Shown here one piece after another: positions 1 through 64,000 of a stretch of DNA of 64,000 nt (its first letter is position 1; each line of letters opens with the position of its first letter). The stretch is from Euprymna scolopes (Eukaryota): the NCBI GenBank assembly GCA_053919585.1, contig CM132788.1. One strand, given 5' to 3'. Under the pieces are notes generated by a model. The model ran no database searches. It was given only the letters and a program-made list of their open reading frames with translations, and was not told where the DNA came from. The position numbers were made by a program, and so were the translations under genes.

Positions 1-200
1 TGTAAGATGATATATAAGTGATGGAAAACTGTTGGACTCGGGAGATTAATTTCACACGTCCTGGGACGAGTATTGTTCTTGTTTCTGTATAAATAAATGT
101 TATGTATCCGTTCTGTTACCTAAAAATTAACGATGAAAAGACGCCATTTTTAGCATCAGAACGAAACCATCTCAAACCGTAATGATAAAGAGAAAATTTA

Positions 201-695
201 TCTATCTATAAAAGTGTGAATGTGTGTGTGTGAGGATAATTCTCAACCTATATACTCAATAAATTTGAGACCCACAAGCTTGAAATTTTATATATAGGGT
301 GTTCAGACATATGTATAACTTTTTAATCGGTTTTTATTCGAAAAAAAAACGGCAAGTAAAGCGTCAAAATTGAAAATTTCGTATGTGGGGGTAATCGAAT
401 TTTTATCCGTTTCTCAACTGTTTCAGAAATGCACACTCGTGAATCGTTCACATAAGAAATTGCTTATGTTAAGAATCAGTAGGTTTGAAAACACTTTTAA
501 AGATTGTGTCAAGTTGACTTATTGGTTATCATACTTGACTCACGGCCTAAGTTTTGGGTTTCGATTTTTTTCTACTTACAAGTAGTGAACTCTTTAGAAA
601 AATATAATAATCGCATGCACATTTCTCAGTTTCTGTATGAATAAAATATAATGCGTGTGTGTTTTACTACCGGGCAACGACTGGTGGCCTGCTAG
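201..695 (+). mobile_element. Non-autonomous Helitron-like element
   Basis: A|TC 5' end (atctatctataaaag + (TG)n), GC-rich 3' hairpin ccgggcaacgactgg and CTAG|T terminus; same terminal pattern as 8256-9209. Confidence 0.7.
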
Positions 696-1231
696 TAGCA
701 AATAAAACAACATATCTTGTCTGAAATGAATTCGGAAACAAATTTACCACTCTAAGTGTAAAAATCAACGGTAATTGTTTTTACGGTTTACAAATACGAT
801 AGTAATAATAATCATTTATATATAATAATAAATAATAATTAATTATTAATAATAATAAATAAAATTACTGACGCAATTCTATGATTATTATATAGATATG
901 AGTGAGAACCTTAGTCGAGCAAAATCGTTTTTATTTTTATGTCATAATTTTTGATAGAGTATTTGCACTAGTTGAATCAACATTCATAAATGTGATATTG
1001 AAACTGTAAAGATTCAGTAGATTTAACGAAATTATTCGGACGGCATTTTGGTTCGAGGAATTATTCAGGGGATTCTTGAACATTTTAAATGAAATACTAA
1101 GCCAATTCGTTTTAATACTGGCCTTCTAATCAAATACATGAGATTATTCTTTTTGAAACTTATATTTTATTCAAATATTCACAAATCATTTATTAATGAG
1201 ATTCATAAAGCTATAATAATTTTCTTTTATG

Positions 1232-1233
<2 letters not shown>

Positions 1234-1302
<69 letters not shown>
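1234..1302. repeat. (TG)n microsatellite
   Basis: Direct reading. Confidence 0.95.
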
Positions 1303-1304
<2 letters not shown>

Positions 1305-1548
1305 TATTCGTCTACGGAATAAAAGATGATCTCTTTTATACAATATTTCAGAAGCGTGATCGTTTATTGATGGCATTCTAAATACGATTAGAATACAAAT
1401 TCAAACTGACAAAGAAAGCCATTTCAGAATTAACAATTTGCTGTTTTGATCAGCGTGAATTTGAGTTAAAATCCTACAGCATATTTATTCTTTAAGATTA
1501 TTTAGTGGTGAAAGGCAAACTTTGTTATATGTGATTAATTGAAATATG

Positions 1549-2300
1549 TACGAGGTTCCTTCAATAGGTTCTCAGACTATTTTTGTACAGGCATTTAAAA
1601 TTGTTGTAGACTCTTGAAAATGTAGTATGTTATTGCTATACATCTTATGAGATGACCGAGTAATTCTTATGAGTTTAGGTTCAAATAAACAGCTACAGCA
1701 GAAAGTGCATACACCTTACTAAAGCCTGGTTTGGTGAATTTCAAAAATGTAATCTGGACGTGAAGAACGATATGAAATAAAATTTCGTTTTAAACTTGAA
1801 AAAAAATGCCACAGAAACGTATGGAATGCTTCAGATTGCTTACGGACCTTAATCAAGCATTAGTTTTTAAGTGGCATAAAGGATTCAAGGAAGGCAGGAA
1901 GTCTGAAGTAGGATGATTGATGTGAGAGGAGCAAAGAAAATTAGAACAATAGAGCTGATTAGCCAAATAAAGAATTTCATCGATAAAGACCGTCGTATGT
2001 CTATAGAGAACAAGTGCACAGATTGATTTCAGTGTGGGATTTTACACACAATTATTCGCGAGGAGCTGAAGATGCGGAAGATTTGCACAAATGTACCAGT
2101 CCACAATTCCATCCTTGTCACAGACTATTTGACCAAGATGGGCACCAAGATAGTTCCTCACTCTCCCTATTGTACAGGCCTTGTTCCCTGTGACTTGTGA
2201 TTATTCTCTATACTCAAGGAAAACCTTAGCAGCTATCGTTATGAGACATTTGAGGATATGAAAAGAAGCTGTAATGAGGGTCATTGACACGCACACATAA
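1549..2300 (+). mobile_element. Degenerate mariner transposon
   Basis: Starts TA-CGAGG; translates in pieces to EERYEIKFRFKLEKNATETYGMLQIAYG...FKWHKGFKEGR (mariner HTH) and PHSPYCTGLVPCDL (YSPDLAP-like); stops, frameshifts and an internal deletion. Confidence 0.85.
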
Positions 2301-2651
2301 CTAGACTAGTTAGTGAACTACAGCGATGATTTAAAAGAGGTATGATTGGATTTGCGCAATACTTGCTTCACAAGTAAACTCATAGCTACTCTTATACTGG
2401 TTTACGCTTACTCTAAAAAATGAACGGGTGCCATGATGGCGCATGAGGCTGTCACTATTATTTAGTGGGTCATAAAGTTCTTACTCAGAGTAGCAATTCA
2501 TCATATGTTATTTAGTGGAACATGTATAATGTTCCTCGTCAAGCTAATATACATGTTGTGTTGAATAGAGAGAGTTGGGTATATATAAAGGTGTGCCGTC
2601 TCGTAATATGTTCATCTGGTGTAAAATTGTTGTCTAAACACAATATTGGTC

Positions 2652-2708
<57 letters not shown>

Positions 2709-2942
2709 CGCCAATGACAAACAGAGTTTGTTTAAAAAAGGTTACAATACCTTTATTTTACACATTCATTATACAGACAGAGGTTTTAACCATCCTGGAT
2801 TTGGAAAGCTGCACTCTCTTTGATTACATCGCTTTAGTTGCTGGCCCCGTCGCTTCTAAGAAAACGCTTATTTGTCAGACCGGCTTGTTCAGCTCCAAAA
2901 TTTAGATTCCTCAATATCTTCACCAGCTGCCATTGCACTACG

Positions 2943-3076
2943 NNNNNNNNNNNNNNNNNNNNNNNNNNNNNNNNNNNNNNNNNNNNNNNNNNNNNNNNNN
3001 NNNNNNNNNNNNNNNNNNNNNNNNNNNNNNNNNNNNNNNNNNNNNNNNNNNNNNNNNNNNNNNNNNNNNNNNNNNN
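2943..3076. other. Assembly gap (N run)
   Basis: Direct reading. Confidence 1.
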
Positions 3077-3077
3077 C

Positions 3078-3365
3078 TATTCGATGTTCTATCATAAATA
3101 GTTGTGCGGACTGCGTAGATATCAATATATCCCATAAGGATACAATTTGAAAGATCATGTATGAATATCAAGAAGTAAGTAGAGCTCACAATGTATCCTT
3201 GGTATGTGTTGACATTAATACTATGAGCTTCGGATGTCTTGCCGTCACCTACTTCAGTGAAAGAATTTGATAGTTGTGAAGGCATTCCAGTTAGCATGTT
3301 TGTGAACCAAACTTTTCTGGCAAATCCTATCGGATGCCTTTGATATATCAAAAGCAATCGCTTAA
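3078..3365 (-). mobile_element. Degenerate CR1/Zenon-type LINE RT fragment
   Basis: GDGKTSEAHSINV..QGYIVSSTYFLIFIHDL..YIDIYA aligns to the RT of the 37.4-40.8 kb element. Confidence 0.75.
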
Positions 3366-4404
3366 ACCATAGCCCGTCAGGTGTAAGACTTGCAAGTTTA
3401 CATCCATATTACTTGTCACTAAGTAAATTGTTTCTGTGTATATGTTTAACAACTTCTAGATTTATTCAAAATTCGATAATTTTTTTGATGACTATTAGTA
3501 AGTGATCGGTGTTTACCGAGTTGAAAAATACCGATCTCCATTATTTTAATACTTTAAAAGAAAGCCAACCAAATCTCCCAAAATTAATGGGAAATGTTCT
3601 CCTTTGAACAGCCATCTATAGATAGGAGATATTATCGGCTGTAGTTTATTATTGAATAATATCACTGGAATGTTGTCGTGATCAGTTTCCTGATATGCAG
3701 AAAGGTTCTTGATAAGTTTCAAATGTTTGACAATTATTCTGATGCCGCGTGGAGTGTTTTCCGATCTTAGAAGAGGAATTTTTTGAGTGGGTGGCTTTGA
3801 GCATAAAGGGTGGAAGTTGCTCCAAATGCCTTTGCTTAGTTTGCGTTTGTAATATGCTGAGTAGTTTAAGAATGCTATCCACTTACGTATTCCCGTTTTT
3901 TTTGGGGGGGGTTGTTTGTTTGGGGTTTTTTTTCGCTTCTTTTTAAACGATACTAGTTTTGTTCAAATCCATTTATTAAGCTTTGGAGAAAAAATATGTA
4001 AAACAAAATTATTATGAGTTGATCCTAATAATTAAGCACGTGTACTGATGACCGGTGTATATTTACTTTGATGTGATTTACATAGGAATATAGAAACTAT
4101 TTGAGAAAACCATGTAATGTATATAAGTGGGCGACAACACCTCCCTGTACAAAACACTGCAAAAACTAATATTATTAAAATGAACTCCACTAAACACTTA
4201 TGACAAAAGACCGCCTGCTAATTTGTAATTAACTAGAATCTGAACTCGTACTACGACAGGTAAGTTACGTCTAAGTTATAAGGGTATCATCTATGATAAG
4301 AAGTTCTATCAATCGTTCAGAATATTTGGCACGATTCATTTTTAAATAAGATTTCCAGAGGCGTTTGGACATATCTACAAGATCTATCGATCAGTTTGTT
4401 TAGC

Positions 4405-5450
4405 TGACGTTCGAAATAGCATTTTCTAGATCTAACGGAAATAGCTGTTTCTTCAAACTCCTAGAATTCGTTTCAAATAGCATTTTCTTCGATCTTCCAC
4501 AAATAAGTGTGAAATAGCAATTTTTTCAAGCTATAAAAATTAAGTTTAAAAATTACATGTTTTCAGTTTGCCACTTTTAGTTTGAAATATAATTCCCTTT
4601 TACTCTTTACTTTGACAGACTCGTGCATGAAATAGATGTTTTTACAGTCGGTCAGATTTAAGTTTTGAAATAGCAATGCTTTTGTTTTGCCAGCTTTAAA
4701 TTTGTATATAGCATTTTTTTTTAATCTTCCAGATTCAAGCTTAAAAAAGTATTTCTTTCAGTCTACTTGACTTACGTAGAAAATATAATTATCTTTGCTC
4801 TGGCAGATTTACGCTTGAAATATGGCAGGTGCTCGTCTGAACTCCAATCTCTGCCCCCTCCTCGCCAATCTTTCACGAAAAACACCCGTCTATCTGAATC
4901 CACTGTGAAAAATTTCCCCCGCTATCTGTGCCTAAATCAAAACGCAGATTCCATGAACAAAGCTTCTTTCTTAGAACTGCACGTCTGTGGAAGTCTGTTC
5001 CGCGTGCCTGTTTCCCATCTGACTACAACTTGGATGTGTTCAAGTCCAACGTTAATAAATTCCTAATGAACCGCCCCCTTAAGTAAACACTTCATCAAAT
5101 CTCCACACTAACGTAATGTACTTGCAATAACCCTTACCCCTGAGTGGCTTCTGGGCCTTGATAAGTGGTGACCACTGTGTAAAAAAATATATATATAGTT
5201 TTTTGAGTTGGTCAGACGTAATTTGGAAATAGCAATATCTTTTGCCTGACAGTCTTAGGTTTGATACAACATTTCATTCCGTCTGAAAGAATAAAGTTTG
5301 AAAAAGTATTATCTTTGCTCTACCAAAAATATGTTTGATAATAGCATTTCCTTTTGTCTATCAGACTCAGGTTAAAAGAGCATTTTTCAGTTTTCCTGTT
5401 TTAAGATTTGGATAGCAATATCTTCTATCTGCCAGATATGAAATAGAAGC
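4405..5450 (+). repeat. Highly degenerate ~40-44-bp minisatellite (core tttgaaatagcattt), interrupted by a LINE 3' end
   Basis: Recurrent gaaatagca motif at roughly 40-bp spacing on both sides of 4822-5187. Confidence 0.6.
4822..5187 (+). mobile_element. 5'-truncated CR1/Zenon-type LINE 3' end (family A)
   Basis: Very similar to 29476-29845; ends ccttacccctgagtggc...gccttgataagtggtgacc...poly(A). Confidence 0.9.
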
Positions 5451-5562
5451 GTTGGCGCGTCCAACAATTTCCCAGTTAGTAACGATTATTCCATCCAGTG
5501 TTAAACGCTTATAATAGATGGACGCATATTAAGAGTGTCCGTTCATGTTTTTATCTTTGCAG

Positions 5563-5672
5563 ATCAAAGAGAAAGAATCGAACATTTGCAGTCATAAAAC
5601 TAACTTCAAAGGGTCCCATCATCCGGCGTTTTCTGCTGTCCGGTTTCTCCACCATACCCTAACACGTCGTCT
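5563..5672 (+). CDS. Candidate host exon (unknown product)
   Basis: Acceptor ttttatctttgcag, donor gtaagg, GC-richer unique sequence, phase-0 frame open (IKEKESNICSHKTNFKGSHHPAF...); no recognisable homology. Confidence 0.3.
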
Positions 5673-5760
5673 GTAAGGCGATTTTTTTATCTCTTCCGCT
5701 CTTTCTTTCTGTTGTGCATATATATGCGTATGGGTATGTATTACTATATATTATATGTAT

Positions 5761-5841
<81 letters not shown>

Positions 5842-6204
5842 AGGGAGAGATGACTACTTAGCGTTTATTTGTAATATAGTTACTTGTTACTTTCGTTTAG
5901 TTTTTTGTTTTTCGCTTCTTTTTTAAACGATACTAGTTTTGTTCAAATCAAAGGGAAGTAATTCTATGGATAAGTGAGAGTTATGTCCTTTGTTTTTCTT
6001 TTGTTTTTGTTTTTTTGATGATGGCAATTTCAAAATAATTAAACCATGATAGCTAATTGTTAAAATTTAAATTAAATTAAATCACATTTGATTCTTTTTA
6101 AAAGCCGACGGCAACGGGCTACAAAAAACTGAAAAACCAAAATAAACTATTCAATCTGTAGACAGAAAATGATTGATGATGACAAAGAACAATAAAGAAG
6201 TTCA

Positions 6205-6258
<54 letters not shown>

Positions 6259-6806
6259 GTTTTTAATATTCACATACTTATATTTTTCATCTTAACCAAG
6301 AAACATTGACGTGGATAGGGATACGTGTGTTACCGGCCGCAGCACCCCAACCCCAAACTGAAATATCTATTCAAAAAAAATTTTAGTGGTTTATACATGG
6401 AATTAAAAGTACAATGTATATATATGCATTCCCCATTAAAAATTTTATACAGTAAAAAGTTCTCTTTAATATTTTCTCTGAAAGTTTTCAAAAGTATTTC
6501 ACTCTTTCATGTTTTAAATGGAAGTGGTACACTGCTAACACAGCCTTTAATCCATATATAACAGACCTAAATCATTTATAATCCTATTTTACTGCCAGAA
6601 GATTTAGAAAATATCAGTTCTGAAAAAATAGGCAGCGTACTTAACTTTAAAATGAAAAGATTGATCATCAGCCGTTTTTTGTATAATTATATATATAGAT
6701 AGATATATATATAGATAGAGAGAGAGAGAGAGGGAGAGAGAGAGAGGAGATGGTAATTAATAAAAACTGAAGAAAGTGCTCAATAGTGTTGTAGAGCAAA
6801 TATGCA

Positions 6807-7011
6807 TTTTATTTTTTATTACCGTATCTTTCTGTTAAGTTACATTATTGTTTCGGCTACACGGCCGTTTTTTTGTTTTTGTTTTTTTTTGCCGTTTGTG
6901 GCGTCCTCAGTTCTGTAAAAGTCTGAGGACGCTACAGACGGCCAAAAAGACAGCCGTGTAGCCGAAACAATAATGTAACTTAACAGAAAGATACGGTAAT
7001 AAAAAATAAAA
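6807..7011. mobile_element. Foldback element: inverted pair of hammerhead-bearing Penelope-type terminal sequences
   Basis: 6807-6910 is the reverse complement of 6923-7011, apart from an expanded T tract; abuts (TA)n. Confidence 0.8.
6911..6988 (+). ncRNA. Type I hammerhead ribozyme
   Basis: Stem I TTCTGT..AAGT/ACTT.ACAGAA, core CTGAGGA (6923-6929), stem II GCTACA..GGC/GCC..TGTAGC, GAAA (6964), stem III ACA/TGT, cleavage triplet GTA (after 6977). Confidence 0.8.
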
Positions 7012-7012
7012 C

Positions 7013-7084
<72 letters not shown>

Positions 7085-7098
7085 TATTTAAGCGTATT

Positions 7099-7268
7099 NN
7101 NNNNNNNNNNNNNNNNNNNNNNNNNNNNNNNNNNNNNNNNNNNNNNNNNNNNNNNNNNNNNNNNNNNNNNNNNNNNNNNNNNNNNNNNNNNNNNNNNNNN
7201 NNNNNNNNNNNNNNNNNNNNNNNNNNNNNNNNNNNNNNNNNNNNNNNNNNNNNNNNNNNNNNNNNNNN
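7099..7268. other. Assembly gap (N run)
   Basis: Direct reading. Confidence 1.
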
Positions 7269-7824
7269 AATACCCATAAATGTGATATTTTAATTCGTAC
7301 AAATTTATAAATATAATTATCAAGTCAATTATATATTGATTTGTACCACGGTCATTTAATTACGCTTGACTATAATATATTAATTAATGCAGATTTCGTA
7401 TTTATTATTATATAAGCAATACTCTATTGATCATTATATTGTACCCAATATAGAGTGGTGAGTTCAAATTTTTTTTAAAAATATATGCGTTACTGTTATT
7501 AGCCAGAATCGAAACCAAATCATGTAGATCTCCAGTCTTTTTCTAAAACATCTGTACTAAAGTGATATAAAGAATTAAAAATAACCTTCTGTAAAGGAAA
7601 AAATGCATACTTGTGGATGCGTAAAAGAAAAAATTAACTCGACTTACGACTTCAATTTTATCTTTCAATGTTTACCTGTTAGCAGCTATTTATTACTGGC
7701 GTAAAAAAAAAAATCGAATTTATTCCACGAGTTGAAATCTTCTATGTATCAAGTTTCAAGTCTGTATACCAAAACTTGACAGTGGATTTATGGCAGAGAC
7801 ATTTCCGCTAACAGACAGACAAAG

Positions 7825-7883
<59 letters not shown>

Positions 7884-7993
7884 CTTGGTTTTTTTTATTC
7901 AAAAGTAATGGACTAGTGAATTCAACGAGGTTGTTAGATAGTGCTCAATAAAAAGAGCTGATAATACTTGTTTATTGTTATATAAACATGCTC

Positions 7994-8120
7994 ACATCCC
8001 GCTGCTACAAACAGCCACTTGTTTCAATCAAACAACAGATATCATAAGGCAGCGACTTGACTATTCAAATGTTCATTGAATAACCTATTATTCAAGTGGC
8101 TGTTTGTAGCAGCGGGATGT
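7994..8120. mobile_element. Miniature inverted-repeat element (28-bp perfect inverted arms)
   Basis: acatcccgctgctacaaacagccacttg (7994-8021) / caagtggctgtttgtagcagcgggatgt (8093-8120). Confidence 0.7.
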
Positions 8121-8122
8121 AA

Positions 8123-8187
<65 letters not shown>

Positions 8188-8255
8188 CAAAAGTACCCGT
8201 CGTTTACTGGATTCAAAAACAGCCTACAGAAAATGGACTCTGATTTATGAAAGTA

Positions 8256-9209
8256 CTAGCGGGGGTACCCGGCGTTGTCCGGGTGTTTGGAGGTGTGGAT
8301 GTTAGATTAAAACAACCCTGTTAAAAAACGTTGGCCGGTTGTTTGGAGGTGTAAAAAAATAGTTTTAGTATAAAGGTAGGCTTGAAGCTCGAACTTTTGA
8401 CTCGGAGGTGGAAAGGAAATGAAAAAAAAAACCCTGCGACCTACCCATCTCGACTACGGGAACAGATGAATTAATAAGTGTGTTAAGTTGACGTTTATAA
8501 ACCGAAATTAGCAGGTGCGACAACGTCAAGTTGCGGAAGCCAGTTTCTGTTTTCCCCGCTACGCGGCGATCAAACAATAAAAAAACACAAAAAACTAATG
8601 TAAGGAAAATGAACGATGAAAACAGAAAAAGAACACGTGAAAAATGGCTTAAATAAGCCTGTTTCGATATTAATATTTAAAAAATCGGTGGGTACCCGGG
8701 TGTTTTTGAGTGTCGCTAAGAATAAGCGAAGTAAAAAAAAACAAAAAAGCAGAAAAACGAATGTTACGTGAAAAATGGCTTAAATAACATTGATTCAATA
8801 TTTAAATTTTAAAAATCGAATAAAAAGCATCTCACACCACGATTCGAACTCAAAACGTTTAGATCATGAACCAAGGCCTAAACCAAATAAGCTAACGCGA
8901 CGTACATGAAATTTGTTCGGTTTTTCAACTATTTAAAGTATATCAGGTCACGACGTCATCTGACGCATGCGTAGAATCGGTCATTGTCACGAGAGGGCCG
9001 TTTTTGTTGACCCCCCCTTGTCGAAAATTGTCGATTTCGGGGTGAAAAAGTTAACGTTTTTGGCCAATTTTTCGATATTTATCGAGCAAAGGCTGGAGCT
9101 TCGATGTGATACCGAGTTTGTGAATTTTCGTCGCGTCTGTCGAAAGTTTTTAGCAGACATCCAAACATACACACATACATACATACATTTTCGCTTTTAT
9201 ATATATAGA
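8256..9209 (-). mobile_element. Inner non-autonomous Helitron-like element
   Basis: Minus strand A|TCTATATATATAAAAG + (TATG)n ... cccggacaacgccggg hairpin + CTAG|T. Confidence 0.75.
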
Positions 9210-9299
9210 TGATAGGTAATGAAAAGGGAGGGTTGTAAAGAGGTAGCTTCGAATTTAGGGATATCAAAACCAAAGCAAAATATGATGAAAGTAAAAATA

Positions 9300-9780
9300 A
9301 AATAGATAAACCCCATAATTTATTATACCATAACTGTTCACCCTGAAACACTTATCACAATATTCTGTGGATCTATATTAAAAAAACCTTCTAAAACTTT
9401 GTGATATATTTTCATTCTATGGAGGTCAGGCGCGAACGAACACCCCATAATTTTATTATACCATATTTCTTCAAACTGAAACATAATTATCAAAGTATAC
9501 TTACGCAGATAGATATGAAAAGTATTTATTAAAGTTTGTGCCTATTTCCATTCTATGGAGGTCAGGCGTGAACGCAGACCCCACAATTTTATTATACCAT
9601 CCATATTTAAGTTAAAACATACTTATCAAAGTATTCTTATGTGCATCTATATCAGAAACACTTGTAAACTTTTTTCTAATTTAAAATTTTTCTATTTCCA
9701 TACTTTGTGGACCAGGCGCGTACGCAGATCCCACAATTTTTATGAATCATCATTATGCCAGATCAAAATACCCATTACTG
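9300..9780 (+). repeat. 3-4 degenerate tandem units of ~135-155 bp inside the outer Helitron
   Basis: cattctatggaggtcaggcg.gaacg.a.acccca.aattttattatacca repeated at ~9413, ~9548, ~9700. Confidence 0.75.
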
Positions 9781-9900
9781 TGTCTCGATACATCTTCTAT
9801 CATCATATGTGATCAGTTTTCTATAATAGTCAACCATGTAGGAGCCTATTCGTGACCAAGCACACACGCAGACTTTCAACTTTATATTATAGATATATCA

Positions 9901-9945
<45 letters not shown>

Positions 9946-10010
9946 TCATTCTCCCTACTGAAAGTTGCATAAACATGAAACGCTTGTGTCTGTATGTAAA
10001 AATAATAAAT

Positions 10011-10094
<84 letters not shown>

Positions 10095-10096
<2 letters not shown>

Positions 10097-10255
10097 TGTA
10101 ATAATTACTAAATACCTACAGACACTAGTGTTTCACCCTTTCTGGAATCATCAGTGCAGGGTGTCACGATTAACACCAGTGGATAGATTCGAACCCGGCA
10201 GCACAAGCAATCTCTGGCTTCATTAGCAAGGATCTAATCCATTCGGCTACCGTTA
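10095..10255 (-). mobile_element. tRNA-promoter + hammerhead SINE/retrozyme-like element
   Basis: Minus strand: A box TAGCCGAATGGATTAGA (10233-10249), B box GGTTCGAATC (~10187-10196), then hammerhead, AT tail and (TA)n. Confidence 0.75.
10115..10160 (-). ncRNA. Type I hammerhead ribozyme
   Basis: CCTGCA-CTGATGA-TTCC-AGAAA-GGGT-GAAAC-ACTAGT-GTC-TGTAGG: 6-bp stem I, canonical core, palindromic stem III, GUC site. Confidence 0.85.
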
Positions 10256-10399
10256 ATATTGAAATTTAAACATTTAGTTTTTGAATGCGTTCTAACGTCT
10301 GTCAGAGTGATCTAATAATTATATCATGATCTGCGCAGAAGAGCTAAATTTACCGATTTTTTATTTCAACTGAAAATGCTCACTAATTAGTTGCACTAT

Positions 10400-10862
10400 G
10401 AACGAATGACAAATATACTACAGATTTTAAAGCGAATTTGCAATTGGGGTCGAACCCATCGACCGGCACGCATTATCGTTTTCTACACTTACCATTGCGT
10501 AAGTCTGAAACGCTAACATTCCCAACCAAAAATAATTTAAATTAAATATAAAAAAATATTCTCATCGGCTTTTTTCAACAACCATTGGCTCTCTATGAGA
10601 ATCCACAATAAGCCGTTAATGCGATGTTTTCTTAGCTACTGTTTAACAGTATATATCTAAGTTTACTGTATATGTCCGCTAATTTGGTATCATACACAGG
10701 TCATTATTATCTGTCGCCTAGGAGTTGAAATACCAGGTTTCAGAGTTTAAGGTTACTTTGCAATTGTGTTCGAATCCTTTCACTTCAAGTAATCATTATT
10801 TCCTCCACTGAAAATTGCAGAAGCATGAAATGCTTGTGTCTGTATGTAAAAATAGTAAATAT
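10400..10862 (+). mobile_element. Two decayed tandem copies (~320-bp period) of the B-box + hammerhead unit
   Basis: ttgcaattg+g.tcgaa.cc at ~10438 and ~10758, each followed by a decayed ctga...gaaa motif; 10800-10860 matches 9950-10010. Confidence 0.5.
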
Positions 10863-10864
10863 TT

Positions 10865-10922
<58 letters not shown>

Positions 10923-11625
10923 CAGATATATATGTGTGTATAGATATATATATATCTTCATTCCCCCTTTATACTTTTACTTTGCAAGTGAGTTGCAGAT
11001 AGTAATGTATGTCTCTTCCTTTATTTTTCGCTGGCTTTCTGTATTTGAAAATGGCGATGGTACAGAAGATAACGGTTGCTAGACTTTTGATGAATATCAG
11101 AGCGGAGTATGGTTTTATTTCGTCCGAAGAATACATCCTCACAGACATTAACACTTTCTTGCAGAGATGGAATTAGTTCAATGTTCTTCGTCTGAACCAT
11201 CCTTAGTTTCAGTCTTGGCTATTCTGCTATCATTTACAGACCCTCTCTTTTTAGAACCACACAATTACACATATTCTGCAACAAATTTAATTAGATTACT
11301 TGGGTTATTATATATCATTTTTATCAAAAGGCGTACAAAAATATCTTGAGGTCTGCTGGATATTTATAAAAATGATATCGGATATTTCACCTGATTCATA
11401 ACTTGATAATTGTATAAATTCAAAAATGAAAATAGTAATGTTATTTACGTCTTACCTTTGGGTAGATATTTCGTTGTGAACCTAAGTTGGTGATAAACGC
11501 ATGTGTATTTATTCTCTCATCATCGGTTCTGTGGTGCCGCCATTATCTGTGAACTTGGCTAATCCTTGGTTTGCTTTTTTTTAAAGAACTTTTTAAATAG
11601 ACGGTTCTATCTAAGTTATTATTGT

Positions 11626-12157
11626 TGCACACACGCAAATGTATCTGGGGTTTCCCCAGATACGTGGCTGGCTTTGATTGGTTTAGCAGATCGCCAGACC
11701 ACAAGTGGTTGCCGTGACCTTGGATTGGCCCTAAAAGATGAAATCGACTTAAAATTTCTTATATTGATTGCTACAGAAAAAAAAATTTCCACGACGAGTA
11801 CAGAAAAAACTCTAATTATAGAAAGACAAAACAGAGAAAATCAGGGTTTTCTAACTTCTAAAAAATAATTTCATAAAAGTTACAGATCTTTTTACATATG
11901 TACAACGTTCAGTTCCTAAAACATTTCAAGTTTCATAAATCTCTCTTCTTCGTCACTGAATTGCTGATCATGATGGCGGAGAGGGGGTGACATTGGAGTG
12001 GATGTTATTCTCTCAAGATTTCGGCGAAAATCTGTCAATTTCGAGCGGGTATTAGCTTTTTAAACTAAGGTCAGGGGTTGGGGTCTGGCGATCTGCTGAA
12101 CCAATCAAAGCCAGCCTCGTATCTGGGGAAACTCCAGATACATTTGCGTGTGTGCAC
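11626..12157. mobile_element. Element with ~75-bp inverted termini containing an internal palindrome
   Basis: tgcacacacgcaaatgtatctggggtttccccagatac...gatcgccagacc versus its reverse complement at ~12082-12157. Confidence 0.7.
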
Positions 12158-13449
12158 TTCCCCAAATTGTCCATAGTTTCGAAAATCTGGGGCCAAAATG
12201 AAATCACTTTCACACGACATAAAGAGGTTAACCCCTATCATTCAGAAAGCCCTTGTCTGAAACAGGTGTCCTCGAGGCCACGATAGGTCTGGTTTCATCT
12301 CCACATTGTTCTGACATTTTGTGTCCCCTCATTCTGAAACAAGAAAACATATGCCTGGTTTTAACAATAATATATATATATAAGTACTTTGGATACCTAC
12401 TGTTGTCCGGGATTCAATTAGACAATCTTAGCATATTTGCGCGGTCTTCCTCAGGTCCCGGGGAGGGCTCAATCCACCCAATGGAGAGCAATACTCTCCC
12501 TCAAGACGATCATGTTACAAAGGAAAACATATCTACTTCTTATGCATAATAAATAAATACATGGATAGAGAGATGTGGAGAGAAGGGGGGAATAGACGTA
12601 TAAACTACTTGTCTTCTTACACTGAGCTACACTGTACACAACGGCTCATGCTGGGTCTCTAGGGGCGGCTACGTGTCGCGTCTGCTTTTCTCAATTAAAA
12701 AGGTCAAGCCTCATACTATATTTAAATGTCACTTGGTTTAATAGATTTCCGCTTTTAAGTCACCTCCAACATTTACGACGCCACTCACAAATTTCTACAC
12801 GATCATATAGCATGATGTCCTTGGCTTGTAACAGAAATAGACAGGTGTCCTGGTTCATTTTTGAGAAACGCCGCGTGTGTCTCAAGTGATTAAATGCTAT
12901 TAAATCGCTGAATGCAATTTTAATAAATGTAACTCCTTCCAACCGATGGATGTGCTTACCTATAAGATATGAAAAAAACTAAAAATAAATAAGAATATTA
13001 GCCAGGCGCAGATGTGCGATCACAGAGAATCAGCAAAGACACCCTGTGTTTGGCCTTGTTTCCTGGCTACGACAATGAACCTTATCTTCCACTTCTGGGC
13101 ATGTTGATAGTGCTTCATTTCCAGGTATGTTCATACAATCAGAGTGGGCAACTTTTGTCTGAAAGATTTGTGAGTAACAGTTTGACAGTTTGTCTGCCTA
13201 CTATATTCCACTTGACAATAAAGGAGATCTAACTCTTTGGTAGTGTTTAGAGTGACTGCTCTATCATCAGTTGTATAATATCATAATGGTTGAAGTGGCA
13301 TGTCGTGCATGGAAAAGGAACCTTCACTAATCATCTGTGGGCTTTACTGAGGGCATGAAGATGAAGAGTCGACTTATTGTTTATGTGTGCATGTTTGGTA
13401 TCATACACACACGTTGTCAAACATCTCTCACCTAAAAACTGAAACGTTT

Positions 13450-16350
13450 TTTTTAAATGACATTACGATCAAACCAGACGCACATCGAAACAAAACCAAT
13501 TTGTTGATGCTCGCATTCACAAATACCGGTTGACGCTGAACATATACAATATAGAAGCATTATTGCTAGAAACTTCCCGGATATCTTAGCGTTAAGTGAA
13601 ACTAACATACACTCTTCTATCTCTCACTTTGCCATAAGGACTCAGACAGACACATGTACAAACTTGGATTTTATATTCGTAACACTTTTCCCTTTCAAAC
13701 TAGAATCAGATGACCAGGTCTTCGTGTGCTTGAGACTAACCTTGCAATATAGCGTTAGTTATTTATATTTTCTCTTATATTATTCTCTACTGTTATCTCT
13801 CGACCTTGGACTGTGCCCTAATCAACCACGGTTCTAAAAGCATAGATGCAGTACTCTCCCAAGCTACTAGCGTGCAAGTACATGCATTTGGTGACTTTAA
13901 TGTCCACCACAGTTACACAAACACAGCTGTTTTTCTATATCCTATTCCTTGACACATTCTCTGATACAGATTGCCACGTTCCAAACCTGTCTCAGAAATC
14001 TTCAGGATCAGTATGCTTCATTTCTAGACCGACTTCTAACCACAATTTTTGAGGATTGTGTAACAAATGTCAGTAGCCCACTTGGGAATTTGGATCACGT
14101 TTTTGAGATTGGTAGACATCAACCTAAACTCTTGACCCAAAGTTGGAGAGCATTGTTCAAGACGACAAAATACTTCAAGAAGGCTGACTGGGAAACTCTC
14201 ACGAATTACATAATAGATGCCCACTGAGCAGTATCTTTTCTTTTAGCGGGACACATTGCAAATGATGCTACTGAATCGTTCAAAACAACAATTGAAGAGC
14301 ATGTTCCCACTCCACTCTTTCCAGTGGTTCATTTTTTATTTGTGCAGCTAACATTGCGCAAAGGTAGCATGCATTTTGCAGATTTATCCGACATGAGTCA
14401 AGTACAAATAGACAAAAATGCATGCAAGAGTGGCATAAGCGCAGCCAAGTGAAGGTACACTAAAATCAACTGACACCGCATTGAGTCACAGAAATTAGGA
14501 ACTCGCAATATCTGGATAATTTATAACAATATAGTAAATAATGGACAATCAACAATTTCTCCATTATCAAAAAATTATGAGGTTCTTTGCATGGCAATTG
14601 TTGTCCTAGTTGTCCAGCTGCTCGCCTCCGACTCCACTTTAGACCCAATGAATCACTCCCTCCTGAATTTCACTTTACTGACAAAAGCCACACTCGATGA
14701 TCTAAAAATCTCTCCTCCTCATATTCGTGATATCATAAAAAGTCTAGACATCTTGTAGGCGTGTGTACTTGATTACATCCTGTTGCTATACTATTAAAGA
14801 TCGCCACAGTTCTCTCTAAACTCTTCAACAAATGCCTTACTGAATCTTGCTTTCCTGACTGCTGAGAAATTGTAACTGTGGTACTAATTTTCAAGAATTT
14901 TGGCGAAAGAACTGACTCGCCTAATTATCGCCCCATTATCCTCCTTTCTCTCTTCGCCAAAATCTTTGTTTTTAATCAACATATCTCATAGATACTAAAC
15001 GTATTTCCGACCGACAGCATGGATTTAGACAAGCTCGTTCTATTTCAGATATCTTAACTGTAATCTCTAAACGTATATACCACGCACTGAAAAAATCAGG
15101 GTAAGCAAAGATAGTGGTATTTGATATATCTAAGGCGTTGACAGCGTTTGACAGATTTTCACATGACAATTAAATTATATAGGATTACTCGACAAATACT
15201 TTACATAATGAAATCATCATAAGCCAAAAGAAAAATCCAGGTTTCCCTCAATAGTCGTATGTCAACAAATATATATAAAAATGCGGGTGTGCAACAAAGT
15301 CGATTTTAAGACTTTTATTAACCTGACATTCATAAATGACCTACCTGATAAAATTACCTCTGAGATGGGTATATTTACTGATGACACCACGCGTTATAAC
15401 AGACGCGAGGATAAAACGAGTGAACAACAACACTTACGATTAGAGATGATTTGTTACCTGTTCGTGGATATTTTAAACTGATTTAGGGACGATGATTAAA
15501 GCTGGTTTTAAGTGAATTTGTTGCTGCAGACTTTCTTTTTACCTCCTCAATTTTAAGTTATTGTTTTAAATTGACGTGAACACTAGAACATTTCAATTAA
15601 AAGTCAAATATGAACAGGTAAAATTATAGAAGAATAAAAGACCAATGAAATGAGGTATAGGTTGTTTAAACAGCTGCATTAAATTTAGCTTAAATTTGTA
15701 GTTTTTGAAAAAATCACAAGTGCGGATTTTCTTTTTGCCGCCTGTGTACATTGACGAAACTGCCTAGCTTGCCGTTAATCATGTGGGCTTTTTCTATTCT
15801 TCTTAAAAATTACTCACGCCTGAGAGTATTCTATATCTACTATTCGCCCATGCATGGAGTATTGTTGCCACATCTGAGTGGGTGCATCTGCCACTAATCC
15901 ATCCCACTTAGACAGGGTCTGAAAATGTCCCCATCCTATTCGATCCCGCACTATAAACCCGACTTCAATCACCGCAAGATTGTATCTCCGTGCATGTTTT
16001 ACAAGTGTTTTAATGGTATGTGCTCCGACGAACTCCAAGCACCTGTACCCCTTTTGACGTAAATAACTCCGACTAATCGAATAAGCAGCAAAATCACACC
16101 CCTAAACTGTAGAGATCTCCAGATGCCGAAAATATTGTGTCTTTAATAATGTCTACCCTCAAACTGCTACACTTTGGAATTCTCTGCCGGAAACCTCGCT
16201 TTCTTAACAGTACTGACGTGCAGAAGTTCAAGTGTAATGTGAACAAATATCTATCTGCTCTACTCCCTATATAGTATCCCTGTAAATGTGGTCCTATATT
16301 CAAACGGCACTGTGCCTTGTTTGGAGCGAAAAAACATTAATAAAAAAGGA
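13450..16350 (+). mobile_element. Old degenerate CR1/Zenon-type LINE (family B): EN, RT and 3' end
   Basis: Fragments such as SSPLGNLDH, YFKKADWE, NYRPI, FINDLPD..GIFTDDTT, IRPCMEYCCHI; 3' ggcactgtgccttg + A tail; interrupted ~15450-15780. Confidence 0.8.
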
Positions 16351-17019
16351 AATATAATTCTATGGATTGGGTGCATGAAAGCATACGGTTCTGAATTCAA
16401 TTCTGGGAATGCCGAGTCTAGCTGCCAGTCTTTAAATATACAGCTGTAATCAAGTGTAACTAGTTGTTATATATCCATGTTTGAAGATGATTTATTCAGA
16501 TATACTAAATTTTGCTTTTTTTAGCATTATTAGTTCGAATGACATATTTAACTAAAATGGAAAAATATTAATATATTTGATTTCAATTAAAAATTGTTTT
16601 ATTTACTATTGTATTCATTTTAAAAAATTGAAATAATACTACCATTATTGATGGTACAAGTATTTTAGTATTCATAACAGCATAATAATAGCAGATAGTT
16701 AAATATATACATTGAATAATCCTTGAAGTTAAAATCTTTACCATAGGATTAAAACAAACAGACTTTTATACGCTGTGATGCGTGTCGAATGTCTCATTCG
16801 AAAATTGCCAGTCTTTTTCATCGTCAATAATGGGCGCCATTTTAGCAAAGGATCAGTTTAATTTGATCATTTTGAATTATAATGAAAATTACAATCTAAA
16901 GAAAATAAATTATATCGAAATTGACTGACATTATGTAGGGATTACCGTGAAGTAAGTGAACGGTCTCTATATTGTATTAAGTGTTTTTGAAGTTATACCC
17001 TGGAGACGTTGATAACTCA

Positions 17020-17082
<63 letters not shown>

Positions 17083-17089
17083 TTTTTGG

Positions 17090-17930
17090 GGGGGTCACGT
17101 TCACCCCTTATAAGGCATATCGCTACTTGGACGTAAAAAGCAACTATTTGGGACAATGCCTAGGTAAGATTAGCGAGATGTTGGGTTACGTTACATTTAA
17201 ACTTCTGCATATCAGTACAGCCAGGGAAGCAATGTAGCATGAAGGGAATTCCGAAGTCTAGCTGTTCAAGAAAAGACACTATTAGAATAAAAAGCGTTCT
17301 GACATTAAGGCACCTCAACTGTAAAGGGGTGAGATTTTATTGCTAAGCAGGTTTGTCGGGAATATGTACGTCGAGGGATACAAGTGCAACGAGTTCATCA
17401 GAGGACATTCATATTAAAATGTAAAACAGGCTTAGAGATGGGACAAAGGTTAGAGCTTAGTTGACAAAGTGGTACCTATCAGATTGAAAACTCCTTTTTG
17501 ACACTATCCAAGAGGAAGAGGTTAGTAGTACATGCACTAACCCGGATGTGGCAACAATATTCCATGCATTGGCGACTGTTGGCCTTGTAGAGGTACAGGA
17601 TGCTGTAAGTTTTCTTCTAACTCGATAGAAGGAATCCACCTTCTTTGCAGCAGCTTCTGCAATGTCCTCAGTGAATTTGTTCCAGTTTATATTGCCCGCA
17701 AATGTTAAGCCGAGGTGTTTGAAGGAAGAATTCTCATGTAGGGTGTTATTTGTCATGGATATAGGCGGTTGGAGATGCGTCTTGTAATTGTTAAAGGGGG
17801 GCAACTTAGTCTTACTAGCATTAAATGTTACCATTCATTTGCGGCCCCATTTCATTACGGTCTGGAAGTCATTTTATAGCGATTCTGTCATTATCTTAGA
17901 TTCATGTACATCCGTTCTTTCCTCTGTTAG
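17090..17930 (-). mobile_element. CR1/Zenon-type LINE 3' fragment
   Basis: VTFNASKTK..SSFKHLGLTF..W..AAAKKVDSFYR homologous to the RT C-terminus of 37679-39277. Confidence 0.85.
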
Positions 17931-18226
17931 AAATTTCAGAATGCAAGGGCAATAACCGCGTGATTTACAATCACGTGATTATTTCGACCAATGGTATTGC
18001 GTTGATTCAGTTGCTGCGGAGGATGCAGAAGTGGCGGGAATATTATGTTTCAAAAAACAGATTTCAATATGACGTCGTGCCAAGCAGACGCGCGTAATCT
18101 CGCTCCATGCCTAATGAACTAAGGCAGGGTTCTACCCCATTTATTTCTCCGCTCATTTAAATGCGGATACTAGCCAGAGGCTAAAATGTTCTACGGAATA
18201 ATTACTTCATTATCATTGCCCGCAAG

Positions 18227-18449
18227 GGGGCATATTATTTGATGAACATCGATCGCAATGTGCGTTGTTCGTATTCGACAGTCTGGAAAGACTTCGAGAA
18301 CCCTCAACCAATTCAACGAGCGGCCGCTTCTACCAGCATCTTCAACAAGAAGAAAACTACCTTCGCCTTTCAAGGCAAGAACTACCCGCCATTTGGCAGA
18401 AGCTGAAGAGGGCACTCTTTTGCAATATGGACTCATTTTTTACCCTTTG
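18227..18449 (+). CDS. Candidate exon or pseudo-exon resembling the C-terminal part of a TIR domain
   Basis: Open frame GILFDEHRSQCALFVFDSLE...ENYLRLSRQELPAIWQKLKRALF ending at donor TG|gtaaat; YL..x..W.KL..AL resembles TIR box 3 by eye only. Confidence 0.3.
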
Positions 18450-19049
18450 GTAAATAAAATTATTCTTGGATTTAAGGTGAGCCTTTGTTGCTTTTCTGTG
18501 TCTCTTTCATTCTGTCAAAGGCAAAAATGAGTAAGAGAATTTCTTACACCTCGTGCCTGTTTTAGAGCGTTGTATCATCAGCAAATATATTTTACTTGAT
18601 GCATGGAAGTTCTAAAAGGCCCATATATCAAACTGAAACATCTAGAATTCAAATTTTGCCAATATTTTGATCATGACCGAACTTGGCAAAGATAACTTTC
18701 CGATAAGATGCTGGACTTTATTCGCTTCAGCCTAGATCATATAGTGACTTACTATGATAGACAAAACAAAAGTTATCGTTGGAGGTTTCACTTTCACTTT
18801 TTCCATGACCACGATGTTTAAATTTTTTTAAGTCTATTCTTAGTTTTAATTTTTTTTTTTTTCAATTAGAATTCGAGTAAGGTTACCTGTTCCGAAAGTT
18901 ATATTACAGAGAGGAAGTAATCAGGCTTGCGTGGTAAATGAGCATGATTAACACTTTGACTAAGTCTAATGACGATTGGTCAAGCAATATGGACGCTAGA
19001 CTATATAAAAATGATGATTTCGATTGAAAATAAAGCTCGTCTTGGCGGG

Positions 19050-19250
19050 AGTAATAAAAATAAGAGAAATAGAAAAAACAACGTAAAATAAATATAAACA
19101 AATAACAGAAAAGTAGAACAAATTTAAAAAAATGGAAGGAAAACAATAAACAGAGGTAACACAATGAAGGAAGAAACGGAACAGTACATTGAAAGCAGGA
19201 GAAATCGAAACAATAAGCAAGAACACAAACGGGAATCGAAGCAAGTAAAA
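19050..19250. repeat. A/G-rich low-complexity tract
   Basis: Direct reading; explains the F/L-rich minus-strand ORFs. Confidence 0.8.
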
Positions 19251-20669
19251 CACGAGTTGTCTCCTCATGTGATCACTAAATAAAGTATATAATCATTAAT
19301 TACGACTAATTAAGTGTCTTTAAAATATATTTCGAAAAAACCCCCTCTTTTTTTCATTTTGAGAGTATTTTAAGTCGTATGGGCAATCCAAAATTTTCTT
19401 TGTATTACCAGCATTTCTTAATCTAAATCAATAACGCAGTGAATTGTTTATAACATTTAATTGATGAAATTTATGATGCGTAGAAAAATATCATTTCGGT
19501 GCATTTTATACCATGGAGAAATAAACAGATTTAAAAATAAAAGTGGGGGGCTTGATCAATTTAATTTCTGCGTCCATTGTTATCTAACCTCATGAAAACT
19601 AAACTGATTCTATGACAATCCAAACACGAACGGAATAACAGTCAAACGAAATGAGAGATTAAGTTCTTTTTTATTAACATCGGCAACCAGAAACCAAAAG
19701 CTGAAAGAGAAGAAAAGATGTGAAACTATGACGGAAACCAAGAAAGAATAATAGCCAAGGCAATTTAATATTTAAGTTAGTTTGAGTTTTAATAGCAAAT
19801 CTTCACGTAAAGTTAAATGTTTGGTGGAATGGAAATTTCAATTTAGATTTGAGTAACCCTACGTGTCCCGATATTAAAATTACACACAGAGAAAGCTGCT
19901 AGTCCAATTCATTAAGTCGAATTCAGTAGAGATAGAGAGGAACTTGATAGCTGCGTTTTCTCCCGACAGGAAAGAGGGTTCTGGGATTTACGCACACGCA
20001 TGTGTGTTATGTAGAACATTTAAACACCCCCAAATTTTTAAACCCACATTTATTTGTCGATGTGTCTTTCTTAATAACGTTTATCAATACTGTTGTTGAG
20101 AACAATCAGAAGACAATAAGAATTAAAAGTAAAAAGTTGATATTTCATTAGTCACTTCACCACTGTGACTACAAGAAATCGATTAGTTGATTGTGTCGGC
20201 GATGTGGACATACGATGGAGATGAAAGAACACTCTAGCATTGCTATAATAATAACAGATATCTTTAAGATGCACTCATGAAATTTGCACAATAAATATAC
20301 TATCGTTTACTTAATCGTGACCTATTGATTGATAAATAGATTCATTGACGCATCAATTATGCCAGACATAAGCGTAACAAAGTAGAAAAAATTATGATGC
20401 TTATGCATTTGTTCCTGCGTTTTTTTTTTTTGTTTTTTTTTTATAATATTAAAGTTAAATTAAATTTTTACGATATTTTTCTATATTGAATTGTTAGGTG
20501 AAAATACAGAATAGTTATGAAACACCTTTTTTCAATATGTTAAGAATGGCTTTCTAAATAATAACTGTTATTTCAGCGCAATAACAGATACATTAGTACC
20601 AAATTTGTGTTTTCAATTTAAGTATGACGGGCTGGCAGACAGCCTCTTCTGCAGATGCTTGCAAGTTAA

Positions 20670-21750
20670 CCAAAAGCAAAATGTAATCGGGCAGAAGATG
20701 AGAGTAAGTGAATAGCAAAAATATAGAAACAGGTAAAAGGAAATAGCGTGAGAAAAAAAACAGAAGCAGAAAAGGTAGAAAACGAGAAGTACGGAAAGAA
20801 GGAAGAGAAGAAAGGAAAGACAAAAATATGACTAATTAGAACGAAACAAAAGAAAACTAGGAGAAAGAAAGGACAGAAGCAAGAAGAAAGAAAAATGATG
20901 TAAAAACATAATAAAAAAAAGTAATGAAAGAAAAAGAAAGCAAAAGGAAGAAATAAAGGAAACAGAGAAACCATAAAAAATGAATTAAAGAAAAGAACTG
21001 AATATAGAAAAGAAAAACGGTATAAAAAATGAGAGACTCCATCATTAATACTCTGGGCCTCTGATTTCTGCCCATCAACCACTACGCTTATGAGCCTATC
21101 AGAGATAAATGATTTAATAATTGAGAAAACATTTCCAGTTATACCGTAACTGGAAATCTTGTGAAGTAGGCCCTTGTACCATACCTTATTGAAGGCCTTT
21201 GATATGTCAAGAGCAATTGCCCTAGAAAGGAAGCCTTTGTCTAGAGATTCACTAATCCTATAAGATATAACCGTTAGCACATCTGCTGTAGATGAAGCAC
21301 CCCCTTAAGTAAGGCACTTAATAACTCTCCAATACTAACGATTACTACGATACTATCCCATTGGTTAATGTACACGCAATAACCCTTATCCCCGAGTGGC
21401 TTCCGGATCTTTATAAGTGGTGACTTCCATGTAAAAAAAAATTAGAAAAAAAAATGAAAACTAGAAAATAAACAAAAAATGAACGAAAGAAAAAAAGAAA
21501 GTAGAGGAAATAAGGAATGAAAGAAAGAAGGAAAGAAGAAAAGAGGAATAAATAAAGAAGCAGAGAAATACAGACCACAAGAATGGATAGAATAATGAAA
21601 CAAAAAGAAAATATAAAAATTGAAACGGAAACGAAAGAGAAATAAAGAAAGGTAGCAGCAAGAAGAAAGTAGAACAGTGACAGAAAGAAAGAAACATAAA
21701 AGCAAAAGATATAAACAGAAAAAGAGAAATGTGGTAAATAGGAGAAAATA
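20670..21750. repeat. A/G-rich low-complexity tract interrupted by a LINE insertion
   Basis: Direct reading. Confidence 0.8.
21036..21440. mobile_element. Rearranged family A LINE insertion: RT segment on - (21036-21292) joined to 3' UTR/poly(A) on + (21297-21440)
   Basis: LTVISYRISESLDKGFLSRAIALDISKAF on -; ccccttaagt...cccttatccccgagtggcttccgg...poly(A) on +. Confidence 0.85.
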
Positions 21751-22080
21751 ATTCGTGTCAACATTTATTTACTTTTAGACAAAGATAAATGGTTTCCCAG
21801 TAAGACATGACAAAAGGTCAAAGCCCGAAATAATCTCTGTCCTCTCGATATGACACGCATTATAATAATTAGGTGACCACACAATTCCCAATTTTTACAC
21901 AAGTGAATCACTAGAGTTGTTGACCATTTATGTGTTTATTAACGGAGATAATCACATTCGCTTCTGGCTTTCGAACAATCGAATAAGAAATTCGTTTAGC
22001 AGTTTTACACCAGAAGATGATAAACTACTTATTTACACCATTTTTGGCATCACATGATTATTAATTCGTAATTTCAAGGC

Positions 22081-22154
<74 letters not shown>

Positions 22155-22155
<1 letters not shown>

Positions 22156-22330
22156 ACAAATATTAATGAATAGCACGTACATATTCTGTTTTACGATTTT
22201 CCTTTTTATCTTCCCATATCTCCGAATAGTCCTTTTTGTGTTCTTCTCGAAATTGTATATGTTGGATCCATAATCGCGAGCGCTTTCGACAGAAGTACTT
22301 CTATCATCCTCAGGCATATTGTAGAAATAA
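22155..22330 (-). mobile_element. Penelope-like pseudo-LTR remnant (hammerhead followed by an ORF N-terminus-like peptide)
   Basis: Hammerhead then ..RTIRRYGKIKRKIVKQNMYVLFINICP, resembling Penelope/Poseidon ORF N-termini; runs into (TA)n. Confidence 0.55.
22272..22320 (-). ncRNA. Minimal type I hammerhead ribozyme
   Basis: TGC-CTGAGGA-T-GATAGAAG-TA-CTTCTGTC-GAAAGCGCTC-GCG: 8-bp stem II, palindromic AGCGCT in place of stem III. Confidence 0.7.
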
Positions 22331-22546
22331 ATGTAGAGATTGTTTTTTTAATTTACTTATATATATTTTTTTTCATAGTCACGTGGTAATTTGTTACAAG
22401 TTAGGTGGGCGGCTTTTTTTTTCACACATTTGCATCGATTGTCCCCGGCTAAAACCAAAATATAAAGTTTCGCATGGGTTCGAATATCCTATATATAAAG
22501 GCAAAATCTTTTTAACCAAATATATATATATATATATATATATATA

Positions 22547-22788
22547 GTCATCCACATACAGTACTGTTTCGCAGCTCACCAGTGCGGCTAGACAGGCAAC
22601 TATCTCAAGCCAGGATTGAAACCCGACCGTTTGTACGGCAGTCAAGGCTCCTAACCATTACGCTATTGGCGGCTGCTTGAACGAGTAGTGAGTTTAACGA
22701 TGTTTTAACATCGTCCGAAATACCTCCGCTCGATTTGTTTACACAAAGAGCGTCGCTTATATGCTAATGGTAATTCGTTTTTTCACTT
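22547..22788 (-). mobile_element. tRNA-promoter + hammerhead SINE/retrozyme-like element flanked by (TA)n on both sides
   Basis: A box TAGCGTAATGGTTAG (22651-22665), B box GGTTTCAATCC (22613-22623), hammerhead 22552-22587. Confidence 0.75.
22552..22587 (-). ncRNA. Type I hammerhead ribozyme (A6G core variant, very short stem II)
   Basis: CCGCA-CTGGTGA-GCTGC-GAAAC-AGTACT-GTA-TGTGG: 5-bp stem I, palindromic stem III. Confidence 0.7.
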
Positions 22789-23147
22789 ATATATATATAT
22801 ATATATATGCATACATAAATATATACAGAAAGAAGTTTGTGTTTACCATAACCTTTTTTACGCAAGTATAAATCATGTAGAATATCTGCATGAATATAAT
22901 TATGCGTATAATTAACTTAAGATGATCGTGCCATGAGAAAACCTAAAAAATAATAAGGAATTAATTAAAATGAATGTTTAGAAGAAGATGCAAATTAGCT
23001 AGATTTTTTTTTTTTTTTTTTTTTGCAGATGAATGCAATTCTACAGCGCATATGTAACAAAGTTGTATTTTCTTAGGAAATAAATAGCAAGAAAGGGAGT
23101 TTGAATATGAATACACACAAAAACAAATTCATGGGAGTATAGATAGA

Positions 23148-23825
23148 TACAGGGTGGAACGATAATTGTGTCACCGTAAAGAAAAACAACAATACAGCAT
23201 TGTTTTAAAACTTTTGTTGAAAAAATCAATTACGGTAATTTGATTATGGAGTAAGGCTGACACATATTCAATGTAGCCGCCTTCAGCCTCAATCACCGCC
23301 TCGATACGGGTTTGGAACTAGGAGCATGCCTTTTCCACAAGTGCCAGTGGGGGTTCGGCGAATACTCGGCAGATGGCGGCAATCAGACGTGCTTTCGTGT
23401 TGTGGGAGATCATGTTAGTGATGTTCTCAACGTATAATAAAACGAAGTAGTCCAGCAGATTCAGGTCGGGGGAGAGGGAAAGCCCAGCAATGAGAGAAGG
23501 GTACAACCTCATTTTGGAGCCCAGCCTGCGTCTCTTTGAACTTGTGGGCCGCCGCTGAATCCTGCTGCGACACCTCGGGTCTGCCAGCGGCCACATTATT
23601 GCCCCAGGGGATCACCACAATCTTCAACACATCCAGGTATTTTCTTTGGTGTTGACTTTCAAGCCGACTTCGAATAGGTTAGGTTGCATGATGTGGCCCT
23701 CCGTCGAAACCACACAAAAAACGATAATCGTAGCCGGAAACTTTGTTTTCATCACCCTGAACACGTCCTTGATATTCGTGGCAATCCAGCGACGCATTTT
23801 AAGGGTGCTGGTAATGGTCCTGTTG
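23148..23825 (-). mobile_element. Degenerate Tc1/mariner transposon, maT (DD37D)-like 3' half
   Basis: TKFPATIIVFCVVSTEGHIM, QQDSAAAHK, SPDLNLLDYFV, RIEAVIEAEGGYIE; TA-CAGGGTG terminus at 23148. Confidence 0.85.
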
Positions 23826-24521
23826 TCATAACTTGGATCGGTTAAAAGCATAGAAAATACAGCGGCGCATCACCGCTCTCGCTCATGTAACATTGTGTCA
23901 TTTTTAGACATGACAGAAATGGGATTTGTACAGAACTGACCAACTAGTAGATGATTTGCAGCAAACAAGAAAACCGGTTTTCATCGAACGAAAATGGAAT
24001 TGCATTGTATTTATTGCATTTATTCAGGTGACAATTTTATCCTTTCGCCTTTCATATCATTCAAACACGGTAGTATTTGAATGATATGGGTAGTTTTAGT
24101 CATTTAGAACTGCTTTAAAGCTTCAACGCTCATTCATTTTTCAACCAAATTTGAAACAAGTATTACAGTTTATTGATCACCTTCTCGGCTATATTGTAAA
24201 AAGAAAATTCAATTTTTTCGTTCAGTAAAACAAAATTTTGATAGATTTTCTAGTGTTCAAAGTCGTAAAAATATGGAAGGAGGTGAACAACGCTTTTTAT
24301 GACTGATTTCCATAGGAACCATGTCGCTTCGGCGACTACTGTTGCTATTAATTCACTGTTGTCGAGAAAGGGGAATTAACAAGTGAAAGAGAGAGGGGGG
24401 CTTTTATTGAAAGCAGACGAGTGCCGTACATTGTTATTACATATGTGTGTATGGAGACAAAAAATAAGACCGAAATTTAACCAAGAACAAGTGAATTTGT
24501 GTGAAGCCTGGAAATATCATG

Positions 24522-24854
24522 GATTACAATAGAAAAATGCGAGCATGAAAAGTAATATGGTTAAGCTTAAACATGGAAAAGTAAAGAACTAGTTATTAAA
24601 ACTGGAAAAGAAAAGGTATATAGATATTCTAGTAAAAAAAATAATAAATTAAAATAGTGCAGCATTAAGATTTTTTAATTCAATTTATAGCATTATATAA
24701 TCAATTCTTAATGCTGCAATATTTTAAGTTATAAATTTATTGTATTTTTTACTAGAATATCTTGTCCTTTCATTTTCCAGTTTTAACAACTAGTCCTTTT
24801 TTTTCCATGTTTAAGCTTAATCATAGTACTTTTCGTGCTCGCATTTTTATGTTG

Positions 24855-24858
<4 letters not shown>
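24522..24858. mobile_element. Foldback/MITE-like element with ~150-bp imperfect inverted arms
   Basis: attacaa.a.aaaaatgcgagca.gaaaagta...gcagcattaaga versus tcttaatgctgc...tacttttcgtgctcgcatttttatgttgtaat. Confidence 0.8.
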
Positions 24859-24926
<68 letters not shown>

Positions 24927-25920
24927 TAAAAAGGAACAAACCGTATTATGTGTTCATCAACGTTTCATCTTACTTTCGAGACTTCCTCTGGATGAATGAG
25001 ATTAAGAAACAAAAAATGCCAGTGCAAAATATTTGAAAATGTTTCACGTGCACAGTGTGACGCAGTTCTATTTCAGAGAAACGGAAAAAAAAACCGTTGG
25101 AAATTCAAAAAGGAGGGGGAGGGCTGGCGCTGTTAAAAAGAAGAAATTTTAGTGACGTCATATAGTCGTTAATGTAATTTTAAAACTATGAACGCAAGTT
25201 AATATTCTTATTGGGAAAAAGATATATCTGTTGAAATTCAAATATAAGTTTGTAACAGAAATAAAATGAGTGTTTTTTTATGTAATTTATTGATTGAGAT
25301 TATGTGTTAATTATTACAGGGTGTGTTTGAATGGCGTGAGAAAGTTAACCTGTGTCTACAGTTAAATAATGTTCTTTTAATAAAAGTTTACTTATTAATG
25401 GGGCTATGTTATAGAAACCTCCACGTTGTTTAATAGTGCTTGAAATTGCGATAAGCGCAGATTCAAGAAGTCTCCGACGTGGTTTATTTGAAATAAATTT
25501 AACTACTTTTGCTTGTTTAAAGTCAAAGGTGTGGTTATGTTGCAATTAATGAGAGAATAATGCAATTAGACAATTGCTATTTTTTATATCTCTTTTATGT
25601 TCATTGAGCCTTTTTCCAATTTACGCTGAGTTTCACCAACGTATTTATGATGGCAATTATGGTAAGGAATAGTGTATATACCTCCATCGGAAACTGGTTT
25701 GTTATAGAGAGGTTTCGTAGTTTTTAATATATGTTTTATGGTTAGTGATGTGGTTTGTACGATAGGAATTTTTAGTTTTTTTAATGTGTTATAGATTATT
25801 GTATTATTGGTGTGTGTAGGTAAAAGAAGATGTCTGTTTATGAGAGAAAGGTCTGGTGTGTATGATTTATTATTATCATTTATTCTGGAAAATATTTGTG
25901 TGGCTTTTCTCTTAGCATTC

Positions 25921-27254
25921 AATATGGGCACTATCAGCACCTCCCACATAAAGAACTCCGGATATTTACTGAACAAAATAAAAAACATTAACGTACAAAA
26001 CAAAACTATACACAGCTTAGATATAACATCATTATATACTAATGTCCCCATTAAAAAATGCTTGAATTTACTCCTTAAACATTAAAAAAAAATTAACATT
26101 AGCTGACCTTTTCCTCCCGACACTCTTATAAAAATCATCAGACTTATAACTAACATGACTTACTTTCATTTCAATAACAATTTCTATAAACAAAATTTTG
26201 GTCTTCCTATGGGTAACCCTCTTAGTGGAGTATTAGCTTGCCTTTTCTTAGAATTCCTAGAATCTGGTCCTTTCAAATTCAGATTACCTCCAAACACAGA
26301 ATATTTTAGATACATTGACGACATTTTAATTTTTCTTCCTGAAAATACGCGCATAAATATCATTAGAGACAAATTAAACTCAGTCGAACCTTCCATAAAG
26401 TTTACCTGTGAAACAGAAAACAATAACTCAGTACCTTTTCTTGACATACTTATAATAAAATCCAATAATAAACTATCCTTCAAAATTCACCGCAAAACCA
26501 CACACAAAAATGATCACATACATTTCTATTCACACCATAATAATAAAATAAAAACAGGGATGATAATTGGTTTCTTCTTACGCGCTTTCAGAATTTGCAG
26601 TCCTGGATATCTGGACGAAGAATTCAAATACCTCACAAACATTTCGAAAACCTTGCAATATCCGACATATTTCATATTGAATGCTAAGAGAAAAGCCACA
26701 CAAATATTTTCCAGAATAAATGATAATAATAAATCATACACACCAGACCATTCTCTCATAAACAGACATCTTCTTTTACCTACACACACCAATAATACAA
26801 TAACCTATAACACACTAAAAAAACTAAAAATTCCTATCGTACAAACCACATCACTAACCATAAAACATATATTAAAAACTACGAAACCTCTCTATAACAA
26901 ACCAGTTTCCGATGGAGGTATATACACTATTCCTTACCATAATTGCCATCATAAATACGTTGGTGAAACTCAGCGTAAATTGGAAAAAGGCTCAATGAAC
27001 ATAAAAGAGATATAAAAAATAGCAATTGTCTAATTGCATTATTCTCTCATTAATTGCAACATAACCACACCTTTGACTTTAAACAAGCAAAAGTAGTTAA
27101 ATTTATTTCAAATAAACCACGTCGGAGACTTCTTGAATCTGCGCTTATCGCAATTTCAAGCACTATTAAACAACGTGGAGGTTTCTATAACATAGCCCCA
27201 TTAATAAGTAAACTTTTATTAAAAGAACATTATTTAACTGTAGACACAGGTTAA
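25921..27254 (+). pseudogene. Penelope-like RT + GIY-YIG endonuclease, disrupted
   Basis: SLDITSLYTNVP, QNFGLPMGNPLS, YFRYIDD, FLDILI, GGIYTIPYHNCHHKYVGETQR, RRLLESALI; in-frame stops at ~26083 and ~26104, frameshift ~26990. Confidence 0.9.
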
Positions 27255-27601
27255 CTTTCTCACGCCATTCAAACACACCCTGTAATAATTAACACATAAT
27301 CTCAATCAATAAATTACATAAAAAAACACTCATTTTATTTCTGTTACAAACTTATATTTGAATTTCAACAGATATATCTTTTTCCCAATAAGAATATTAA
27401 CTTGCGTTCATAGTTTTAAAATTACATTAACGACTATATGACGTCACTAAAATTTCTTCTTTTTAACAGCGCCAGCCCTCCTCCTCCTTTTTGAATTTCC
27501 AACGTTTTTTCCCCCGTTTCTCTTAAATAGAACTGCGTCACACTGTGCACGTGAAACATTTTCAAATATTTTGCACTGGCATTTTTTGTTTCTTAATCTC
27601 A

Positions 27602-27645
27602 TTCATCCAGAGGAAGTCTCGAAATAAAGATGAAACGTTGATGAA
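27602..27645 (+). ncRNA. Minimal Penelope-type hammerhead (U4A core variant); mirror copy at 24953-24996 (-)
   Basis: TTCATC-CAGAGGA-A-GTCT..AGAT-GAAACGTT-GATGAA: 6-bp stem I, palindromic ACGT instead of stem III. Confidence 0.7.
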
Positions 27646-28039
27646 CACATAATACGGTTTGTTCCTTTTTATTTTCTCTATTTTGTCGGAATATTATTTC
27701 TATCATTTTCATCATATATATATATATATATATATTAATTATTCTTTTTATGCCTATAGACATTAATATTTTATGCTTTCGCAATTATCAGTGCAGAAAG
27801 TTACAATTACTACTAATCAGGAGATATGAGCTCAGCTACAAAGTCACCTTTCACTCCATTTGCTGGGACATTACTTCCGGGCCAGCAACAATTGCCACAA
27901 GAATTAATGGAAATCAAACACCTATAAATATCAACGTCGGGTACAAAAGTTAAGCAGTCAATAGTGCAGTTGTAGACATTGCATGCCGCTATTCGAATGT
28001 CTTTATTTTCCAGGGAGTCGTAAACGTAATAATCTTAAA

Positions 28040-28260
28040 AGGGCTTATAATTTACCCACCCACTCTAATAATACAATAATTTGCAACACACTTAACAAAC
28101 AAGTAATTCAAATAATACCAACCGTAGTACAAACTATGAAACAAACATTAAAAACAACAAAAAACAACAAAACATTTCCAAAACAAACTTATAACCTGTA
28201 CAAGTATATATACTGTCCAATGCTGTACTTGTCATCAAATTGGTTATACAATTGATACAA
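28040..28260 (+). mobile_element. Older Penelope-like fragment
   Basis: LPTHSNNTIICNTLNKQVIQII..TMKQTLKT homologous to LPTHTNNTITYNTLKKLKIPIV of the adjacent element. Confidence 0.7.
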
Positions 28261-28444
28261 CTGAATGGCGCTAGAGAAAGAGTTTAGTGAACAGAAATTT
28301 GGGTTAGTAAACCAAACAAATAAGAGTATACGCCTCCTCCTCTTTCGCTGTGACATTTTTGTGAATCCTCCAATAAAAGACCATCCGGTTAAATAATAAA
28401 AGTATGAGAGCTGATCTTATCGATTTAATTCAATTAAAAACTGT

Positions 28445-29845
28445 GTACAGACCAATAAGTCTCCTGTGTGTCATGAGTAAGTTGCTGGAATCCATATTAA
28501 ATAGAGAAGTAGTCAACCACCTCAGCAGAAACAACCTTCTTAGTGACACACAATATGGTTTCCGTTCTGCTAGATCTACGGCAGATGTGCTAACGGTTAT
28601 ATCTCATAGGAATAGTGAATCTCTTGACAAGGGCTTCCTCTTTATGGCAATTGCTCTTGACATATCAAAATCCTTCGATAAAGTATGGCATAAGGGTCTA
28701 CTTTACAAGATTTCCAGCTACGGTATAACTGGAAATGTTTTCTCAATTATTAAATCATTTCTCTCTGATAGGCTCATAAGAGTAGTGGTTGATGGGCAGC
28801 AATCAGAGACCCTCAATATTAATGCTGGATTCCCTCAGGGGTTCATCCTGGGCCCAACCCTCTTCCTGATCTACATCAAGGATCTCCCAAAACACACACT
28901 TAAATCATTTGTTGACATCTATGCTGATGACACGACCATCTATGGCAACACATCAAAGGCTGTAAATGACAAAAGTTATCTCTGATTCTCTCTCTCCTCT
29001 GATCTCGAGCGCGTGGTACAGTGGGGGAGGAGGTGGCTGGTTACTTTTAATGCATCTAAAACCAATCAACCACACATCATCAACTCTATGATCCCCATCT
29101 GGCATCAATTGAAATGGATTTCTTTCGACTAGGGGAAGCTCCACGCTTTGATAAGCTTCTGGGCTTGACATTTATTCCTGACCTGAAATGGAACACGTAC
29201 ATCAAGTCTGTTGCCTAGGTCACTGGAAAAATGGTAGTATCCTTCTACCGCTCCAGAAGATATCTCACTGCTAATGGAATTCTCTACTTATATAAAAGCC
29301 AAGTACGTCCAAGAATGGAGTAGTTGTCACATCTGGGCAGAAGCTGCTATAAACACTCTATCCTGCCTTGACAGAGTTCAAAATAGGCTTAGTGGGGAAT
29401 ACCCTTTCCTCTTCCCTGCAACCTCTCTCTCATAGGAGAGATGTTGCGAGCCTGTCTTTGTTTTATCGTTACTTCCATGGCAGGTGCTCGTCTTAGCTCT
29501 AATCTCTTGCCCCTCCCCGATCTTTCACGAAAAACACCCGTCTAGCTGAAACCACTGTCAAAAATTTTCCCCACTCTTTATCTGTGCCAAAACCTAAATG
29601 TAGATTCCATGAACAAAGCTTCTTTCTTAGAAGTGCACGCCTGCGGAAATCTGTTCCGTCTGCCTGTTTTCCACCTGACTACAACTTGGATGTCTTCAAG
29701 TCCAACATAAACAAATTCCTGCTGAACCGCCCCCTTAAGTAGACACTTTATTAAATCTCAACATTAACGTACTGTACACGCAATAACCCTTATCCCCGAG
29801 TGGCTTCCGGGCCTTGATAAGTGGTGACCATCTTGTAAAAAAAAA
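28445..29845 (+). mobile_element. 5'-truncated CR1/Zenon-type LINE (family A)
   Basis: YRPISLL..QYGFRS..LDISKSFD..PQG..YADD, several stops, 3' UTR and poly(A). Confidence 0.95.
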
Positions 29846-30116
29846 CGTTCTAGTAAATTGATCCCCCATATCATAACCACTCGATAAGAGCATGCACACC
29901 CCTCTCATATAAAGATTTTTTCAATTATCAATCAATTATTATGGGAACTGAGTTTTCCGCACGTGGAGACACAGACACAAATGGAGGACCTTGAGCTAAA
30001 TACGATTATTGCTCTTCAACTCTGGTAACACCATACCTTGCCACCAGGAGGCGATGCAGCCACGTTCACTCGTTTTGTTTATTTCTTTCTCTTTTAGCTC
30101 AGAATTCTTAACAGGT

Positions 30117-30660
30117 GAAGATGTGACGATAACGCACCTGCCTTGACAGAGTTCAGAATAGACTTCGTAACCTCGTAGGGAATGCCCTTTTCTCTTCCCT
30201 GCAACCTCTTTCCCACAGAAAAGATGTTGCGAACCTGTTTCTGTTGTATCGTTATTTTCATGCGAAATGCTCGTCTGAGCTCCAATCTATGGTTCCCCCT
30301 CGCCAAAATTTCACAATAAACACTCGTTTGGCTGTAAACACTATCAATAATTTCCCCCACTCTCTATCCGCGCCTAAACCTAAACGTAGACTCCATGAAC
30401 AAAGCTTCTTTCTAACAACTGCACACCTGTGGAACTCTTCCGTTTTTCTGCTTTCCAGCAGACTACAATATGGCCATCTTCAAGTCCAATGTAAACAAGT
30501 TCTTGATGAGCCGTTCTCCTTAAGTAATCCAATTTACCAAATTTATGCTTCTAACGATTACTATATTGTCCTTTTGACCACTGTACACTCTTAACCCTTA
30601 TCCTCGAGTGGCCACTGGGCCTTGACAAGTGGTTATTCCTTTGTAAAATAAAAGAAAAAA
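30117..30660 (+). mobile_element. CR1/Zenon-type LINE 3' end (family A, close to the 37.4-kb copy)
   Basis: YRYFHAKCSSELQSMVPPRQNFT..; 3' UTR ccttatcctcgagtggccactgggccttg + A tail. Confidence 0.9.
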
Positions 30661-30825
30661 TCTTTACAAGTTCGATAACAGTTTTCCATCGATTCGGTCC
30701 TCAATACAGCATCACTATAAGTAAACGAGTAAAACGATAAGGAACATAGGAATCTCTAAAAACCAAGACTCTTTGTGATGATCATATAGAACTTTGAATT
30801 TTGAAAGGTATTTATGTTGAATGAT

Positions 30826-31070
30826 CGACCCATTTGGCATAATAGTAAATATACTCCTTATTGGTCCAGAGATCGAGTTTCAATCTTCGGTCGAGTCGTA
30901 CCAATTTTTTTTTAATAGGATTTTATGCCTCTTTGCTAAACACAGAATCTTATGAGCGGATAGTCAAGGGTGTGGATTAATCTTGAGAATGGAGCGACGC
31001 CCTCCTCTACACTTTGGTGTAAACGCTTATGTAAAAGGAACCTACTGGTATAGTCGCACACTTAGCTTAG
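30826..31070 (+). mobile_element. Degenerate tRNA-derived SINE
   Basis: Decayed A box (tggcataatagtaaa) and B box (gtttcaatc), followed by a ggtcgagtcgtacca...tgcctctttgctaaaca body resembling invertebrate SINE conserved domains. Confidence 0.5.
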
Positions 31071-31099
31071 TAAATGTTCTGTTAGGGGATACTATAATA

Positions 31100-31630
31100 T
31101 TGTATTATTTGGATTCATCGGACTACAGTTCTCATCTTGAGTGTCATTTTCAACAACATTTCGGTCGATGTAACCTCCGACCTTAAGTGTATCTTGTCAA
31201 CTCGGGACTGTTTCTGTCGAACGCGGGAATTTGGACAGAATTCTGAAGGGAACCCTTTATTTACTTCCCAAAATTCGTAATAGAACTGTCCACAAGGACC
31301 CGTGGTTCAGTGGTTAGAGCACTTGAAAAAACTTATTGTAAAATTATATTATCCTGAAGTTTTATGGTTCAATTCTCAGTGTGCGTGACCGAAAAATACA
31401 GTTGCGAATTACTTAGTACCTCTATCCAGTCATGGTTGACAGAACGAGAGCATGCTACTCACGTGAAGTAAATAAAGGATTCCGTTCGAAATTCCGTCTA
31501 AATTATCCAGTTTGACAGAAACATTTCCGAGTTCGACAAGATACACCTGAAGAAGGCCGGATGTTACATCGACCGAAACACAGTGAAAATGACACGCAAC
31601 AGTAGTACGAAGAATCTAAATAAAACGAAT
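31100..31630. mobile_element. Inverted hammerhead-bearing arms (31100-31268 / 31465-31630) flanking a tRNA-like Pol III promoter
   Basis: Arms are imperfect reverse complements; the centre has A box TGGTTCAGTGGTTAGAGC (~31303) and B box GGTTCAATTC (~31366); the right arm has CAC-CTGAAGA-A-GGCCG..CGACC-GAAAC. Confidence 0.7.
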
Positions 31631-31748
31631 AACCAATCCTCATCAGCAAAATGCAGAAACGTATAATATTTATATTTCTATAAAAATACAACTAAAACTT
31701 TATTAATTAAGCAACTGAAAAAGATACATATAAAATTCTCAGTATAAG

Positions 31749-32002
31749 AATAAGTGAAAGAGGTTTAGCAATTAGTAACATTGGAAATGAAAATGAACAA
31801 CGAATGCGTAAATTATAATCTGAGTTGATTCTTAATCTATATTAAGTCGCAGACAGTTAAAACATGTACATTAAAACAATGCGTAAATATAGTACGATGT
31901 AGCTTCAAAAGAATGTATATAAGTGAAAGAGGTTTAGCAATTAGTAACGTTGGAAATGAAAATGAACAACGAATGCGTAAATTATAATCTGAGTTGATTC
32001 TT
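31749..32002 (+). repeat. Local ~84-bp direct duplication, offset 169 bp
   Basis: taagtgaaagaggtttagcaattag...gagttgattctta at ~31751 and ~31920. Confidence 0.9.
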
Positions 32003-32820
32003 AGTCGTTAATCGTTTCAAATGGTTTCAACGATTGAAACTTTTTATGACGAGGAAACAATAGTTTAAAAACAACTTTGTTTATGTGTTTCTTTATTTAC
32101 CACGAGATATGTTGCGTCTCTTGACGTTCTCTCTTCTTTCGCGACACCTGCGACCTTCTTTGCGCGAAATTTTACACTTCATTCTCACGCATCCACTCTC
32201 GAATCGCAGTTGCTTCACCTGCTGTGCCCGTACAATTAAAACTAACGTTCATTTCCTAACGTTTGTTTCAAATGAAACCACCTATTTTCAATAATATTAC
32301 TACCAGTCACGAAAATGATTTATCACCTCTGCGACGTTTTGAATAATAAAAGACCTACGTAATTGAATGGAAACATTGTACCCACATGGCTTCAATAATG
32401 ACTTTGGTCGGGGATTCCATTATAGTTTCTTAAATTTGACACGAGGAACCTGAAGTAGGCAGAATGTCCAAACGTTTGGCACGGTGTCATAACAACAAAA
32501 TCTATGTGATATAAGTGTGTGTACGTGTGTCCGACTCACATCAACCGTCATATATGCACTTTTAATTTATGAGCAAAGACAGAGATGCTTTATCTTTAAA
32601 ATAGCTCATACTAATAGTAAAACAGACGAAAAATTACATATGCGAATTTAGTTTTATGTGCAATAAGCGAAAGCTCAATTTTAAAAATAACTCATGTAAT
32701 AAAATTAAAAGTTCTGCATTTCTTTCGCTTCTAATACAAAGAAAAATATATCTTACTATTATTATTACTGGTAGTAGTGTGTTTTTTATTCGAAAATTGT
32801 ACATTGTTTTGTATATATAT

Positions 32821-33520
32821 TTTTTTAAATTCAATTTTCACCCCAAACAAGGCACAGTGCCACTTTGAAGCAGGGGGGCTACTATCAGGGACTTAATTTG
32901 CAGGGGCATTATGAAGGGAGATGAGTAGAAGGATGTTTGTTTACATTACATTTGAACTTCTGCATATCAGTACATTTGGGAAAGCAGAATCCCGGAAGGG
33001 AGTTCCAAAGACCTGCAGTTCTGGGGAAGAAACTATGGGAGTAAAAGGCTTTCTTGCACCTAGGGATCTCTACTGTAAAGGGATGAGACTTAGTAGCTTG
33101 TCGGGTTTGTCAGGAGTAGTTACGTCGAGGAGGTACAAGTGTTTGCAGTTCGTCAGAGCATTCACCATTAAAGTATTTGTAGAACAGGCAGAGGGATGCA
33201 ACATTTCGTCGATGGGACAGAGGCTGAAGCTGTGTGGTTTGAGTTGTCCCCCTTTGCAAATTGGCTGTTTGGAGAAATGGAAAACTAGATGGCTCTGTTT
33301 GGTTTGAGTTGTCCCCCTTTGCAAATTGGCTGTTTGGAGAAATGGAAAACTAGATGGTTGTGGTTGATAGTCAATTTGCATGAGTGGAAAAATGGGCAGC
33401 ATATAAACGGTACTTTTTTTTTTTTTTTTTAAAGCAGGGGAAGAGCGCAGAGAGTGAAACGACGGTGGAAGAAGTGACGGTGAATTCTTTTTGTGACGGT
33501 GAATTATTTTTGGACGTTGA
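32821..33520 (-). mobile_element. LINE family B 3' fragment with internal ~60-bp tandem duplication
   Basis: 3' end aagtggcactgtgccttgtttgg shared with 16300 and 36570; ggtttgagttgtcccc...agatgg occurs twice. Confidence 0.85.
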
Positions 33521-34239
33521 AGAGCTCGACCTTTTGGAAGGAACAGCTGTGTCTTATATATTTTTTTTAAATTACATTTTTTCTACTTCACTACAAGCTG
33601 ATTTGTAGGCATTTTTTATGGAAATCGCTCTAAATGAAGCGTGAAGTTATTTACTGTAAGAAGCTTACAATAACAGACTGATTTTTTTCCATAGACAAGA
33701 AGTGTTTATTTATTTTAGTCTTGATTAGATCAAGGGTATAGCTAAGATGGTTGTTGGTTGTTTTTGTTTTACGGCATATCAACCCTTTTCAGGTTATTTA
33801 ATGCCGAATCCAAAGATTTTGAAAAAAATTTCTTTTAATAGAATATATTTGTTGTTTCCAGTCGGTTTCTATTTAATCCATAGTTGGGACCCTAACAGGT
33901 ACTACCACTCATGGGAACAATAGCAATTAAAGGGTGACTCCACATTCCCAAAAGCCCGCAAGCTGGGGCCTCACCACTGGATATAGTTTAAGGTGTATAG
34001 CTAAGAGGAAAATAGTATGCAAAAAGTGATCTACATTTGCAGTTCTTGAAAATAATCTACTTGAAATAGGAATCTGTATTACAAAGCGATATCAAAACAT
34101 GTCATAATGATATTTATAAAAAAATAAAAATTAAAAAATTAAAATAAACAAAATAAAACGACAAACATCATGTCTGTGAAAAAATTGCAGAGAATAAGAA
34201 TGAATCGGGGAAATCAAATTAAATATACGTTCCTACACC

Positions 34240-35760
34240 TTACAGAACCCCTCGAATGGGACAGATTCACCAGCCCAAATGGGACAGAGTTTCAGCAGCT
34301 AAAATATGACAACAGTATAGCAAACATTGTATAATTTATGATTTTTAATGATACAGAATAGACTCAGGTGTGAGAAAATCATCCAGTTATTCGCAAGTTC
34401 GGTCAGCAAGAGAAGGCATAATAACTTCGAGAACTTTACCATCAATAGCATAATTGTGACGTTTATGCCACATTCGGTCAAACGCCTTCTAAATTACTAG
34501 CGCAATGACCTAACATCTTCCTGAATTTTCCATTAACTAACAGATCCCCCAGTTACAACATTTAAAAGATTAGCTGTTGAACGTAAACCGCGAAAACTAT
34601 ACGTTACATCACTCAGATAGACCAAACCTTTCTAAAACTGAAAACGGTTGCCGTTGATCAACCTTTCAAAGCCTTTGCTAATGACCATCTTAATGAGCAA
34701 ATATATCAGCTTTATCCTTATAAGATGAAATAACTTGAGAGTCATAAAAAGACGAGAAATAGTACACTTGCTAGAATTCATATCAATCTTGTAGATTCTT
34801 CAATAATCACCAAAGTTTTGAAAAGGGATAGAGTCATGATCCTTTCAGAGTTGCTAGATATAGCCTAAAAGAATGAGTTCTTGATGGGATTGCTACTTCT
34901 CTTAGACGATTCTTAGAACCATCTCAACGATACTGATTAAAGAAATGGTTACGATGAGCAATAGTATGAGCACAAATTAGTAACCTCTTTAGCAGCACCA
35001 TTCAAAGATAAGACCCCGTGGAACATTATATAACAAGCCTTTCTGTAGTTAAACCATTTTCCTGTTGAAGGTGAAATCGGTAGAAGTCTTCATAGAAACA
35101 TCAACTTCAACATCAACAACAGAAAGATTAGAATAACTTAATGGAGGAGAAGTGAAAATTAAGCACAAATCAGAAATTAAGGTGAGAAACAGATGTAAGG
35201 ATTATTGCTGAAGATCATTATCAGGAAACGTGTAGGGAGGGTGACAATTTAGTACAAGTCATAGGACAAAGAAGAGTTCGGACAGATTTCATCAACTAGA
35301 TCTGTGCGGTTATAATGAAGAATCCAGACAGAATAATAAGCATTTAAGTCACCAAAAACAAAGATGGAGCTTGGCAGATGAAGGAGCAAGACATGTCCAA
35401 TACGGGTGGATATGTAATTAACAACATAGCAGTGCACTGCTAAAAGAGGAACGGTACAAAAAAAACAAATAGGAGGTGGAATGTAGTAAAGACATCCTAA
35501 AATAGATAAAATGATATCCATTAGGTTTTAAATTGGGGGCGTGTGCAATGGAAAGATCTCATAAAGGAAAAAGAGCAAGACTATGCAAATGCATGGAAAA
35601 GTTTAACAGGACGAGAGGCGAAATAACCATCAACATGGCTGCTATCAATAGAAACATCTGATTAGTCTTACAAAGAGCAGAAATGTAATATTTGCGCAAG
35701 AGAATTGACTAAAAGTGAGAAAAGTATGAGATTTCTAATGTTTCTATAGAAAATACTAAG
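34240..35760 (-). mobile_element. Very old LINE EN/RT remnant
   Basis: LPSSIFVFGDLNAY, DLFLTL, LSPPL-like EN motifs and decayed RT motifs. Confidence 0.6.
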
Positions 35761-35849
35761 GTGTTTAGATTTGTACTAGTTATACTAATTTCTCGTTAAA
35801 ACGTAAAGAAAGGTCACATTATTTCAAGACAAATAAAGCGTTAAATGGA

Positions 35850-36140
35850 CCTACCTTCCACAACGCAGAAAATGTTTCTCTTCTTGCTTAGTGTGTCTAT
35901 CTTCGGGCGGCATTTCCACGAGCAGAGACTCTTTAAGAGCGATACCAGTGTCTGGAACATATTGCATCGGAACTGTTTCCCCGTGGATTAGAACGTGGTT
36001 GTCTTCAAAGTCAATGTTAACAGATTCCTTTCAGAAATCGATTTCATAATAGATTCTGACAATCATTCTGTCTCATTAACTTTTATCCTTGAGTGGTACC
36101 TAGTTTTAATAGTGACTATTTAACATAAAAACATAAAAAA
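35850..36140 (+). mobile_element. Decayed family A LINE 3' end
   Basis: ccacgagcagag..tctggaac..gtcttcaaagtcaatgttaac..tatccttgagtgg. Confidence 0.6.
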
Positions 36141-36546
36141 GAAGCCACTAACATTGGCTTAAATGTTGCATGAAGTTTATCATATTAGCACCTTCAAGCA
36201 AGACAATTTCACTAAGTACTAAACACCATGCTTGTCTATGAAGTTTAAATCATCAAGCACATTTATTCGTGCAATTTGTCGAGGTTTCCTAATTAACTAA
36301 ATTAATTTCTATAATTTTTCAGCTTAGAAATTTATAAGCATACATACATACATACATACATACATACACTCCTAATGATCTTTTGTATATTTCTATTCCC
36401 TCTTATGTCACAGGATGTATACACGATACTACCAGATTGGCTTCCTAGCCTAAAATACACAACACATTGATTGAGAATTCCAGGCAGATATGATTGTTTT
36501 ATTTGTTAAGTATTGTTGTATGCACGGGCAACGGCATCCAACCCTG

Positions 36547-36920
36547 TTTTTTTATTATTCAATTTTCACCCCAAACAAGGCACAGTGCCACTTTGAAGTA
36601 GGGGCCTACTATAGGGGACATAAGTTGCGGAGGTATTATGAAGGAAGCTGAGTAGCAAGATCTATGTTCACATTACACTTGAACTTCTGCATGTCAGTAC
36701 AGTTGGAAAAGCAGAATCCCGGAAGGGAGTTCCAAATTCTAGCAGTTCTGAGGAAGAAACTATTAAAGTAGAATGCTTTCTTACACCTACGGATCTCTAC
36801 TGTGAAAGGGTGGGATTTAGCTGCTTGTCGGGTTTGTCGGGTGTATTCACGTCGAGGGGGTACAAGTGATTGTAATATGTCAGAGCATTCACCAATAAAG
36901 TACTTGTTGAAAGAAGATAA
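36547..36920 (-). mobile_element. LINE family B 3' end
   Basis: Similar to 32821-33190. Confidence 0.85.
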
Positions 36921-37503
36921 ATTTTATTGTTTGGCGAAAAATAACAACTTGATGTCACTTTGATATAATTTTGTTTGCGTTGCCAACGAGCGCTGACCCA
37001 GGTTTGTTTGGCCTCTGAGTGCAGTACGAGACCTAGAGGTCACAGGGTTAACCTCTTGACTGTGAGAAATAGGCCTGATAGTGTTTGCAGTATCACAGGC
37101 GCATACGGGGATTAGAGGATTTCCCTGATGTGACGTAATTAGTGGTGATTGGTTCAGCAGCAGCCCGACCTACCCCGTCACCTGACAACATAAACGAGTC
37201 CCCGGGCTGAAATCGCCAGAGTTGGAGCTGAGACTTGAGAAAAATCAAATACAATCGAAGAGTCGTCACCCTCTCCTCTCTTCCCGAATCATCACTACCG
37301 TCAAACTGAGAGTAATTAATCTAATTGGGACTCAGTAGACTTTTGTCAAAATCAACAACTGAACAATTTTTTTTTTTTTTTACAAAGGCATCACCACATT
37401 ATCAAGGCCCAGAGGCCACTCAAGGATAAGGGTTAAAGAGTGTACAGTAGAAATTGGTCAATATAGTAATCATTAGTAATGAAAATTTGGTAAATTTAAT
37501 AAC

Positions 37504-39277
37504 TTATATGGAACGGCTCATCAAGAACTTATTTACTTTAGACTTGAACACAACCATATTGTAGTCAGCCGGAAAGCAGGAAAACGGAAGACAATTCCAC
37601 AGGCGTGCAGTTCTAAGAAAGAAGCTTTGTTCATGGAATCTACGTTTAGGTTTAGGCACAGATAAAGAGTGGGGGAAATTATTGATAGTGTTTACAGCTA
37701 GACGAGTGTTTCTTGTGAATAGATTGAAGCTCAGTTGAACACTTTCCATGAAAATAACGATACATCAGAGACAAACTCGCAACATCTCTTCTGTGAGATA
37801 GAGGTTGCAAGGAGGAGAAAAGGACATCTCCTACGAGGCTACGAAGTCTATTTTGAACTCTATCAAGGCAGGACAAGTCCTTTCTAGCAGCTCCTGCCCA
37901 GATGTGGCAACAGTATTCCATCCTTGGACGTACCTGGCTCTTATATAGGTAGAGAATAGCATCAGCAGTGAGATATCTACTGGATCGATAGAAAGATCCC
38001 ACCATTTTTCCAGCGGCCTTGGCAACAGATTTGATATACGTGTTCCATTTAAGATCAGGAGTAATGGTCAAGCCCAGAAGCTTGTCAAAACTTGAGGCCT
38101 CCTGAAGACGAGAGCCACTCATTTCAATTGATGACAAATGTGAATTAGAATGTTGATGATGTAAAGAGAGAAGCTTGGTTTTAGATGCATTAAAAGTAAC
38201 CAGCCACTCCTTTCCCCATTGTACTACGTGCTCAAGATCAGAGGAGAGAGAATTGGAGAGAACTTGGTCGTTTACTGTCTTAGATGTGGTACCATAAATG
38301 GTAGTGTCGTCAGCATAAATGTCTACAAATGATGTAAGGATATGATTTGGAAGATCATTAATGTAGATCAAGAAAAGAGTTGGGCCCAGGATGGATCTCT
38401 GAGGGACACCGGCATTAATACTGTGAGCTTCTGATTTTTGCCCCTCAACTACTACTCTTATGAACCTATCAGAAAGAAATGATTTAATAATTGAGAAGAC
38501 TTTTCCAGCTATACCATAGCTAGCGATCTTATGAAGTAAACCTTTATGCCATACCCTATCAAAGGCTTTAGATATGTCAAGAGCAATTGCCCTAGAAAGA
38601 TTGCCACCGTCGAGAGATTTGCTAATCCTATGCGATATAACTGTAAGGACATCTGCTGTAGATCTAGAAGAACGGAAACCATATTGAGTGTCGCTAAGAA
38701 GGTTATTTTTGTTGAGATGTTTGATTACTTCTGTATTTAACACAGATTCTAGCAACTTACTCATGACGCACAGGAGACTTATTGGCCTGTACTGAGAGGG
38801 GCATGAGCGATCACCTGAATTCTTAAATACAGGGCATACTGATGAGATTTTCCAGGGAGATGGGAAACTATTCTCCTTAAGACAACGTTTAAACAGTTTT
38901 GTAAGTATGGGCGCTAATTCAGGTTGAAGTTTTTTGAGTACTATAATTGGAATACCATCAGGGCCAGTTGCTTTACTGGAATCAAGGTTTTTGATTAGCT
39001 TGGCAACATCACGTACAGATATACGTATATCACATAGCGTGTTTTCTGATACAGGAGGAAATATTGGAGGTTGGCGGTCTTGGTCGCAAAGGGTAGAATT
39101 AGCTGCAAAGTTCTTGACAAAGAGTTTGGCTTTGTCTGATGCTGACGAGATTACCTCAGGTCCATTGATAATAGTTGGGATGGAGCACACGCTTCTATTC
39201 AGGATTCTGTTTGCTATTTGCCAAAACTGGTGGGAACCAAGCCTCTGCTCAGCTACTTTGGACTTTAGATTGAGCAT
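37504..39277 (-). CDS. LINE reverse transcriptase (C-terminal part; frameshifts near 39270 and 37720)
   Basis: KATGPDGI, YRPISLL, QYGFR, LDISKAFDRV, GVPQRSILGP, YADD, YKSQVRPRMEYCCHIW (Zenon-like C-terminus). Confidence 0.92.
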
Positions 39278-40397
39278 ACAACACTCTTGCGTTCCTTATT
39301 ACTTTCTTACAATGGTTGCTGGCAGTCCTGAAAACGGCTTTAGTTTCCCTACATCTATTACGTTTGAAGCAGTGGAAAAAGTGATTTCTGTGCGCAATGG
39401 AAGCAGCACATTCTGGAGAGAACCATGGCTGGCTGTTAGGTTTTTGCTGAAACTTTTTAGAGGGTATGAAATGGTCAATACCTACAATTAACCATTCAGT
39501 TAGGTCTAATACTATAGAGGACACATCCTTTTTAAACATGGAATGCAGAGGTAGATCAGATATAAATGTACGGAAGCTATCCCAGTCAGCCTTAGTGTAT
39601 CGATATACTGTACGATGAAGAGGTACGTCTGGGGACTTATTACATTTCATTTTTATCTTAATTGATACAACAGAGTGGTCGGAAGATCCAAGAGGCGACA
39701 GAACAGAAACTGAACATAGTTCAGGGCAAGTTGTGAGAAAAAGGTCTAGTAGGCTCGCATACTGGCCGTCATTATCGGGCACACGGGTAGGTTCCTGAAC
39801 AATCTGAGTGAGGTCATAGGCAATGGAGAAATCATGACAGAACCTCCCCTCATCATCGGTCTTGTTTGAGTGGGTCAACCATTCGACGTTGTGAACATTG
39901 AAGTCTCCACATACGTGAATGTTAGCTGAAGGATAAGTAGAAAGGACTTGGTCAATTTTCTCAGATATGCTTTGAAAGATAGTAACTCCGCTGTTGTGGG
40001 GGCGATAGAGAGTAAATATAAATGCAGTAGTGTGAGCTAAAGCAACCCGGAAGCACATATAGGGTAAGTTAGGATCTTCCCTGGAGATGTCCCTCCCACA
40101 TGGAAAGCTATCTTTAATATAGGCACATATTCCATGCCCATGGCGATCTTGGGGGTCAGATTTAGAAGTTAAGTTAGAGTATCCTGAAATTGCAAACTCA
40201 TCTAGGGAAATAGCCTGTCCAATGCCAGTTTCACTTAAAAATAAAAGGTCTGGTTTAGTCTCCTGTAATTGGGTTTCAACCTCTGGAAGGTTAGAACGAA
40301 GACCCCTGATGTTGGAGAAGGAGACATGGTAGTAGGGGTCTACGTTGGAAGTTGGAGAACCGGGTTTAATCGTGTATTTTTTCTTGAAACTTGTCAT
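39249..40397 (-). CDS. LINE apurinic-like endonuclease domain (N-terminal part of frameshifted ORF)
   Basis: NIRGLRSN, LSET, YRP, GDFNVH, LDLFLT, PLGSSDH motifs. Confidence 0.92.
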   Translation of the reverse strand: MTSFKKKYTIKPGSPTSNVDPYYHVSFSNIRGLRSNLPEVETQLQETKPDLLFLSETGIGQAISLDEFAISGYSNLTSKSDPQDRHGHGICAYIKDSFPCGRDISREDPNLPYMCFRVALAHTTAFIFTLYRPHNSGVTIFQSISEKIDQVLSTYPSANIHVCGDFNVHNVEWLTHSNKTDDEGRFCHDFSIAYDLTQIVQEPTRVPDNDGQYASLLDLFLTTCPELCSVSVLSPLGSSDHSVVSIKIKMKCNKSPDVPLHRTVYRYTKADWDSFRTFISDLPLHSMFKKDVSSIVLDLTEWLIVGIDHFIPSKKFQQKPNSQPWFSPECAASIAHRNHFFHCFKRNRCRETKAVFRTASNHCKKVIRNARVLYAQSKVQSS

Positions 40398-40899
40398 GAT
40401 GAAATTTTGGAATTTGTGGACTAGATCGACAGATTTACTTAGAGCAGGACAGAGAGGGGAAATTAAGAGAGAAAAAGAAACGAAGAATTTTTTTTATTAT
40501 TTGTAGCTAATGATAAGGTAAAGCCGTAACAATTACCCACTAGTATGGCATCGAGAGGCCCCACCAGAAGCTACTGCATGGTCCAGAATCCATTCACCAA
40601 ATGGCAATACAGCAGCCCCAGTACTTTGCACCTGCTGATAGGACAGCCTCCTTAGTGGTTAATCCAAGGTTCGGGTCCCTGACTATCAGGCGGATAACGT
40701 CAGCCCAGACAAAACGTTTACCTCCAGCACCCTTACTAGTGACATGGCTACAAGGATAGACATAGAAACAGAAAATTTCCGCCATCTCAGCCAATTGTAT
40801 ATAAGTTTAAATTTTGTACATCTATCCTGAATTAACCAGTAGAATAGATATAATCGAGTCTGTCTTTCTTCTGTATGCATGAAACTGATTCATTTCCAG

Positions 40900-41043
40900 T
40901 GTTACAGATCGACGAAGCAGCGGCCTATAAACCCGAAGGTGAAAGTGATTCCGACCAAATCGATTGACGGGCCCTATTACGCTAAGATACCTTGCGAAGA
41001 ATCCCCTGCAAAGGACAAGCACAGGTCACATTGGGGCCCGTGA
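40900..41043 (+). CDS. Candidate terminal host exon (unknown product)
   Basis: Acceptor catttccag; GC-richer open frame CYRSTKQRPINPKVKVIPTKSIDGPYYAKIPCEESPAKDKHRSHWGP*. Confidence 0.3.
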   Translation, partial: CYRSTKQRPINPKVKVIPTKSIDGPYYAKIPCEESPAKDKHRSHWGP

Positions 41044-41844
41044 CCGAGGATTAACTCATATGCGGCAATGATATCCATTTTGACGCCGCTGTTAATTTCT
41101 CTCTCTCTCTCTCACTCTCTCGTTTTGTTTTGTTTTTTTTTCTCAACAGATGTAACTATTTCTTTAACTTAATCTTTTTTTTTCAATTTTTTGGGGTTTT
41201 TTTTTTTTTGCATCCAAGATTTTTAACGTTCTGTTACAATATATATGGGAATATCTTTATCGTTTAGAGTAAGTACGACAGTCTTCGTGCTGGAAATTCT
41301 GGTATGTTATTTTGTCTAGAGAGATTTCACGAATCATCGAATATCTGTTTATCTCTGGCGGAACTGATCTACTACGCTGGACAAAACTTTAAATCCTGCT
41401 TGTCTCTCGAATTCTGGAACTGTACATAACCTATCTCACAGAAAAACTTACAAAAACAGTTTTGCAGCGGTATTTATATGCATGGTATGCTCGGTTAAAT
41501 GGGGCGATTACCTTTCTATCTTCCAATTAACTCATGCCATGTTGATTTTCCCTGAAAAATGATTTGTCAACCGTTTATGCTAGACAAACTGATCTGATTC
41601 AAGTTTTTCAAAGGACAGATATGATTTCATATCCCGACAATTAGGCAGGGTCAGTGGGTCAGCTCTCTTGAGTTGACGATTTCTTTTGTCATTAATCGAA
41701 ATCTTAACGCGAATTGACATTTCCCCTTTTGCTCTGAAATAAATCTTTACCTAAACAATTATTTCTCATTCTCGCCTAGTCGATTTGTCCAATTTCTTAC
41801 TTTGCAACACACACACGCACGCGTACACACACAAACACACACAA

Positions 41845-41895
<51 letters not shown>

Positions 41896-41951
41896 CTTCT
41901 TATATTAACTAGTGGATCTATTTAATGTAATCGGGGCCCGTAGGTATTATA

Positions 41952-42018
41952 GCAATTAGCGAACGATTTCAGCCCTACCTCAATTGGCCTAGTAGTTTAA
42001 TCCCTCAGGACTAACTAC
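41952..42018 (-). ncRNA. Degenerate hammerhead-like motif
   Basis: GTAGTTAGT-C-CTGAGGGA...CTAC..GTAG..GAAATCGTTC-GCTAATTGC; 9-bp stem I with G-U pairs, imperfect core. Confidence 0.4.
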
Positions 42019-42893
42019 ACGGGTTAGGTACTGGGGTTCCGTCCAAGCAACAATGTTACATTTCCCCTTACTCGTTTTATCTTTTTACCCCGTAAATATA
42101 CGACCTTCTACCTTACCGTTGAGATTAATAATAACAGAATAAAAATGGCTGTCCACTTTCCTGATTTGTATTCTATTATAACTACAAGCATGTTTTTGGT
42201 TCTTTTTGACGGTAGCTGAAAAACAATCACTAAAAGTACGCTTGCATTGGATCCACAAAGACAAAATTTAAATCTTGGGTTATAACCCAACCCGTGAAAT
42301 AGTCTATAAAATGTCTTGGATTCTTCGTCCCAAAATGAAACAAAAAAATATTCGATGATTACAACTAGTAAATGCAAAATCTATTTTTAAAACAAATGCA
42401 AAGTCTATTGTTAAAACAACGATAATTCACAGTTCACCTTGAGAGGAGCAACTCTTGTTTTCAGGTTTCAGAACAGTTTTCATTGTTTTCAACATTTCTC
42501 AAAAACATACAATTGTACTTGATTCAATTACTTTTGGTCAAAAGTTCGATTCTTGTCTTTGTCTACCAGTATTACATGATAAGGGGTTGGCCCCTTTACA
42601 TGTAAGTAAAAAAATAGGGAATTAGTTAAATGTAAATATGAAATAGGATAGTCAAGCATTCGAACTTGCGAAGCTGGATTTGGAATTGAAAATTCCAATC
42701 ATAAGTTAAAATAAATACAGAATGTTATTGAAATAAGTAATTGCAACTGTTTAGCTTACATATCTGTATATGGAAAAGGAATGTAATAATGAAATTTGTT
42801 TCTGTGAAAATTTAAATAAGGAATTTAATCGTCAATTGGAATTGTAAACATATTTTGTATAAATGTTATTTGAAAAATAGGTTACTGAATCGG

Positions 42894-43588
42894 TGTCATG
42901 TCAAGTTTGGCAACGTGATGCATGTCATGCAACATGCTTTATGAGCACATGTTTAATCATGCGATGACGTGAAGAGTTCTCAATATAGGAAAGAGTTTGA
43001 AGTAAGTTAGAAAGAGTTAGATCAGTGAGATTAGAGGAGCAGAGGTGTTGAGACCGATTCTCGGCACCCTCTGGAAGCGAGGAGGGTTTTAGAAATAACC
43101 ATGTAAAGAAACTTTGAATTCCTTACGCGAAACCATGAACCGGTCATGAATAAAGGACGTACTCATCTTTGTGTATCTGCGTCTTCTGTGTTCATCATTA
43201 CAACGAGAAAAGTAACGTGTTTATATTATATGCACAACTGTCAAAACGTAAATGTCAAACGCACTACCTCTCGATCTATCTTTCAAGATATTCATAAATC
43301 TCCACTCATTGAATTGGTTGTCTTGTAGTAACATGTACCTGTCTATTATATACATACAGAACTCTCTCTCTCGAACTCTCTCTAGAACTCTCTCTCTCTT
43401 TATATGTATCCTGTCTCTATATCTCAACAATGTCTCCATCTCTGACAACATGAACATCTTAAGACATATGAACACTCAACACATGATCGCTCCTAAGACT
43501 GTCTCTAATCTCACTAAGACTCTTCTAATAAGATCTCACGTCACATACGCACAAGTGGAACCTTTTAATAATAACATCCTATGTGACA
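42894..43588. mobile_element. Two possible solo-LTR-like sequences in opposite orientation (42894-43202 +; 43239-43588 -)
   Basis: TG...CA ends, TATA-like and AATAAA in the first; shared agtgagattagag motif in inverted orientation; no TSDs seen. Confidence 0.3.
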
Positions 43589-43729
43589 CCAGTCTTAAAA
43601 AAGGATGAGAAAGAAAAGACAAAAACGAAAAACAATTATGTCTCCTCTTGGCATTGGTCTAGATCCTACCTCTACCGCATTTTCTCCGGACGCCATACAT
43701 AACTCTAATGTTACTCACTTCGTCCGTGG

Positions 43730-46700
43730 ATCCAATGAAGGTCATTCATGTTTCACTAAAGACAGACTTTATTATCCAATAAAGGTCATTAATGTTTCAC
43801 TTAAAACAGACTTTATTATCCAATGGGGGTCATTAATGTTTCACTTAAGACATAATTTATCATCCAATAGAGGTCATTCATGTTTCACTTAAGACCAAAT
43901 TTATCATCCAATGGAGGTCATTCATTTTCCACTTCAGACACACTTTATTATCCAATGGAGGTCATTCATGTTTGACTTAAGACATACTTTATTATCCAAT
44001 GGAGGTCATTCATGTTTCACTTAAGACGAAATTTATCATCCAATGGAGGTCATTCATGTTTCACTTAAGACACACTTTATCATCTAATGGAGGTCATTCA
44101 TGTTGAACTTAAGACCAAATTTATCATCCAATGGAGGTCATTCATGTTTTACTCAAGACACACTTTATTATCCAATGGAGGTCATTCATGTTTCACTAAA
44201 GACCAAATTTATCATCCAATGGAGGTCATTCATGTTTCACTTAAGATACACTTTATCATCTAATGGAGGTCATTCATGTTTCACTTAAGACCAAATTTAT
44301 CATCCAATGGAGGTCATTCATGTTTTACTAAAGACACGCTTTATTATCCAATGGAGGTCATTCATGTTTCACTTAAGACCAAATTTATCATCCAATGGAG
44401 GTCATCCATGTTTAACTTAAGATACACTTTATCATCTAATGGAGGTCATTCATGTTTCACTTAAGACCAAATTTATAATCCAATGGAGGTCATTCATGTT
44501 TTACTTAAGACACACTTTATTATCCAATGGAGGTCATTCATGTTTCACTTAAGACACACTTTATCATCCAATGGAGGTCATCCATGTTTCACTTAAGACA
44601 CACTTTATCATCCAATGGAGGTCATTCATGTTTCACTTAAGACACACTTTATTATCCAATGGAGGTCATTCATGTTTCACTTAAGACATACTTTATTATC
44701 CAATGGTGGTCATTCCTGTTTCACTTAAGACCAAATTTATCATCCAATGGAGGTCATTCATGTTTCACTTAAGACACACTTTATCATCCAATGGAGGTCA
44801 TTCATGTTTTACTTAAGACAAAATTTATCATCCAATGGAGGTCATTTATGTTTCACTTAAGACACACTTTATCATCCAATGGAGGTCATTCATGTTTCAC
44901 TTAAGACACACTTTATCACCCAATGGAGGTCATTCATGTTTCACTTAAGACATACTTTATTATCCAATGGATGTCATTCATGTTTCACTTAAGACCAAAT
45001 TTATCATCCAATGGAGGTCATTAATGTTTCACTTAAGACACACTTTATCATCCAATGGAGGTCATTCATGTTTTACTTAAGACAAAATTTATCATCCAAT
45101 GGAGATCATTTATGTTTCACTTAAGACACACTTTATCATCCAATGGAGGTCATTCATGTTTCACTTAAGAGATACTTTATCATCCAATGGATGTCATTAA
45201 TGTTTCACTTAGGACATACTTTATTATCCAATGGAGGTCATTAATGTTTCACTTAAAACACACTTTATTATCCAATGGAGGTCATTCATGTTTCTCTTAA
45301 GACATACTTTATTATCCAATGGAGGTCATTCATGTTTCACTTAAGACATACTTTATCATCCAATGGAGGTCATTCATGTTTCACTTAAGACATACTTTAT
45401 TATATAATGGAGGTCATTCATGTTTCACTTAAGACCAAATTTATTATCCAATGGAGCCCATTCATGTTTCACTTAAGACATACTTTATTATCCAATGGAG
45501 GTCATTCATGTTTTACTTAAGACATACTTAATTATCCAATGGAGGTCATTCATGTTTTACTTAAGACATACTTTATCATCCAATGGAGGTCATTCATGTT
45601 TTACTTAAGACATACTTTAGTATCCAATGGAGGTCATTCATGTTTTACTTAAGACATACTTTATCATCCAATGGAGGTCATTCATGTTTCACTTAAGACA
45701 TATTTTATTATCCAATGGAGGTCATTCATGTTTTACTTAAGACTAAAGTTATTATCCAATGGAGGTCATTTATGTTTCACTAAAGACAAACTTTATCATC
45801 TAATGGAGGTCATTCATGTTTTACTTAAGACATACTTTATTATCCAATGGAGGTCATTCATGTTTCACTTAAGACATACTTTATAATCCTATGGAGGTAA
45901 TTCATGTTTTACTTAGGACCAAATTTATTATCCAATGGAGGTCATTAATGTTTCACTTAAGACATACTTTATAATCCAATGCAGGTCATTCATGTTTTAC
46001 TTAAGACCAAATTTATTATCCAATGGAGGTCATTCATGTTTCACTTAAGACATACTTAATTATCCAATGGAGGTCATTCATGTTTTACTTAAGACCAAAT
46101 TTATTATCTAATGGAGGTCATTAATGTTTCACTAAAGACATACTTTATAATCCAATGGAGGTCATTCATGTTTTACTTCAGACCAAATTTATTATCCAAT
46201 GGAGGTCATTCATGGTTAACTGAAGACCTACTTTATCATCCAATGGAGGTCATTCATGTTTCACTTAAGACATACTTTATTATCTAATGGAGGTCATTCA
46301 TGTTTCACTTCAGACTAAATTTATTATCCAATGGAGGTCATTAATGTTTCACTAAAGACATACTTTATAATCCAATGGAGGCCATTCATGTTTTACTTAA
46401 GACATACTTTATTATTCAATGGAGGTCATTAATGTTTCACTTAAGACATTCTTTATCATCCTATGGAGGTCTTTAATGTTTCACTTAAGACAGACTTTAT
46501 TATTCAATGGAGGTCATTCATGTTTCACTTAAGACATACTTTATAATCCTATGGAGGTCATTCATGTTTTACTAAGATCAAATTTATTATCCAATGGAGG
46601 TCATTCATGTTTCACTAAAGACATACTTTATCATCCAATGGAGGTCATTCATGTTTCACTTAAGACCAAATTTATTATCCAATGGAGGTCATTAATGTTT

Positions 46701-49700
46701 CACTTAAGACATACTTTATCATCCAATGGAGGTCATTCATGTTTTACTAAAGACCAAATTTATTATCCAATGGAGGTCATTTATGTTTCACTTAAGACAT
46801 ACTTCATTATCCGATGGAGGTTATTCATGTTTCACTTAAGACATACTCTTTATCCAATGGAGGTCATTCATGTTTTACTTAACACATACTTTATCATCCA
46901 ATTGAGGTCATTCATGTTTCACTTAAGACATACTTTATCATCCAATGGAGGTCATTTATGTTTCACTTAAGACATATTTTATCATCCTATGGAGGTCATT
47001 CATGTTTCACTTCAGACCAAATTTATTATCCAATGGAGGTCTTTCATGTTTCACTTAAGATATACTTTATCATCCTATGGAGGTCATTCATGTTTTACTT
47101 AAGAGCAAATTTATTATCCGATGGAGGTCATTAATGTTTCACTGAAGATATACTTTATCATCCAATGGAGGTCATTCATGTTTTACTTAAGACCAAATTT
47201 ATTATCCAATGGAGGTCATTCATGTTTCACTTAAGACCAAATTTATTATCCAATGGAGGTGATTCATGTTTCACTTAAGACATACTTTATTATCCGATGG
47301 AGGTTATTCATGTTTCACTTAAGACATACTTTATTATCCAATAGAGGTCATTCATGTTTCACTTCAGACATACTTTATCATCCTATGGAGGTCATTCATG
47401 TTTCACTTAAGACCAAATTTATCATCCAATGGAGGTCATTCATGTTTCACTTAAGACATACTTTATCATCCAATAGAGGTCATTAATGTTTTACTTAAGA
47501 CATACTTATCATCCTATGGAGGTCATTCATGTTTTACTTAAGACCAAATGTATTATCCAATGGAGGTCATTAATGTTTCACTTAAGACATACTTTATCAT
47601 CCAATAGAGGTCATTCATGTTTTACTTAAGACACACTTTATTATCCAATGGAGGTCATTCATGTTTCTCTTAAGACATACTTTATTATCCAATGGAGGTC
47701 ATTCATGTTTCACTTAAGACATACTTTATCATCCAATGGAGGTCATTCATGTTTCACTTAAGACATACTTTATTATATAATGGAGGTCATTCATGTTTCA
47801 CTTAAGACCAAATTTATTATCCAATGGAGCCCATTCATGTTTCACTTAAGACATACTTTATTATCCAATGGAGGTCATTCATGTTTTACTTAAGACATAC
47901 TTAATTATCCAATGGAGGTCATTCATGTTTTACTTAAGACATACTTTATCATCCAATGGAGGCCATTCATGTTTTACTTAAGACATACTTTAGTATCCAA
48001 TGGAGGTCATTCATGTTTTACTTAAGACATACTTTATCATCCAATGGAGGTCATTCATGTTTCACTTAAGACATACTTTATTATCCAATGGAGGTCATTC
48101 ATGTTTTACTTAAGACTAAAGTTATTATCCAATGGAGGTCATTTATGTTTCACTAAAGACAAACTTTATCATCTAATGGAGGTCATTCATGTTTTACTTA
48201 AGACATACTTTATTATCCAATGGAGGTCATTCATGTTTCACTTAAGACATACTTTATAATCCTATGGAGGTAATTCATGTTTTACTTAAGACCAAATTTA
48301 TTATCCAATGGAGGTCATTAATGTTCCACTTAAGACATACTTTATAATCCAATGCAGGTCATTCATGTTTTACTTAAGACCAAATTTATTATCCAATGGA
48401 GGTCATTCATGTTTCACTTAAGACATACTTAATTATCCAATGGAGGTCATTCATGTTTTACTTAAGACCAAATTTATTATCTAATGGAGGTCATTAATGT
48501 TTCACTAAAGACATACTTTATAATCCAATGGAGGTCATTCATGTTTTACTTCAGACCAAATTTATTATCCAATGGAGGTCATTCATGGTTAACTGAAGAC
48601 CTACTTTATCATCCAATGGAGGTCATTCATGTTTCACTTAAGACATACTTTATTATCTAATGGAGGTCATTCATGTTTCACTTCAGACCAAATTTATTAT
48701 CCAATGGAGGTCATTAATGTTTCACTAAAGACATACTTTATAATCCAATGGAGGCCATTCATGTTTTACTTAAGACATACTTTTTTATTCAATGGAGGTC
48801 ATTAATGTTTCACTTAAGACATTCTTTATCATCCTATGGAGGTCATTAATGTTTCACTTAAGACAGACTTTATTATCCAATTGAGGTCATTCATGTTTCA
48901 CTTAAGACATACTTTATAATCCTATGGAGGTCATTCATGTTTTACTAAGATCAAATTTATTATCCAATGGAGGTCATTCATGTTTCACTAAAGACATACT
49001 TTATCATCCAATGAAGGTCATTCATGTTTCACTTAAGACCAAATTTATTATCCAATGGAGGTCATTAATGTTTCACTTAAGACATACTTTATCATCCAAT
49101 GGAGGTCATTCATGTTTTACTAAAGACCAAATTTATTATCCAATGGAGGTCATTTATGTTTCACTTAAGACATACTTCATTATCCGATGGAGGTTATTCA
49201 TGTTTCACTTAAGACATACTCTTTATCCAATGGAGGTCATTCATGTTTTACTTAACACATACTTTATCATCCAATGGAGGTCATTCATGTTTCACTTAAG
49301 ACATACTTTATCATCCAATGGAGGTCATTCATGTTTCACTTAAGACATATTTTATCATCCTATGGAGGTCATTCATGTTTCACTTCAGACCAAATTTATT
49401 ATCCAATGGAGGTCTTTCATGTTTCACTTAAGATATACTTTATCATCCTATGGAGGTCATTCATGTTTTACTTAAGAGCAAATTTATTATCCAATGGAGG
49501 TCATTAATGTTTCACTGAAGATATACTTTATCATCCAATGGAGGTCATTCATGTTTTACTTAAGACCAAATTTATTATCCAATGGAGGTCATTCATGTTT
49601 CACTTAAGACCAAATTTATTATCCAATGGAGGTGATTCATGTTTCACTTAAGACATACTTTATTATCCGATGGAGGTCATTCATGTTTCACTTCAGACAT

Positions 49701-52700
49701 ACTTTATCATCCTATGGAGGTCATTCATGTTTCACTTAAGACAAAATTTATCATCCAATGGAGGTCATTCATGTTTCACTTAAGACATACTTTATCATCC
49801 AATAGAGGTCATTAATGTTTTACTTAAGACATACTTATCATCCTATGGAGGTCATTCATGTTTTACTTAAGACCAAATGTATTATCCAATGGAGGTCATT
49901 AATGTTTCACTTAAGACATACTTTATCATCCAATAGAGGTCATTCATGTTTTACTTAAGACACACTTTATTATCCAATGGAGGTCATTCATGTTTCACTT
50001 AAGACATACTTTATTATCCAATGGAGGTCATTCATATTTTACTATAGACCAAATTTATTATCCAATGGAGGTCATTCATGTTTCACTTAAGACATACTTT
50101 ATCATCCAATGGAGGTCATTCATGTTTCACTTAAGACATACTTTATCATCCAATGGCGGTCATTCATGTTTTACTTAAGACCAAATTTATCATCCAATGG
50201 AGGTCATTTATGTTTCACTTAAGACATATTTTATAATCCAATGTCGGTCATTAATGTTTTACTTAAGACCAAATTTATTATCCAATGGAGGTCATTCATG
50301 TTTCACTTAAGACATACTTTATTATACAATGGAGGTCATTCATGTTTCACTTAAGACATACTTTATCATCTAATGGCGGTCATTCATGTTTTACTTAAGA
50401 TCAAATTTATTATCCAATGGAGGTCATTCATGTTTCACTTAAGACATACTTTATTATACAATGGAGGTCATTCATGTTTTACTTAAGACATACTTTATAA
50501 TCCTATGGAGGTCATTCATGTTTTACTTAAGACCAAATTTATTATCCAATGGAGGTCATTAATGTTTCACTAAAGACATACTTTATCATCCAATGGAGAT
50601 CATTCATGTTTCACTTAAGACATACTTTATTATCCAATGAAGGTCATTAATGTTTCACTTAAGACATACTTTATCATCCAATGGAGGTCATTCATGTTTT
50701 ACTTAAGACCAAATTTATTATCCAATGGAGGTCATTTATGTTTCACTTAAGACATACTTTATTATCCGATGGAGGTAATACATGTTGCACTTAAGACATA
50801 CTCTTTATCCAATGGAAGTCATTCATGTTTTACTTAACACATACTTTATCATCCAATGGAGGTCATTCATGTTTCACTTAAGACATACTTTATCATCCAA
50901 TGGAGGTCATTTATGTTTCACTTAAGACATATTTTATCATCCTATGGAGGTCATTCATGTTTCACTTCAGACCAAATTTATTATCCAATGGAGGTCATTC
51001 ATGTTTTACTTAAGAGCAAATTTATTATCCAATGGAGGTCATTAATGTTTCACTGAAGATATACTTTATCATCCAATGGAGGTCATTCATGTTTTACTTA
51101 AGACCAAATTTATTATCCAATGGAGGTCCTTCAGGTTTTACTTAAGACCAAATTTATTATCCAATGGAGGTGATTCATGTTTCACTTAAGACATACTTTA
51201 TTATCCGATGGAGGTCATTCATGTTTGACTTAAGACATACTTTATTATCCAATGGAGGTCATTTATGTTTCACTTAAGACATACTTTATCATCCTATGGA
51301 GGTCATTCATGTTTCACTTAAGACATACTTTATCATCACATGGAGGTCATTCATGTTTCACTTAAACAATACTTTATTATCCAATGGAGGTCATTCATGT
51401 TTCACTTAAGACATACTTTATCATCCGATGGAGGTCATTCATGTTTCACTTAAGACATACTTTATCATCCTATGGAGGTCATTCATGTTTTACTTAAGAC
51501 ATACTTTATCATCCAATGGAGGTCATTCATGTTTCACTTAAGACATATTTTATCATCCTATGGAGGTCATTCATGTTTCACTTAAGACATACTTTATCAT
51601 CCAATGGAGGTCATTCATGTTTCACTTAAGACATATTTTATCATCCTATGGAGGTCATTCATGTTTCACTTAAGACATACTTTATCATCCAATGGAGGTC
51701 ATTCATGTTTCACTTAAGACATATTTTATCATCCTATGGAGGTCATTCATGTTTTACTTAAGACATACTTTATCATCCAATGGAGGTCATTCATGTTTCA
51801 CTTAAGACATACTTTATCATCAAATGGAGGTCATTTATGTTTCACTTAAGACATATTTTATCATCCTATGGAGGTCATTCATGTTGCACTTCAGACCAAA
51901 TTTATTATCCAATGGAGGTCTTTCATGTTTCACTTAAGATATACTTTATCATCCTATGGAGGTCATTCATGTTTTACTTAAGAGCAAATTTATTATCCAA
52001 TGGAGGTCATAAATGTTTCACTGAAGATATACTTTATCATCCAATGGAGGTCATTCATGTTTTACTTAAGACCAAATTTATTATCCAATGGAGGTCATTC
52101 ATGTTTTACTTAAGACCAAATTTATTATCCAATGGAGGTCATTCATGTTTCACTTAAGACATACTTTATTATCCGATGGAGGTCATTCATGTTTCACTTA
52201 AGACATAGTTTATTATCCAATGAAGGTCATTTATGTTTCACTTAAGACATACTTTATTATCCTATGGATGTCATTCATGTTTCACTTAAGACCAAATTTA
52301 TTATCCAATAGAGGTCATTAATGTTTTACTTAAGACATACTTTATCATCCAATGGAGGTCATTCATGTTTTACTTAAGACCAAATTTATTATCCAATGGA
52401 GGTCATTAATGTTTCACTTAAGACATACTTTATTATCCAATGGAGGTCATTCATATTTTACTTAAGACTAAATTTATTATCCAATGGAGGTCATTCATGT
52501 TTCACTTAAGACATACTTTATCATCCAATGGAGGTCATTCATGTTTCACTTAAGACATACTTTATCATCCAATGGCGGTCATTCATGTTTTACTAAAGAC
52601 CAAATTTATCATCCAATGGAGGTCATTTATGTTTCACTTAAGACATATTTTATCATCCAATGGCGGTCATTCATGTTTTACTTAAGACCAAATTTATTAT

Positions 52701-55700
52701 CCAATGGAGGTCATTCATGTTTCACTTAAGACATACTTTATTATACAATGGAGGTCATTCATGTTTCACTTAAGACATACTTTATCATCCAATGGCGGTC
52801 ATTCATGTTTTACTAAAGACCAAATTTATTATCCAATGGAGGTCATTCATGTTTCACTTAAGACATACTTTATTATACATTGGAGGTCATTCATGTTTCA
52901 CTTAAGACATATTTTATCAACCAATGGCGGTCATTAATGTTTTACTTAAGACCAAATTTATTATCCAATGGAGGTCATTCATGTTTTACTTAAGACATAC
53001 TTTATCATCCAATGGCAGTCATTCATGTTTTACTTAAGACCAAATTTATCATTCAATGGAGGTCATTCATGTTTCACTTAAGACATACTTTATCATCCAA
53101 TGGCGGTCAGTCATGTTTTACTTAAGACCAAATTTATTATCCAATGGAGGTCATTCATGTTTCACTTAAGACATACTTTATTATCCAATGGAGGTCATTC
53201 ATGTGTCACTTAAGACATACTTTATCATCCAATGGAGGTCATTCATGTTTTACTTAAGACCAAATTTATCATCTAATGGAGGTCATTCATGTTTCACTTA
53301 AAACATACTTTATCATCCAATGGAGGTCATTAATGTCTCACTTAAGACATACTTTATTATCCAATGGAGGTCATTCATGTTTCACTTAAGACATACTTTA
53401 TCATCCAATGGCGGTCATTCATGTTTTACTTAAGACCAAATTTATAATCCAATGGAGGTCATTCATGTTTCACTTAAGACCAAATTTATTTTCCAATGGA
53501 GGTCATCCATGTTTCACTTAAGACATACTTTATTATCCAATGGAGGTCATTTATGTTTCACTTAAGACATACTTTATTATCCAATGGAGGTCATTCATGT
53601 TTCACTTAAGACCAAATTTATTATCCAATGGAGGTCATTAATGTTTCACTTAAGACATACTTTATCATCCAATGGAGGTCATTCATGTTTCACTTTAGAC
53701 ATACTTTATTATATAATGGAGGTCATTCATGTTTCACTTAAGACCAAATTTATTATCCAATGGAGCCCATTCATGTTTCACTTAAGACATACTTTATTTT
53801 CCAATGGAGGTCATTCATGTTTTACTTAAGACATACTTTATTATCCAATGGAGGTCATTCATGTTTTACTTAAGACATACTTAATTATCCAATGGAGGTC
53901 ATTCATGTTTTACTTAAGACATACTTTATCATCCAATGGAGGTCATTCATGTTTTACTTAAGACATACTTTATTATCCAATGGAGGTCATTCATGTTTTA
54001 CTTAAGACATACTTTATCATCTAATGGAGGTCATTCATGTTTTACTTAAGACATACTTTATTATCCAATGGAGGTCATTCATGTTTTACTTAAGACTAAA
54101 GTTATTATCCAATGGAGGTAATTTATGTTTCACTAAAGACAAACTTTATCATCTAATGGAGGTCATTCATGTTTTACTGTAGACATACTTTATTATCCAA
54201 TGGAGGTCATTCATGTTTTACTTAAGACATACTTTATAATCCTATGGAGGTCATTCATGTTTTACTTAAGACCAAATTTATTATCCAATGGAGGTCATTA
54301 ATGTTTCACTTAAGACATACTTTATAATCCAATGCAGGTCATTCATGTTTTACTTAAGACCAAATTTATTATCCAATGGAGGTCATTCATGTTTCACTTA
54401 AGACATACTTTATCATCCAATGGAGGTCATTCATGTTTTACTTAAGACCAAATTTATTATCTAATGGAGGTCATTCATGTTTCACTAAAGACATACTTTA
54501 TAATCCAATGGACGTCATTCATGTTTTACTTCAGACCAAATTTATTATCCAATGGAGGTCATTCATGGTTAACTGACGACCTACTTTATCATCCAATGGA
54601 GGTCATTCATGTTTCACTTAAGACATACTTTATTATCTAATGGAGGTCATTCATGTTTCACTTCAGACCAAATTTATTATCCAATGGAGGTCATTCATGT
54701 TTCACTAAAGACATACTTTATAATCCAATGGAGGCCATTCATGTTTTACTTAAGACATACTTTATTATCCAATGGAGGTCATTCATGTTTCACTTAAGAC
54801 ATACTTTATTATCCTATGGAGGTCATTCATGTTTTACTAAGATCAAATTTATTATCCAATGGAGGTCATTCATGTTTCACTAAAGACATACTTTATCATC
54901 CAATGGAGGTCATTCATGTTTCACTTAAGACCAAATTTATTATCCAATGGAGGTCATTAATGTTTCACTTAAGACATACTTTATCATCCAATGGAGGTCA
55001 TTCCTGTTTTACTTAAGACCAAATTTATTATCCAATGGAGGTCATTTATTTTTCACTTAAGACATACTTCATTATCCGATGGAGGTTATTCATGTTTCAC
55101 TTAAGACATACTCTTTATCCAATGGAGGTCATTCATGTTTTACTTAACACATACTTTATCATCCAATGGAGGTCATTCATGTTTCACTTAAGACATACTT
55201 TATCATCCAATGGAGGTCATTTATGTTTCACTTAAGACATATTTTATCATCCTATGGAGGTCATTCATGTTTCACTTCAGACCAAATTTATTATCCAATG
55301 GAGGTCTTTCATGTTTCACTTAAGATATACTTTATCATCCTATGGAGGTCATTCATGTTTTACTTAAGAGCAAATTTATTATCCAATGGAGGTCATTAAT
55401 GTTTCACTGAAGATATACTTTATCATCCAATCGAGGTCATTCATGTTTTACTTAAGACCAAATTTATTATCCAATGGAGGTCATTCATTTTTCACTTAAG
55501 ACCAAATTTATTATCCAATGGAGGTGATTCATGTTTCACTTAAGACATACTTTATTATCCGATGGAGGTCATTCATGTTTCACTTAAGACATAGTTTATT
55601 ATCCAATGAAGGTCATTAATGTTTCACTTCAGACATACTTTATCATCCTATGGAGGTCATTCATGTTTCACTTAAGACCAAATTTATCATCCAATGGAGG

Positions 55701-58700
55701 TCATTCATGTTTCACTTAAGACATACTTTATCATCCAATAGAGGTCATTAATATTTTACTTAAGACATACTTATCATCCTATGGAGGTCATTCATGTTTT
55801 ACTTAAGACCAAATGTATTATCCAATGGAGGTCATTAATGTTTCACTTAAGACATACTTTATCATCCAATAGAGGTCATTCATGTTTTACTTAAGACACA
55901 CTTTATTATCCAATGGAGGTCATTCATGTTTCACTTTAGACATACTTTATTATCCAATGGAGGTCATTCATATTTTACTTAAGACCAAATTTATTATCCA
56001 ATGGAGGTCATTCATGTTTCACTTAAGACATACTTTATCATCCAATGGAGGTCATTCATGTTTCACTTAAGACATACTTTATCATCCAATGGCGGTCATT
56101 CATGTTTTACTTAAGACCAAATTTATCATCCAATGGAGGTCATTTATGTTTCACTTAAGACATATTTTATAATCCAATGTCGGTCATTAATGTTTTACTT
56201 AAGACCAAATTTATTATCCAATGGAGGTCATTCATGTTTCACTTAAGACATACTTTATTATACAATGGAGGTCATTCATGTTTCACTTTAGACATATTTT
56301 ATCATCCAATGGCGGTCATTCATGTTTTACTTAAGACCAAATTTATTATCCAATGGAGGTCATTCATGTTTTACTTAAGACATACTTTATTATCCAATGG
56401 AGGTCATTAATGTTTTACTTAAGACATACTTTATAATCCTATGGAGGTCATTCATGTTTTACTTAAGACCAAATTTATTATCCAATGGAGGTCATTAATG
56501 TTTCACTAAAGACATACTTTATCATCCTATGGAGGTCATTCATGTTTCACTTAAGACATACTTTATTATCCAATGGAGGTCATTAATGTTTCACTTAAGA
56601 CATACTTTATCATCCAATGGAGGTCATTCATGTTTTACTTAAGACCAAATTTATTATCCAATGGAGGTCATTTATGTTTCACTTAAGACATACTTTATTA
56701 TCCGATGGAGGTAAGTCATGTTTCACTTAAGACATACTTTATCATCCAATGGAGGTCATTCATGTTTCACTTAAGACATATTTTATCATCCTATGGAGGT
56801 CATTCATGTTTTACTTAAGACATACTTTATCATCCAATGGAGGTCATTCATGTTTCACTTAAGACATACTTTATCATCAAATGGAGGTCATTTATGTTTC
56901 ACTTAAGACATATTTTATCATCCTATGGAGGTCATTCATGTTGCACTTCAGACCAAATTTATTATCCAATGGAGGTCTTTCATGTTTCACTTAAGATATA
57001 CTTTATCATCCTATGGAGGTCATTCATGTTTTACTTAAGAGCAAATTTATTATCCAATAGAGGTCATAAATGTTTCACTGAAGATATACTTTATCATCCA
57101 ATGGAGGTCATTCATGTTTTACTTAAGACCAAATTTATTATCCAATGGAGGTCATTCATGTTTTACTTAAGACCAAATTTATTATCCAATGGAGGTCATT
57201 CATGTTTCACTTAAGACATACTTTATTATCCGATGGAGGTCATTCATGTTTCACTTAAGACATAGTTTATTATCCAATGAAGGTCATTTATGTTTCACTT
57301 AAGACATACTTTATTATCCTATGGATGTCATTCATGTTTCACTTAAGACCAAATTTATTATCCAATAGAGGTCATTAATGTTTTACTTAAGACATACTTT
57401 ATCATCCAATGGAGGTCATTCATGTTTTACTTAAGACCAAATTTATTATCCAATGGAGGTCATTAATGTTTCACTTAAGACATACTTTATTATCCAATGG
57501 AGGTCATTCATATTTTACTTAAGACTAAATTTATTATCCAATGGAGGTCATTCATGTTTCACTTAAGACATACTTTATCATCCAATGGAGGTCATTCATG
57601 TTTCACTTAAGACATACTTTATCATCCAATGGCGGTCATTCATGTTTTACTAAAGACCAAATTTATCATCCAATGGAGGTCATTTATGTTTCACTTAAGA
57701 CATATTTTATCATCCAATGGCGGTCATTCATGTTTTACTTAAGACCAAATTTATTATCCAATGGAGGTCATTCATGTTTCACTTAAGACATACTTTATTA
57801 TACAATGGAGGTCATTCATGTTTCACTTAAGACATACTTTATCATCCAATGGCGGTCATTCATGTTTTACTAAAGACCAAATTTATTATCCAATGGAGGT
57901 CATTCATGTTTCACTTAAGACATACTTTATTATACATTGGAGGTCATTCATGTTTCACTTAAGACATATTTTATCAACCAATGGCGGTCATTAATGTTTT
58001 ACTTAAGACCAAATTTATTATCCAATGGAGGTCATTCATGTTTTACTTAAGACATACTTTATCATCCAATGGCAGTCATTCATGTTTTACTTAAGACCAA
58101 ATTTATCATTCAATGGAGGTCATTCATGTTTCACTTAAGACATACTTTATCATCCAATGGCGGTCAGTCATGTTTTACTTAAGACCAAATTTATTATCCA
58201 ATGGAGGTCATTCATGTTTCACTTAAGACATACTTTATTATCCAATGGAGGTCATTCATGTGTCACTTAAGACATACTTTATCATCCAATGGAGGTCATT
58301 CATGTTTTACTTAAGACCAAATTTATCATCTAATGGAGGTCATTCATGTTTCACTTAAAACATACTTTATCATCCAATGGAGGTCATTAATGTCTCACTT
58401 AAGACATACTTTATTATCCAATGGAGGTCATTCATGTTTCACTTAAGACATACTTTATCATCCAATGGCGGTCATTCATGTTTTACTTAAGACCAAATTT
58501 ATAATCCAATGGAGGTCATTCATGTTTCACTTAAGACCAAATTTATTTTCCAATGGAGGTCATCCATGTTTCACTTAAGACATACTTTATTATCCAATGG
58601 AGGTCATTTATGTTTCACTTAAGACATACTTTATTATCCAATGGAGGTCATTCATGTTTCACTTAAGACCAAATTTATTATCCAATGGAGGTCATTAATG

Positions 58701-61700
58701 TTTCACTTAAGACATACTTTATCATCCAATGGAGGTCATTCATGTTTCACTTTAGACATACTTTATTATATAATGGAGGTCATTCATGTTTCACTTAAGA
58801 CCAAATTTATTATCCAATGGAGCCCATTCATGTTTCACTTAAGACATACTTTATTTTCCAATGGAGGTCATTCATGTTTTACTTAAGACATACTTTATTA
58901 TCCAATGGAGGTCATTCATGTTTTACTTAAGACATACTTAATTATCCAATGGAGGTCATTCATGTTTTACTTAAGACATACTTTATCATCCAATGGAGGT
59001 CATTCATGTTTTACTTAAGACATACTTTATTATCCAATGGAGGTCATTCATGTTTTACTTAAGACATACTTTATCATCTAATGGAGGTCATTCATGTTTT
59101 ACTTAAGACATACTTTATTATCCAATGGAGGTCATTCATGTTTTACTTAAGACTAAAGTTATTATCCAATGGAGGTAATTTATGTTTCACTAAAGACAAA
59201 CTTTATCATCTAATGGAGGTCATTCATGTTTTACTGTAGACATACTTTATTATCCAATGGAGGTCATTCATGTTTTACTTAAGACATACTTTATAATCCT
59301 ATGGAGGTCATTCATGTTTTACTTAAGACCAAATTTATTATCCAATGGAGGTCATTAATGTTTCACTTAAGACATACTTTATAATCCAATGCAGGTCATT
59401 CATGTTTTACTTAAGACCAAATTTATTATCCAATGGAGGTCATTCATGTTTCACTTAAGACATACTTTATCATCCAATGGAGGTCATTCATGTTTTACTT
59501 AAGACCAAATTTATTATCTAATGGAGGTCATTCATGTTTCACTAAAGACATACTTTATAATCCAATGGACGTCATTCATGTTTTACTTCAGACCAAATTT
59601 ATTATCCAATGGAGGTCATTCATGGTTAACTGACGACCTACTTTATCATCCAATGGAGGTCATTCATGTTTCACTTAAGACATACTTTATTATCTAATGG
59701 AGGTCATTCATGTTTCACTTCAGACCAAATTTATTATCCAATGGAGGTCATTCATGTTTCACTAAAGACATACTTTATAATCCAATGGAGGCCATTCATG
59801 TTTTACTTAAGACATACTTTATTATCCAATGGAGGTCATTCATGTTTCACTTAAGACATACTTTATTATCCTATGGAGGTCATTCATGTTTTACTAAGAT
59901 CAAATTTATTATCCAATGGAGGTCATTCATGTTTCACTAAAGACATACTTTATCATCCAATGGAGGTCATTCATGTTTCACTTAAGACCAAATTTATTAT
60001 CCAATGGAGGTCATTAATGTTTCACTTAAGACATACTTTATCATCCAATGGAGGTCATTCCTGTTTTACTTAAGACCAAATTTATTATCCAATGGAGGTC
60101 ATTTATTTTTCACTTAAGACATACTTCATTATCCGATGGAGGTTATTCATGTTTCACTTAAGACATACTCTTTATCCAATGGAGGTCATTCATGTTTCAC
60201 TTAACACATACTTTATCATCCAATGGAGGTCATTTATGTTTCACTTAAGACATATTTTATCATCCTATGGAGGTCATTCATGTTTCACTTCAGACCAAAT
60301 TTATTATCCAATGGAGGTCTTTCATGTTTCACTTAAGATATACTTTATCATCCTATGGAGGTCATTCATGTTTTACTTAAGAGCAAATTTATTATCCAAT
60401 GGAGGTCATTAATGTTTCACTGAAGATATACTTTATCATCCAATCGAGGTCATTCATGTTTTACTTAAGACCAAATTTATTATCCAATGGAGGTCATTCA
60501 TTTTTCACTTAAGACCAAATTTATTATCCAATGGAGGTGATTCATGTTTCACTTAAGACATACTTTATTATCCGATGGAGGTCATTCATGTTTCACTTAA
60601 GACATAGTTTATTATCCAATGAAGGTCATTAATGTTTCACTTCAGACATACTTTATCATCCTATGGAGGTCATTCATGTTTCACTTAAGACCAAATTTAT
60701 CATCCAATGGAGGTCATTCATGTTTCACTTAAGACATACTTTATCATCCAATAGAGGTCATTAATATTTTACTTAAGACATACTTATCATCCTATGGAGG
60801 TCATTCATGTTTTACTTAAGACCAATTGTATTATCCAATGGAGGTCATTAATGTTTCACTTAAGACATACTTTATCATCCAATAGAGGTCATTCATGTTT
60901 TACTTAAGACACACTTTATTATCCAATGGAGGTCATTCATGTTTCACTTTAGACATACTTTATTATCCAATGGAGGTCATTCATATTTTACTTAAGACCA
61001 AATTTATTATCCAATGGAGGTCATTCATGTTTCACTTAAGACATACTTTATCATCCAATGGAGGTCATTCATGTTTCACTTAAGACATACTTTATCATCC
61101 AATGGCGGTCATTCATGTTTTACTTAAGACCAAATTTATCATCCAATGGAGGTCATTTATGTTTCACTTAAGACATATTTTATAATCCAATGTCGGTCAT
61201 TAATGTTTTACTTAAGACCAAATTTATTATCCAATGGAGGTCATTCATGTTTCACTTAAGACATACTTTATTATACAATGGAGGTCATTCATGTTTCACT
61301 TTAGACATATTTTATCATCCAATGGCGGTCATTCATGTTTTACTTAAGACCAAATTTATTATCCAATGGAGGTCATTCATGTTTTACTTAAGACATACTT
61401 TATTATCCAATGGAGGTCATTAATGTTTTACTTAAGACATACTTTATAATCCTATGGAGGTCATTCATGTTTTACTTAAGACCAAATTTATTATCCAATG
61501 GAGGTCATTAATGTTTCACTAAAGACATACTTTATCATCCTATGGAGGTCATTCATGTTTCACTTAAGACATACTTTATTATCCAATGGAGGTCATTAAT
61601 GTTTCACTTAAGACATACTTTATCATCCAATGGAGGTCATTCATGTTTTACTTAAGACCAAATTTATTATCCAATGGAGGTCATTTATGTTTCACTTAAG

Positions 61701-64000
61701 ACATACTTTATTATCCGATGGAGGTAAGTCATGTTGCACTTAAGACATACTTTTTATCCAATGGAGGTCATTCATGTTTCACTTAAGACATACTTTATTA
61801 TCCAGTGGAGGTCATTTATGTTTCACTTAAGACATACTTTATCATCCTATGGAGGTCATTCATGTTTCACTTAAGACATACTTTATCATCACATGGAGGT
61901 CATTCATGTTTCACTTAAACAATACTTTATTATCCAATGGAGGTCATTCATGTTTCACTTAAGACATACTTTATTATTCGATGGAGGTCATTCATGTTTC
62001 ACTTAAGACATACTTTATCATCCTATGGAGGTCATTCATGTTTTACTTAAGACATACTTTATCATCCAATGGAGGTCATTCATGTTTCACTTAAGACATA
62101 CTTTATCATCCAATGGAGGTCATTTATGTTTCACTTAAGACATATTTTATCATCCTATGGAGGTCATTCATGTTGCACTTCAGACCAAATTTATTATCCA
62201 ATGGAGGTCTTTCATGTTTCACTTAAGATATACTTTATCATCCTATGGAGGTCATTCATGTTTTACTTAAGAGCAAATTTATTATCCAATGGAGGTCATA
62301 AATGTTTCACTGAAGATATACTTTATCATCCAATGGAGGTCATTCATGTTTTACTTAAGACCAAATTTATTATCCAATGGAGGTCATTAATGTTTTACTT
62401 AAGACTAAATTTATTATCCAATGGAGGTCATTCATGTTTCACTTAAGACATACTTTATTATCCGATGGAGGTCATTCATGTTTCACTTAAGACATAGTTT
62501 ATTATCCAATGAAGGTCATTAATGTTTCACTTAAGACATACTTTATCATCCTATGGATGTCATTCATGTTTCACTTAAGACCAAATTTATTATCCAATAG
62601 AGGTCATTAATGTTTTACTTAAGACATACTTTATCATCCTATGGAGGTCATTCATGTTTTACTTAAAACCAAATTTATTATCCAATGGAGGTCATTAATG
62701 TTTCACTTAAGACATACTTTATCATCCAATGGAGGTCATTCATGTTTTACTTAAGACCAAATTTATTATCCAATGGAGGTCATTAATGTTTCACTTAAGA
62801 CATACTTTATTATCCAATGGAGGTCATTCATATTTTACTTAAGACCAAATTTATTATCCAATGGAGGTCATTCATGTTTGACTTAAGACATACTTTATCA
62901 TCCAGTGGAGGTCATTCATGTTTCACTTAAGACATACTTTATCATCCAATGGCGGTCATTCATGTTTTACTAAAGACCAAATTTATTATCCAATGGAGGT
63001 CATTCATGTTTCACTTAAGACATACTTTATTATACAATGGAGGTCATTCATGTTTCACTTAAGACATACTTTATCATCCAATGGCGGTCATTCATGTTTT
63101 ACTAAAGACCAAATTTATTATCCAATGGAGGTCATTTATGTTTCACTTAAGACATATTTTATCATCCAATGGCGGTCATTCATGTTTTACTTAAGACCAA
63201 ATTTATTATCCAATAGAGGTCATTCATGTTTCACTTAAGACATACTTTATTATACAATGGAGGTCATTCATGTTTCACTTAAGACATACTTTATCATCCA
63301 ATGGCGGTCATTCATGTTTTACTAAAGACCAAATTTATTATCCAATGGAGGTCATTCATGTTTCACTTAAGACATACTTTATTATACAATGGGGGTCATT
63401 CATGTTTCACTTAAGACATATTCTATCAACCAATGGCGGTCATTCATGTTTTACTTAAGACCAAATTTATTATCCAATGGAGGTCATTCATGTTTTACTT
63501 AAGACATACTTTATCATCCAATGGCGGTCATTCATGTTTTACTTAAGACCAAATTTATCATTCAATGGAGGTCATTCATGTTTCACTTAAGACATACTTT
63601 ATCATCCAATGGCGGTCAGTCATGTTTTACTTAAGACCAAATTTATTATCCAATGGAGGTCATTCATGTTTCACTTAAGACATACTTTATTATCCAATGG
63701 AGGTCATTCATGTGTCACTTAAGACATACTTTATCATCCAATGGAGGTCATTCATGTTTTACTTAAGACCAAATTTATCATCTAATGGAGGTCATTCATG
63801 TTTCACTTAAAACATACTTTATCATCCAATGGAGGTCATTAATGTCTCACTTAAGACATACTTTATTATCCAATGGAGGTCATTCATGTTTTACTTAAGA
63901 CATACTTTATCATCCAATGGCGGTCATTCATGTTTTACTTAAGACCAAATTTATAATCCAATGGAGGTCATTCATGTTTCACTTAAGACCAAATTTATTT
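43730..64000 (+). repeat. 44-bp tandem satellite array (~460 monomers, continues past window end)
   Basis: Consensus CCAATGGAGGTCATTCATGTTT(C/T)ACTTAAGAC(ATAC/CAAA)TTTAT(T/C)AT. Confidence 0.99.

Follow-up and report, generated by a model that had tools for sequence, protein, structure and literature searches.

RNA polymerase III (Pol III) normally makes short non-coding RNAs. In the parts of PMC6765202 and PMC2770079 that describe them, Schistosoma's Sm-alpha and Sj-alpha repeats are tandem units in which Pol III boxes precede a type I hammerhead, and the monomer, once cut, carries the promoter at its 3' end. Metazoan non-LTR retrozymes (PMC7229834; PMC7761336; bioRxiv 10.64898/2026.07.22.740005) are arrayed as tandem units 150-400 nt long, carry a type I hammerhead, are predicted to form stable circles and originate from or depend on Penelope-like elements (PLEs); they seem to have neither a promoter nor a conserved motif indicating their partner (PMC7761336). 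Among autonomous PLEs, Penelope of Drosophila virilis (PMC2377424) and PAc of Anolis (PMC11167929) have a single ORF for a reverse transcriptase (RT) with C-terminal GIY-YIG domain, pseudo-LTRs and inverted 5' copies; where the ORF begins there is a minimal hammerhead, and two 3' ends (tail) lie within this start. The PLE promoters treated in the relevant sections of PMC2377424 and PMC8557442 sit in the pseudo-LTR, overlap an intron and resemble TATA-less LINE promoters. Here we analyse three elements, F1 to F3, from a 64,000-nt stretch of Euprymna scolopes DNA (the window; GenBank assembly GCA_053919585.1, contig CM132788.1) and compare them with these systems.

Results

Three repeat families of two kinds

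An A box, a B box and a hammerhead-like core were found in each of the three elements (Table 1), and each element belongs to a repeat family, with 3304, 2117 and 5229 first-look candidates for F1, F2 and F3, of which 40 were scored per family. The combination of box pair and hammerhead gave 2 matches in 400 kb of real sequence versus 1 in ten shuffles of 400 kb, and the strict box pair gave 10 matches versus 0 in one shuffle. All three are genuine repeat families in which A/B boxes precede a hammerhead, but they fall into two different kinds. The initial annotation had given all three a common layout; its boxes and hammerhead-like core stand, but the F3 hammerhead is of the minimal PLE type, without stem III, and the supposedly short spacer measures about 170 nt in F3. 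It had also proposed that different hammerheads captured different tRNA heads. Several distinct box-bearing heads are indeed joined to different hammerheads; none of the heads reaches the Rfam tRNA model or is found by ARAGORN, leaving the boxes as the tRNA-like feature. Since no head matched these models and a tRNA search of the genome returned almost only a tRNA-Thr array, we assign no isotype.

Table 1. Positions in the window of the elements and their parts.
Feature	Position	Strand
Fold-back remnant of a young Hydra-clade PLE pseudo-LTR (clade likely mobilising F1/F2)	7949..8123	.
(TA)n at 3' end of F1	10023..10095	.
F1, 5'-truncated copy of 343-bp tandem retrozyme unit	10096..10390	-
F1 type I hammerhead; stem III palindromic, cleavage predicted 3' of GUC at 10121	10115..10160	-
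F1 B box	10186..10196	-
F1 A box	10239..10249	-
(TA)n at 3' end of F2	22520..22546	.
F2, 5'-truncated copy of 284-bp tandem retrozyme unit	22547..22796	-
F2 hammerhead, with core change and shortened stem II in this copy; in the family, cleavage predicted 3' of GUA at 22557	22552..22587	-
F2 B box (variant)	22613..22624	-
F2 A box	22655..22665	-
Separate Poseidon-type PLE with inverted duplicate; young, rich in T runs, ends (TA)n/(CT)n	24855..27741	+
Inverted copy of F3 3' end adjoining F3 5' end (PLE insertion signature)	31098..31267	-
F3, 5'-truncated Poseidon-type PLE: 3' UTR end, boxes, ORF start, hammerhead, tail	31266..31661	+
F3 A box	31303..31313	+
F3 B box	31366..31375	+
Likely start codon of F3 PLE ORF, about 130 nt 3' of A box	31432..31434	+
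Minimal PLE hammerhead in the reading frame, without stem III	31544..31585	+

F1 and F2 are Sm-alpha-like retrozymes

F1 and F2 are short ribozyme-bearing repeats of a known kind. Their tandem units (343 and 284 bp) fall within 150-400 nt, each with a type I hammerhead, and at the sequence level the A and B boxes lie inside the unit, 5' of the hammerhead, in a unit that lacks a terminator. Because the sequence reaches 140 nt (F1, to 10390) and 130 nt (F2, to 22796) 5' of the A box, both are 5'-truncated tandem units and not tRNA-headed SINEs; of the promoter-headed layout previously described, the boxes are retained. Direct tandems occur at 7/30 F1 and 19/30 F2 loci. Both window copies end at (TA)n as annotated, as do 21/30 F1 copies by script (22/30 with the window copy, which the script mis-scored) and 25/30 F2 copies, and the earlier statement that the families mostly end this way is correct for these two but not for the F3 family (2/61 ends).

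Checks across the families, as had been proposed, found the hammerhead core kept in 20/30 F1 and 19/30 F2 copies, about one third of the copies of each carrying a broken core (a query-biased sample). Compensatory changes occur in stems I and II; in the F2 clan these are two pairs among 15 related copies, with zero in stem III. Hammerhead covariance models match both families only below the gathering score. The predicted circles are stable (z -4.2 for F1 and -2.7 for F2). The palindromes ACACTAGTGT and ACAGTACTGT are present in the two elements as reported, and the dimer-capable hammerheads claimed with them are borne out, by prediction, for F1 and for intact F2, which give a hammerhead-type duplex. 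The F2 copy in the window does not fold as a hammerhead: its core reads CTGGTGA and its stem II has an 8-nt deletion, a shortening common to 11/30 F2 copies in the same query-biased sample. Dimer folding gave no hammerhead-type duplex for the F3 clade. Neither unit contains a run of four T (T4), which says little for units so short (P 0.04 for F1, 0.34 for F2). F2 RNA accounted for 598 of 9.2 million reads of one polyA run of unknown strand convention, with no pile-up at the cut site and with junction reads indistinguishable from genomic tandems. Runs available as contigs show presence only.

A motif links F1 and F2 to Hydra-clade PLEs

Just past the 3' end of F1 and F2 we found the motif GCTC...TTGAGCAY, which is common to autonomous Hydra-clade PLEs; it is shared with them twice, each time just past a 3' end, and is missing from five other PLE sequences. 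Its autonomous carriers have the CxCX5C linker, the DKT, CxxC and CxH motifs and the (TA)n ends given for the Hydra clade in the corresponding part of PMC8557442, and in one of them (L449) the RWK motif reads KWK. The assignment rests on CxCX5C and DKT, following the clade definition in section 11 of that paper, on which Hydra replaced Neptune as the motif carrier. Shared motif and shared target suggest that the Hydra clade likely mobilises F1 and F2 in trans. The 3'-end comparison with autonomous PLEs that had been recommended favours PLE mobilisation, but not by the PLE at 24.9-27.7 kb that had been named: its family lacks the motif and shares with F1 just a single 26-nt AT-rich match (E 0.007), and we rejected it as partner. 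No box pair was seen in that PLE.

F3 is the pseudo-LTR of a protein-coding PLE

F3 is the end (pseudo-LTR) of an autonomous, protein-coding Poseidon-type PLE with RT and GIY-YIG domains. A tRNA-derived SINE with a separate partner was considered and dropped because the shared upstream sequence led into an ORF: F3 joins the GIY-YIG and RT ORF upstream, continues into its own ORF downstream, and copies of the form pseudo-LTR, ORF, pseudo-LTR occur. The label of non-autonomous SINE/retrozyme, apt for F1 and F2, therefore does not extend to F3. In F3 and in a sister family the order is ORF stop, A box, B box, ATG, in-frame hammerhead and tail. Like Penelope and PAc, both have a pseudo-LTR, partial tandems, inverted 5' copies, a tail and a minimal hammerhead, with a single ORF for a PLE-type RT and C-terminal GIY-YIG, without a zinc-finger linker. 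Homologues carry RVT_1 and the Pfam GIY-YIG match is weak (E 0.026); the clade is named from motifs, the tree containing no named reference. Unlike in Penelope and PAc, A/B boxes in the pseudo-LTR would take the place of the LINE-like, intron-overlapping promoter, the pseudo-LTR has no T-rich tract and the body is free of T runs.

The inverted 5' copy is seen at 28/48 F3 loci. The ends of the family comprise 40 short and 21 long ones, two 3' ends (tail) falling within the beginning of the ORF as in Penelope and PAc. The window copy has lost the cleavage triplet of its family; its ATG matches the one that starts an intact 852-aa ORF in the sister family. Among the 11 copies that reach the A box, 8 have their 5' end between -15 and +5 of it (P 4e-5; 6e-4 after correction). 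A second box-like pair within F3 overlaps the ATG and was not taken as promoter. A further family, F6, is a deletion derivative of an F3-type pseudo-LTR turned tandem retrozyme, derived directly from a PLE end; what looked like an additional hammerhead in one F6 copy (L134) is not conserved.

Boxes are kept and T runs are scarce in F3 and its sister

The sister family is young and occurs in tandem copies; at 68% nucleotide identity to F3 it keeps the A and B boxes at the same place, and its head, that of F3 and that of F6 resemble one another (z 5-8). The ten longest of 30 F3 copies contain 0, 0, 1, 1, 3, 0, 2, 1, 1 and 1 runs of T4 or more versus 5-7 expected, each in a different context. The sister has 0 T4 in its 2739-nt unit and 0 in 28/30 cores; since its copies are 97-100% identical, it counts as one observation. 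Its TTT count is 4 versus 16.4 expected under a codon-aware null (0/3000), and its Phe codons are TTT:TTC = 1:15 (P 0.005). Interrupted runs (T3VT/TVT3) number 0 versus 5.9 expected, with C, G and A runs close to expectation. PLEs without boxes carry 4-14 T4 per kb, for example 24 in 2.6 kb in the window PLE family, 38 in 2.8 kb in L127 and 4-12 per kb in Hydra ORFs. As further controls we used more distant relatives from a metagenome scan, counting the 56 of 79 loci with longer matches: the median observed/expected ratio of T3+ runs in these 56 related ORF stretches, which come from few samples, is 1.36 versus 0.29 and 0.43-0.70 for the boxed side, with 2/56 lacking T4 and one short stretch at 0.24.

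The absence of T4 by itself is marginal (P 0.05-0.06 for the sister, 0.05-0.09 for F3) and with codon usage fixed is not significant (P 0.36-0.40). Only 2/26 non-tandem sister copies end near the A box. An intact tandem PLE on a contig of another organism (L297) is boxed in the corresponding position, and its unit contains two T4 sites and zero T5; TTT is not depleted in it (0.95), and the tree does not resolve it as the sister of F3.

Discussion

Tandem units, boxes ahead of a type I hammerhead and a promoter that comes to lie 3' in the monomer after cutting ally F1 and F2 with Sm-alpha and Sj-alpha; unlike there, several unrelated families share one genome, ends are fixed at (TA)n and a downstream motif ties them to Hydra-clade PLEs, the descriptions of Sm-alpha in the sections cited above naming no partner. 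Unit size, hammerhead, stable predicted circles and the PLE connection are those of metazoan retrozymes, from which (as reviewed in PMC7761336) the promoter boxes and the partner-indicating motif set them apart. The part of PMC8557442 that describes the Hydra clade mentions neither the motif nor dependent box-bearing retrozymes. We propose that Pol III would start from one unit's boxes and continue across the following unit, that the hammerheads would excise monomers, which may circularise, and that a Hydra-clade RT, positioned by the GCTC...TTGAGCAY hairpin, would start 15-35 nt past the cut site and insert the copy at (TA)n.

For F3, tRNA-type boxes together with almost no T4 over 3 kb make it likely that the PLE is transcribed by Pol III. 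In F3 and its sister the sequence has the marks of a type 2 Pol III gene: boxes in register, scarce downstream T4+ runs and, in F3, 5' ends at the A box. Transcription would begin from the boxes of a pseudo-LTR lying upstream and run on across the ORF, which has no terminator; translation of the uncapped RNA would follow, perhaps aided by hammerhead cleavage, and the RT would begin at either of two sites a short way into the ORF; copying from the first could yield the roughly 350-nt SINE-like copies seen genome-wide. R2 offers a parallel in the part of PMC6765202 that treats it: a coding retrotransposon RNA from a polymerase other than Pol II, with a ribozyme in its 5' part and likely cap-independent translation. 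R2 borrows the Pol I promoter of rDNA and has an HDV-like ribozyme, whereas the F3 promoter would be its own and of Pol III type.

F3 and its sister could instead be ordinary Pol II PLEs, their boxes a captured tRNA-like relic or a TFIIIC insulator and their few T runs the outcome of an A-rich, T-poor strand (both are T-poor, 19-24%) or of avoidance of U-rich RNA-processing signals. The PLE promoters cited above are LINE-like in form, T4 absence alone is marginal, and the window's ordinary LINE is likewise T4-depleted against the codon null (12 versus 22). Yet the depletion is confined to runs of at least three T and to interrupted ones, control PLEs equally poor in T mostly lack it, the boxes persist across 68% identity and recur in L297, and the 5' ends of F3 cluster at the A box; we regard this reading as unlikely. 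Less probable still is that Pol III makes RNA templates only, short and SINE-like or full-length, the protein coming from Pol II read-through of host genes. Short copies piling up at the A box would suit such a template, and uncapped Pol III RNA is usually translated poorly. The whole ORF is free of terminators, however, a property that short templates could do without; the ATG is found 114 nt 3' of the A box, and hammerhead cleavage by itself can drive cap-independent translation according to the pertinent part of PMC13725137. It is very improbable that the Poseidon PLE of the window mobilises all three elements as non-autonomous SINE/retrozymes of tRNA-hammerhead type: most F3 copies are short and resemble SINEs, and that PLE belongs to a young family with (TA)n ends, but F3 runs into its own RT-endonuclease ORF at both ends, which refutes the idea for F3, and the motif downstream of F1 and F2 occurs in Hydra PLEs and not in that family.

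We therefore prefer, as reasonably probable, the joint reading in which F3 is a Poseidon-type pseudo-LTR whose 2.7-3 kb RNA is likely made by Pol III, and F1 and F2 are non-coding retrozymes, likely Pol III-transcribed and likely mobilised by Hydra PLEs. Evenly poised, in our judgement, is the wider scenario of a Penelope lineage that, in more than one organism, exchanged a Pol II promoter for a tRNA-type Pol III one, purged terminators from a 2.6-kb coding sequence, has its uncapped ribozyme RNA translated, makes its own SINE and spawns Sm-alpha-like retrozymes. A literature search, with Repbase, Dfam and subscription journals outside its scope, returned no description of a Pol III-type PLE or of the Hydra/retrozyme motif.

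The Pol III idea is testable now because the sister family is intact and young. If it is true, a retrotransposon that codes for protein would in nature be run by Pol III, against the customary division between Pol II for LINEs and Pol III for SINEs; the hammerheads of PLEs, called unexplained in the papers cited, would be offered a role, and PLE ends would be a possible source of retrozymes with a promoter, Sm-alpha among them. By its presence in both Hydra PLEs and many (TA)n hammerhead repeats, the motif points to a candidate partner clade and to a candidate element for positioning the RT, of the partner-indicating kind that a review of retrozymes had called missing.

Three box-plus-hammerhead families in the host genome

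The initial annotation had placed an A box, a B box and a hammerhead-like core in each of three elements, here F1, F2 and F3, and all of these were recovered at the same positions using consensus patterns for the boxes and core. The anatomy of the three elements is directly observed. Each is a repeat family of the 5.9-Gb host genome, with 3304 (F1), 2117 (F2) and 5229 (F3) first-look candidates, 40 of which were scored per family. Forty 10-kb stretches at fixed round positions contained 3, 5 and 16 sites, scaling to roughly 4 × 10^4, 7 × 10^4 and 2 × 10^5 copies with related subfamilies counted in. An Rfam scan of the window returned neither tRNA nor hammerhead, Rfam hammerhead models matched five loci below threshold only, and neither the Rfam tRNA model (on any family head) nor ARAGORN reported a tRNA.

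Features of the window discussed in the text
Feature	Position	Strand	Remarks
Fold-back pair of hammerhead-bearing ends	6800-7018
F1	10096-10390	-	tandem family
Hammerhead-like core	22250-22330	-	long stem II, just 3' of F2
F2	22547-22796	-	tandem family
Poseidon-type Penelope-like element (PLE)	24855-27741	+
F3	31266-31661	+	pseudo-LTR (pLTR) of a PLE
Decayed LINE	37373-40493	-	endonuclease and RT frames; fragments also 28445-30659
Satellite	43730-63989		44 bp, about 461 copies, 87% matches

Other repeats were seen alongside. Further box-plus-hammerhead families or subfamilies, some tandem, occur at L024, L014, L121, L086, L114 and L062. The core next to F2 has no second copy among the compared loci. 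Contig C11 of the genome carries, at about 1.68-2.16 Mb (L151-L180), a tRNA-Thr(TGT) tandem array with a 144-bp period and 20-21 genes per 3 kb, in which the T-loop has C where T is usual.

F1 and F2 as retrozymes

Copies of F1 and F2 end at a fixed 3' position 15-35 nt beyond the predicted cut site, while their 5' ends vary and lie far upstream of the A box. Since copies span both pre-promoter and post-cut sequence, we infer that only a multimeric or circular template can account for them. Direct tandem arrangement was found in 7/30 F1 and 19/30 F2 loci, (TA)n after the last unit in 21/30 (22 including the mis-scored window copy) and 25/30, and an intact hammerhead core in 20/30 and 19/30. 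The available text of PMC6765202 and PMC2770079 gives Sm-alpha the same layout, and by sequence F1 and F2 belong to an already known kind, retrozymes of that layout, with predicted self-cleavage. The accessible portions of PMC7761336 and PMC7229834 describe retrozymes without a promoter or a partner motif, and those of bioRxiv 10.64898/2026.07.22.740005 describe them as PLE derivatives.

In 15 copies of the F2 clan 96.6% of alignment cells are paired; stem covariation is present, with two pairs changed on both sides (stems I and II), but modest, the copies being related. Dimer folding through a palindromic stem III, as initially proposed, gave a common stem III of 10 bp for F1 and intact F2 but not for the window copy of F2; one subfamily keeps the palindrome with altered letters and another breaks it. 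Circular monomer folds beat 40 shuffles (z -4.2 for F1, -2.7 for F2). In one polyA raw-read RNA run, 598 of 9.2 million reads fell on an F2 unit with strand bias and no pile-up of read ends; three RNA contig runs indicated presence only.

F3 as the end of an autonomous Penelope-like element

F3 had been read as a non-autonomous tRNA-hammerhead SINE/retrozyme, but the sequence upstream of its head, common to some copies, led on searching to a GIY-YIG and RT frame, and pLTR-ORF-pLTR copies were found whose tail consists of the beginning of the ORF. The tail corresponds to the PLE tail that PMC11167929 attributes to RT initiating internally. An inverted copy adjoins the F3 5' end in 28/48 loci; among 61 ends, 40 were short and 21 long, and 2 lay at (TA)n.

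A protein search gave 579 relatives (top identity 78%), and the full-length relative P0007 served to locate an intact sister family in the same genome (contig C20, 49.07-49.09 Mb), with an 852-aa ORF, a tandem period of about 2750 and copies 97-100% alike and 68% to F3. Its order is A box, B box, ATG (114 nt past the A box) and a hammerhead within the frame. F3 and the sister fall together with P0002 and P0007-P0009 (support 0.997) in a tree built from 88 RT cores; L297, an intact tandem PLE from another organism's metagenome contig, sits near them without resolved placement. A further family, F6 (6442 candidates, tandem units of 385-422 nt), has a head and hammerhead related to those of F3 and aligns with the F3 ORF start (score 87 vs shuffled maximum 77); no ORF was seen near it. 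At L265-L267 and L277 (contig C20) the A-tract from stop codon to A box is expanded in tandem copies, where it measures 15-35 nt compared with about 5 nt in the others. L146 (contig C36) is a tandem PLE of a different subclade with an intact 835-aa ORF.

Compatibility of F3 with Pol III transcription

The canonical Pol III terminator is a run of four or more Ts (T4+), degenerate runs being active too, according to the available text of PMC3141230. The ten longest among 30 F3 copies have 0-3 such runs over 2.2-3.0 kb, in contexts that all differ, and base shuffling gives 5-7. The sister unit has zero T4 in 2739 nt (P 0.046); its ORF has 4 TTT vs 16.4 expected under a codon-aware null and Phe codons TTT:TTC of 1:15, with C, G and A runs about as expected. 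Box-less PLEs of the genome have 4-14 T4 per kb. Among metagenome PLE controls (the 56/79 loci with longer matches), the median T3+ ratio was 1.36 and the lowest 0.24 (a 741-nt stretch) and 0.79; two lacked T4, and the hammerhead core was reached downstream in 14/56. L297, which is among these 56, carries its boxes at the matching position and two T4 sites in each unit; it lacks T5 and shows no TTT depletion. Among 28 F3 copies picked by their 3' part, 11 reach the A box, and 8 of these have 5' ends at -15 to +5 of it.

Several results count against a Pol III reading: with codon usage fixed the T-run scarcity of F3 is not significant, the window LINE is likewise T4-depleted, and of the non-tandem sister copies only 2/26 have their end close to the A box, although none ends between -444 and -25. 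F3 points to a PLE variant whose sequence is compatible with a coding RNA transcribed by Pol III, with polymerase, translation and cleavage all putative. In the accessible parts of the sources, Penelope of D. virilis has a LINE-like promoter that overlaps an intron (PMC2377424), the hammerheads of PLEs are of a minimal, weak kind (PMC4209133), and self-cleavage can drive cap-independent translation (PMC13725137). In a search confined to the literature, no description of a PLE with Pol III boxes was found.

A candidate partner clade for F1 and F2

A GCTC...TTGAGCAY motif lies 3' of the F1 and F2 ends and likewise in several other hammerhead families; it folds as a short hairpin in seven examples, five with a GCTC/GAGC stem. 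In one motif-carrying family the sequence runs on into an endonuclease whose linker is of the CxCX5C type. Among 25 loci of this family, 15 stop at (TA/CA)n immediately before the motif and 7 continue past it and stop at a second (TA/CA)n. In a young sister of this carrier the frame spans 723 aa and includes DKT and CxCX5C, and the stretch from hammerhead to ATG holds the motif twice. Hammerhead-bearing ends also occur as fold-back pairs, in the window and at L143, L008, L023 and L027, several with the motif.

The PLE in the window had been proposed to mobilise F1 and F2, but the motif is absent from five other PLE families including this one (one sequence each) and present in the Hydra-type carriers. 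The window family, young and intact elsewhere, likewise terminates at (TA)n or (CT)n and so may still be a partner; separately, the hammerhead core of this family (L374-L393) is CAGAGGA instead of CTGANGA, with a compensatory change in stem I. Nearly all Hydra-clade PLEs insert in (TA)n, as far as the text of PMC8557442 covers them, and the motif carriers, by CxCX5C, DKT and (TA)n, match the clade described there. We suggest Hydra-clade PLEs as a new candidate partner clade that may mobilise F1 and F2.
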